Both the position numbers and the translations under genes were made by a program. Shown here piece after piece: positions 1 through 64,000 of a DNA stretch of 64,000 nt. Below the pieces are notes generated by a model. It made no database searches and was not told the DNA's origin. It worked only from the letters and a program-made list of their open reading frames with translations. The DNA comes from Cyanophora paradoxa CCMP329 (taxonomy: Eukaryota; Plantae; Glaucophyta): contig QPMI01000408.1 in the NCBI GenBank assembly GCA_004431415.1, positions 1,116,001 to 1,180,000 of the forward strand, given 5' to 3'. Each line of letters starts with the position of its first letter. The first letter of the stretch is position 1.

Positions 1-3000
1 AGGCTCTGTCGCATGCTTTATAAACAAGACGGCGAACTCTGTTCCGCTGACCGAGACCGACATCCTTCCGCCTGTATTCTCGAACACTGTTGCGTCGGTC
101 GTCGACTTCACATTTGCCGACGGTGGCTTTACGTTCACGTGCGCCGATTTCCGAGCTCGAGTTCGTTGGTGCACTCGATGTAATTATGATGCTAATGCGC
201 TTCGAACCCTGTTGCAGATACAATGCCCTTGCAACCCCCGGCGCGACTTCGGACAGCCTGCATATTAAGTGGGGCGCTCAGCTAGATCTCGGCGGCGGCG
301 TTGCAGAGCAGCGGACGATGAAATTCGTTGGTGAGTCTCCGTTTACGTTTCCTTCGCCTCTTTGGCAACTCACCCTCCCTCCGCCCCGCGCAGGCGCCTC
401 TCTCTCCTGTACCCCGCTCCGTGTGCGCCGCGGCCCGGGGTTCACCGTCACCTGCACGCTCCAGCGTGCCGCGACCTCCTCGGCCCTCTTGAAGTCGGAC
501 TTCATCGCGTACAATTTCAACGCGAGCTACATTGTCGCCGATCGCACCTCCGAGCAACTGCTGGCCGGTGGAGCGACTGGGATCCGCTTCGCAGCGGACA
601 TTGTCGGTGCCGGCGACGACGGCGTGCTTACCGCGCTGTACAATCCTGCTATCGGCGGTGGCTCCGCGCCTGGTCAACCGAACATCGTGGCCGTCGCAAC
701 GACGCCGACGGATCCGTTCAAGTGCTCCCGTGTACGCGTCGCAAAGAACAGCTCCGTTAGCTGCGTGATGCTTCGTGACGACACCGGCTCCCCTCTCTTA
801 CGTGGTTCTGACTTCGTCGACATGAGTGGAAAGGCTCCGACCGGAGTTGTGAGCAACAGCACTGGTATCTTCTTCGAGTTCGTTGCCACAGCTGTCAATG
901 GGTGCGTGCCTGTCATTTGGTTCGACTCCTTGGCTTTTGTTTTGACTCTCTTGCAGACCAGATTTTCAGTACCTGATCTCCTGGGCGCCATCTGTTGGCG
1001 GAGGCGTAGCTGGAGCAACCGAGCTCCGTGTTGTTTCCGCGTCTGCGGTCTGCTCCGGCTCCCGCAGAAGTCCTCCGGCGGCGGTGCAGTGCATCATATC
1101 CGCAGAGCCCAACGGCGCGGCACTCGAAGTGTCCGACATCGGCGCTCCGGCAGTCAACACGTCTCAGGTGAGGACACATCTTTTCAGATCCGAACCGGAA
1201 AGCGCGCTCTCTGACTTGTTCGTTTTCAGCTTGAAGGCCTGCCGCCTGTCCTCTCTGATGGCAAAATCTTCCAGTCGATTCGCGCGGTTTCTGCTGCATC
1301 CAATGCACCGATTGGGGTGTCGTACTCGAGCGAGGTGAGCCGCTTGTTTGTGGGCACAGATCGCTTCCAATTATACGCTGTCCGTTTATGCCATAACGGC
1401 CTGTGATGCGCAGATCGGCGGCGGTGTATTGTACAGGACATCGACCACAATCATCGAAGCAGCGATTCAGTGCGAACCGCGCTCTCGCCCGGATCGCGTT
1501 GTTCAGTGCTCGATCTCGCCCTATGGACCCTCTCCCAACGTCTTGCGGAACGACATCTTCGTCGCCATTCTCAAGATCGGCCGCCTGCAATTCTTGAGCC
1601 GCAATTTCACGACTCCAAGTGCCAACACGCTCGCCATTTCAATGTACATCCCGCCGGCTCCTCTGGACTCTAGCGCGGCATCGATTGAGGTCAACTACAA
1701 TGGAGATAGCGTGGGCCTCTTCGCGCCCATTCGAAGCATCTCGAACGACGTCGCCATCGTCATTGGTGAGCGACTCCAGTGCGTCAGTTCCAGATGGCGG
1801 CGGTACGCAACGGTGAATTGCACAGCCCTCCCGGATCCAACGTCTGCTCCCTTGATTTCGAGCGACATCGTCGTTTCGGCGCCATCTGTCGGAAGCGTAA
1901 CCGACATCCTGGTCGTCGACGAGTCAAGCGGCGCCGTACGTTATCCAAAACTGCCGATAGACTTCAATTAGCTTCGCTGACATTGTAAAAATCCGCATGC
2001 GCAGGTTGAGATCAAACTCTACGCCGACAAGATCACTGCCGCGGGCACAATCACTGTTGGCTACTCTGCGGCGATCGGGGGCGGCGTTCTCGACAAGACG
2101 AACATAACGGTCTGTCATGCAGCGATTCGCATTATTTGTCAGAAGTGCATATCTTAAACGGCTATGCCTCGCATCAGGTCATCGATGCCACCGGGTCGTG
2201 TGGCAACGGCGTCCAACGCCTGATCATCGGCGGCACTGTGCTGTGCTCCGTTGTTACCGCAGCCGGATCCCCCGCTATTGATTCCACGGACCTCTACGTG
2301 CCGGCTCCAAACTCCTTCATCGAGCCACAGCCCCTCAGCTTTGTCAGCGGCGGCGCCAACCTGACAGTTCGTGCCATTGAAGTTGGCGCAAGCGTTCCTG
2401 TGTCGCTTGGCTGGAGCGCCGAGATTGGCGGCGGCATAATCGCTGGGACAACTGTGGACATTGTCAACGCTTCGTTGAGCTGCGCGCCGCGCAGACGCGA
2501 GGGAGCTGCCGTGCCCTGCACGCTCAGCCCAGTGCCCGGCGGCCCAGGGCTTCTCGCAACAGACTTCATGACGCCAACGACGCAGCCGGCCAGCGCAGGG
2601 GCCATGAGTGCTTTCGAAATCACGAACGGGAGCGCAAGCTTCCTTTTCACGCCCAACGCCCTTCGCATCACGACTGCGCTCTCGGTGCAGTTCGCGTCCT
2701 CTTTGGCTCCGGCGACGCCTCACGTATCGGGCTCGCCTCAATCGACCGTGTTTGTTGGAGCAACCGTGTTGCCCAATATGACTCGAATTGCCCGAGGTGC
2801 CGCTGTCCGCGTCGCCCTGCTCAAGAAAACGACTTCGGACAATCTCCGAACCTCTGATTTTGCTGGCGCGTTCTTCTCGCCATTCGACAACGAGGGGACA
2901 AACGCGACATGCGAGGGCCCCTCTGCTACCGAGCCCGCCTGCATCAACGGAACCCGTCGGGGAGGCGTGCCAATCCTGCTCAGCGGCGGTGCAGAGGTCG

Positions 3001-6000
3001 AGTACATCGTGCGTCCCAACGCGGCCGGTGCGGGCGTGCGTGTCTTCTCCAATTACAGTTCCAAAGTTGGAGGTGGCTCCGTGGGCGAGATTCCCGTCGA
3101 CGTAATTGACGCCGAACTGGCTTGCAATATTCGGCGAGCGATTGTCGGAACAACGGTCACCTGCCACATTCGTCGCTTGCAAAACTCGCCGATCCTTCTC
3201 GCCTCGGACTTCACGGTTGCAGTAATCGGCGCGAAGGGCGCTCTCAGCAATACGACTGCCTTGTCCGGAGCCAACAGCGATCTCGTCTTTACCTTCAACA
3301 GTTCCGAACCGGCCCCAGCAGGCCAGATTGTTGTTCGTTACTCGCACTCAGTTGATTCTGAGCAGCGGCATATCATGGGATCACCAAGCCCAGTTTCTAT
3401 CGTCGGCGTAGACCTGACATGCGAGAACCTGCGCCGCCACGTCGGCGCCTGGGCCACCTGCACGCTCACGAGCCGAGCTAACAGCGCCAGCCTGGCTCCG
3501 ACTGATTTCGCGTTCATCGAGAATGGCTTTGGCAGCTACGGCCCTGTCGTTCGAGATAGCAACGGCGACCTCACGTTCAACTTCACCGCGACCCTGCCGA
3601 CGAACGCCACCGGAGCGCCGATCCAGCTCCGGTTCAACCCCACGATTGACGAAACCAATGCGACGACCGCGTCCTTCTCCGTCATTATCATCAACACGAC
3701 GATGCAGTGCCCTGAGAGGGTTGCAGCGAAGCGCGCCTTCAACTGCTCAGGCACTGCCTCGCCGAACACCGCAACGCTCGGCGCCTCCGACTTTGCCTGG
3801 CCCGCCTTCGAGCAGCTGCCTGGGAACTCGAGTGCCGCCGTGGAATCTCCGACCGGCGTCCTGGCTTGGACGACGGACGGGATCGATTCGTCGCTCCTGG
3901 TGCAGGCGTCTCTGCCCGTCGATGGTGGACTGTTCGTTCTCCGCTGGAACGAGAGCGTTGGAGGCGGCGTCATCGCAGCTGTGTCTCTGGACGTTATCGA
4001 GGCGTCGGTCCGCTGCATCGCCGTTGCAGGCCGTCTTCCTGTGGGCGTACCACTCTCTTGTGCTGTGGTGGCTGCGGAAGGCTCCCCGCCTCTTGAGGTC
4101 AGCGATTTCGGACTGCCCTTCGCGGAGCCCGCGGGCAGCGGAAGCTTCTCGGAGCTGGCCGTGAACGGATCCGACATTGTTTTCACTTACATCCCAACCT
4201 CGTCTATCGCATCACCTGTTGTCCGCATCGGCTTCGCGGCGAGCATCGATGCTTCGAACACCCTCGTCCCGTATGACGAGGCGTTCAACTCCACTCTCGA
4301 GATGGTCTCCGCTACTGTTTCGTGCGACCGGACACGTCTCACCGTCGGAAGCACGATGACGTGCACAGTGGCGGGCAGCAACACGTCCGCGCCTCTGCGT
4401 CTCTCGGACTTTGCATCGCTCAACGTTTCCAGCCCGGAACTAGCAGCCGTCGGATCATTCTCGCCGCTGGAGGTTGAAGGAGGCGCTGCAGAGGCGGCGA
4501 AGCTCACGTTCACCTTCAAGCCATTTGCACTTTCCACAGAGGCCAACCTCACCCTCTGGTACAGCTACACGAGCGCGAGCAATCCCGAGCAGCGACATGT
4601 CGTGGGCTCGTCTACGGGTAGCCTCATCTCCGTGGTTGACGCGGATCTGACATGCGAGAACCTGCGCCGCCACGTCGGCGCCTGGGCCACCTGCACGCTT
4701 ACGCGGCGCGCGAACAGCTCGAGCCTGGCCTCGACGGACTTCATTTTCCCCGCGAATGGCTTTGGTAGCTACGGCCAGCCCGTGCCGACCGGCGACGGCG
4801 ACCTCACGTTCAACTTCACCGCTGCCCTGCCGACCAACGACACCGGAGCGCCGATCCAGCTGCGGTTCAACCCCGCAATCGACGACACCAACGCGACGAC
4901 CGCGTCCTTCTCCATCGTCATCATCAACACGACGATGCAGTGCCCTGAGAGGGTCGCCGCAAAGCGCGCCTTCAACTGCTCGGGCGCTGCATCGCCGAAC
5001 ACCGCGACGCTTGGCGCCTCCGACTTTGCCTTGCCCGCCTTCGAGCAGCTGCCTGGGAACTCGAGTGCCTCTGTGGAATCGCCGAACGGCGTCCTGGCTT
5101 GGACGACGGACGGGGTCGAGTCGTCGCTCTTGGTGCAGGCGTCTCTGCCCGTTGACGGGGGTCTGTTCGTTCTCCGCTGGAACGACAGCGTCGGAGGCGG
5201 CGTCATCGCAGCTGTTTCCCTGGACGTTATCGAGGCCTCGGTCCGTTGCGTAGCCGTAGCAGGCCGTCTTCCTGTGGGTGTTCCGCTCTCGTGCGCTGTG
5301 GTGGCTGCGGAAGGCTCCCCGCCTCTTGAGGTCAGCGATTTCGGACTGCCCTTCGCGGAGCCCGCGGGCAGCGGAAGCTTCTCGGAGCTGGCCGTGAACG
5401 GATCCGACATTGTTTTCACTTACTTCCCGACCTCAGCTGCTACATCATCCGTTGTTCGAATCGGCTACGCGGCGAGCATCGATGCTTCGAACACCCTCGT
5501 CCCGTATGACGAGGCGTTCAACTCCACTCTCGAGATGGTCTCCGCTACCGTCTCGTGCGACCGGACGCGTCTCACCGTCGGAAGCACGATGACGTGCACA
5601 GTGGCGGGCAGCAACACGTCGGCGCCTCTGCGTCTCTCGGACTTTGCATCGCTCAACGTTTCCAGCCCGGAACTAGCAGCCGTCGGATCATTCTCGCCGC
5701 TGGAGGTTGAAGGAGGCGCTGCAGAGGCGGCGAAGCTCACTTTCGCCTTCACGCCCTTTGCACTCTCCGCAGACGCCAACCTGACGTTGCTGTTGTTGGG
5801 CTCGCCTATAACGACCCCTATCGCCATCGTCGGTGCGGACCTGACATGCGAGAACCTGCGCCGCCACGTCGGCGCCTGGGCCACCTGCACGCTCGAGAGG
5901 CGCGCGAACAGCTCGAGCCTGGCCTCGACGGACTTCATTTTCCCCGCGAATGGCTTTGGCAGCTACGGTCAGCCCGTGCCGACCGGCGACGGCGACCTCA

Positions 6001-9000
6001 CGTTCAACTTCACCGCTGCCCTGCCGACCAACGACACCGGAGCGCCGATCCAGCTGCGGTTCAACCCCGCAATCGACGACACCAACGCGACGACCGCGTC
6101 CTTCTCCATCGTCATCATCAACACGACGATGCAGTGCCCTGAGAGGGTCGCCGCAAAGCGCGCCTTCAACTGCTCGGGCGCTGCATCGCCGAACACCGCG
6201 ACGCTTGGCGCCTCCGACTTTGCCTTGCCCGCCTTCGAATTCAAGCAGCTGCCTGGGAACTCGAGTGCCGCTGTGGAATCGCCGAACGGCGTCCTGGCTT
6301 GGACAACGGACGGGGTCGAGTCGTCACTCTTGGTGCAGGCGTCTTTGCCCGTTGACGGGGGTTTGTTCGTTCTCCGCTGGAACGACAGCGTCGGCGGCGG
6401 CGTCATCGCAGCTGTTTCCCTGGACGTTATCGAGGCCTCAGTGCGCTGCGCTACAAGCCGTCTTCCTGTAGGCGAACAAATTCCGGTCGCGTGCATGGTG
6501 GCAGCTGCGGCAGGCTCCCCGCCTCTTGAGGTCAGCGATCTCGGACTGCCCTTTGTGGAGCCCGCGGGCAGCGGAAGCTTCTCGGAGCTGGCCGTGAACG
6601 GATCCGACATTGTTTTCACTTTCACGCCAACAACAGCTGTCGCATCATCGTTGATCAAAATCCGCTTCGCGCCGAGCATTGATGCTTCTGAAAGCCTCGT
6701 AGCGATGGATGGGGCTTCCAACTTCACTCTAGCGTCAGTCGCCGCTACGGTCTCTTGTGACCGGACGCGTCTCACCGTCGGGAGCACGATGACATGCACA
6801 GTGGCGGGCAGCAACACGTCGGCACTTCTTCAGCCCTCGGACTTTGCATCGCTCAACCTTTCCAGCCCGGAACTAGCAGCCGTCGGATCATTCTCGCCGC
6901 TGGAGGTTGAAGGAGGCGCTGCAGAGGCGGCGAAGCTCGCGTTCACCTTCACGCCATTTGCACTCTCCACAGAGGCCAACCTCACCCTCTGGTACAGCTA
7001 CACGAGCGCGAGCAATCCCGAGCAGCGACATGTCGTGGGCTCGTCTACGGGTAGCCTCATCTCCGTGGTCGACGCGGACCTGACATGCGAAAACCTGCGC
7101 CGCCACGTCGGCGCCTGGGCCACCTGCACCCTTACGCGGCGCGCGAACAGCTCGAGCCTGGCCTCGACCGACTTCGTTTTCCCCGCGAATGGCTTTGGCA
7201 GCTACGGCCAGCCCGTGCCGACCGGCGACGGCGACCTCACGTTCAACTTCAACGCTGCCCTGCCGACCAACGACACCGGAGCGCCGATCCAGCTGCGGTT
7301 CAACCCCGCAATCGACGACACCAACGCGACGACCGCGTCCTTCTCCATCGTCATCATCAACACGACGATGCAGTGCCCTGAGAGGGTCGCAGCGAAGCGC
7401 GCCTTCAACTGCTCGGGCGCTGCATCGCCGAACACCGCGACGCTTGGCGCCTCCGACTTTGCCTTGCCCGCCTTCGAGCAGCTGCCTGGGAACTCGAGTG
7501 CCGCTGTGGAATCGCCGAACGGCGTCCTGGCTTGGACGACGGACGGGGTCGAGTCGTCGCTCTTGGTGCAGGCGTCTCTGCCCGTTGACGGGGGTCTGTT
7601 CGTTCTCCGCTGGAACGACAGCGTCGGCGGCGGCGTCATCGCAGCTGTTTCCCTGGACGTTATCGAGGCCTCGGTCCGTTGCGTCGCCGTAGCAGGCCGT
7701 CTTCCTGTGGGTGTACCGCTCTCGTGCGCTGTGGTCGCTGCGCCAGGCTCCCCTCCTCTTGAGGTCAGCGATCTCGGACTGCCCTTCGCGGAGCCCGCGG
7801 GCAGCGGAAGCTTCTCGGAGCTGGCCGTGAACGGATCCGACATTGTTTTCACTTACATCCCAACCTCGTCTATCGCATCACCTGTTGTCCGCATCGGCTA
7901 CGCGGCGAGCATCGATGCTTCAAACACCCTCGTCCCGTATGACGAGGCGTTCAACTCCACTCTCGAGATGGTCTCCGCTACCGTCTCGTGCGACCGGACG
8001 CGTCTCACCGTCGGGAGCACGATGACATGCACAGTGGCGGGCAGCAACACGTCGGCACTTCTTCGGCCCTCGGACTTCGCATCGCTCAACCTTTCCAGCC
8101 CGGAACTAGCAGCCGTCGGATCATTCTCGCCGCTGGAGGTTGAAGGAGGCGCTGCAGAGGCGGCGAAGCTCGCGTTCACCTTCACGCCATTTGCACTCTC
8201 CACAGAGGCCAATCTCACCCTCTGGTACAGCTACACGAGCGCGAGCAATCCCGAGCAGCGACATGTCGTGGGCTCGTCTACGGGTAGCCTCATCTCCGTG
8301 GTTGACGCGGATCTGACATGCGAGAACCTGCGCCGCCACGTCGGCGCCTGGGCCACCTGCACGCTTACGCGGCGCGCGAACAGCTCGAGCCTGGCCTCGA
8401 CCGACTTCGTTTTCCCCGCGAATGGCTTTGGTAGCTACGGCCAGCCCGTGCCGACCGGCGACGGCGACCTCACGTTCAACTTCAACGCTGCCCTGCCGAC
8501 CAACGACACCGGAGCGCCGATCCAGCTGCGGTTCAACCCCGCAATCGACGACACCAACGCAACGACCGCGTCCTTCTCCATCGTCATCATCAACACGACG
8601 ATGCAGTGCCCTGAGAGGGTCGCCGCAAAGCGCGCCTTCAACTGCTCGGGCGCTGCATCGCCGAACACCGCGACGCTTGGCGCCTCCGACTTTGCCTTGC
8701 CCGCCTTCGAGCAGCTGCCTGGGAACTCGAGTGCCGCTGTGGAATCGCCGAACGGCGTCCTGGCTTGGACGACGGACGGGGTCGAGTCGTCGCTCTTGGT
8801 GCAGGCGTCTCTGCCCGTTGACGGGGGTCTGTTCGTTCTCCGCTGGAACGACAGCGTCGGAGGCGGCGTCATCGCAGCTGTTTCCCTGGACGTTATCGAG
8901 GCCTCGGTCCGTTGCGTAGCCGTAGCAGGCCGTCTTCCTGTGGGTGTTCCGCTCTCGTGCGCTGTGGTGGCTGCGGAAGGCTCCCCGCCTCTTGAGGTCA

Positions 9001-12000
9001 GCGATTTCGGACTGCCCTTCGCGGAGCCCGCGGGCAGCGGAAGCTTCTCGGAGCTGGCCGTGAACGGATCCGACATTGTTTTCACTTACTTCCCGACCTC
9101 AGCTGCTACATCATCCGTTGTTCGAATCGGCTACGCGGCGAGCATCGATGCTTCGAACACCCTCGTCCCGTATGACGAGGCGTTCAACTCCACTCTCGAG
9201 ATGGTCTCCGCTACCGTCTCGTGCGACCGGACGCGTCTCACCGTCGGAAGCACGATGACGTGCACAGTGGCGGGCAGCAACACGTCGGCGCCTCTGCGTC
9301 TCTCGGACTTTGCATCGCTCAACGTTTCCAGCCCGGAACTAGCAGCCGTCGGATCATTCTCGCCGCTGGAGGTTGAAGGAGGCGCTGCAGAGGCGGCGAA
9401 GCTCACGTTCACCTTCACGCCCTTCGCACTCTCCACAGACACCAACCTGACGTTGCTGTTGTTGGGCTCGCCTATAACGACCCCTATCGCCATCGTCGGT
9501 GCGGACCTGACATGCGAGAACCTGCGCCGCCACGTCGGTGCCTGGGCCACCTGCACGCTCGAGAGGCGCGCGAACAGCTCGAGCCTGGCCTCGACGGACT
9601 TCATTTTCCCCGCGAATGGCTTTGGCAGCTACGGCCAGCCCGTGCCGACCGGCGACGGCGACCTCACGTTCAACTTCACCGCTGCCCTGCCGACCAACGA
9701 CACCGGAGCGCCGATCCAGCTGCGGTTCAACCCCGCAATCGACGACACCAACGCGACGACCGCGTCCTTCTCCATCGTCATCATCAACACGACGATGCAG
9801 TGCCCTGAGAGGGTCGCAGCGAAGCGCGCCTTCAACTGCTCGGGCACTGCATCGCCGAACACCGCGACGCTTGGCGCCTCCGACTTTGCCTTGCCCGCCT
9901 TCGAGCAGCTGCCTGGGAACTCGAGTGCCGCTGTGGAATCGCCGAACGGCGTCCTGGCTTGGACAACGGACGGGGTCGAGTCGTCACTCTTGGTGCAGGC
10001 GTCTTTGCCCGTTGACGGGGGTTTGTTCGTTCTCCGCTGGAACGACAGCGTCGGCGGCGGCATCATCGCAGCTGTTTCCCTGGACGTTATCGAGGCCTCA
10101 GTGCGCTGCGCTACAAGCCGTCTTCCTGTAGGCGAACAAATTCCGGTCGCGTGCATGGTGGCAGCTGCGGCAGGCTCCCCGCCTCTTGAGGTCAGCGATC
10201 TCGGACTGCCCTTTGTGGAGCCTGCGGGCAGCGGAAACTTCTCGGAGCTGGCCGTGAACGGATCCGACATTGTGTTCACTTTCACGCCAACAACAGCTGT
10301 CGCATCATCGTTGATCCAAATCCGCTTCGTGCCGAGCATTGATGCTTCTGAAAGCCTCGTAGCGATGGATGGGGCTTCCAACTTCACTCTAGCGTCAGTC
10401 GCCGCTACGGTCTCTTGCGACCGGACGCGTCTCACCGTCGGGAGCACGATGACATGCACAGTGGCGGGCAGCAACACGTCGGCACTTCTTCGGCCCTCGG
10501 ACTTTGCATCGCTCAACGTTTCCAGCCCGGAACTAGCAGCCGTCGGATCATTCTCGCCGCTGGAGGGTGAAGGAGGCGCTGCAGAGGCGGCGAAGCTCGC
10601 GTTCACCTTCACGCCATTTGCACTCTCCACAGAGGCCAACCTCACCCTCTGGTACAGCTACACGAGCGCGACCAATCCCGAGCAGCGACATGTCGTGGGC
10701 TCGTCTACGGGTAGCCTCATCTCCGTGGTCGACGCGGATCTGACATGCAAGAATCTGCGCCGCCACGTCGGCGCCTGGGCTACCTGCACGCTTACGCGGC
10801 GCGCGAACAGCTCGAGCCTGGCCTCGACGGACTTCGTTTTCCCCGCGAATGGCTTTGGCAGCTACGGCCAGCCCGTGCCGACCGGTGATGGCGACCTCAC
10901 GTTTAACTTCACCGCTGCCCTGCCGACCAACGACACCGGAGCGCCGATCCAGCTGCGGTTCAACCCCGCAATCGACGACACCAACGCGACGACCGCGTCC
11001 TTCTCCATCGTCATCATCAACACGACTATGCAGTGCCCTGAGAGGGTCGCAGCGAAGCGCGCCTTCAACTGCTCGGGCGCTGCATCGCCGAACACCGCGA
11101 CGCTTGGCGCCTCCGACTTTGCCTTGCCCGCCTTCGAGCAGCTGCCTGGGAACTCGAGTGCCGCTGTGGAATCGCCGAACGGCGTCCTGGCTTGGACGAC
11201 GGACGGGGTCGAGTCGTCGCTCTTGGTGCAGGCGTCTCTGCCCGTTGACGGGGGTCTGTTCGTTCTCCGCTGGAACGACAGCGTCGGAGGCGGCGTCATT
11301 GCAGCTGTTTCCCTGGACGTTATCGAGGCCTCGGTCCGCTGTGCCGCGAGTCGTGGCCCCGCCAATGTTCCGCTCTCGTGTATTGTCGTGGCCGCTCCAG
11401 GCTCCCCGCCTCTTGAGGTCAGCGATTTCGGACTGCCCTTCGCGGAGCCCGCGGGCAGCGGAAGCTTCTCGGGGCTGGCCGTGAACGGATCCGATCTTGT
11501 GTTCACTTTCACCCCGACCTCGACTGTTGCGGAATCTGTAGTTCGAATCGGCTACGCGGCGAGCATCGATGCTTCGAACACCCTCGTCCCGTATGACGAG
11601 GCGTTCAACTCCACTCTCGAGATGGTCTCCGCTACCGTCTCGTGCGACCGGACGCGTCTCACCGTCGGGAGCAAGATGACATGCACGGTGGCGGGCAGCA
11701 ACACGTCGGCGCTTCTTCGGCCCTCGGACTTCGCATCGCTCAACGTCTCCAGCCCGGAACTAGCAGCCGCTGGATCATTCTCGCCGCTGGAGGGTGAAGG
11801 AGGCGCTGCAGAGGCGGCGAAGCTCACGTTCACCTTCACGCCCTTCGCACTCTCCACAGAGGCCAACCTGACGTTGCTGTTGTTGGGCTCGCCTATAATG
11901 ACCCCTATCGCCATCGTCGGTGCGGACCTGACATGCGAGAACCTGCGCCGCCACGTCGGTGCCTGGGCCACCTGCACGCTCGAGAGGCGCGCGAACAGCT

Positions 12001-15000
12001 CGAGCCTGGCCTCGACGGACTTCATTTTCCCCGCGAATGGCTTTGGCAGCTACGGCCAGCCCGTGCCGACCGGTGACGGCGACCTCACGTTTAACTTCAC
12101 CGCTGCCCTGCCGACCAACGACACCGGAGCGCCGATCCAGCTGCGGTTCAACCCCGCAATCGACGACACCAACGCGACGACCGCGTCCTTCTCCATCGTC
12201 ATCATCAACACGACGATGCAGTGCCCTGAGAGGGTCGCAGCGAAGCGCGCCTTCAACTGCTCGGGCGCTGCATCGCCGAACACCGCGACGCTTGGCGCCT
12301 CCGACTTTGCCTGGCCTGCCTTCGAGCAGCTGCATGGGAACTCGAGTGCCTCCGTTGTGCTCGCAGACGGCTTTCTCGCTTGGACGACGGACGGGGACAC
12401 TGTTTCTCTGTTTGTGCAGGTGTCTCTGCCCGTCGACGGGGGTCTGTTCGTTCTCCGCTGGAACGACAGCGTCGGCGGCGGCGTCATCGCAGCTGTTTCC
12501 CTGGACGTAATCGAGGCCTCGGTCCGTTGCGTCGCTGTAGCAGGCCGTCTTCCTGTGGGTGTACCGCTCTCGTGCGCTGTGGTCGCTGCGCCAGGCTCCC
12601 CGCCTCTTGAGGTCAGCGATTTCGGACTGCCCTTTGTGGAGCCCGCGGGCAGCGGAAGCTTCTCGGGGCTGGCTGTGAACGGATCCGACATAGTATTCAC
12701 TTTCACCCCGACCTCGGCCGTTGCGTCTCCTGTTGTTCGAATCGGGTACGCGGCAAGCATCGATGCTTCGAACACCCTCGTCCCGTATGACGAGGCGTTT
12801 AACTCCACTCTCGAGATTGTCTCCGCTACCGTCTCGTGCGACCGGACGCGTCTGACCATTGGGAGCACGATGACATGCACAGTGGCGGGCAGCAACACGT
12901 CGGCGCCTCTGCGTCTCTCGGACTTTGCATCGCTCAACGTTTCCAGCCCGGAACTAGCAGCCGTCGGATCATTCTCGCCGCTGGAGGTTGAAGGAGGCGC
13001 TGCAGAGGCGGCGAAGCTCACGTTCACCTTCACGCCCTTCGCACTCTCCACAGAGGCCAACCTGACGTTGCTGTTGTTGGGCTCGCCTATAACGACCCCT
13101 ATCGCCATCGTCGGTGCGGACCTGACATGCGAGAACCTGCGCCGCCACGTCGGTGCCTGGGCCACCTGCACGCTCGGGAGGCGCGCGAACAGCTCGAGCC
13201 TGGCCTCGACGGACTTCATTTTCCCCGCGAATGGCTTTGGCAGCTACGGCCAGCCCGTGCCGACCGGCGACGGCGACCTCACGTTCAACTTCACCGCTGC
13301 CCTGCCGACCAACGACACCGGAGCGCCGATCCAGCTGCGGTTCAACCCCGCAATCGACGACACCAACGCAACGACCGCGTCCTTCTCCATCGTCATCATC
13401 AACACGACGATGCAGTGCCCTGAGAGGGTCGCAGCGAAGCGCGCCTTCAACTGCTCGGGCGCTGCATCGCCGAACACCGCGACGCTTGGCGCCTCCGACT
13501 TTGCCTTGCCCGCCTTCGAGCAGCTGCCTGGGAACTCGAGTGCCGCTGTGGAATCGCCGAACGGCGTCCTGGCTTGGACGACGGACGGGGTCGAGTCGTC
13601 GCTCTTGGTGCAGGCGTCTCTGCCCGTTGACGGGGGTCTGTTCGTTCTCCGCTGGAACGACAGCGTCGGAGGCGGCGTCATCGCAGCTGTTTCCCTGGAC
13701 GTTATCGAGGCCTCGGTCCGTTGCGTAGCCGTAGCAGGCCGTCTTCCTGTGGGTGTTCCGCTCTCGTGCGCTGTGGTGGCTGCGGAAGGCTCCCCGCCTC
13801 TTGAGGTCAGCGATTTCGGACTGCCCTTCGCGGAGCCCGCGGGCAGCGGAAACTTCTCGGAGCTGGCCGTGAACGGATCCGACATTGTGTTCACTTTCAC
13901 GCCAACAACAGCTGTCGCATCATCGTTGATCCAAATCCGCTTCGTGCCGAGCATTGATGCTTCTGAAAGCCTCGTAGCGATGGATGGGGCTTCCAACTTC
14001 ACTCTAGCGTCAGTCGCCGCTACGGTCTCTTGCGACCGGACGCGTCTCACCGTCGGGAGCACGATGACATGCACAGTGGCGGGCAGCAACACGTCGGCAC
14101 TTCTTCGGCCCTCGGACTTTGCATCGCTCAACGTTTCCAGCCCGGAACTAGCAGCCGTCGGATCATTCTCGCCGCTGGAGGGTGAAGGAGGCGCTGCAGA
14201 GGCGGCGAAGCTCGCGTTCACCTTCACGCCATTTGCACTCTCCACAGAGGCCAACCTCACCCTCTGGTACAGCTACACGAGCGCGACCAATCCCGAGCAG
14301 CGACATGTCGTGGGCTCGTCTACGGGTAGCCTCATCTCCGTGGTCGACGCGGATCTGACATGCAAGAATCTGCGCCGCCACGTCGGCGCCTGGGCTACCT
14401 GCACGCTTACGCGGCGCGCGAACAGCTCGAGCCTGGCCTCGACGGACTTCGTTTTCCCCGCGAATGGCTTTGGCAGCTACGGCCAGCCCGTGCCGACCGG
14501 TGATGGCGACCTCACGTTTAACTTCACCGCTGCCCTGCCGACCAACGACACCGGAGCGCCGATCCAGCTGCGGTTCAACCCCGCAATCGACGACACCAAC
14601 GCGACGACCGCGTCCTTCTCCATCGTCATCATCAACACGACTATGCAGTGCCCTGAGAGGGTCGCAGCGAAGCGCGCCTTCAACTGCTCGGGCGCTGCAT
14701 CGCCGAACACCGCGACGCTTGGCGCCTCCGACTTTGCCTTGCCCGCCTTCGAGCAGCTGCCTGGGAACTCGAGTGCCGCTGTGGAATCGCCGAACGGCGT
14801 CCTGGCTTGGACGACGGACGGGGTCGAGTCGTCGCTCTTGGTGCAGGCGTCTCTGCCCGTTGACGGGGGTCTGTTCGTTCTCCGCTGGAACGACAGCGTC
14901 GGAGGCGGCGTCATTGCAGCTGTTTCCCTGGACGTTATCGAGGCCTCGGTCCGCTGTGCCGCGAGTCGTGGCCCCGCCAATGTTCCGCTCTCGTGTATTG

Positions 15001-18000
15001 TCGTGGCCGCTCCAGGCTCCCCGCCTCTTGAGGTCAGCGATTTCGGACTGCCCTTCGCGGAGCCCGCGGGCAGCGGAAGCTTCTCGGGGCTGGCCGTGAA
15101 CGGATCCGATCTTGTGTTCACTTTCACCCCGACCTCGACTGTTGCGGAATCTGTAGTTCGAATCGGCTACGCGGCGAGCATCGATGCTTCGAACACCCTC
15201 GTCCCGTATGACGAGGCGTTCAACTCCACTCTCGAGATGGTCTCCGCTACCGTCTCGTGCGACCGGACGCGTCTCACCGTCGGGAGCAAGATGACATGCA
15301 CGGTGGCGGGCAGCAACACGTCGGCGCTTCTTCGGCCCTCGGACTTCGCATCGCTCAACGTCTCCAGCCCGGAACTAGCAGCCGCTGGATCATTCTCGCC
15401 GCTGGAGGTTGAAGGAGGCGCTGCAGAGGCGGCGAAGCTCACGTTCACCTTCACGCCCTTCGCACTCTCCACAGAGGCCAACCTGACGTTGCTGTTGTTG
15501 GGCTCGCCTATAATGACCCCTATCGCCATCGTCGGTGCGGACCTGACATGCGAGAACCTGCGCCGCCACGTCGGTGCCTGGGCCACCTGCACGCTCGAGA
15601 GGCGCGCGAACAGCTCGAGCCTGGCCTCGACGGACTTCATTTTCCCCGCGAATGGCTTTGGCAGCTACGGCCAGCCCGTGCCGACCGGTGACGGCGACCT
15701 CACGTTTAACTTCACCGCTGCCCTGCCGACCAACGACACCGGAGCGCCGATCCAGCTGCGGTTCAACCCCGCAATCGACGACACCAACGCGACGACCGCG
15801 TCCTTCTCCATCGTCATCATCAACACGACGATGCAGTGCCCTGAGAGGGTCGCAGCGAAGCGCGCCTTCAACTGCTCGGGCGCTGCATCGCCGAACACCG
15901 CGACGCTTGGCGCCTCCGACTTTGCCTGGCCTGCCTTCGAGCAGCTGCATGGGAACTCGAGTGCCTCCGTTGTGCTCGCAGACGGCTTTCTCGCTTGGAC
16001 GACGGACGGGGACACTGTTTCTCTGTTTGTGCAGGTGTCTCTGCCCGTCGACGGGGTCTGTTCGTTCTCCGCTGGAACGACAGCGTCGGCGGCGGCGTCA
16101 TCGCAGCTGTTTCCCTGGACGTAATCGAGGCCTCGGTCCGTTGCGTCGCTGTAGCAGGCCGTCTTCCTGTGGGTGTACCGCTCTCGTGCGCTGTGGTCGC
16201 TGCGCCAGGCTCCCCGCCTCTTGAGGTCAGCGATTTCGGACTGCCCTTTGTGGAGCCCGCGGGCAGCGGAAGCTTCTCGGGGCTGGCTGTGAACGGATCC
16301 GACATAGTATTCACTTTCACCCCGACCTCGGCCGTTGCGTCTCCTGTTGTTCGAATCGGGTACGCGGCAAGCATCGATGCTTCGAACACCCTCGTCCCGT
16401 ATGACGAGGCGTTTAACTCCACTCTCGAGATTGTCTCCGCTACCGTCTCGTGCGACCGGACGCGTCTGACCATTGGGAGCACGATGACATGCACAGTGGC
16501 GGGCAGCAACACGTCGGCGCCTCTGCGTCTCTCGGACTTTGCATCGCTCAACGTTTCCAGCCCGGAACTAGCAGCCGTCGGATCATTCTCGCCGCTGGAG
16601 GTTGAAGGAGGCGCTGCAGAGGCGGCGAAGCTCACGTTCACCTTCACGCCCTTCGCACTCTCCACAGAGGCCAACCTGACGTTGCTGTTGTTGGGCTCGC
16701 CTATAACGACCCTATCGCCATCGTCGGTGCGGACCTGACATGCGAGAACCTGCGCCGCCACGTCGGTGCCTGGGCCACCTGCACGCTCGGGAGGCGCGCG
16801 AACAGCTCGAGCCTGGCCTCGACGGACTTCATTTTCCCCGCGAATGGCTTTGGCAGCTACGGCCAGCCCGTGCCGACCGGCGACGGCGACCTCACGTTCA
16901 ACTTCACCGCTGCCCTGCCGACCAACGACACCGGAGCGCCGATCCAGCTGCGGTTCAACCCCGCAATCGACGACACCAACGCAACGACCGCGTCCTTCTC
17001 CATCGTCATCATCAACACGACGATGCAGTGCCCTGAGAGGGTCGCAGCGAAGCGCGCCTTCAACTGCTCGGGCGCTGCATCGCCGAACACCGCGACGCTT
17101 GGCGCCTCCGACTTTGCCTTGCCCGCCTTCGAGCAGCTGCCTGGGAACTCGAGTGCCGCTGTGGAATCGCCGAACGGCGTCCTGGCTTGGACGACGGACG
17201 GGGTCGAGTCGTCGCTCTTGGTGCAGGCGTCTCTGCCCGTTGACCGGGGTCTGTTTGTTCTCCGCTGGAACGACAGCGTCGGAGGCGGCGTCATCGCAGC
17301 TATTTCCCTGGACGTAATCGAGGCCTCGGTCCGCTGTGCCGCGAGTCGTGGCCCCGCCAATGTTCCGCTCTCGTGCATTGTGGTGGCCGCTCCAGGCTCC
17401 CCGCCTCTTGAGGTCAGCGATTTCGGACTGCCCTTCGCGGAGCCCGCGGGCAGCGGAAGCTTCTCGGGGCTGGCCGTGAACGGATCCGACATTGTGTTCA
17501 CTTTCACCCCGACCTCGACTGTTGCGGAATCTGTAGTTCGAATCGGCTACGCGGCAAGCATCGATGCTTCGAACACCCTCGTCCCGTATGACGAGGCGTT
17601 CAACTCCACTCTCGAGATGGTCTCCGCTACCGTCTCGTGCGACCGGACGCGTCTCACCATCGGGAGCAAGATGACATGCACGGTGGCGGGCAGCAACACG
17701 TCGGCGCTTCTTCGGCCCTCGGATTTTGCTCCAGGGCCGGAAGCCGCGGCCTTCGGGGCATTCTCGCCGCTGGAGGTTGAAGGAGGCGCTGCAGAGGCGG
17801 CGAAGCTCACGTTCACCTTCACGCCCTTCGCACTCTCCACAGACACCAACCTGACGTTGCTGTTGTTGGGCTCGCCTATAACGACCCCTATCGCCATCGT
17901 CGGTGCGGACCTGACATGCGAGAACCTGCGCCGCCACGTCGGTGCCTGGGCCACCTGCACGCTCGAGAGGCGCGCGAACAGCTCGAGCCTGGCCTCGACG

Positions 18001-21000
18001 GACTTCATTTTCCCCGCGAATGGCTTTGGCAGCTACGGCCAGCCCGTGCCGACCGGCGACGGCGACCTCACGTTCAACTTCACCGCTGCCCTGCCGACCA
18101 ACGACACCGGAGCGCCGATCCAGCTGCGGTTCAACCCCGCAATCGACGACACCAACGCAACGACCGCGTCCTTCTCCATCGTCGTCATCAACACGACGAT
18201 GCAGTGCCCTGAGAGGGTCGCAGCGAAGCGCGCCTTCAACTGCTCGGGCGCTGCATCGCCGAACACCGCGACGCTTGGCGCCTCCGACTTTGCCTTGCCC
18301 GCCTTCGAGCAGCTGCCTGGGAACTCGAGTGCCGCTGTGGAATCGCCGAACGGCGTCCTGGCTTGGACGACGGACGGGGTCGAGTCGTCGCTCTTGGTGC
18401 AGGCGTCTCTGCCCGTTGACGGGGGTCTGTTCGTTCTCCGCTGGAACGACAGCGTCGGAGGCGGCGTCATTGCAGCTGTTTCCCTGGACGTAATCGAGGC
18501 CACGGTCCGCTGTGCCGCGAGTCGTGGCCCCGCCAATGTTCCGCTCTCGTGCATTGTGGTGGCCGCTCCAGGCTCCCCGCCTCTTGAGGTCAGCGATTTC
18601 GGACTGCCCTTTGTGGAGCCTGCAGGCAGCGGAAGCTTCTCGGGGCTGGCCGTGAACGGATCCGATCTTGTGTTCACTTTCACCCCGACCTCGACTGTTG
18701 CGGAATCTGTAGTTCGAATCGGCTACGCGGCGAGCATCGATGCTTCGAACACCCTCGTCCCGTATGACGAGGCGTTCAACTCCACTCTCGAGATGGTCTC
18801 CGCTACCGTCTCGTGCGACCGGACGCGTCTCACCGTCGGGAGCAAGATGACATGCACGGTGGCGGGCAGCAACACGTCGGCGCTTCTTCGGCCCTCGGAT
18901 TTTGCTCCAGGGCCGGAAGCCGCGGCCTTCGGGGCATTCGCGCCGCTGGAGGTTGAAGGAGGCGCTGCAGAGGCGGCGAAGCTCACGTTCACCTTCACGC
19001 CCTTCGCACTCTCCACAGAGGCCAACCTGACGTTGCTGTTGTTGGGCTCGCCTATAACGACCCCTATCGCCATCGTCGGTGCGGACCTGACATGCGAGAA
19101 CCTGCGCCGCCACGTCGGCGCCTGGGCCACCTGCACGCTCGAGAGGCGCGCGAACAGCTCGAGCCTGGCCTCGACGGACTTCGTTTTCCCTGCGAATGGC
19201 TTTGGCAGCTACGGCCAGCCCGTGCCGACCGGCGACGGCGACCTCACGTTCAACTTCACCGCTGCCCTGCCGACGAACGACACCGGAGCGCCGATCCAGC
19301 TGCGGTTCAACCCCGCAATCGACGACACCAACGAGACAACCGCGTCCTTCTCCATCGTCATCATCAACACGACGATGCAGTGCCCTGAGAGGGTCGCAGC
19401 GAAGCGCGCCTTCAACTGCTCGGGCGCTGCATCGCCGAACACCGCGACGCTCGGCGCCTCCGACTTTGCCTGGCCCGCCTTTGAGCAGCTGCCTGGGAAC
19501 TCGAGTGCCGCTGTGGAATCGCCAAACGGCGTCCTGGCTTGGACGACGGACGGGGTCGAGTCGTCGCTCTTGGTGCAGGCGTCTCTGCCCGTTGACGGGG
19601 GTCTGTTTGTTCTCCGCTGGAACGACAGCGTCGGAGGCGGCGTCATCGCAGCTATTTCCCTGGACGTTATCGAGGCCTCGGTCCGTTGCGTCGCCGTAGC
19701 AGGCCGTCTTCCTGTGGGTGTACCGCTCTCGTGCGCTGTGGTCGCTGCGCCAGGCTCCCCGCCTCTTGAGGTCAGCGATTTCGGACTGCCCTTTGTGGAG
19801 CCTGCGGGCAGCGGAAGCTTCTCGGGGCTGGCTGTGAACGGATCCGACATTGTGTTCACTTTCACCCCGACCTTGGCTGTCGCGTCTCCTGTTGTTCGAA
19901 TCGGCTACGCGGCGAGCATCGATGCTTCGAACACCCTCGTCCCGTATGACGAGGCGTTCAACTCCACTCTCGAGATGGTCTCCGCTACTGTCTCGTGCGA
20001 CCGGACGCGTCTCACCATCGGGAGCAAGATGACATGCACGGTGGCGGGCAGCAACACGTCGGCGCTTCTTCGGCCCTCGGACTTCGCATCGCTCAACGTT
20101 TCCAGCCTCGAACTAGCAGCCGTCGGATCATTCTCGCCGCTGGAGGTTGAAGGAGGCGCTGCAGAGGCGGCGAAGCTCACGTTCACCTTCACGCCCTTCG
20201 CACTCTCCACAGACACCAACCTGACGTTGCTGTTGTTGGGCTCGCCTATAATGACCCCTATCGCCATCGTCGGTGCGGACCTGACATGCGAGAACCTGCG
20301 CCGCCACGTCGGCGCCTGGGCCACCTGCACGCTCGAGAGGCGCGCGAACAGCTCGAGCCTGGCCTCGACGGACTTCATTTTCCCCGCGAATGGCTTTGGC
20401 AGCTACGGCCAGCCCGTGCCGACCGGCGACGGCGACCTCACGTTCAACTTCACCGCTGCCCTGCCGACGAACGACACCGGAGCGCCGATCCAGCTGCGGT
20501 TCAACCCCGCAATCGACGACATCAACGCGACAACCGCGTCCTTCTCCGTCATCATCATCAACACGACGATGCAGTGCCCTGAGAGGGTCGCCGCAAAGCG
20601 CGCCTTCAACTGCTCGGGCGCTGCATCGCCGAACACCGCGACGCTTGGCGCCTCCGACTTTGCCTTGCCCGCCTTCGAATTCAAGCAGCTGCCTGGGAAC
20701 TCGAGTGCCGCTGTGGAATCGCCGAACGGCGTCCTGGCTTGGACGACGGACGGGGTCGAGTCGTCACTCTTGGTGCAGGCGTCTCTGCCCGTTGACGGGG
20801 GTTTGTTCGTTCTCCGCTGGAACGACAGCGTCGGAGGCGGCGTCATCGCAGCTGTTTCCCTGGACGTTATCGAGGCCTCGGTCCGTTGCGTCGCTGTAGC
20901 AGGCCGTCTTCCTGTGGGTGTACCGCTCTCGTGCGCTGTGGTCGCTGCGCCAGGCTCCCCGCCTCTTGAGGTCAGCGATTTCGGACTGCCCTTTGTGGAG

Positions 21001-24000
21001 CCTGCGGGCAGCGGAAGCTTCTCGGGGCTGGCTGTGAACGGATCCGACATTGTGTTCACTTTCACCCCGACCTCGGCTGTCGCGTCTCCTGTTGTTCGAA
21101 TCGGCTACGCGGCGAGCATCGATGCTTCGAACACCCTCGTCCCGTATGACGAGGCGTTCAACTCCACTCTCGAGATGGTCTCCGCTACTGTCTCGTGCGA
21201 CCGGACGCGTCTCACCATCGGGAGCAAGGTGACATGCACGGTGGCGGGCAGCAACACGTCGGCGCTTCTTCGGCCCTCGGATTTTGCTCCAGGGCCGGAA
21301 GCCGCGGCCTTCGGGGCATTCGCGCCGCTGGAGGTTGAAGGAGGCGCTGCAGAGGCGGCGAAGCTCACGTTCACCTTCACGCCCTTCGCACTCTCCACAG
21401 AGGCCAACCTGACGTTGCTGTTGTTGGGCTCGCCTATAACGACCCCTATCGCCATCGTCGGTGCGGACCTGACATGCGAGAACCTGCGCCGCCACGTCGG
21501 TGCCTGGGCCACCTGCACGCTCGAGAGGCGCGCGAACAGCTCGAGCCTGGCCTCGACGGACTTCATTTTCCCCGCGAATGGCTTTGGCAGCTACGGCCAG
21601 CCCGTGCCGACCGGCGACGGCGACCTCACGTTCAACTTCACCGCTGCCCTGCCGACCAACGACACCGGAGCGCCGATCCAGCTGCGGTTCAACCCCGCAA
21701 TCGACGACACCAACGCAACGACCGCGTCCTTCTCCATCGTCGTCATCAACACGACGATGCAGTGCCCTGAGAGGGTTGCAGCGAAGCGCGCCTTCAACTG
21801 CTCGGGCGCTGCATCGCCGAACACCGCGACGCTTGGCGCCTCCGACTTTGCCTTGCCCGCCTTCGAGCAGCTGCCTGGGAACTCGAGTGCCGCTGTGGAA
21901 TCGCCGAACGGCTTCCTGGCTTGGACGACGGACGGGGTCACATCTTTGCTCTTGGTGCAGGCGTCTCTGCCCGTCGACGGCGGTCTGTTTGTTCTCCGCT
22001 GGAACGACAGCGTCGGAGGCGGCGTCATTGCAGCTGTTTCCCTGGACGTTATCGAGGCCTCGGTTCGCTGCGATGCAAGCCGTGGGCCTGCCAATGTTCC
22101 GCTCTCGTGCGTCGTGGTTGCTGCACCAGGCTCCCCGCCACTTGAGGTCAGCGATTTCGGACTGCCCTTCGCGGAGCCCGCGGGCAGCGGAAGCTTCTCG
22201 GAGCTGGCCGTGAACGGATCCGACATAGTATTCACTTTCACCCCGAACTCGGCTGTCGCGTCTCCTGTTGTTCGAATCGGCTACGCGACGAGCATCGATT
22301 CTTCCCAACAGCCCGTCGCCATGGATGGGGCTTCCAATGTCACTTTCGCGACGCTCTCGGCTACCGTCGCGTGCGACCGGACGCGTCTCACCATCGGGAG
22401 CACGATGAAATGCACAGTGGCTGGCAGCAGCACGTCGGCGCTTCTGCGCCCCTCGGACTTCGAACCGCTTGTCGTTTCCAGCCCGGAACTAGCAGCCGTC
22501 GGATCATTCTCGCCGCTGGAGGTTGAAGGAGGCGCTGCAGAGGCGGCGAAGCTCACGTTCACCTTCACGCCCTTTGCACTCTTTTCCGGAGCCAATTTGA
22601 CTCTTTCGTTCGTCGACCACGGACAAGGGCCACCTTATCGTTCTGTGAACGTTTCCCCTTCCATTTCGGTTGCGTCTATTGCGGCCCGCCTAGAGTGTGC
22701 TTCACGCGATGTTATCCTGGGCACCTCACCTCGCTGCAACCTGCTTCCACTTGCGGGCTCCGCAGATCTTCTCGTAACAGATTTCCAGGCTCCTGCCATT
22801 TCATCACCCGAGGCGTTACATGCGACGTGGGCCCCAGCAACGTCGGGTGGCGGCCTGTCCCTGATCCTCTCGGGCCAAGTGTCTGCGGATGACGTTCAGC
22901 TTTCCATCAGCTACTCCACGGAGGTTGACGACGCAGGGTCTCAAATTGGCAGCGCTCAGCTTCAGGTCGTCGGCACTATGCGCGTTCTCACATCCAATTT
23001 CGAGACCAGCGGTGCGAAACTCTTAGATTCTCTTTCGCGCAGATCGCCCACTTTTCAGCCGCTGAGCCCAATGATGGCGATGTTGCCGCAGGGAACCAAA
23101 TCCGAATTGTCTTTACGCAAGCAGCGGTTGGCTCAGAGGAAACGGTCGCGGCGTCCGAGTACCTGGCAGATGCTGCGCCCCTCGGCGCTGGCGCGACGGC
23201 CTACTGGTCAAGCGCCAACACACTTGTTTTCGAATCGTCGCCCGGCGCGACCCTCCTGCCCGGTGGCGTCGTGCGCCTGCGCCAGCCGATCTGCGCCGAC
23301 GACGGCGGCGGCACCGGGGGCTGCTTCAACGGCTCCTTCACAGTAGCCGGACCGGAAGAGCCTGCCATGCCAGTTATCCGCACCAATGTAAGCAGATCTT
23401 GGGCTCCAATGCAATCACAAGCGTCTATCGTAAAGCTCTGATGTTTCGCTTTCTCGCGCAGTACCCGGAATCAAGCGGGTGGTGTCAGCCCATCAACATC
23501 GTGGTTTCCTCGGTTTCTGGCGCGGGCGGCCGGGACCTTCGCTACCAGTGGACTTGCGTCGACGATGAGACCTGCAAGTCGCTCGCCGCCGTCGGCGTCG
23601 ACTTAAATAGTAGCAACGCGGTCGCTGGGAAGCTTTCTTTGCCGAGCAAAATCAGGCCAGTTGGCAAGACCTACCAACTGTAAGCGCATCCAAACCGCGG
23701 CACAGCTTGTTCTGCGCTGCTAATTTCACTTCTCAGGACCGTCGTCGGCGAGAACTTCCTTGGCGCGCGATCCCCTGTGACCCTCGTCTCCCCGTACAAG
23801 AGTATGCTTGGAGGCACGGTGCGTCACTGAGTAATGGATTTAATTCTTGCACCTTCTTCGAAATGCTGTTCTCTTCCTGAAGCCTTCGCATTCGATGTTT
23901 CGCAGCCCCCGCTGCTGACGGTAGATGCCGGAAGGACTCTGCAGACCAAGTCGTGCGTTATGAATCGCTCACTGATAGCAAAAGCATCTTTCGTTTCGTT

Positions 24001-27000
24001 CTGACGCGCAAACAACTTCCATATGCAGGACCTGGCTTACGACGGTGAAGGTCGTCGCACAGCGAATTGACTGCGAGAATCCTGAAGCGGACCCCGAGTT
24101 CTATTCCCTCGACCTGGACTCCTGGATTTGGATCAGGTCCGACGGAATAACAGTGAAGTGGAGTCTTCCGGCGAGCATTTCAACAACGAACATAGACCTG
24201 ACGACGCCAACGCTCGTGATTCCCAAGGGTGATCCATCTATCTATCGTTCCTTTCGTATCCCTCTTTGAGCTTGCAATTCCAACTCTCCGGCGGCAGGCT
24301 ATCTGCCTCCTGGAGAGACGATCACGGCTACGATGACGGCCGTCGACACCCTGCAGATGAACCTCGAGTCGAGGGTCTCCATCAGCATCAGCGTCATCCC
24401 GGAGCCGCTGACGGCGCACATATCGAGCTACCGCGGGCGCGTCTCGCCCTTCCGTGCCTTCGTCCTCAACGCCTCCCATTCCTCGGACCCCGACTACGGA
24501 AGCGACGCCGCCATTGCGGCTGGGAAGCGGAGCGACCTCAGCTACCAGTGGCTCATCTACTCCGTCTTCAACGCGTCGTTGTTGACCGAGGAAGGGGAAG
24601 CTGTACCGCCCACGCTCTTCTACAAATCGACGGCCTCGGCCTCCCCTATCCACACCTTCGTGCCGTCCGAAGTCGGTGCGCATTTGCAATTCGACTACTG
24701 CGCTTTGCTTTATGATTGCGTCTGACGGGCGTCGACGTCGCCGTCTCAGGACTTGTTCCAGGGAAGGATTACTCGATCAAGCTCGTGGTCACCGCCTCGC
24801 GCTTCGTGAACGACCAGCCGTACGGAAACGCCACGAGCGCCTCGACATCGATCACGCTGGAGCTGGCGGCGGTCGACGTCCCTCTCGTCACGATCCAGTC
24901 AGTGTTCCCGGCGCAGACCATGTACGTCCGCGCCGGTCAGCCGATCCGCATTCGCTGCGGGGCATCGAAACCCGAATCTACCGAAGCGACCAGCGACTGG
25001 GCGTTCGAGTGGTCGCTGCATCATGGTGCCATGGAGATATCGCGGTCGAGAACCGACGGAAATAGCGCAATTGCGAACATTTCCGCTCTCGCGATCAGCA
25101 CCTCCTCGGACACTTCGACACTCGTTCTGGACTCGTCGGCCAGCTACATCGCGCGCAACCGCATCTACAACGTGCGATGCGCCGCCTGGAGCGCTGCGGA
25201 GGGGATTTCGTTCGCCGGCACCCAGGACGTGGCAATCCGCATTATCGGCGGGCCATCAGCAGGCACGTGCAGCGTTCACCCCGAGTCCGGGATCGCCCTC
25301 TCGACGCAATTTGTGTAAGCGACTTGCGCATTGCTTCCCAGCGGTGCCTAGTTAATCTGCCGCTTCAGGGTGACATGCACAGGCGCCTTCAGCTCCTACA
25401 CATCAGATCCTTTGCTCTATCAGTTATGGGTGCGAGGTTTTCGCGCTTATATGCGAGAGAAAATCTCCTGAAGCTCACTTCAATTGCGCGTGCGCGTGCA
25501 GATGAAGACCAGCAACGATAAACTGGTGCTGAGCCAGCCTGCGGCCATTCCAGCCGTCCGCGCGCTGCTTCCCGCCGGAGAAGGCGAGGAGAGCATCGTG
25601 AATTTGATCGTTCGCATCAGCGACACTTTCGGGACGTACACCGGTGCGTCGAACGTCGGGGCCTCCTTCTTCCGTCGGCGCCTTCGCCAAATCTCAACCG
25701 GGCCCCGCAGATGTTCCCCTGAAAGTGAAATCTGCGCTCCCCGAGGGCTTGGGAAGCACGAGCACTCAGGCGGAGCGCGAGGCAGCCGTCAGCAACCTCG
25801 TAGAAATGGCTAAAACCACCTTCGAATCACTTAAAGTCGACGGAGACAAGGAGGCGTCCCTTGCCGCGGTGAGGCCGGCCTTGCAACGGCGCCCGGATCC
25901 GACCATGCTCCTATAGCTAGCCGCTGTGTGTCTCACAGGCTCGTGCGCGTGCCACAGGTTGCAAATGTGGCGATGACGCTGAAATCGATAATGGGAGACG
26001 GTAGCCCGAAGTCCATGAAATCAATCGCCACCCTTCTAGGGCCTATGCTCGACATCATTGGTACACATGAAATCCCATCTGCTGTAATATACTTTTATGC
26101 ATTCTGAATTCTCGGCTGCCAGATGCGTCGGTCGCGTCGTCGAATATCACTTCGGCACAAGCATCCCAAGGCCTCACAGTCGGCGCCAACATCGTCGACG
26201 TCTTTGTGCAGTGCGCACGCATGCGCAGCGCGCACTGCAGCTGCTGACAGAGAAACGAACTATGCTCACTGAGTCGCTCCTCCGTGATCAGGGCGGGCGA
26301 CGAGTCGAACCAGGTGGCCATCGCCAACATTCTGACGAAGCTGCTGGGAGACCTCGACCCTTGCACCGATTTCGACGGCGTGAACGTTAACACGCTTGTC
26401 GTCGGTGCCGGAGGTGAGCGCGCCAGATCTCCATTTGCTTTCTCCAGGCTTTTTGTGCGTTTTATGTATTCTGACCCGGCTGCCCGAAGATTCTCTTGCG
26501 TCTGCGCCGACATTCCTCGGTGGCGCGGCCAATGGCACATCGTCATCCGCGAACGCCACAGCGTCGAGCCCGCTGTTTGGCGCGACGAAGTCACTAATCC
26601 GCCGTTTCGCCTCCGCGTCGGTCACCTGCGCGATCTGCGGGGACAAACCGCAATCCACGGCCGGCAAGAAGGTCTCAGTCACCACCTCCTCCGGTACGCT
26701 TCTGCGGCGCATGCGCAATTGCGATCCCGCTCGTGGATTCTCATTCGCGGTCCGGTGCAGTTTGCACGTCGAGCGCATCGTCAAGCACAATCAGGTCGAA
26801 CTCGGCCGGCGGAAACGACAGTCTGCCGAGCGCCGGCGTCAATCTCCCGTCGGCTGTGCAGGCGCTCGCTGTGGCGTCCGCAAACGGAAAAGGCGGCAGA
26901 GCCAGCGTGGATGTCGCCGTGCTGCAGTTCGCCTTCAACCCGTACACCAACGCCGGAAACGCTTCTGCTGCTGGCAACGTCAACGGCTCCTCCGTCGTGT

Positions 27001-28097
27001 AGTGCGCTGCTCGGTTTATATATAATTCATTGACCAGCTGCATCCTTAAGCTTAGCTCCCTTATTTAAATATTCGCATCGCCCGCAGCAACGTGAAGAGC
27101 ACGGTCGTCGAGGTGGAAGTCGACGGCCTGGTCGTGAAGGATCTGGCCGAGCCGATCCGCTTCGAGATCCCGTTCGGACCCGAGGCCCAGAACGTGACCC
27201 TGCCCATGGCCCTCCTGTACTACGACCAGAAGGCCATGCTGTGGAAGTCCTGGTGCGAACGCCGGCGCCGCGATCGAGGTGCTCGCGTCTCCCCGCGCAT
27301 GGCTGACCCCCCTTGTCAGCGGGAACATTACGGAGTTGGTCGAGAAGCCCAGCAGCAGCGGCGACGGCAAGAGTGCTATTTACGGCGTGGGGTACTGCGA
27401 CCACCTGACGCCCGTGCGCTCCGGGCCACGCCCAACCACTCGGTCCCATGCATCCCATTCACAGCTGACCTTCTCGCTGCAGTTCGGAGTCGGGCCTGGC
27501 GGTTCAGTTATTCAGTTGGACTCGACCGGGCCGTCCGGATCCGCGCCCGGATCCGGCGGAGCGGGCGCCGGCGGCCCCGCTGCTCCGCCGGCTTCAAGCT
27601 CGAGCTCGAGCGCGGCGTCCGGCACGATGCAGCCGTACCAGGGCGACGCGCCGGTGGCCGCGGCCGGCGTCAGCGCGGCGGCCGCCGTCGCCATACCCGT
27701 CGTCCTCGGGATCGCCGTCGTCGTCGCCGTCGCCGCCGCAGTGCTCTTCGTCGTGCTCCGGCGCCGGCGCAACGTCCGCAAGGCCCTCCAGCTGCCCTAC
27801 GCCAGGCGGGACCCGACGTCGGGGTCGTTCAGACGTCAGAGCGTTCCTCACCAAACGATCCGTCCCGGCACTCCCGTGGCGTCTCCGCGCGCGCCTACGG
27901 AGGCCTCGATCACGAAGTACGGCGTCGGCGGACCGCTGCAGCTAGGACCGCGAACGACGGTCATGCTGAATCCCGACCCGCTTCCTTCGAATTCGAATTC
28001 AGCGGACGCGGGCGATACCAATCGCGGCTCCTCGGCGCGCAATTCCTCTCTGCCTAGATCGGACATCGACGTAAACACTGTGACAATCGCGATATAG
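1..28097 (+). CDS. Giant polycystin-1/adhesion-receptor-like single-pass membrane protein (Cys-paired Ig-like repeats + REJ-like region + GPS/GAIN + TM); 5'-partial, multi-exon
   Basis: Short introns flank a ~20.8-kb exon (2178-23011) that is open apart from two 1-nt indels near 16052 and 16710. Downstream spliced exons give REJ-type sequence (LGAGATAYWSSANTLVF..LLPGG..; SGAGGRDLRYQWTC; LNASHSSDPD; GGPSAGTCSVHPESGIALSTQF). A GPS motif is spliced as LWKSC...GYCDHLTP|FGV. The TM segment IPVVLGIAVVVAVAAAVLFVVL is followed by RRRR, and the stop is at 28095-28097. Confidence 0.85.
3409..22600 (+). repeat. Coding tandem array of 16 units of ~1.18-1.24 kb (~392-413 aa each)
   Basis: The unit start (gacctgacatgcgagaacctgcgccgccac, DLTCENLRRH, with minor variants) recurs near 3411, 4644, 5838, 7077, 8310, 9504, 10737, 11925, 13119, 14352, 15540, 16733, 17908, 19084, 20278 and 21466. 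Confidence 0.97.
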
Positions 28098-28122
28098 CTA
28101 TAGTCACTGAGTGTTTACGTCG
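28067..28122. other. Inverted repeat/hairpin straddling the stop codon of the giant gene
   Basis: cgacgtaaacact (28067-28079) is the exact reverse complement of agtgtttacgtcg (28110-28122). An inner gtgac/gtcac pair extends the stem past a 2-nt bulge, and the TAG lies in the loop. Confidence 0.8.
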
Positions 28123-28655
28123 TTTCGGGTCAACATGTAGTTCTCGGACCTCATCGAGAACGCCGCCTTTTGATATCAAAGTTAGCTTATTTGCATACTC
28201 GGCTTGCTTCGATTCGTTTCAAATTACAGCATATAGACAGCTCTAGAACAGATCTAGATCTAGAACTTGCAGATCTGACGCAGATTGAATGTTTAACACG
28301 GAGCCATGGTAGGCCACTGTAGATAAAATATTGCCTGCCTATCCGACTCCGTGATCGTGATTATAAGTTACTGCCTATCCATCGCCGTGAGCGTGATCAC
28401 TAGCCTATGCTATAAAGCTTGTGATACTATAATATTAATATCGATAGTACAGCTATCGCTAGCTGTAGCCAATGTCTCAGTGATAGCTATTTATTTTGTG
28501 ATTCAGTGATTGCTCTGTTGTCTTCTAATATTACTGACTACCGTGAGTGACCACCGTAGTACCCAAGTGCGCTCAGGAATCTGGGCGATAAACTAACACC
28601 AATAATCCAATTGCAAAAGTCTCCTGTACATTCACGACCGGGCCCTAGCTATAGC

Positions 28656-31600
28656 CTAGGCACGGAGGCCCGGGGGGGTATACGTGTATGGGCTGGCGCC
28701 GAAGGGGAGGGGCGGCCCCTGCGCCCCGTACCGCGTGAGCGCGACCTGGAGGGGGGGTACACGTCAGCCAAGACAAAAGAGAAAATGGGAAGGTGAAGGG
28801 GGAGGGGGTACCCAGGCGAAGAATAGGGCACTGGCGCCATCGATGGGCCCCCACAAGGCGAGCAGGGCGCCGCTGAGGGGCGAGGCCTGCGGGGGTACAG
28901 GTGACGATAGGAGAAGCAGGAGCAGAGAAATGGCGCCGCCCGGATTCGAACCTGGAAGATCGGGCCCAGGGAGTGATCCCTTACGAACAGAATCCACATA
29001 ACAACGAAGTACACCTGCACACGAAACCGAGGTCAGGGGGGTACGGGGCTTCCTGGGGGGTACGGCACCTTCTCGACGGCGAAGACGACGACGAGGAGGC
29101 GGACGTGGGGGTACGAGCGCGCCACGGCGGCGAACGCCAATCCGAAGAGGCCGATCAGCACGAAGCCTGCGGGGTCCGCGTTTGCTTAGCCTTCGGCTCC
29201 GCCTTTTTCGTCCGCCTCCGGGGGGAGAGGGGAGGGGGGGTACGGGGGGCACCGTGGGGGGAGTAGACGACGGGGGCGACAGCGGAGAGGACGGGGGGTT
29301 TCTCCAGGAGGAGGTACACCCCCGCCAGGCACGCGACCTGGGGGCGGGGGGTACGCGGGTCGGATTCCAGAGGGCGGGGGGGGAGCGGCGCCGAGCTGAA
29401 TCGAGCGCCCTAAAGTGGGCGCGTGCCAGGTTCGAGTTGAGTTTAATTAGGTTCTATGAAGCTGGAACTTAAAAGTTCCGAAAATATCCTATGAGCTTCA
29501 AGAGAAAGAGGGGGCGGACCAGGTTCGCGACGGCGCAGGCGTAGAAGCCGCCCGCCACGCCGCCGGCCGCCGCCTCCGCCGGGGCCGCCGCGGGGCCGGC
29601 GGGGGGCAGCGAGGCCGCGTGCAGCGGCGTCAGGCCCAGGCTGCGGCGGCGGGCGCGCGGGTCAGCCAACGCCGGATCTACGACCGAGGCCGCGCAACCG
29701 CGCGACGCCCTAAGCCGACGCTCTATCAGGTCCCACCGCTCTATTCCTGTACCCATATCGGAACCCAAGCCTCCGGCGTGGACCGCGGCTCGCCCCCTGC
29801 CGAGCGCACCTGTCGCGGGGGCCGTAGCCGGAGGAGGACGAGCGGGAGCCGGCGCTGTCGCGGGGGCCCTTGGAAGACCAGACCCCCGACGCGGCGGCCG
29901 AGGCCGGCGCCGGCGCCGGCGCCGGCGCCCCCCGCGCGTTCTGCGGCGAGGAGAGGGGCCGTTGGCCGACGAAGGGGAAGCGCGGGGAGGGAGGAAGGGG
30001 GGGGGGGTACGCACGTAGCCGCGCCCCGAGTTGAACTCGCCGCCCGACGAAGACGCGAACTCAACCGACGGGCTCCCCTGCGGCACGCATTCGGGAGGGG
30101 TACGGGATCGGGACGGGAGGGGGTACGGGGCGCGCCTGCTTGACGAAGGTCGTGACCGCCGCCTCCCACCGCTCCCACTGGCCCAGGTTCTGGGGGGTAC
30201 GCGAATTCGAAAGGAGGAGTGGGGCTGGAGGAGGGGGTACGGCGTACCTGCCAGCCGGGGATGTGGTACCGGGCGGCGTAGGTCTTGTACGCCCCAATGA
30301 CGACGTTGATCGCGATGATGACGAGGAGGCCCGCAACCTAAAGATAGCTCAGGGGAGGCTCGGGCGGGAGGGGTACGGCGATGCGCGCGCCGGCCAGAAC
30401 GGTCCGCCGCTGACGGGTACGAGGAGGAGGCCCGCGAAAAGCACGGACTGCGGGAAAGGGGCACCGGATTCGAAAAGGGGGTAGTGGCATGGGTTGGGAG
30501 GGGTACCAGGGTGTAGCGGCGGTCGTCGAGGATCTGGTACTTCACGAGGAAGAGGTAGAAGACCCGTACCCAGACGTAGATCTGAGGGGGGGGGTACGTG
30601 AGTCGCAGGCCGCATCGGCGAGTTGCGGGGGGGTACGTGGACGTGGATGAACATCTGAGGGGCGGGGGTCAGGCGGCTGGCGGCGGGGGGAGGAAGCGGC
30701 GCGGAGGGGTGTACTCACGGAGCGGAAGTAGCGCCAGTCGGAGGGGTGGAGGAGTACCCCCACGGCGGACAGCGCGTGGAACAGAATCACTTGAAGGTAC
30801 GCCGGGACCTTTTTTTTTGGGGGGGGGGGGTTAGGGATTACGGCGGCGGAAGGCCGTCGAGGGGGGTACGGCTCACGGTGATCCGCCGCTCACCCCACAC
30901 CGTCGGAGTCTGCTCCCGCGAAGGGACGAGCCTTCAGCGGAAGGGGGGGGGAGGGCGCGGGCGGGGCGGGGGGGGGGGGGGGGGGGCGCGGGGGGGGGGT
31001 AGGGGGGGAGCGCGCCATGACGAAGGAGGAGGGTACGTGGCCGAAGAGGGCGATGCCGGCGGCCCAGCAGGCGACCTGCCCGGGAGAGGGGGGAAGCTCA
31101 GATTCGGGCCACGAAGACATCCAGGCCAAGCGAGCGGCTCGGCGGCTGCCCACGGCGGCCCGATCCTTCGAGACCCGAACCCCGGACCCAAAAAACAGAC
31201 CTTGCGGATCATCGACCTTAAACAGAACTGTAGCGTGGCCACGCTGGCCTAGAAGAACCCTCACCCCACGGCTGCCTAAGTGGCTAGGCTGGCATCATGG
31301 GCAAAGCGCTAGACCCGCACCCGGACCCATAGAAAGACTCCCGCGGACCGACGGACCTTCTCGGAGGCCATGAACCAGGCGGCGACGCCGACGCCGATCT
31401 CGGCGATCCCGGAGGCGATGTGCAGCGCGATCGCCACGCGCAGGTACGTCGCCGCTGCGCCGGGCGGGCTGAGCGGAGACGGAGCGGGAGGGGAGGGGAG
31501 GGGGAGAGGCGCCGCTCGGGCACCTTTGAACTTCTGGTGCTGGGCTGCGGGCCGGGGAGCGCGCGCGCGGGCGAGGTCAGCGGGAGCGGCGCGCGGGCTC

Positions 31601-32187
31601 GGACGGCGGGCTCGGGCGGGCGGCTCGTCCGCGGGCGGGCGACGCACGGCGGAGGACGGAGAGGGGTATAACAGCGAGGTCCAGCGCCACGCACATCGCC
31701 GCCAGGATGTAGAAGCTGCGCGAAGCGAACGAAGCGGCGGGGCGATCAATTTAAATCCGCGCGGCCGGCCCGGCACTCTCTTGTGTGAAAGAGCGCTTTA
31801 GAATGACTAGGCAGCAGCGCCGGGAGGCTGGGCTTTGCGCCGCGGCCGTGCTGTGACCGGGCGCCGGCCGGCCGGCAGCCGGCTGGCTGCGCGGCCTCTC
31901 CGCACGGCTCTCGAACCGGCACAAGCACAAAGCCCGCAGGATGCGCCGAGAGGTGCGCGTGGCGGCTGTTCGTGCAACCGGCCGGACCGTCGGAGCGTCG
32001 GATGCAGCGGCGACCGCCATGCCACAGTGCCCATAGCCACCGCTTTGATCGGCTATAGTTCCCTCGCGAGAGGCGCCACGCACATGTGGCGCTCGTTGAG
32101 GCCGGACCAGTCCAGAACCGGCATGGCGGTCGGGTCGACGCCCTCCGGTCGAGCCCAGCGCGGGTCCGCTGCATCGAAGAGGCCCAT
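28656..32187 (-). CDS. Multi-pass membrane protein of unknown function; two hydrophobic modules joined by a low-complexity linker
   Basis: Spliced reading: MGLFDAADP...RHIFYILAAMCVALDLAVIPLSVLRPQHQKFKAATYLRVAIALHIASGIAEIGVGVAAWF...GHVPSSFVM-TPTVWG...VPAYLQVILFHALS...IYVWVRVFY...SVLFAGLLLVP. After the linker: FYACAVANLVACLAGV...GFVLIGLFGLAFAAVARSYPHVRLLVVVFAVEKVYFVVMW...LWGPIDGASALFFAWV...GLRA*. Some internal exons are uncertain. Confidence 0.75.
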
Positions 32188-32609
32188 ACTGTTGTTTGCG
32201 GCCGATCGCTCGATCGGAGGCCTGTAGCTAGGCCGGGCTTGCGCTGGCGGGTTTGCCGCGGTTAGTGCACGTGAGGGGTACAGGCGCGGAGGTACAGGCA
32301 TGCCGCAGAACTAGCTATAGTGCAGAACTACATATATACATGTACAGGCATGCCGCCGACAGCCGCGGCGCGCCGCGCGCGCGCGCGGGCGCCGGCGCCG
32401 GCTGTGATCAAAAGTCCCGCGCGATCTCGAGCTCTCTGTACGGTACGCCTCCGTACCACAGCACTACGTATACGTACGTGTATTGGAAGAGTTTTAAGCC
32501 TCGGGCGCCGGCGCCGGCCCCCCGCCTCCCCCCGCTAGCGCTAGCGGCGCAGTCGATGCCTAGCTTTGGGTACGGATCTCACTTTCAAGCTTCCGACGGC
32601 ACGCTGCCC

Positions 32610-35171
32610 CTACTTCTTGGCGCCCGGGTACGTCGCGGCGTCGAGCGGCGCGTGGGTGTACGCGCGGGCGCCCGATGCGAAGTCGCCCACCGTGTGGCCC
32701 TTCCCGTAGATCCTGGGCGCAGGCCCGTGAGTGAGGGGTACGGTAAACACCGAGTCAGTCCGGGGGTACACGAAGAAGAAGCAGGCACCGGTACTTGTAG
32801 ATGAGGAGGCCCTCGACGCCGACGGGCCCCCGCGCGTGCGTCTTGTTCGTGCTGATGCCCACCTCGGCCCCGAAGCCGTACCTGCACATGCGCCCGAGGG
32901 GAAGAAGGCGGGCGTGAGGCCGAGGACGAGGATGATTGGGGGGGGGGGGGGGAGGGGGGGGGGGGAGGCGCGGTCCGGGCCCTGCCACGCCTCCGCGCTG
33001 GCCTTAGTTCTGATTTGATCTGAGGGCCTTCGTGCGCCCCTAGAGCTGGGGCAATTCGCCGCGCGACGGCCTGTAGCCCGGCGCCCCCTCTCCGCCCACC
33101 CCCGCCTCCGTCTCGCCCTGGCTCGGCCCGCCCCGCCGCGGCGCGCGCACCGCTGGCCGTCGGCGAAGCGGGTGGAGCAGTTGTGGTAGACGCCGGCCGA
33201 GTCCACCCGCGACATGAAGAACTCCGCCCGCTCCGAGCTGCCGGCCCGGCGGGAGCGAGGGGCGGCGTGAGCGAGGGGCCGCGCAGGGGGGAGAAGAGGA
33301 GGAGAGGGGCGCGGCAGAAGCGAGGCGGCGTGGAGACGGGCGGGAGGAAGGGGGAGGGGCGAGGGGCGGGGGCGGGGGCGACCTGGGGGAGACGATGGAG
33401 TCGGTGTGGTGCGAGCCGTGCGCGTTGATGTGCGCCGCCGCCTCCTGCACGCCCCCCACCCCCCAGGTTAGTTCACGGGCGGGACGGGGGCGGAACGAGA
33501 GGGCCAGGCCCCAGGGTCCTCTAGGCGCCATAAGCCCCCGGGAGGGGCGGGGGGAGGGGCGGGGCCGGGGACGGGTACAGGAACGCGCCTGCACGGAGGC
33601 CACCGACTTGACCGCCATCACGTGGTCCAGAAACTCGAAATCGAAGTCCCCGTCCTGGAAGGGGGGTACGGTGTTAGAGAGGTGGGCGAAGGAAGGCTTG
33701 CGGGGGGCAGAAGTGCCTGGGCAGGCTTGGCGGGGAGCCCGGCCGCTTGGATCGCGGCCAGGCACTCGGGGTCCGCCCTCAGCTCGACCTTCGCAGCATG
33801 GAGAGCGGAGGCGACCTGGGGAAGGGGGGGTAGATGATTAATAGGAGGGAGGGGGTACGCGGAAGAAAGCGCCCACCTTGGGGAGGAGGGTGTTGAGCAG
33901 GGAGCGGTGGACGAGGAGGGTCTCCGCCGCGTTGCAGGCGGCGGGGTACTGCGTTTTCGCGTCCACGACGACCTTCGCCGGCAGATCGCCCAGCGCCTCC
34001 GCCCCTGCGGGAGGGGTACGCGTGGGCGAGGGGGTACAGCTCAGCGCGGGGAGGTGGTGTAAACGCGTACCCTCGTCGAGGTAGACGGAGCAGATGCCGT
34101 CGGCGTGGCCAAGCACGGGGATACGCGTATTGTCCTGCGGGGTACATGATAAGCCATCGAGGCGGTGCGGGTGAATTCAATGGGCGGGGTACGCGCCTGG
34201 ATGTAGCGGACGAGGGAGTTGGAGCCACGGGGGATGACGAGATCGATGTACCGGTCCAGGCCCAGGAGCGTCGCGATCTACTTCCGGATGGGCGGGGGTA
34301 CAGTGGAGCGGAGGGGGGTACGCGGACCTCCTCGCGGCCGTGGACGAGCTGGACGGCGTCGACGGGGAAGCCCTCGACGCGCGCGAGGCCCGCGCGGATC
34401 GCCGCGATGAGCGCCTGCGGCGAGAGCGTGAGCCGGATCGAGGGTCGGGTTCGGGGGTACACGCGCGCACGTCGTTGGACTTCTGCGCCTCCTTGCCGCC
34501 CTTGAGGATGACGGCGTTCGCGGACTTGATGGTCAGCGACGCGATCTGGACGGCCGCCTCCGGTCGAGCCTCGAAGATCATGCAGATGACTCCGATGGGG
34601 CACGAAACGCGGTACATGTCCAGGCCGTCCGAGAGCCGCGTCGACAGCGTGACCCTGCGCGCGCGGGACGCGAGGCGCGCTCGGCGCCCGAGGAGGAGGA
34701 GAAGGGGGAGGAGGCGCGCGCGCGCGCACTTCCCGACGGGATCTGCGAGCGCCTTGACCTCGTCGATGCCCTGCAGGACCGCCTCGAACTTGGGGCCCAC
34801 CAGGTCGAGCCGCTTGAGCAGCGCCGACGACATCTTCCCCGCCGCAACCTCCTTCTCCGCCGCGTCCTTGTCCGCCTTGTTCGCGGCCAGGATCGCATCC
34901 TTGCTGTCAATCAGCGCCTGCGCGCGCGCGGCGCGGCGGCCTCTCGTCAGACGCGCCGCCCAATGATCCCGACCCAGAGGCGAGGCCCGGGTGCCGCTCA
35001 GCTAGCCATTCAGGAGCTAGAGAGGCGGGAGGTGCGAGGGCGCGAGGCCGGGGCGCTCGCCTGCCGCACGGCCGCCAGCGCCGCATCCCGCTTCTCCGCC
35101 GAGCAGGCCGAGAGCTGCAGGGCCGCCTCCCGCGCGCGCTTCGCCAGCTCGACGGTCTCCTGGTGCGCCAT
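32610..35171 (-). CDS. proA: Gamma-glutamyl phosphate reductase (glutamate-5-semialdehyde dehydrogenase), stand-alone
   Basis: Family motifs are present across exons: [105 protein letters not shown]. Confidence 0.95.
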
Positions 35172-35347
35172 CCCACGAACAAGCCGCCTTTTCCGGGTAC
35201 GGCAATATTTGCGAGGGACAACGAGCCTCGCACGTCTCCCTTCCGGGCACACGCAGCGCTCCCAAGCTGAGCCGCAGCGTCCGATCCCACACGGAGCAGC
35301 TGCTCCGCCCCCGCTCCACGGACGGGTTCTCCGGCGGCGTACCGCCG
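35172..35347. promoter_or_regulatory. Probable bidirectional promoter (proA / KEA antiporter)
   Basis: The two divergent start codons are separated by only 176 bp. Confidence 0.55.
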
Positions 35348-38300
35348 ATGAACCCCCCGGCGGCCTTCGCGGCGGCGGCCGTAGCATCAGCTGCTGCGGC
35401 GTCGGCGCAGCTCTTCGCCTGCTCCCTCTCCACGCCACCGCCGCTGCCGCCGATCGGCGCGTGCCACCAGCACCTGCCAAGGCATGTACTGGGATCCAGT
35501 TCTCGGCCGACGGCTGCAGCAGGCGTTCGGAGCGCGTTGCAGCAGCGTGGCTTCTTCTGCTCCAACGGGGCTCTCGGCCGAAGCCCACAAGCGCAGCTGA
35601 CCCCGTCGCGACTCTTTGGGTATGGGCGGCGGGCATTCTTCGGCGACGCGCTGCCGACGCGCGCGGCGGCCGTGCCGCGGCCGCTCGGAGACGGCGGCTT
35701 CTCCGTCCAAGCGAGCCTGAAGAGCTTCAGCGAAGCGCTCGAGCTGCTGCTGGTGCCCCAACTTGGACCCCGGCATGCATGCGCGCGCGCGCGCTGACCG
35801 CCGGCTGCCTCGCAGACGAGCGTCATCGTTATCCCTCTTTTCAAGAAGATCAAGGTGATTCGCGAGCGCGCATGCACCGCACCGCGCGCCCCTCGAGCCG
35901 CCGGCGGGGCGCCTGCGCGCCCACCGAACCGGCCGACCGACCGACCTGATCTGGCGCGCCGGGCAGGTCTCGCCCGTGCTGGGATTCATTGCGGCTGGGA
36001 TCATTCTCGGCCCGCATGGGGAGAACTGGCTCCACGACTACAGGGACATCAACGAGTTCGCCGAGTTCGGCGTCCTCTTCCTCCTCTTCGAAATGGTTCC
36101 TTCCTTCCTTCCTTCCTTTCCTTCCTTCTCTTTCTTCCCTCGCTGACATGGGTACAGGGCCTGGAGCTCTCCGTTTCTCGCCTGAAGAAACTCGGGTCTG
36201 CCGTCTTCGGTCTGGGCACCGCCCAGGTCCGCTCACATTCATTCGCCGGAAGCAATATATATAGCTTTAAACTTGATCAGAGCCGGATGCCTCACCGCCG
36301 GCAATCGCGCAGGTCACAGTTACGACACTCGCCATCGCTGCGCTGGCGAAGCTGTTCGGCGGCGACTCCGTCAGCTACGTCGAGGCCCTCGTCATCGGTA
36401 CCCCTCTTCCCATCGCTCCCCCCCGCCTGGCTTCGCTCCGATTCTGATTTGATCCGCGCGCAGGCAACGCGCTCTCCCTCTCCTCCTCCGCCTTCGTTCT
36501 CCAGCTCCTCCGCGAGCGCGGCGAGCTCGGCGGAGAGTGCGTACCCCCCTGTGTCCTTCCCTCCTTCCTCGGGCTCTCCTGAACCCCCCGTCAGCTTCGG
36601 GCAGGCTTCGTTCGCCGTCCTGCTCCTGCAGGACATCGCCGTCGTACCCCTCCTCGTCGTCCTCCCCCTCCTCGGCACGGCAGACCTCTCCCACCCCCTC
36701 CTCGTCATCGCCTCGCTGGGGGTACCGGCCCTCAAAGCCTTCGGCGCCCTCGGTGCCGTCATCGCCGCCGGGCACTTCGGACTCGGCCGCGTCTTCCAGG
36801 TACCCCCCTTCCCTCCTGCTTCATGTACTCCCCCGCCTCTGAACCCCGTATCCCCAGGCCGTGTCGTCCTCTAAGAGCCAGGACGCGTTCATCGCCGCGA
36901 TCCTCCTCACCGTCCTCGGCATGGGGTACCTGACCGAGTTCATCGGACTCAGGTACCCCCCCCCCCCCCCTAGGCATTCACACCCTCGCCGCTTCTTACC
37001 TGAGTGTCGTACCCCAGCGACACCCTCGGCGCATTCCTGGCGGGAGTCCTCCTCTCCGAGACCCAGTTCCGGTACCCTACCCCATCTCCTCCCTCCTCAC
37101 CCGCTCCTCCGCACCGTACCCCCCCTGACCTCTCTCCTTCCCCCCTACCAGGTACCAGATCGAGGCGGACATCTCCCCCGCCCGGGGCCTCCTCCTCGCA
37201 CTCTTCTTCATGGCGCGCCCCTCTACCCCCCACGCGAACTGTACCCCCCGCTCTCCCTAACCTCCTCCCATCTCCCGTGCAGACCGTTGGCTTCAACGTG
37301 GACCTTCAGTTCGCGATGGAGAACGCCCCCATCGTCGCCGCGCTCATCCTCTGGCTCGTCGGCGTCAAGGCCCGCCCCGCCCCTTTCTTTCTTTCTTTTC
37401 CCTCCTTTCTTTTCCTTTTCTGATCGCTTTCGCCGCAGGCGTCCATCACCTCGGCGCTGGCGGCGACGGCGGGCGGCCTGCGCCCGGGCCCCGCCGTCCG
37501 CACGGGCCTGCTCCTCTCCCAGGCGACCCTTCCTCCGCCTCCCTCCCTCTACCCCCCTCTCATCCTAACCCCCTACCCCCTGCAGGGCGGAGAGTTCAGC
37601 TTCGTCATCTTCGCGCTGGCGAAGCAGCTCGGCATCCTCCCCGAGGACGTCAACAACGTGCGCGCGCACGTACCCCCCTCCGGAACCATGTACCCCGTAC
37701 CGCCTCTCCTCCTACCGCCCCTCTCCTTCTACCCATCCCTCCCTCTCTTCCCCCCTCCGCCTCCTGCGCCCCTGACTCCCGCCCCTCCCGCGCAGCTGCT
37801 GATCGTGGTGGTGGCGCTCTCGATGGCGCTCACGCCGGTGCTCGCCGCCGCCGGCGCCGCTGCCTCCAAGGCCCTCGAGCAGGTACCCCCGCCCCGCCCC
37901 GCCCCCCCGCCCCGCCCCTCGCCCCCGTCGTTGCACGGCCGACGGGCCGGCCGCCCGCCCCGCCCGCCCCCACCGCCCCCGCCCCTACTCGTTGCCGCCC
38001 CGCGGCCCCGGGCTCGCCGCCCGCCTCCGCCCCTCGCCGCTGACTCCAGGCGGGCAGTACGGGCAGGAGGCGACGGGGACGGCGCCGGCGCCCATCAAGG
38101 CCGCCGAGGACGCCATCGTCATCTGCGGGTCCGTGCGCTGTTAGATAGATAGATAGATAGAGACTTGGGTAGGCCCTCCAGCAAACAGGCCTCTCTCGGC
38201 CTCCCTAACTAGATAGATAGATATATTATGCATGCTATAGATATCGGCGGGTATCTATCCATGTTATATGTATCTAGCCATCTGCGGGTGCGCCGCATCG

Positions 38301-40148
38301 CTTCCTCCAGCGAGTTAGTTATATAGCGAGTTAACATCGATAGATAGATAGATAGATAGATAGATAGACAGATAAATAGATAGATAGATAGATAGATAAC
38401 ATCGCATTCTCCAGCTAGTCAGATAGATAGAGACTTCGGTCTGACTGGCTGGCTGACCGTCTGCCTGCAGGTTCGGGCCGGTGGGGCAGACGGTGGGGCG
38501 GCTGCTGACGGAGAGCCAGCGGGCGTGGGTCGCCGTCGAGATCGACCCGGACGTCGTCCGCTCGGTCCGCCCCCGCCGCCCGCCCGCAAGGGCCCCGCCC
38601 ACTCTTCTTCCTTCTTCTTCTCTCCGCCCAGCGCCCCGCCCCCTCTTTTCCTCCTTCGCCCCCCTTTCTATCGCCCGGCCCCGCCCCCGCCTCCTCCGCT
38701 CTCGCCGCCTTGACGCACCCTCCCTCCCCCCCTCCCTCCCTCCCCCCCGCCCGCCCCGCAGGCGCAGGAGTCGGGCCTGCCCGTCCTCTTCGGCGACGCC
38801 TGCCGCCCCCAGGCGCGCCCCGTTTCGCTTTCCTTTGCTACGCTACGCTACGCTTTGCTTCTTCAACGCTGAGGCCCCGCCCCGCCCCGCCCCTCAGGTG
38901 TTCGCGGCGGCGGGGGTGAAGCGCCCGGCGGCGGTCGTCGTGACGATGCGCTCCTACAAGCGCACCCTCCGCCTCTGCATCGCCCTCCGCTCGGTAGGCG
39001 TCGCCCCCTCCCCAAGTAAAGGCGTACCCTGACGCCGCCCCGTGTAAAGGCGTACCCGACGCTGGCGATCTTCGTGCGGGCGCGCACGCGGCGGCAGCAG
39101 CGCGAGCTGGAGGCCGCCGGCGCCACCACCTGGTGCGGATCCCGCCTGGCCGGGGCCGGGGCACGGGGCCGGGGCCGAGGGCGGGCGCTTGCGCGGGGCC
39201 GGGCGGGGCGCGGGGCCCGGCCCCGCCAAGCTGATATGCGCAATCCTGCGAGCGTTCCTGCGAGTTGCTCTCTCGGCAAAGCTAAACGAGCCTAACGATC
39301 GGGCACCCAGAAGCTCCTTTAGCTCCTGCAAGCTAATCTCAGCTTCGAGTCTTCGACGACGCCCCCCGCTGACGCTGACAACTCGGCAGCGTGCCAGAGC
39401 TGCTGGAGGGCTCGCTGCAGCTGGGCGGCGCCGTGCTGGAGGCGGACGGGGCGGACCCCGCCCTCGTCGCCGGCGTCCTCGCCGCCCGCCGCGAGCAGGA
39501 GGGCCTCCTCTCCCGCTCCCCCCGCGTCCGCCCTCCCCTCCCTTCCTTGCTTTAGAGTTGTTGCTTTAGAGCGCCGCCGTCCGCTTAGGCTTAGGCTAGC
39601 TCAGGCTAGCGCCCTGCCTTGCCTTCTTCTTGGCTTGGGCTAGCTTGGTAGTAGATCAAGATGGCTTTAGAGCGCCGCTTTCCGCTAGACCTCCTCGCCC
39701 GCTCCCCCCGCGTCCGCCCTCTCCTCCCTTGCTTGGCTTGCTTTCTTGCCTGAAGCTAGCTAGCCTTCCCACTTGCCTTCTTGCCCGCCTGCTCGCTAAC
39801 TTCTGGCGCGGCAGGGACCCCGCCCTTACTCCAAGCCCGAGTCCGGCGTGACGCCGTACCCCGACCCCGAGGCCGAGCAGGACATCACGGAGGACTGCCC
39901 TACCCCCACCCCCACCCCGAGCCCCGACCCGGGTACGCCAAAACAGCGACCAGTCTTCCTCTTCAGTCGCAGGCCGCTGCTCCTTTTCTCACGCGCGAGG
40001 CGCAGAGCCGCAGCCGGCGCAGGCTGAGGGCCTCGGGGAGGGCCCGGAGGGGACGGCCCCCAGAGTCGTGAACCATGTCGTACCCGTCCAGCGGCCCCGC
40101 CGGCGGGCCAGCCCCCAGCCGCCGGCCCCGCCGCCGGGCTCGTCCTGA
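35348..40148 (+). CDS. Plastid-targeted K+/H+ efflux antiporter (CPA2 KEA/KefC family, KEA3-like architecture) with C-terminal KTN/TrkA-N domain
   Basis: Long Ser/Ala/Arg-rich transit peptide (MNPPAAF...). CPA2 motifs: SPVLGFIAAGIILGP, AEFGVLFLLFEMGLELS, LSLSSSAFVLQLLRERGE, AVLLLQDIAVVPLL, LGAFLAGVLLSET, SQGGEFSFVIFA. KTN motifs: IVICGFGPVGQTVGRLL, VLFGDA, VPELLEGSLQLG. Confidence 0.93.
38143..38430 (+). repeat. Interrupted (GATA)n microsatellite inside a KEA intron
   Basis: Runs of agat/gata, the longest at 38340-38398. Confidence 0.9.
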
Positions 40149-40862
40149 GCGGGCCCCTGCATATGCATGCACAGCCCCGCACCCTTTTTTCTCTCTCTCC
40201 TCTCCTGTACAGCACTGAGATCTTCAGATCCTCGCGAGACGGGCAGGGCAGCGGTTAGATCCATCCCCCTTCGTATAAGACATGTATCACCACCACCGTT
40301 TTTTAACGATTTTGTTTTTGAATGCTAGTTACGCGTGTGTTCCTAGAGCACTGTTAAAAAGAGGTAGATTGTACGTGTGCGATGAGAACAGAATCTCAAG
40401 GCAACTAAACAGCCTGTCACGGCGTGGCCGTTCATCCCAGATGGTGCAGCCTCGTTTAGATAGACGAACTCGAAGCTGATTCTCCCTGGCGAAATGTCCA
40501 ATGGACATTGTGGCTCAGCTGCACGCCCCATCTAAACAACCGTCTCAAGAGGTGGCGACGTACATGGCCCAGCCCCCGTCTAAACGACGAGGTTGTACTA
40601 AAAAAGGAAGAGAACACGCAGCCGCCCGCTTGCGCCATCCCGCTGCCGCGTCCGTTGAGAATCCAGACACGCGCACGCCAGCGCCCAGCGCTAACGGTCC
40701 AGCCCCGCGAAGAAGACCGCAAGGAGAGAAAGCATATCTGAAATTGAGAAGCAAGTATTATGCGGTGTCCTAAACCTTTACAAGCCCATCCTGTTTGCAG
40801 CAAGTGCACTACCGCTGCAACAAAATCGCAGGGGAAAAAGCGGGGACCAGAGGAGGAAGGGA

Positions 40863-41607
40863 TTACTGGAGGCCAACGGACACGTTCTTCTTGCCGCTGC
40901 GGAGGAGGAGCGTGAGGCGCGGCGTGGAGCGGATGGGCCTCTGCTGCGCGGGAATGGCACGCGAACCTGACGAGCTCGACCTTGAAGATGCGGCCGCCCG
41001 CCTTCTGGATGCGCTGCTGCTCACGGTACCTGTGCAAGGAAAGCGGGCGCGGGTCAGACGCGTCCGGTGATGGCGTTCGGCCGACGCTAATCAACCCAGA
41101 TCCCCGCGCCAATCACCCGCCGCCGCAACGTCCGCGACTCACCAGTTCGAGAACGGGACGAGCTTGGTGTTGTAGACGTTGAAGAGCTGCGAAAGGCCCG
41201 TCGTCAGCGACGTCGGTGAGTCACCATGCGAAATGGTCAAACCTTGCGGCCAGCCTCGAGGCGCTGGGAAGTCTGGGGCAGGCAGAAGGTGATCTTGAAC
41301 ATGCGGTTGTCACCAGCAATCGGGCTGGAGCTGGGGTTGGTGATCCGCTTGATGGCCGAGCCGGAGGTGTCGGCACGGATCTGCGTAACCGCCCGTCAGA
41401 CGGCAGTTTCTCCGGCTCTCACGCATATTCTAGCGTCCTACAACAGCTCTGTGCGGCCGCTGGCCGGCTCGGACGGCTGGACGCCCGCACCTCGAAGGCG
41501 GCCTCCTGCTGGGGCGCAGCCGGGCAGATGGGGCTGGCGGCGAAGAAGCCGACCTTCTGCGAGCCCGAGAAGGTGCGGAGACCGGTGGCGGCGACGAACG
41601 AGGCCAT
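40863..41607 (-). CDS. apcC: Phycobilisome allophycocyanin core linker Lc7.8 precursor (nuclear-encoded, 5 coding exons, plastid transit peptide)
   Basis: Spliced protein: MASFVAATG...AAFE|IRADTSGSAIKRITNPSSSPIAGDNRMFKITFCLPQTSQRLEAGRK|LFNVYNTKLVPFSNW|YREQQRIQKAGGRIFKVELVS|GKKNVSVGLQ*. This matches the CpcD/ApcC signature RMFKIT...TKLVPYxNWFREQQRIQKxGGKIVKVEL. Confidence 0.93.
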
Positions 41608-41689
41608 GTTTCGAGGCGGGATGTGAGAACAGGCGAACTGCCGCGACCGAGTCGACCTAGGTGATTGCGATTTGGGGGGGCGAGTCAGC

Positions 41690-42650
41690 AGGGGGGTGCC
41701 TGAAATTCACGCTGGAGTGCTTCGGCGCATCGAATTCGAAAGCCGCTGATCGTGAGCGCTAGCATAGCAGCGGGCACAGCGCAGCACTTCAGCGCAGCAC
41801 TTAGGCGGCTGCGCAGGCCCCGCTTCGGGAGGCCCCGCCGAGCGGCAGGCGCTGAGCGGCAGCGGCGGCGAGCTAGAGCGCCAAGGCGCCAAGCTAGAGC
41901 GAGAGGCGAAGGAAATCCCAAAGGCTTGGCCGAACGAAAGGCTTGGCCCAGAGGTGAGCGAAGGAAGGTTTACATGCGCGCCCTCGCGCCCCCGCGCCGG
42001 GCCGATCGGCCCGTGCACCGCGCCGGCTTCTCAGCGGAACTTGGTGCGCTCTGCAACGCTCTGCAACGCTTGCCTTGGTGCGCGTCCGTGGCCATGGCCA
42101 CGCTAACGACCGCATGCGCATGCGCAGCAGTATTTCGCAGCGATGCGCCACAGCGATGCGCCGGTGTCGCCGGATTGCAAAATTGAACTCCTCATCGCAG
42201 TGTCGACCCGTGCACCGCATACTCGTGTCGAGCTTTCCCTTGGTGCGCGTCCCATGGCCAGCTGCACCATGCGCCAGCCGGCCCGAGCTTGGCAAGCGCA
42301 CTTCGTCAGCGAGCTTCGAGAGAGGGCCAGCAGCCTCTGTCGACGTCGGCTTGCTTCTCGGCCGTCCTACCGTCCGACGGTCCGGCCGTCCAGCGGCCAG
42401 CACGATTCCGCAGCCGGTTAACATTCAGCTTAAACTTCCAACGCCGCCGTCGTGTGCACTGGGCCAGGTGCGGCCTTGCTTCTCGTTCCTCTCAGGGATT
42501 GCGCATGCGCGCGCAGGCCTAGGCGGGATTCCCTCGGTCTGTCGCAGGCCCGGAGGCGAGCCACCGGCGCCCCCCCCCGGCGACCGTCGGACATGTACAG
42601 CGTGATCATGACTGGATCCGGAGCTAGTAATAGTGTTTGCGCGTGTCGAT
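41690..42650 (+). other. Putative spliced transcript (small gene or lncRNA) divergent from apcC; start codon not identified
   Basis: A series of plausible introns (gtgagc/gtgcgc/gtccgg/gtgcgg ... cag) near 41752-41816, 41953-42034, 42078-42200, 42243-42309, 42379-42428 and 42468-42516. No recognisable protein family. Confidence 0.35.
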
Positions 42651-42946
42651 GTCCTGCCGCCCTATACATAGCTACCTCCTGCCCCGTCCCCCCACCGTGG
42701 CACCGGCGCCACGTGCACCAGCCCGTTCGATATACGTATACGTATACTCGAGGCCAGCTGCACTGAGTGTGCAGGGCCGGGGGAGTGAAGCTAACCGCGG
42801 CCGGGGGGGGAGGGGGGGGGGGAGTCAACCTCGAGCTCGGCATTCGGTCGAAATTTCGATCGACATCGGGACCGTGATCGGGTTCGATCGATCTCGACGA
42901 TCTATTGCTTTGAATTCGCTGCAGCTGCCGGCGCCAGGCTGCCCGC

Positions 42947-43483
42947 ATGGATGCGCCAGCGGCTTTCCTGCCGGGCGACCGCGTCGTCCTCTCCGGCCTC
43001 TCTTCGGGTGCGGGCTCGCGCCTCAACGGGCGCTTTGGCGTCGTGCTTGCCGCGAGCGCATCTGCCGAGGCCGCCGAGGCGATCCGCAGGGGCCGCGTGC
43101 CAATTCAACTCGATCCCGAGCCCGGCGCGCAACCGACCGTCGCAGCAGAGCTCGAAACCGTGATGACATCGATCAGCGTCAAGCACGAAAATCTGCAGCG
43201 CTCCGCAGCGCGTTCGATCGCGAGTTCAGCCAGCGCGAGCTCGAGCTCGAGCGCTAGCGCTCGAGCGACATGGAAGCCGCGCATGGAGGAGCTATTCGAG
43301 CTTATGAGTAGCGACGAAAGCCCCATTTTCACACCTGGTAGTGAAATCTCCATTTCGGTCTGGCAAAAAACGCTGTCCAGCATGCAGCAGCGGGAGGCAA
43401 CATGGGAGGAGGCTATAGCTGCAGATAAGGCCGATTTTCAATCGAAGCTAGCGACGGTGCGGCGCTCGCGAGGCCAAATGTGA
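42947..43483 (+). CDS. Intronless hypothetical protein with N-terminal SH3/KOW-like beta domain
   Basis: ATG-initiated 178-aa ORF. The pattern PGDRVVLSGL...LNGRFGVV...GRVPIQLD...ISVKHENL is, from recall, recurrent in algal/protist proteins. Confidence 0.65.
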   Translation: MDAPAAFLPGDRVVLSGLSSGAGSRLNGRFGVVLAASASAEAAEAIRRGRVPIQLDPEPGAQPTVAAELETVMTSISVKHENLQRSAARSIASSASASSSSSASARATWKPRMEELFELMSSDESPIFTPGSEISISVWQKTLSSMQQREATWEEAIAADKADFQSKLATVRRSRGQM

Positions 43484-43794
43484 CCGTCCGATCGCGACCA
43501 TATGCATCAGCCCGAGCAACATGATGCAGCTGCAGCTGAGTACTGCAGCGCTAGCTGACTCATGATCATATGCATATGCATGAGTGCTTGCAATTTTTCA
43601 GGCTGTGACGCGCCGCATGCGCAGCGCATTGTTTCGCATACGTATGCAGATGTAATTATAACCGTGAACGTGCACGTGAGGCGCCCTGCAAACCGCAATG
43701 CCACAGAGCTCGAGGGCCCGGCTTGGCCCAGCCAGATCTAGAGGGCGCCGTCCGATCAGCTGCTGGTGCGGGGTTCCGAAGTTCACCGGCCGGG

Positions 43795-46700
43795 CTACTG
43801 GGCGGGTGTGATCTGCGCCATCGTCGACTGGATGTCCTGGCAGTACCTGCCCGGAGGTAGGGGTACGTGAGCCGAGGAGAAGGGTGCGGAATCGGGGGGG
43901 CGGGGGGGTAGGGGCTCACTTCTGGACGACGAACGACGTCGCCTCGCTCCGCTGCAGCCGCGCGTCCAGCTCCCTTATCTGCCCGGGGAGGAATGAGCGG
44001 GGGGTACGGGGTTCGAGGAGGGGGGTACGTCTCGCCTTGGCGACGGCGTCGAGGAGGCAGGCGCGGTCGCGCTCGATCCGCGCCTCGTGCAGCTGCGGGG
44101 GGTACGGTATCAGAGAAGAGGGGGAGAAGGGAGAGGTCGTTCAGGACCGGACCTGCTGGCGCCACGCGGCGAGGGCGGTGGCGGCGGCGCGCCGGTCGCG
44201 CCCCGCGGCGGTCAGGCCCGCCAGATGCTCCCTCCTCCGCGCCCGCCCCACGCTGCGCGACGAAAGTCGAGCGTAAGGTCATCTCGTCTTCTCTCTTCCA
44301 GCGGAGCGCACGCACCAGTGGAGGCGCCAGGCGGCCCAGGCGCGCCGCAGCTCCCCGCGGGCCTCGAGCGCCGCGCAGCGAGCGGCCAGCGCCCCGCGCA
44401 CCTCCGCCAGGCGGCCCCGCAGCACCCGCCGCTCCGCGTCCACCTGCGAACGAAGCGCGGCGGTTTCAACGAGAATAGAATGGGGAAAGGGGAGGGAGGG
44501 TACGCGGATTCGCACCTCGACGAGCCGGTCGTCGCTCGCGTCCCTCTCGTCCCGTACCCGGGCTGCGAAGGCGGCCGGGCGGGCGGGGGCGATCTCAGGC
44601 CCCTTCAAACGGCGAAGAGAGGGGGGGGGTACGCTCGCACCGAGGTCGCGCTCGGCGCCGGCGAGGCGGTCCCTGAGGCGGGCGGCCTCCTCCGCCCCGC
44701 GGGCGCGGCCCCGCTCGAGACCGGCCCCGCGCCACTCCAGCAGCGCCTCCTTCGCCGCCTGCGCGAGGGAGCGGAGTTGGGGCCGCCGGGCCCGGTCGGT
44801 TAGATGACAGGGCGGAGGCTCGGGGCGTCCCGCGCCCCCTCTTGGAGCCGTCCACTCTAGTCGGGGCTCTAGTTCGCGGCTCTCTTAGTTGAATCCGATT
44901 CGAAAGGGGGCGCACGGAGCGGGCGGCGCGGCGCTCGCCCCAGGCGAGGGCGCGGTCGAGGAGGGCGTAGAGGTGGTGCCTCCCCTCCACCTCCGCCGCC
45001 CCCCGCCGCCACAGCGCCATCGCCTGTCGGAAGGGTGAGGCGCGTGGGAGGGGGAGAGGGGGAGGTACGGGGGGAGGCGGGGGGAGGGGGGTACACCTTC
45101 GCGAGGGCGTCCCGGTCGCGCCGCGCCCCGCGGGCCTCCGCCTCCGCCCGCCGCGCCTGCCCCGCAGGCTCAGGAGAGGAAGAGGAAGAAGAGAGGACGC
45201 GGGATCGTGAACTAAAGTTCTCCGTGCGCGCAATGTAAAGGAAGCGCCTTCTCAAGCAAAGCTCTAATGCAGAGAAGCCTTGAAGGCTCTAAGTCTCGAT
45301 TTAGAATCGAGCTCTCTCACGGAAAAAGCAGCTAGGAGCCCAGGATCCCAAAGCTGCCTCAAGGTGCGACGCGCAAGATCCTTAAAGATCGAACGTAAAG
45401 ATCTAAAGTTCGGAGCGAAGTGTAGAAAGCGAACCTTGAGGTTCTCGAGGGCGGAGCGCCAGGCGCCGAGCGCCCCCGCCTCCGCGCTCGCCTGCCGCCT
45501 GGGGGGGGAGAGAGGGGGGGTGAGAGGGGCGGACGGGGGGGAAGGGGAGGGGATGGGGAGGGGTACCGGAGGCTCAGGACGCCGATGGCGCGGTACTGGC
45601 GGCTCCGCGTCTCCGCCACGTCCCGCCACGCCTGGTGGGGGGATGGGGGGGAGGGGAGGCGTCAGGGGGGTACAAGGCGCGTGGCTGGCTCCCGCTAGAC
45701 GACGGCCCCGGCTTTGGCGGGGTACGGCTAGCTAGACGCCAACCCAGGTACAGAGAGAGGCTAGCCCTCGGTTTCGGGGGGAAACAAAGGTTAGAGAGTG
45801 CAGAGGCTAGCCTCGCCCGACCGGAGCCGAGCCGCCGGACCCGCCTAGTCCGTTTGTGGGAGCGGCTGCGGGGCGCGCGCACCCGGAGGACGGAGGCGGC
45901 GCGGCTGAGGGAGCGCGCCACGTGCGCGCGGGCCACGGCGCGCCGGTTGCGGGCCCGCCGCCGCGCCCACGCGAGCCAACAGCGCAGCGCCGCGCGCGAG
46001 CGCGCCGCCTCGCGCCGCGCGCGGAGGACGAGCGCCGCGTGCCGCTCGGCGGAGGAGGGGCCCAGCTCCGCGCGGCGCGCCCAGGCGCGGAAGGCGGCCG
46101 CCAGCGCCCGCGCCCCGCGCCGCGCCGCGAGGCGCCCCGCCGCCGCCTCGCGCGCGCGGGCCTCGCCGGCCGCCGCGCGCCACGCCGCGAGCGCGGCCGC
46201 AGCCGCGCGCGCCCTCTCCCCCGCGCGCTCCTCCCGCGCCGCGCGCGCCTCGGCGGCCCACGCCGCGAAGCACGCCCGCCGGGCCCCGCGGGCCCGCTCC
46301 TTTTCGACGAGGTCGGCGGCGCGGGCGCGGGCGGCCTCGAGGGCGGCCCGCCGCGCCGCCCTCGCCTCCTCCAGCGCCCCCGCGTCCGCCACCAGCTGTG
46401 CCTGGACCTGCCGCGAGCAGAGCAGAGAAGAGAGCTAGTGGTAAGCTCAAACGTCGAAGCGAGCGAGGAGAGGTGGTGGATTGGAAGGAAGCAGAGCAGG
46501 ACAGGGGGGAGATACGGTCTAAAGGAGAGACGAGAAGCGTCTAAGAGACGTCTAAACTCATCTAGAGCATCTCAAGGAAAAGTTTGGGCAAAGGCTCGCC
46601 TGGCCGCAGAGGCGCTCGGCGACCTCGAGGCGCCGCCGGAGCTCCCCCGCCTCTTGTCTCGCCCGCCCCGCCTCTTCGTTCGCCTCGGCCAGCTGCCCCC

Positions 46701-49700
46701 GCGCGAGCGCGAGGGCCCCCCGCAGGCCCGCCGCCTCCTCCTCCGCCGCCGCCGCCCGCGCCGCCAGCGCCGCCGCCGCGTCCGAGCGCGCCCCGTCGAA
46801 GAGCCGCCGCTCGAGCTGCGGACAGAGGTTAGGCGAGAGGGGCGAGGGGGGGGGTACAGTAAACGCGCCTCGAGGGCCTCGCGCTGGCAGTCGACGAGCT
46901 GGCGGTACGCGGCCGCGTGCGCGCGCGCCGCCCGAAGCAGCCGCGAGTCGTGCGGGCTCGCCCCGCGCCCGGCCCGGGGGAGGCCGGGGCCGGCCTCTCT
47001 GCCGAGTCGGCCCGCATGGCGGCCTTCAAAAGGGACCGCCTGAGGGCGCCCGAGGCGGAGCCCTCCAGGGCGGCGCGGACTCCCCGCAGGGAGTCGCGGG
47101 CTCGGTCCCACGCGGCCGCGGGGTCCTCGCCCCCGCCCGCCGCCGCCCGCTCGAGGGCCTCGACGCAGGCCGCCGCCTCCTCCAGCGTCCGCTCAAGCTG
47201 CCAGAGCTAAGATCAGTTTCAGCTTTTCTCTCTCTAGAGGAGAGTAGCTCTACCTTGGGCGACGGGGAGCGGGAGCGGCCGCGGGCGGCGGCGGCGGCGC
47301 CGGCTCCGCCCGCGGGCCGGCGGCCTCCAGCAGGAGCCTTAGCGTCGGGACGCGCTCTCCCGGCCGCAGGGGCGAGGCCGGGCCCGAGGGCGGGCCCGCC
47401 CGTATCGGCGAGATCGCCCGCCGCTGCCCCGCCGGCCGCCCCGCCGAGGAGGGCGCCGAGGGGGGTACGACGAACGACGCGTCCGGCTGCGGGGGCTCCG
47501 GGAATCCGTCGTCGTCGTCGCCGCCGTCCTCCGCGTCGAAGGCGTACCCGTACCCCCCGTCGGCATCGTCCCCCGGATCCCGCCACCCGGCGCCGCCGCC
47601 GGCGCCGCCGCCTGCGGACGCAGCCAGCGCCGAGCCGACGCGCTGCCTTAAGGACGCAGCTGCCGCCGCCGAGGTCGAGGCCGGAGGCGACGGCGAGGGG
47701 GAGGGGCCGAAGAGGGGGTACGCCCGCCCGGGGCTCCCCGCCGAGGACACGAAGGAGGCCTGAGGGGGCGGAAGGCCGCCGCCCGCGTCGGTACCCCCCG
47801 GGGAGATGGGTTCGGGCTCCTCCAGGGCCAGTCCGGGCCGGGCGCGCCCGGCGGCGGCCCGCTGGCGCCTGAGGACCTCGCGGAGGCGCTTGGAGGGGGT
47901 AGTGGGATCCTCGAGCCGCTCGGGCTCGGGGTCCAGGGGTAGACGCTCGGCCGCGATTTCCTCCAAGGAGGCAGGCCGGGGGGGAGCCGGGGGGGCGGGG
48001 AGGAAGCCCGAGGCGGGGGCGGAGGGAGGGGAAGGGGAGCGGGCCGGGGGAGGGGGAGGGGGAGGGGAGGGGGAGGGGGCATCGTGGGAGGCGGCGGGAA
48101 GGAGGAGGGGAGCTCCCCTCGGAGCGCCCTGAGCCTCTGAGCGAACTGCGAGGAAACTGAGCCCCAAAGGGGGGACGCGAACGGGTCCGGAAAGGGGGGT
48201 ACCTTGAGCGTGAGGAGGGACTCGTCCGCCTCGCCCCTCCCGCACGGCGGCCGCGCGTGCGCGAGCAGAGTCGCCTCGAAGGGGGGCGTCAGCCTGCGGG
48301 GGGTACGCCTTTCAGCGGGTAGGGTGGGGGGGTGAAGGGTCGTGAGGGGTACGCACGCGGGGCGGAGGACGTGGGTCAGCTTCGAGTCGCGGTAGGGGAC
48401 GGGCACGGGCTCGGCGGGGGGCGGCGGGGGAGGGGACAGGGGGGGTACGACGGGCCCCAGGAGGGTTGCCAGTACCCCCGCGAGGGCGGAGAAGGCGCGG
48501 GCGACGCGCTGGCGTGCGGCCGGCGGCGCCGGCGGCGGACGGGAGACGCCGGGCGGGTCCAGGGCGGATGCTTCCCCCTCCCGGGCCTGACGCGGATCAG
48601 GGGGGGGGAGAAATGGCGGGGGGTACGCGCACCAGCTCGGCGTCGGCGAGGCGGGCGACAGCGAGGACGGCGGAGCCCTCCGGCTCCAGTCGGATCGTGT
48701 ACACCACGTGGCAGAGGCGCGCCCGCTCCGCCCCGCCCGAGATCGACCGCGCCGCCCGCACCCTGCGCGGCGAAGCTCAAGACGCGCTAGAATCCCGTAA
48801 CCCAGGACCGAGGGGGTACCGTTCCATGAGCTCCTGCACGTCGGACGGGGAGGCCACGCGGTGCTGGGACTGCGGCGATTTCGGCGCAGTCAACCGGAGG
48901 GGCCGCGGGAGGGAGGGGGGGGGCGGACGAGGCCCTGGACGGCGCCCGAGGCGGAGACGCGCAGGTGCGTGTTGCGGGGGCGGCATGCGTCGCTGAGCAC
49001 CTCACCGTCCGCAGCGCTCACTGCGAAGGGCTGATCAGCGCTAGCGGCGCGGCGAAACAGCGGCGCAGCGGCGGCGCGCCTGCGGAGACGACGACCGTGG
49101 CGTCGGGATCGACCGCCGCCGCGTCGATCAGCTCGCACAGCATCCTCGGGACCTGTGCCGGCGTCGGCGCCGCGGGGGGGCGGAGGCGGCGGGGGCGCAG
49201 CGCACGAGGCCCCGGCCGTCCGCATCCGGGTCGACGCCCTCGACCGGCGAGCCCTCCGCCGAGTGCGTCTTGCCGCTGCCGCTCTCGCCGTACACCAGCA
49301 CGGCGCTGCTCACGCCCTGCGAGGCGCGTGAGGCGCGGGGCGCGGAGCTGGCGCGCGGAGTGAAGGGCGCGGCCGGGAGCGACCTGCAGCAGGAGGTCCA
49401 CAGCGCGCGCGCCGACCTCCTCGTACACATCGCGCTGCGTGCTCCGCTCGCCGAGCACCTGCGAGGCGCCTGGCTGAGCGCTGGCGCCGACTGGCGCGGG
49501 AGCAGCCTGGCAGCGGACCCGGTCAAATCCGAAGACGCGCTCCCCGCGGTACGACTTGTCCGGCCACACTACAGCGCCGTCTGTCGTTGCGAACGAGTCC
49601 GCGGCCGGCTCGTAGACTGGCCTGTCGAAGGGCGGGAGTTAGCCAGGAGCGGCGGGCGCGCTCGGCGAGGCGCAAGGGGTTTCTCTGACCCTCTTCGAAA

Positions 49701-49733
49701 GCGGACAACCGTCCGCAAGGCAGCCAGCTCCAT
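43795..49733 (-). CDS. Divergent kinesin-like protein (N-terminal motor, Pro-rich linker, coiled coil and Sfi1-like tail); true start may lie up to ~300 bp further upstream
   Basis: Motor-domain motifs: LRTVVRFR, RVFGFDRVLGERSTQRDVY, P-loop YGESGSGKTH, RGLVPR, VPYRDSKLTHVLR, ESLLTLKFA. The tail has repeated (F/L)xxW motifs and ends ...AQITPAQ*. Confidence 0.8.
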
Positions 49734-50266
49734 TTCGTTCAACTGCTCCAGCCGTGCGCGCGCGTACCCGTCGACGTCGGCCTTCCCCGCAGCGAACCCC
49801 GCGGACGTCAGCCGCCGCTGCTGTGGCCTATTTGTCAGCAACTGAACGCCAGTAATTTTGCAGTGAACCCGGGAGCTCGCCAAGCCTGCCTGCCTGACCC
49901 AGCGCACTTCCGGACAGTCGGCGCCCGCGTCCGCGGGACGTCGCCGGAAGTCCAGCGTCTAGATTGAAAGTGGGAATTGACAGAACGATATCTACAAGCA
50001 CTCTACAGCCCATACCAGAGAAAGGACAGCTAACGTGTGGATCTACCCATAGTCCCTGACGCACGGCCCCGGAAAGGAAGGAAAAGGAGGGGAAGTGCGC
50101 ATCTACTAAACTAAAGCGAACAGAGAGTTAGCAGTTACACTATGTACATGAGCGATCGAGCCTGGCCCGACCGGGGCCGTGAAAACGCCAGCGACGTCTG
50201 GGGAAGAGGCCGACAAGCGGCGCCCTGGAGGCGACTCGGCGACCGCCGCGCCTCCGAGCTCCAAAC

Positions 50267-50914
50267 TCATTGCCAGCCGGGCTGCAGCGGCGATCGGTCA
50301 GAGAGGGCGGCATGGCAGGAGGCCGCAAGCGGCGCGGATAGGGCGCCGCGCTCGAATCCAGCGCTCGCACACGCACCTCTTTCTGCATCTTGGCCTTCTC
50401 GATGATAAACTTTCCTTCCTTGTACTTCTGCGACTCCTCGAAGGCCTCCTCATACTTCCAGCCTAGGATCGTCTGGCAGCACTGCAACCGCGTCAAGGGG
50501 CGAGCGCGAGCGCGGGGCGGGGGCGCCAACATTGCAGTAAATGTCGGCGACGGTGTGTAGGCCAGTTATGAGGATCCTGTCCTCCTTGGGCCCCAGGCAC
50601 ACGTTGACGACGTCATTGAACAAGTACGCACGCCCGTGACGGCCCTGAAAGGACTTGGAGATAATCTGCGGACGCAACAGAGATTAGAAAGGAGCGTCGG
50701 TATCGACTCGCCGGCGCTCCCCGCGGCGCTCTAGAGGCTGCAAGCTGCGACGACGCCCGGTTCGCTTGCCTCGTCGTGGTTTGCAAGGTGGGCGTGGCAG
50801 TTGGAGCAGGAATACACTCGGGGGCCGGAGATGTACGCTTTGAAGAGCTGGGGGGGCGCGTCAGGCGCGCAGATGGGCAGGGCGGAACCGCCGCCGCAGC
50901 CGCACCCGCCCCAT
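50267..50914 (-). CDS. Yippee-like (YPEL) zinc-binding protein
   Basis: MGR|[26 protein letters not shown]|[45 protein letters not shown]|[35 protein letters not shown]|PGWQ*. Confidence 0.95.
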
Positions 50915-50993
50915 CTCAGAATGTCCTCAACGTCTTCGTGAACGCGTCAAGCGCCAGCGCCAAGCGCCGGCCTCTCGCTCTCAGCCAAGCGGG

Positions 50994-51761
50994 ATGCAAA
51001 GTTCCGGGGTACAAGTGCGAGTAGCAGCGAGGACCCAGCGAATCGCGGCAACGATGCCGGGCCTGGACCTGGGGGTGCGCGGCGGCGCGTGCCTGCGCTC
51101 TTGACGGCGCAACGCTGGACAGACCGACAGTGACCGTACGCGCGCAGGTCATCGACGCGGTGTACGCACTCGGCGTCGGCGCGATGGCGGTCGGAGGCAT
51201 CACGTTCATGCTGAGACAGGTTTGAGAGTGATGCTCCTGTCAGCGCCGCGCTGAGCCCGCCGATCAGGGTTTCGCCGCCGAGCCGCGCAAGAAGCTGCCC
51301 AACACGCGCGCCCGGCCGGTGCGTCGCCGGGTCCACGCTTCGCCGCGTCGAATCCCGCTGGCTGCTGCTGCTGCGAGCTTCGAAGTCTCCTGAGCTGCTC
51401 GAGCTTACCGCACGGCGCCGGCGCCGCCGGCGCACGCAGACTATCGTGCAGCTGTGCGGGCAGTGCCTCGGCAGCGGCAGGGTGCGCTGCGATGCGTGCG
51501 GCGGCACGGGAACGGACGCGAAGCGCGAGACGAAGTACACGACGTGCAAGTGCGCGAGCGAGGCCGCTAGCGCTGCAGCTAATCATGAGCGGACTGCCAC
51601 GTGCAACCGCGCGCAGCTGCGCACACGCCCGTGCGCCCTCCTGCTGATTCACAGTCGCGCGTTCTTCGCTCAGATGCTCGGTCTGCTCCGGCGCCGGAAA
51701 GATCGCGTGCCTCTACTGCAACGGCACGGGCGACTCGGCCAAGGGGAGCAGGAGGAGGTGA
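50994..51761 (+). CDS. DnaJ-type zinc-finger (CxxCxGxG x4) protein with a hydrophobic segment and no J-domain (BSD2/PSA2/ORANGE-like class)
   Basis: Four repeats: CGQCLGSG, CDACGGTG, CSVCSGAG, CLYCNGTG. A TM-like segment AVYALGVGAMAVGGITFML lies upstream. Start is 50994 or 51054. Confidence 0.8.
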
Positions 51762-52455
51762 CGCCTGCGCCGGCGCCGGCTGCGGCGGCGCGGGATCCCG
51801 GAGCGCAGCCCCATCGTCCAAGCGCTGCGGAGTGCACGCGCCGACGTATATCAGTGCTTCCGTGACCGTTAAGCCCGATCGCCGCCGGCGCTGGGGCGCA
51901 CTGCGGCAGGCGCCGGCGCTGAATTCGGAAGCTACGGCAGGCCGCACTGCGCATGCGGCAGGCGCCGGCGCCGGGGCGCCGGCGCCGGCCTTCCCAGCGC
52001 TGACCTCCACTGTGCCACGGTGGCTCGACTGTTGAGGCCCTTCGCTGAGGCTCGATCGTCGGACGCTCTCTTGTTGTTTATTGAAGCTCATGTAGTAGAT
52101 TTATTGTAGCCACAGCTAGCAATAGGTGTTGAGTTCTATAACAGATTTTGATATCGATATCTAGATCTAGATCTATATCTCGACGCAGTCAAACTTCGAT
52201 TTCTTCGATTTGGCGCTTTCCGGGCCCCTGTCACCCAGCCCCTTCAGAACCCTCCCCGTCAATTGCAATTTGCAATCCCCTCGAGCTCGGGCCTCGGCCA
52301 GGCAAGTGGGGGAGCAGTGCACGTTCCACCTATAATTAAGATAGAGCTCGAGGCTCCTGCAATAGGGAGTCGGACGACCCCGAAAAACTGCAGCTGTCAC
52401 TTTCCTGCCCTGATGTCGCTACCCTACCTACATAGCTATCGCTCAGGAGCCCGCG

Positions 52456-53421
52456 CTACAGGTCGGGGACGTCGGAGGACTTGATGATTTTGACGCCCTT
52501 GGCCCTGCACGCCTCCAGCTGCTTCTCGATGCACGCCGGGTCGATGCCCCGCGACGCGTCCTCGATGAGGAAGGTGGAGAAGCCCTCGCCGGCCGAATCC
52601 AGCGCCGAGAACGAGACGCAGTAGTCTGTGGCGAGCCTGCCGTGCCGCGGGGCGTGGGCGCGGGCGCGGCGTCGCGCGGCGGGTTAAGAGGAAAGCGGCG
52701 CGACGCACCCGCACATGTACACGTCCGTGATGCCCTTCTCCTTCAGGAGCGGGGCCAGCTCCGTTGCCTGCAGGCGCGCGTTGTCGTAGAAAGCCGAGTC
52801 TGCCCGCCGGCCGGGTCAGCGGCCACGCGCGCGGCGCGGCAGGGGCACTCACAGGAGTCCACTTTGATGTTCGTGCCCTTCTGCACGATGCGGTCGCTCT
52901 CCGCGCGCTCGAGGGCCGGGTGAAACTGCGCCCCGAAGGAACCCTGCGCGAAGCGAGCCTCAGCGCACTTCGCTCAACTTAAAGAAACTTAGCTAAGCCC
53001 GCGGCAGCGTCGCGTGGCGTCCGCGGCGGCTGCAGCGATCCGCGCGCGGTTCGTCGCACCTGGACGCAGTGGTCAGGCCAGAGCACCTGCGGGCCCGTCT
53101 CGAGCTCCATCTGCTCGAATGGCTTGCGATCATGCGTGCTCGCAAAGCTCGCGTGCTTCGGCGGATGCCAGTCCTGCGGCGGCGGCGGTGAACGGCTGAA
53201 CCGGCTCGCGCCCCGAACGCCGGGCTCGCCTGCGAGAGAACGATGAGGTGCCAGCCCTTCTTCCGCAGCCTGTTCACGATTTCCAAGATCTCTGAGGCGT
53301 TCGGCACGGCCAGGGCGCCGCCCTCGCAGAAGTCGTTTTGAATGTCCACGAGCAGGAGGCACCGCCGCCGCCCCGCGAAGATCGCTGGACAGCAGCTCCA
53401 GGAACGGTTAACGCACCGCAT
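52456..53421 (-). CDS. pncA: Nicotinamidase/pyrazinamidase (isochorismatase family)
   Basis: LLVDIQNDFCEGGALAV, SQDWHP..H.SF, LWPDHCVQGSFGAQFH, IVQKG...DS, SAF.DN, GLATDYCV, LIEDASRGID. The catalytic D/K/C residues are present. Confidence 0.95.
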
Positions 53422-53825
53422 CGCTCGCTGCGCGCTTGTCCGGCTCGCCGGATGACTTCGCGGCCGAGCTCGAGTCGGTCCTCTGAACACGCTCAAGTGA
53501 TCATGACCCCCCCAACTGACACCAGCTGACAGAGCCCAGAGTGACGATTCGAGTACGTTACAAGCAACGCGCGTGCATCATGGCATGCACCCAGGCCAGG
53601 CGCGCCGGCCATACATGTACAATCCAGCCTAGGCCTCACTGAGTCACACTGTGACACGGCCGCGGCCTAGCCGCAGGGCCCGTCCGAGCCTCCGAGGCTC
53701 GCTGAGCATGGATCGAAAGAGGTGTCTTTAAATTCTATTTAAAACGATATGCAAATAGCACTGTATAGTACGACCTTCTGCCCTACTAATAAACTGCTTC
53801 GAGAAGAGCGCGCGGGCCTACTAGG

Positions 53826-55423
53826 CTACGCCCCGTCCTCCGCCAGCGCCCGCTTGAACGCCTCATACGTCGAGATGACGACGGCGCAGGCCGGCGTCAC
53901 GCGCGTGATCCGCGCCGCCATGCCTGCGGCCCCGCCCCGAGCGCCGTCGGCGAGCGGACGGGAAGCATGCGGGGGGGTGGATGGGCATCATGGGGGGCGG
54001 ACCGCGGGTGAAGCCCCGGAGCCCTTCGTTCGCCATTATGTCCCGCGAGATGTCCCACGCGCGGAGCCGCCGCTCCGCCGCGTGTACCTGTACCCTCGTC
54101 TTCACGACGTCTGCGGCGGAGCCGTCAGCGGCGCCGGGATCGGAGGGCCGTGGGGAGGGCGGCGCGCCGGCGGGGTTCGTTACGGCTGCCGCGAGCATTC
54201 CCGCGCCGCCGCCCGCGAGGAAGGACTGAAGGAAGGAGGACCCGTCCTTGAGCCTGCGGGAAGTGTAGTGGTCAGGCCGGCAGCTTATCGTCCTCCAAAT
54301 CAGAGCGCACGAGAGGGGCCCCCGCAGCGTCTCGTACGCCCCCCAGTAGACCGCCGAGAAGGGGATGTCCCGGAGCAGCGAGACGCCCATACCCGTCCAG
54401 AGCCGCCTCCAGTTTTGCATGCCCGGCCCCGCAACCAGCCTGAAGCTCTCGATCATCGCTGGAGAGGGCGTCAGAGCTAAGCCGTCGTCAGAGCGGGGCG
54501 GGGGCGGCGCACTGGGCGCGCGGGCCGCGCCAACGTGCGCCTGCATCGAGGTGCGGACGAGCTCCAGAGGAACGAACACCGACGCGATGCCGCCGCGCGC
54601 GAGCGCCCCTGTGGCAGAGTTGGGCGGCGGATCGGAAGCGCGGCGGCGGCGCCGCCGCATTGCACACCCGCGAGAAAAGCCGAAGCGACGGGCGGCTGCA
54701 TGGGTCCCAGCGCGAACCCCGTCGACGCGATCGCTGCCTTCAGGTACTCGTACGACGAGAGATACCTGCAGGACGCGCCGTGCGTCAGAAGCAGAAGATT
54801 CGAGAGCGGCGGGGCGGGAGAGGGAGAGCACAGCGCGGAGGAAGGAACGGTCATGACGAGGCCGGGGCCGACTCCCCTCCACAGCGCTAGGGGTCCCTGC
54901 GAGTGCAACGGGGGCTCTGAGCTCGCGCGCGCAAGCCAGACGACGAAGCGGCGGGCGTGCCTCGTGCCGAACAATGTTCGCGAACGCCTGCATGCTGCCC
55001 GCATGACTGGAAGAGGCCTGCAGGCGCACAGAGATGACTTTCAGAACCAGCCAGTGAGCGGGCGGGGCTCAGCGAACCTGCACGCGGACTTTCACAACGT
55101 CGAACGGCGAAGCTGCGCGTGGGGTGAGCGGCAGGGCGCGCAGCAGTCTGTATCGACGAGCGCACTGATGAGTGTGGCCGCAACGCTCCCGAGGGTGCTC
55201 GCCAGGATCTGGCTGCGGAAGTTCAATGATGGGAGCGACGCGCTCGAGCTTGGCGCCGGCTCCGCTGGGGCTGCCGCGAAGGCCTCGCTGTCATCCACGG
55301 ACACCTGATGCGTGTGCGGCAACGGCGTCAGTGCGGTGGACGACGGCGGAGGGGCGAGCATGAAAAGACCTCGAGTGGGGGCAGCTGACTTCGCCTTAGC
55401 GCAGCCGTGGTCATTTCGGGCAT
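53826..55423 (-). CDS. Mitochondrial carrier family protein (SLC25A39/40-Mtm1-like)
   Basis: Carrier repeats: VKVR.Q, EGPLALWRGVGPGLVMTVPSSALY..YE, PLELVRTSMQA, LWTGMGVSLLRDIPFSAVYWGAYE, PADVVKTRVQ, RITRVTPACAVVISTYE. Confidence 0.9.
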
Positions 55424-55526
55424 GCGGCCGCACGTCCGAAGGCGATCCAGCCCGATTCGAAGTCCACTCGCCAGGGTACGACCACGTGACAGGGTACAGG
55501 TGCGGCGCTTGGTAGTAGCAGGTGTT

Positions 55527-58322
55527 ATGATGGCCAGCCACAGGGGAGGCCTCCCGGCGGTTGCCGGTGCGTTCCGAGTGGGATATGAGCCAGACCCGGC
55601 CTCAGGACGGCGCGAATGATGGTGGCTCCTAACGGCGGCGGTACTAGCCACCGTTCTGGCGCGGCCAGCTGGCCATAGAACAGTCCATACAGCGTTATCC
55701 GTCACCCTCACCCGTCCGACGTCGGTCCTGTCCGGTGTTTAACGCCCGCTCCCGCCTCGCAGGCGGCATCCTCCTTGTCGTCCTCGCGGCGTTTGCCCCG
55801 GTTGCGCACAGCGCCTTCAGCAACGGTGTTGAAGGGTTTATTCAGCTTAAGCCCACGGACGGCGGTGATTTCGATGGGCTGGCGGTCTTTTCCTACAACG
55901 GGACAGCTAGCCCGCCGACGTTCGAGGTGCAGAGCTCCGAACGGTGCCTGCCAAGCCGAGTAGCATCATCTAACTGTATATGATGCAGTTCTTCGTGTAC
56001 CATGGATTCTATGAGACGCTGGCGGCGACCGATATCACTCTGAACGGCGTGAGCGCTGATATCAAGATGACTTCTTCAGAGAAGTTCTTCTTCCACGGGA
56101 CGTGCGTGCTCCTCTCGCTTCTCTCGTTCGAACTTTCTGAGCAGCGGCGTTTGCCAGGTTTGCCAACACGACCGGCTTCCTCACTCGGTCGTCTCCCGGG
56201 GCAGCCTGGACCATGAATGGAGAGATGGCTATTTTGAAGGCCGTCACAGTCGGCGGCGCCAGCGTGAAGTACAGGATGGCCGGCACCACCTGGACTCCTG
56301 CTTCGGGCGTCACGGAGATGACCTTGGTTCAGATGTACAACAAGGCTACCTGCGCGGGCCCTGCTGCGGGTACGACGAGCCCCTCGCATAATTCTTTTCT
56401 TGTCTAATCTCTCGTGAAGCCTTCCTCTGGAAGTCGGGAACCCCGGCTACAACCAACATCGTGTGGACGGGCGGCCCGGTTTCTCAGAACTTCACGTACG
56501 GTATTTTCATCAGCGACTCCGGTGATCTCAATCCCACCACTCCAGTCGGGGCCGCTACGTGGGCCGCTGCCGACAAAGACGCGTTCCCGAAGAAGCTGTG
56601 GGCGGTGTGCTTTTCGCAGCTCTTTCTTTCTTCCGTCTCTGTCTCATTCCCTACCTGCCGTAGACCACGACCGCCACGGTCTCCGTCCTGGCTATCAGCG
56701 GCCTGAACGATGCCACCGCGAAGAAGTTCCCCGGGGAGGTCCAGAACATCGAGGCCATTCCCTCTCAGTGGGGGAGGACCCTCACGTTGGATCTCATCAA
56801 GCCCAAGGGCTGCACTCCGAGTGCGGCCGGCCGCTCCCAGCCCTCCCCCGCCTCGCCGCTCACATTTCTCCAGGCAACTCGACGTCGACCACTGCTCCCG
56901 CCAGCACCCTCTACGTTTACTTCCGCGGCACCCAGTGTTCGGCTATCAGCAAGACGGCTCTGCAAGACGCGGCCAACGCGCTGGCCCGCATCACGGGTAT
57001 CACCGCCAGTGATTGCGTCCAAGCGACTCGCAAGGCCCGCCGCTCCACCCGTGGCACTGCCTCGGGGGTCGCCTCCAGCTCTGGCGTTCGTGTCCCAGCC
57101 GCCTTTCACGATCCGATCCCGCGCCCTAAAGCCTCTACAGGCTCGGTTCCAGCTCACATTCCCCGCTGGTGCCGGCGCCGCGGCTGCGACCCAGTTCCAG
57201 CGCTCGATCCAGTCCGGCTCTGGCCTCGCCGCCCTCGCCAACGCCCTCAACGTCGACGCGTCGGTCATCTCCATGACTGCCCTGGGCACCAGCGCCAACC
57301 CCACCGCCGGCGTTAGCACCGGCGGTCCGTCGACGTTGCTCTCGTGCCCCGCCGTTCCATCGCCCCTCATCCTTGTGGCGCAGCGCTGGCGTCTGTCGAC
57401 ACCACGAACCGCCTCCGCCTCATCTGTGAGCTCATCCCCCATTTGTTTCCCCCCCTTCTGCTCCGCTCAGACAGCCCCAGACAACCCGTTCTCGAACGTG
57501 ATCAAGAGCTCGCTCACCGGCGCCCCGTCGGGGGGCGCCCAAACCCCGGCGAGCGATGAGCAGCTGCGCGCGGCGTTCTGCGGCGCCTCTGGCCAGTACG
57601 ACTACGTGCGGAATGCCCCCGTCGTCCCGGCGTTCACCGACGGCCTCATCTCCGCCTACCTCCGGCACGGCGGCGCTGAGGCGCTCACCACCGCCTTCAC
57701 GCCTCTTGCCAACCTCGCGCCCGTGGCCGGCGCCTCCGTCAGCCTCGGCACCATCGACCAGAAGACGCTGTACATCCCCGCGAGCTGCATGGTTGCTGCC
57801 AGCGACTCGGCCTCTGGCAAGCGCAAGCTCCTTCAGCTCGGCGGCTCCACCACCGGCAACACGTTCGGAGTCCAGACGGCGGTCGGCGCCATGAACGCCG
57901 TGCCCGTCTACGCCATCGTCTCGGGCGGCGTCGTGCGGGCTACGGGGACCGTGAACGGCGGCACCAACCTGGTGGAACTCTCGATCGGCGTCGACAATCT
58001 CTACGGCCTGTTGAAGGCGGCCATGACCAAGACCGCGCCGGCGGGCACAAGCTGGGCCGCCGCCAAGACTGGGTTCTATGGGTACATCTCGAACTACGGC
58101 GTCCTTCCCGCCGACATCGCCAAGAACAAGAACCTGTGCCGCGAAGTCGTCGGCAATGTCATCAACACCCCCACCGGCAACGACTGGTACACTTCGCCCT
58201 GCTTCGTCCGCAACCCCGAGCTCGTCCTCCCTGCCGGCTACAGCGCCGCCGCCGTCCTCTCGGCCGGCCTCGTGCCCTTCCTCCTCGCCCTCGCCACCGC
58301 GGTCTACGCCCGCTACTTCTAG
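55527..58322 (+). CDS. Secreted, probably GPI-anchored cell-surface protein of unknown function
   Basis: Spliced signal peptide MMASHRGGLPAVAG|GILLVVLAAFAPVAHSA. The protein ends in a hydrophobic tail SAAAVLSAGLVPFLLALATAVYARYF* with no cytoplasmic domain. Internal basic motifs RKARRS and GKRKLLQ. Confidence 0.75.
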
Positions 58323-58578
58323 GCGTGCGGCGGGCCCCCGTCCCCCTTTCTGTTTGTTAAGTAAGTCCCGCGGGGTACCCCCCCGCGGTTGCTTGTATGT
58401 AGGGTTAGTTTTACGTTCTCCCATCCTCTTATTTCGAGTGTGTCCTGATCCTTAGTAGGGGTAATTACATCGTTCATTCGCGATTTCGATCGAACACGCT
58501 GCACACGGCATGCGCACGCCCGCCCGCTTAAAAGCAAGCGAGCACAGCTTCCAATCCGCGCCGCCTTCGCAACTAGAG

Positions 58579-60012
58579 CTAGCCGTCCTCCAGCGTATCG
58601 GACTCCACGGGCGCCCATGAGAGCCTATCCTCGAAGTCCTCAATCTGAAGCCAAGCAAAGCAGCGGGACTCGAGCTCAGCGATCGAAATGCAACATTTGA
58701 TCCGAGGTAGGAAAGGAAAGCGGACCTGGAGGCGCGAGGCGCGGACCTTGCGGGCCGTGAAGAGGCGCCGGGCGGGGCGGGCCTCCCCCTCCGCCCACCG
58801 CCCGAACCCCGTCTCCTCCTCCCCGTACGGGAACGACCCTGCAATCCAGCCTGCGACGCGGGCGGATCAAATCCCCGCCCTAGGCCTCCTGCCGCCCCGC
58901 GCGCCCCGCACCGAGCTTGGCGAACGAAGACTCGACGTCGGACATCGAGAAGCGCCCAGCGGCGGCGCCCTCGCCCTCGCCCTCGCCCTCCGTGGCGACG
59001 TCCCCGAAGAGCCAGCTCTCCTCGCACGAGAGGTCCGAGATCGCCTCGAGGAGGGCGTCTCCCTCGTCCTGCGCGAGCCGGTCCAGGGCGCCGTCGATGA
59101 CCCAGACAGTCGCGACGTTCACGTCGTGGCCCCGCATCTTCAGCACGTCCATCCAGAGCTGCGTGTCCCGCAGCGGCGCGACCACGCTGAAGAGCTTGCA
59201 GCCCGCCGGGACGGCCTGCAGCCCTGCGGCGGGCGCGGCGCGGTCGACGGAACGGAGAGGAGCGGAGCGGAAGGAAGAGGAAGCGCTTCGGCCGCGCACG
59301 GTCCAGGGTCTCCCGCTTGGCGTCAGCCACGTCCTTCTCCTCGACCTGGTACACGAACTGGTTCGTGCCCCACGGGAGCCGGTACGGACGCGCATCGAAG
59401 CCTGCAGGTGCGTGAGGCCGCGCGCGCGGGGCGGGCGGCGCGGGCGGCGTGCCGGTGCCGAGCAGGACGGCCTGCGGGAGGAGGCGGACGAGCACGGCGC
59501 GCTCGAGGAGGAACTCGTCTCCGAGCCGCGTGCGCACGGCCTCAAGCCTCTGCAGCTCGGCATCCGGCTCCCCGCCGTCTTCCAGCAGCGCCGCGAAGCG
59601 TGCCGCGAGCGAGTCGTCGATCAGCCGCTCGCCCTCGGGCCTCGCGGTCTCCGCGGAGCGCGCCGCCGCCAGCTGCACGCACAGCTTGAATGCGTCGCTC
59701 GTCTGTGCCGCCGAGGACGGCCCTGCGCGTGCGAGGGGATCGGACAGAGAAGCTGGACCGGAACCGGCGGCGGATTCTCGAACCAGGCGTGGAGGCGGAG
59801 GCGACCGGCGCGGCTTCGAAGGCACACGGCCTCCTTTGCCGACGCTCGGCGCGCACGCGCGTCGCTTTGTCTGCGCCCAGCTCAGCCGAGCGCGAAGCGG
59901 CCGGTGTGCAAAGCGGCGGACCGTGCGGGCAGCGCTGTCCGAGCCAGCCTGATGCCGGCCTAGAGACGGACGACGGCAGGGGGGCCACAGGAAGGGCGAA
60001 GGCGAGGCTCAT
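58579..60012 (-). CDS. Plastid-targeted SAM-dependent methyltransferase, leucine carboxyl methyltransferase (LCM)-like family
   Basis: Transit peptide MSLAFALPV.... Family-like motifs: AAARSAET...LIDDSLAARFA, AVRTRLGDEFL, QAVLLGTG|FDARPYRLPW, TVWVIDGAL. Confidence 0.82.
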
Positions 60013-60319
60013 CGGAATTTGCTGTACGCGGGGCCCGGAGGGGGGAAGAAGTCGAACGGGGGGAAGAAGTCGAACGGCCACAAAATTCGAGCGGCTTTCA
60101 CAGCGAAGGTGCGGTCGTCCGGGGCGAGCAGACGTGAGTACCATCCTATAGACGCCATAGCTATTGTCACCTAGCGACTCCTGCGTCCGGGCTTCGCTGA
60201 AGTCGCGCACCGACCGGCCCGCCAACTCCGGCTTCGGAATGGGTCGTAAACCTCAGCTATGGGCTCACAATGCTCGCAGATAACATCTTGAAGACCCGGA
60301 GAGGCGAGCGATCGATACG

Positions 60320-63300
60320 ATGAGCGCGGCGGCTGCTCCACCGCAGCCCACGCCGGCTCCGCCAGCTCCAGCACCGATCCAGCCCGCAGCTGACTCGGCC
60401 GCCCCACCTCAAATAGCACAGGCCACGGCAGCGGCAGCAGCACCGTCACAGCCGCCTGCCCAGCCAGGTCAACCTGCCACCGCCCAGCCCTCAGCAGCAC
60501 CGCCAGCTCAGCCCGCCGCCACTTCCCCCGCCCCCGGCGCCGCTCAGCCTGCGGGGCAGCCGCCAGCACAACCCGCCGCTGTGCCGCCTGCCCCGGCTGC
60601 CGCTCAGCCCGCGGGAGCGCCGCCAGCACAGCCTGCCGCGGCGCCGCCCGCCCCGGCCGGCGCTCAGCCCGCGGACCGCCGCCGGCACAGCCCGCTGTCG
60701 CGCCGCCTGCCCCGGCTGCCGCTCAGCCCGCGGGAGCGCCGCCGGCACAGCCCGCTGCCGCGCCGCCTGCCCCAGCCGCCGCTCAGCCTGCGGAGCAGCC
60801 GCCAGCGCAGCCCGCCGCCGCGGCCCCGCCCCGGCCGCCTCTCAGCCTGCAGGGCAGCCGCCAGTTCCGCCGGCTGTCGCGACCCCTGCCCCGCGTCTGG
60901 TCAGCCCGCGGGAACGCCGCCAGCACAACCCGCTGTCGCGCCGCCCGCCCCGGCCGGCGCTCAGCCCGCGGGAGCGCCGCCAGCACAGCCTGCCGCTGCG
61001 CCGCCCGCCCCGGTCGCCACTCAGCCCGCAGGACCGCCGCCGGCACAGCCCGCTGCCGCGCCGCCTGCCCCGGCCGCCGCTCAGCCCGCAGGACCGCCGC
61101 CAGCACAGCCCGCCGTCGCGCCGCCCGCTCCGGCCGCCGCTGCACCCGCCCCGGCCGCCGCTCAGCCCGCGGGAGCGCCGCCAGCACAGCCCGCCGCCGT
61201 GGCACCCTCCCGGCCGCCGCTGAGCCCGCAGGAGCGCCGCCAGCTCAGCCTGCCGCCGCGCCGCCTGCCCCGGCCGCCGCTCAGCCCGCGGGACCACCGT
61301 CGGCACAGCCCGCCGCCGCGCCGCCCGCCCCGGCCGCCGCTCAGCCCGCGGGAGCGCCGCCAGCACAGCCCGCCGCCGTGGCACCATCCCGGCCGCCGCT
61401 GAGCCCGCGGGAGCGCCGCCAGCACAGCCCGCCGCCGCGGCACCCGCCCCGGCCGCCGCTGAGCCCGCAGGAGCGCCGCCAGCTCAGCCTGCCGCCGCGC
61501 CGCCTGCCCCGGCCGGCGCTCAGCCCGCGGGACCGCCGCCGGCACAGCCCGCTGTCGCGCCGCCTGCCCCGGCTGCCGCTCAGCCCGCGGGACCGCCGCC
61601 GGCACAGCCCGCCGCGGCGCCGCCCGCCACGGCCGCCACTCAGCCTGCGGGACCGCCGCCAGCACAGCCTGCCGCTGCGCCGCCTGCCCCAGCCGCCGCT
61701 CAGCCTGCGGAGCAGCCGCCAGCGCAGCCCGCCGCTGCTGCCCCGCCCCGGCCGCCGCTCAGCCCGCAGGACCGCCGCCGGCACAGCCCGCTGCCGCGCC
61801 GCCTGCCCCGGTCGCCACTCAGCCTGCGGGCAGCCGCCAGTTCAGCCAGTCGCCGCCGTCCCCGCCCCGGCTGCACCTCAGCCCGCCGCCGCGGCCCCCG
61901 CCCCGCCGCCGCCCAGCCCGCCGCTCAGCCCGCCGCCGCAGCCCCCGCTCCGGCCGCCGCTCAGGCTGCGGGGCAGCCGCCAGTTCAGCCCGCGGCGCCG
62001 GCGGCCGCCCAGCCGACCGTCCCGGCCGCTGCGCAGCCGCAAGCCCAGGCGGCGGCGCAGGCGCCAGCTCAGCCCGCCGCCGCTGCCGCCGCCTCGGCGC
62101 TGGCGCAGCTCCCGCAGAGCATCACGCGCGACCTCCAGAACTTCCTCCTGCAGTGCGCCGCCCTCGCGGACGCCAACCTCGCCGCCGCCGGCCCGCCCGC
62201 CGCCGGCCTCCTGCCCTTCGCGGCCGCCGCCCCCGCCCCGCGAGGCCGGCCCGGCAGCCGCCCCGGCGCCCGCCCCGGCCCCGGCGCAACCCGCGGAGGC
62301 CCCGGCGCCCGTGACGTCTACACGCACGCCCGCGAGCCCGCCGCCGCGGCCGACCAGTGGACGGTACGCGTACCCCTCCCCGTCCTCGTCGTACCCCTGA
62401 CGGCTCCGCAGGCTGCGGTCACGGGCTTCGCGGTCGAGCAGGCGCCCGCCGAGCCGCCGGTCCGGTCGGCGCCGGCCCCGCCGCAGGCCGCCCCGCCCCC
62501 GGCGCAGGTCCGACCGCCCTCCCGCCCGCCCGCCGCCTATCCCCTCCTCCTGACGCCTCTGGCGGCAGGTCTTCCACGTCCAGACCCCCGTCCAGGTCGT
62601 CGTGGCGACGCCGGCCCAGACCGGCGCGGCGGCACCCGCGGCCCCGCCCCAGCAGGGCGCCCCGCCGCCGCAGCACGGCGCCGCCCCGCCGCCGCAGCAG
62701 CAGGGCGCACCGCCGCCGCAGCAGGCGGGGGCGGCGCTGCAGGGGGCGGGCTACGCGGAGCGCCTGGGCCTGCAGCTCGGCATCCTCGGCACCAAGTCCA
62801 ACTACCAGCTCCCTTACAAAGCCCGCGCCCCCTTCTCCGCTCCCCCTCCTTGCCTCCTCTTTCTTCTCCACTGAGTTCGAGTCCACCCCTCAGGTCCGGG
62901 AGATCATGGACGCGCGCGAGGCGGACCGCCTCTACTCCCAGGTCCGCCCCCCGCCCTCGCCCCGGCCCCCGCCCTTGGATTCGGATGGGAGATAGGTGGA
63001 CGATAGCGGGGGATATGATATGCTCGTGGAGCCGGGTGGGGGACAGAGAGAGTGGAAGGGAGTAGCAGCGAGAGAGCGCGCCGGGTGGAGAGAGGCCCGA
63101 CGCGGGGCCGGGGCGCGCAGTTCCTGCGGGAGCGCGCGGCGGAGCGGCAGGAGGCCGACGGCGGGCGCCCGGGCTTCGGCGGGCCCCTCGGGCCCTACGG
63201 CTTCGACGAGCGCCCCGGCACCTCCCTCCCGGTGCCGCCTAACTGTTTTAATGTTTCTAACTCTGCTTTCTAACTGTTTTAACGTTTAAATCAGATCCGC

Positions 63301-64000
63301 GACGTGATCGCCCCCGTCTCGCGGCCCGCCACCGGCTCGGCCGGGAGTCCCTCCCGCGGCCGGCCCTACACGGGCGCCTCGGCGGGGGGGTACGGCCCCG
63401 GCTACGACCGCTACGCGCCCCCGCCCGGGGAGTGGCAGCCTGAGCCCGACCCCGGCATCACCTACTCCGACCTCTACAACCCGCGCTCGCCGGTGGGTTT
63501 CCTTGAACCCTTGGCTAGACTTTAAACTGTTCCGCCCGGATTCGAACCCGCGCCCGCAGTACTTCAACGGGCGCGGCGTGGACGAGTACGACGAGTACGG
63601 CCGCCCGTACGCGGCGGGGCCCGCGCCCCCGCCGCAGGGGTACAGCAGCCACGGCCCGCCCCCGCCTGGCTCTGCCTACGGCTCGCGCGGCCGCGCGGGC
63701 TCACCCACGCGGCGCCCGCCCCCGGGCTCCGCCCCGCCGCCGGGTCGGCGCCGCCCACCAAAGCCTCGCCTTTTCGCCGGCTGACGTGCGCCATGTGCAT
63801 GCGCAGAGCCCGGCGCGTACGCCCGCAGCCCGAGCCCTACGCGCTCGCGGCCGCCCTACTCTTCCGGGGGCTACTCGAATTCCGGGTCCGCCCCTCTCGA
63901 ACCCGCTCGCGCGCTTCCGCCCCTTACGGCGTACCCCCTGCAGCTACGCGCCCCAGGCCCGCCGCGCGCCCCCGCCGCAGCAGCGCTCCCGGCCCCCGAC
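60320..64000 (+). CDS. Low-complexity Pro/Ala/Gln-repeat protein, multi-exon, 3'-partial; apparent frameshifts in the repeat tract
   Basis: ATG at 60320 followed by (AQPAGAPPAQPAAAPPAPAA)n. Downstream spliced exons read ...GYAERLGLQLGILGTKSNYQLPYK|VREIMDAREADRLYSQ|FLRERAAERQ.... Confidence 0.65.
60480..62060 (+). repeat. ~60-bp coding minisatellite (20-aa PAQ repeat), more than 20 degenerate copies
   Basis: gctcagcccgcgggagcgccgccagcacagcc recurs with a 59-60 bp period (e.g. 60542, 60602, 60662, 60721, 60781). Confidence 0.92.

Follow-up and report, generated by a model that had tools for sequence, protein, structure and literature searches.

The word GTACCCC in gene bodies of Cyanophora paradoxa appears to be a selected signal not described before rather than a relic of DNA methylation

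Introduction

Short GC-rich introns of vertebrates reportedly carry G-triplets that act as intronic splicing enhancers, as McCullough and Berget are said to have found. In plants, a distance-dependent intron composition, captured by the IMEter of Rose, Korf and colleagues, reportedly lies behind intron-mediated enhancement. Germline genes of C. elegans have introns with periodic A/T clusters (PATCs), in which A/T runs recur with a 10-bp period.

Expressed genes of the glaucophyte Cyanophora paradoxa show CpG methylation that builds toward the gene end (Sarre et al. 2025, PMC12344493). EM-seq of this species gave methylation levels of 32% at CpG, 0.73% at CHG and 0.53% at CHH, the last two near the non-conversion rate (PMC12344493). 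Across eukaryotes, the domains of H3K4me3 and 6mA that follow the transcription start site (TSS) are less than 1 kb wide (PMC12695648).

Here we analyze a window of 64,000 nucleotides of C. paradoxa CCMP329 DNA (contig QPMI01000408.1, positions 1,116,001 to 1,180,000), in which the word GTACCCC accumulates in gene bodies. Neither the paper on the Cyanophora genome nor the other searchable papers describe this word, and text matches to it were to primers only.

Results

Gene models

Four genes were analyzed, encoding a membrane protein, ProA, a KEA-type antiporter and a kinesin-like protein (Table 1). For two genes the splice sites are those of exact EukProt models, for a third those of a EukProt model whose last two exons were redrawn, and for the fourth they were curated by hand. 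The 21 exons of the membrane-protein gene, with GT/GC-AG introns, recover P0121 exactly, and this protein matched no Pfam family; the kinesin-like protein has a kinesin motor domain (E = 2.6e-25), and some 'exons' of its gene may conceal unannotated introns. The proA model reproduces P0001 exactly for exons 1-11, and its last two exons (32881-32789 and 32712-32610) were set from homologues. The KEA model is frame-consistent, with exon boundaries picked using knowledge of the family, and its exon 3 matches Pfam Na_H_Exchanger. Our own ab initio predictor was unstable and biased to GTAC donors, and served only as a guide and for uncurated genes. No Rfam RNA family was found within the window.

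Table 1. Genes, introns and exonic words discussed in the text (positions within the window).
Feature	Position	Strand	Remarks
Membrane-protein gene	28659..32187	-	21 exons; EukProt tig00020553_g10757.t1, P0121
Membrane-protein gene, introns 1-6	30910..32083	-	Proximal, <=1.28 kb from ATG; zero GTAC
Membrane-protein gene, word zone (introns 7-20)	28746..30876	-	GTACCC in 12 of 14 introns, often twice
proA (glutamate-5-semialdehyde dehydrogenase)	32610..35171	-	13 exons; Pfam PF00171
proA, introns 1-2 and long introns 10-11	34655-35060 (introns 1-2)	-	Without word
proA, word zone	32713..34470	-	Word in introns 3-9 and 12
KEA-type K+/H+ antiporter gene	35348..38128	+	Exons 1-15 hand-curated; gene runs on to ~40.3 kb
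KEA, introns 1-4	35753-36312	+	Without word
KEA, word zone	36398..38057	+	Introns 5-10, 13 and 14; five begin GTACCC
KEA, words in exon 7	36644..36726	+	GTA-CCC (Val-Pro, conserved motif) at 36644; GGGGGTACC (Gly-Val-Pro) at 36722
Kinesin-like gene	43798..49733	-	22 exons; P0122, 1173 aa, recovered exactly
Kinesin-like gene, introns 1-6	48870..49689	-	53-68 nt each, C-rich, no GTAC
Kinesin-like gene, word zone	43847..48819	-	GTACCC in introns 7-10, 12, 14, 16, 17 and 19-21
Carrier gene, exon	54081..54100	-	Two Val GTA codons, C after each; gene model ab initio only
Intron-like stretch	62365..62410	+	Two GTACCCC; window's last gene, ~2 kb past ATG; gene model unverified

Density and identity of the word

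The stretch 28620-31040 contains 33 copies of GTAC, whereas base composition predicts 6.2 and a first-order Markov model 7.6, and 46% of all TA steps there fall within GTAC. This bears out the initial annotation, which had described the stretch as very dense in GTAC and the distal parts of proA, KEA and the kinesin-like gene as similarly dense; word zones were found in all three. The same annotation had called GTAC sparse in the nearly intronless giant gene at 1-28000, where 38 copies against 36-43 expected are an ordinary number with no excess, and had seen it return at 62365, where an intron-like stretch indeed holds GTACCCC (Table 1).

An unbiased scan of distal introns, meaning those past the boundary described below, ranked GTACCCC first among 7-mers, with 46 copies against 1.4 (first-order model) or 8.0 (second-order model) expected, and the word is present in 34 of 46 distal introns. 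CCC follows 91-96% of intronic GTAC, although C makes up only 47% of distal introns, and C precedes 72% of intronic words, which therefore carry a CpG at that point. The consensus is a pyrimidine, GTAC and then 3-10 C. GTA precedes 35% of the C-runs in distal introns and 0% of those in proximal introns. The density of GTAC per kb is 12.4 in distal introns, 5.5 in distal exons and just 2-6.5 in the 3' flanks of the membrane-protein and kinesin-like genes, and a general enrichment of the word in 3' UTRs was looked for and not seen.

A boundary along the gene

Across the four genes, GTACCC occurs in none of the 18 introns before a gene-specific boundary and in 39 of the 49 beyond it (Fisher's test, P = 1.4e-9). 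The boundary lies 0.7-1.3 kb past the ATG; the first word-bearing intron begins 1311 nt from it in the membrane-protein gene, 701 nt in proA, 1050 nt in KEA and 914 nt in the kinesin-like gene, in agreement with the earlier observation that GTAC is rare in the first ~0.7-1 kb of these genes. Intron length is not the cause of the boundary, because the six proximal introns of the kinesin-like gene are only 53-68 nt long and wordless. The six proximal introns of the membrane-protein gene, all wordless, include one of 69 nt and a very C-rich one of 106 nt. Not all distal introns carry the word: introns far from the start lack it in the gene at 55980-58458, at the tail of the giant gene and over the final 2.2 kb of KEA. 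The word zone is thus neither everything distal nor present in every gene.

Placement within introns

Word-bearing introns are 50-90 nt long and C-rich, and the word occupies two sites in them. One is at the donor or within ~15 nt after it; the second, located 9-17 nt ahead of the acceptor, immediately follows a branch-like CTRAC (CTCAC, CTGAC or CTAAC). Half of the copies start no later than nucleotide 11 of the intron, 24 of 47 copies fall in its first fifth, and the second cluster lies at the acceptor-side site; in the membrane-protein gene the words occupy intron positions 1-15 as well as a stretch 11-30 nt ahead of the acceptor. Two words 19-25 nt apart in one intron are common. U-rich tracts occupy the same two sites in other eukaryotes. 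A U12-type donor motif, which would be fixed at the first intron base and paired with a matching branch motif, was rejected as the identity of the word: only 9 of 47 copies stand at +1, an intron often has two copies, and positions from +5 to +21 and close to the 3' end are used as well.

The initial annotation had contrasted GTGCG donors in proximal introns with frequent GTACC or GTACG donors in distal ones. GTAC donors are indeed confined to distal introns (12 of 49, against 0 of 18 proximal), but GTGCG remains the commonest donor distally as well (13 of 49). All 46 copies of GTACCCC in distal introns are in the sense orientation and GGGGTAC is absent.

Words in exons

Valine codons before a C had been said to shift to GTA, and in distal exons this is the case for 10 of 40, against 1 of 94 valine codons in other contexts (Fisher's test, P = 2e-5); the sites cited for it, at 36644 and 36722 in KEA and near 54085 in the carrier gene, are real. 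Against shuffles that hold amino acids and codon usage constant, distal exons contain 9 GTACCC where 2.7 are expected and 9 GGGTAC where 1.9 are expected, the latter ranking first of 382 hexamers and the former also near the top in over-representation, although these counts are small. With the kinesin-like gene excluded, exonic GGGTAC still stands at 4 against 0.9 (P = 0.003). The exonic excess at silent sites is weak but significant, long distal exons show it too, and by inspection the copies have no evident bias to exon ends. The excess of GTAC extends to each of the three codon phases, which means that different types of substitution lead to a single word. A palindromic GTAC site of the restriction-modification type would have a symmetric context on both strands; the context here is asymmetric in introns, with a pyrimidine before and CCC after, and both orientations are enriched in exons.

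A possible splicing signal

Our leading, though tentative, explanation is that GTACCCC is a selected cis-word of intron-dense gene bodies and probably a splicing signal, with a DNA-level mark as a close rival. Because several kinds of silent substitution give the excess, selection accounts for it better than one type of mutation. In the proposed mechanism the word would be a feature of intron-dense gene bodies in one class of conserved Cyanophora genes. A splicing factor that binds C-runs or pyrimidines may read it on the nascent pre-mRNA, and would help to define tiny introns whose splice sites are weak and GC-drifted. If this factor acted only after RNA polymerase exits the promoter-proximal phase, the first kilobase would be spared.

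The sense-only enrichment in introns and the clustering near splice sites, as for short-intron splicing enhancers, speak for a splicing signal. Against it stands the reverse complement GGGTAC, the most over-represented hexamer of distal exons, which an RNA-level reader does not explain. A role in splicing also gives no ready reason for a boundary relative to the gene start and leaves the wordless tiny distal introns of some genes unexplained. No trans factor or complementary snRNA for the word was identified.

Alternative explanations

Somewhat unlikely, yet the alternative that survives best, is a mark read on DNA: GTACCC in either orientation would dock a DNA-binding or chromatin protein, or a modification enzyme, in a gene-body domain that starts where the promoter-proximal domain ends. 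Introns would then show the C-rich orientation only, as the sense strand must stay pyrimidine-rich, and copies would sit at intron ends since C-runs are already present there. The excess of both orientations at silent sites of distal exons, long exons included, favors such a reader and gives some weight to the alternative raised in the initial annotation, a GTAC site read by a protein. The position of the boundary fits the width of the post-TSS H3K4me3/6mA domain (PMC12695648), and C. paradoxa does have a domain from which the gene start is exempt, in the form of CpG methylation (PMC12344493). The CpG within most intronic copies is consistent with a DNA mark, as is the location of the only antisense copy in distal introns, in intron 15 of the membrane-protein gene, the one markedly G-rich intron; the general scarcity of antisense copies in introns says little, given that composition predicts only 0.06-0.3 of them. 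In an extended form, GTACCC would be an orientation-free, double-stranded gene-body code that marks conserved expressed host genes, not foreign-looking or lineage-specific ones, and might tie to the CpG methylation that accumulates toward the 3' end; we regard this, too, as possible but doubtful.

Several observations fit a DNA mark poorly. The unconstrained 3' flanks of the membrane-protein and kinesin-like genes hold few or no words, and the clustering at splicing positions and the 12 GTAC donors suit splicing more directly. The spacing of GTAC sites has neither a 10-bp nor a nucleosome-scale period (Rayleigh tests at periods 10.0-11.0, p > 0.25; no peaks in a histogram of distances of 0-400 nt), so phasing of this kind was rejected. 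The exonic counts on which the argument from orientation depends are small and may include unannotated introns within kinesin 'exons', and the window yielded no candidate for such an enzyme or binding protein.

It is improbable that the word is an unselected by-product of intron birth or growth, by which a donor-proximal GTACCCC would have been copied by repair or template switching within and between nearby introns and into adjacent exons. Cyanophora has undergone massive intron gain, with 13-27 introns in bacterial-derived genes (PMC6704402), and the frequent word pairs within single introns would suit such copying. None of the 12 proA introns is common to two chytrids or Symbiodinium, a comparison that cannot tell old from new introns, and proA of Sphaeroforma has no introns. 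However, the likeness among introns ends at the word and its C-run: in an all-against-all blastn of 47 distal introns the longest match was 27 nt, mostly word plus C-run, so that introner or transposon-derived introns were rejected, and no introners are reported for Cyanophora in searchable papers. Target-site duplication at intron borders was likewise rejected, as of the 12 introns that start with GTAC a single one is followed by an exon opening with a duplication-like GTAC. Copying does not account for the abrupt absence of the word from proximal introns, these being just as lineage-specific, and the exonic copies come from base substitution in three codon phases.

The main inference of the initial annotation, a change of GTGC to GTAC produced when methylcytosines of gene bodies deaminate in a GpC context, fails. 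More generally, a mutational footprint of non-CpG methylcytosine deamination (GCAC to GTAC) with the gene start spared is highly improbable. It would account for the confinement of GTAC donors to distal introns and for the somewhat lower frequency of GTG-C valine codons distally (22% vs 38%), and a start-sparing methylation gradient exists, though at CpG (PMC12344493). Yet its precursors are undepleted in distal exons, with 19 GCAC against 18.1 expected (z = +0.3) and 16 GTGC against 20.4 (z = -1.3); the depleted word there is GTCC (31 against 46.7). In proximal introns (1684 nt) precursors are rare (GTGCCCC 1, GCACCCC 0, GCGCCCC 4), more than 90% of intronic GTAC have CCC as their 3' flank, and a single context-specific mutation would not give an excess in three codon phases. 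Exon GC3 is 0.85-1.0 and stays level or rises away from the start; regional drift to A/T is therefore absent, and a gradient of GC or biased gene conversion was rejected as well. The observed/expected ratios of TpG and CpA fall rather than rise in distal introns, which therefore lack a signature of CpG decay, and decay of this kind was excluded. The EM-seq data place methylation essentially at CpG only (PMC12344493). GTACCCC is not a mutational scar, and deamination is contradicted on most of its predictions.

Least credible is an artefact of composition, in which C-rich introns yield the word under a low-order Markov model, a check named in the initial annotation: a second-order model does predict 24 of the 33 GTAC in 28620-31040, nearing the observed count because the word itself raises the frequencies of GTA and TAC, but the 7-mer exceeds second- and first-order expectation 6-fold and 33-fold, the exonic excess persists against the shuffles, and the artefact is refuted by proximal introns that are as C-rich as distal ones (47% vs 48%) and lack the word.

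Discussion

GTACCCC seems to be a selected signal without earlier description, and not a scar that DNA methylation has left. In the four genes, one exact word of 7-8 nt occupies four fifths of the tiny distal introns and none of the proximal ones, and it turns up at silent positions of codons too. Should it act in splicing, it would show how a very GC-rich, intron-dense genome replaces the U-rich tracts of intron definition, and that introns near the start and later introns are not treated alike. Should it be read on DNA, gene bodies would have a sequence-encoded mark of a new kind. With one word and a sharp boundary it offers a simple, testable handle, and public RNA-seq, EM-seq and nanopore data exist for the species.

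The C. paradoxa methylome (Sarre et al. 2025, PMC12344493) resembles the word in leaving the gene start free, which it does in expressed genes, but it consists of CpG methylation alone with a mainly repressive role, no connection with GTAC has been reported for it, and the sequence has no signature of decay. The introner elements of Micromonas, Aureococcus and others are likewise lineage-specific, sense-oriented sequences common to many short introns; unlike them, the Cyanophora introns have no full-length similarity (<=27 nt) or target-site duplications. PATCs, which are probably read at the DNA level, resemble the word as a non-coding feature that fills the introns of some genes but not others, whereas Cyanophora has one exact word without periodicity. 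As with the IMEter signal, the k-mer content of introns shifts ~1 kb from the gene start; the plant signal, however, is proximal and raises expression, and the Cyanophora one is a single word of distal introns that is absent proximally. Similar to G-triplets, GTACCCC is a short sense-strand run word found near both ends of small introns, several per intron, together with weak splice sites. It differs from them in that its run consists of C with an obligatory GTA prefix, and in that the word is absent from the first kilobase, is limited to some genes and occurs in exons as well, in both orientations.

Gene models and intron sample

The intron sample comprised 67 introns from four gene models in one window (listed below), with splice sites taken from predicted models in all four genes. 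The EukProt model of proA (P0001) has a spurious C-terminus (32610-33150); because its 3' end is wrong, we placed its final two exons anew (32881-32789 and 32712-32610) with homologues as the guide. GC donors (GCGCG and similar) occur in 11 of the 67 curated introns.

Gene models from which introns and exons were taken
Feature	Coordinates	Strand	Basis
proA, tig00020553_g10759.t1 (P0001, PF00171)	35171-33043	-	100% identity; hit of a protein search whose query was a mechanical open reading frame
Membrane protein P0121, 547 aa, 21 exons	32187-28659	-	EukProt model, same contig as P0001
Kinesin-like protein P0122, 1173 aa, 22 exons	49733-43798	-	EukProt model; motor domain E = 2.6e-25
KEA (K+/H+ antiporter)	35348-38128	+	curated by hand; exon 3 is the Na_H_Exchanger match

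GTACCCC in distal introns

The first intron bearing the word GTACCCC (core GTACCC, sense strand) begins 1311, 701, 1050, and 914 nt past the ATG in the membrane-protein gene, proA, KEA, and the kinesin-like gene, respectively. Taking the start of this intron as a boundary in each gene, we found GTACCC in 0 of 18 introns before it (proximal) and in 39 of 49 beyond it (distal; Fisher 1.4e-9). The initial annotation had described GTAC as rare near gene starts, and the introns there lack the word in these four genes. Neither intron length (medians 72 vs 66 nt; six wordless proximal kinesin introns measure 53-68 nt) nor C content (47% vs 48%) explains the difference between the two zones. GTACCCC headed an unbiased ranking of k-mers in distal introns, with 46 copies where order-1 and order-2 models predict 1.4 and 8.0; the reverse word had 0 copies there, an absence that tells little because only 0.06-0.3 antisense copies are expected in such G-poor introns.

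Intronic GTAC is followed by CCC in 91-96% of cases, and the base preceding intronic copies of the word is C (72%) or T (23%). Half of the copies begin at intron positions 1-11, nine of them being the donor itself, and a second cluster lies 9-17 nt upstream of the acceptor, immediately 3' of CTCAC, CTGAC, or CTAAC. The prefix GTA stands on 35% of distal C-runs and on no proximal ones. The proposed donor shift held in part: GTACC donors are frequent distally (10; GCGCG, 5) and no proximal intron starts with GTAC, but GTGCG (13) still leads among distal donors.

The GTAC build-up claimed for 28620-31040 was also confirmed (33, where base or dinucleotide composition predicts 6-8), and 46% of the TA steps in this interval fall within GTAC. 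In the giant, nearly intronless gene at 1-28000, GTAC is ordinary (38 vs 36-43 expected). GTAC sites showed no 10-bp or nucleosomal spacing. The Cyanophora genome paper, which gives 9.2 introns per gene and a mean intron length of 86 bp, describes no such motif (PMC6704402).

GTAC in distal exons

Distal exons were compared with shuffles preserving the amino-acid sequence and zone-specific codon usage. GTAC occurs 33 times, where the shuffles predict 19.1 (z = 4.3; 6 vs 4.7 in proximal exons), with an excess in all three codon phases (10 vs 3.7, 2 vs 0.2, and 21 vs 15.3) and in long distal exons as well. Of 40 valine codons followed by C, 10 are GTA, compared with 1 of the 94 other valine codons (Fisher 2e-5), as had been suggested for distal coding sequence; the giant gene lacks this bias (5/131 before C vs 29/454 otherwise). 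Exon counts are small; both orientations are over-represented (GTACCC 9 vs 2.7, GGGTAC 9 vs 1.9 expected), ranking fifth and first among 382 testable hexamers. The excess persisted (6 vs 1.9 and 4 vs 0.9) when we left out the kinesin gene, in which low-complexity exons might conceal introns. Three exons start with GTAC right after the acceptor AG, namely proA exon 12 (32881), KEA exon 10 (37152), and kinesin exon 22 (43846), against about 0.3 expected.

Other features of the window

GTAC, otherwise rare near gene starts, precedes the annotated ATG by at most 110 nt in all four studied genes (35339, 35197, 32278/32292, and 49764); a promoter or 5' UTR element is conceivable, the chance of about 0.01 being a rough figure for a pattern spotted post hoc. 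The 420 nt that separate proA from the membrane-protein gene hold 8 GTAC (19 per kb; 32278-32474), many other short palindromes (GCATGC, ACGTATACGTACGT), and repeats of a CGGCATGCCTGTAC unit. At 58368-58388, in the interval between two convergent genes (55980-58458, plus strand; 60158-58880, minus strand), CCGCGGGG-TA-CCCCCCCGCGG forms a near-perfect palindrome with GTAC at its centre; the word is present here in both orientations and lies in no intron.

The KEA intron at 38140-38450, between the antiporter and C-terminal parts, differs from the tiny C-rich introns upstream in being about 340 nt long and AT-richer, with (GATA)n microsatellites; the KEA word zone stops there. In the protein search, the nearest relatives of Cyanophora proA (32610-35171) were proteins from Planctomycetota and metagenomes (61-63% identity), which outranked eukaryotic homologues (54-60%). 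The giant gene contains two identical copies of a 660-bp stretch (12439-13098 and 16053-16712), the second of which crosses the break separating the gene's two long open reading frames; an internal repeat or a duplication in the assembly could account for this. A long tandem array at 60476-61886, with GC-rich units of 60 nt (also 119/179/239 nt), apparently lies in the first long exon of the window's last gene, encoding Ala/Pro/Gln-rich repeats.

Possible origins of the word

GTACCCC is most likely a selected word. We lean tentatively towards a reading at the RNA level: the word sits exactly at the usual sites of U-rich tracts, which at those intron places normally aid U1 and U2AF. GTAC also starts 12 distal introns, the sense-to-reverse ratio in introns is 46:0, and GTAC density is low in the 3' flanks of the membrane-protein and kinesin genes. 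A reading at the DNA level is somewhat less probable; it would accommodate the antisense excess in exons, the lack of antisense copies in introns (where hardly any are expected), the restriction of the word to some genes, and a boundary counted from the gene start, whose width is about that of the post-TSS H3K4me3/6mA domains that have been reported across eukaryotes (PMC12695648).

That the word is a by-product of intron turnover appears improbable. These introns do not form an introner family, and they show no target-site duplications. The proA gene shares no intron with two chytrids or with Symbiodinium, which makes intron age unusable as a criterion; all 12 proA introns look lineage-specific.

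The methylcytosine deamination (GTGC to GTAC) first proposed for the pattern was not borne out. GCAC and GTGC are not depleted in distal exons, where the depleted word is GTCC. The excess of GTAC arises through substitutions of several kinds. GC3 does not drop with distance from the gene start, TpG and CpA are not raised in distal introns, CpG observed/expected falls only from 1.13 (proximal) to 0.96 (distal introns), and candidate precursor 7-mers are scarce in proximal introns. Published EM-seq of C. paradoxa likewise speaks against such a scar, with 32% methylation at CpG and values near the non-conversion rate at CHG and CHH (Sarre et al., 2025; PMC12344493); the species has no transcription-linked gene-body methylation, although some CpG methylation builds up toward the ends of expressed genes (PMC12344493).
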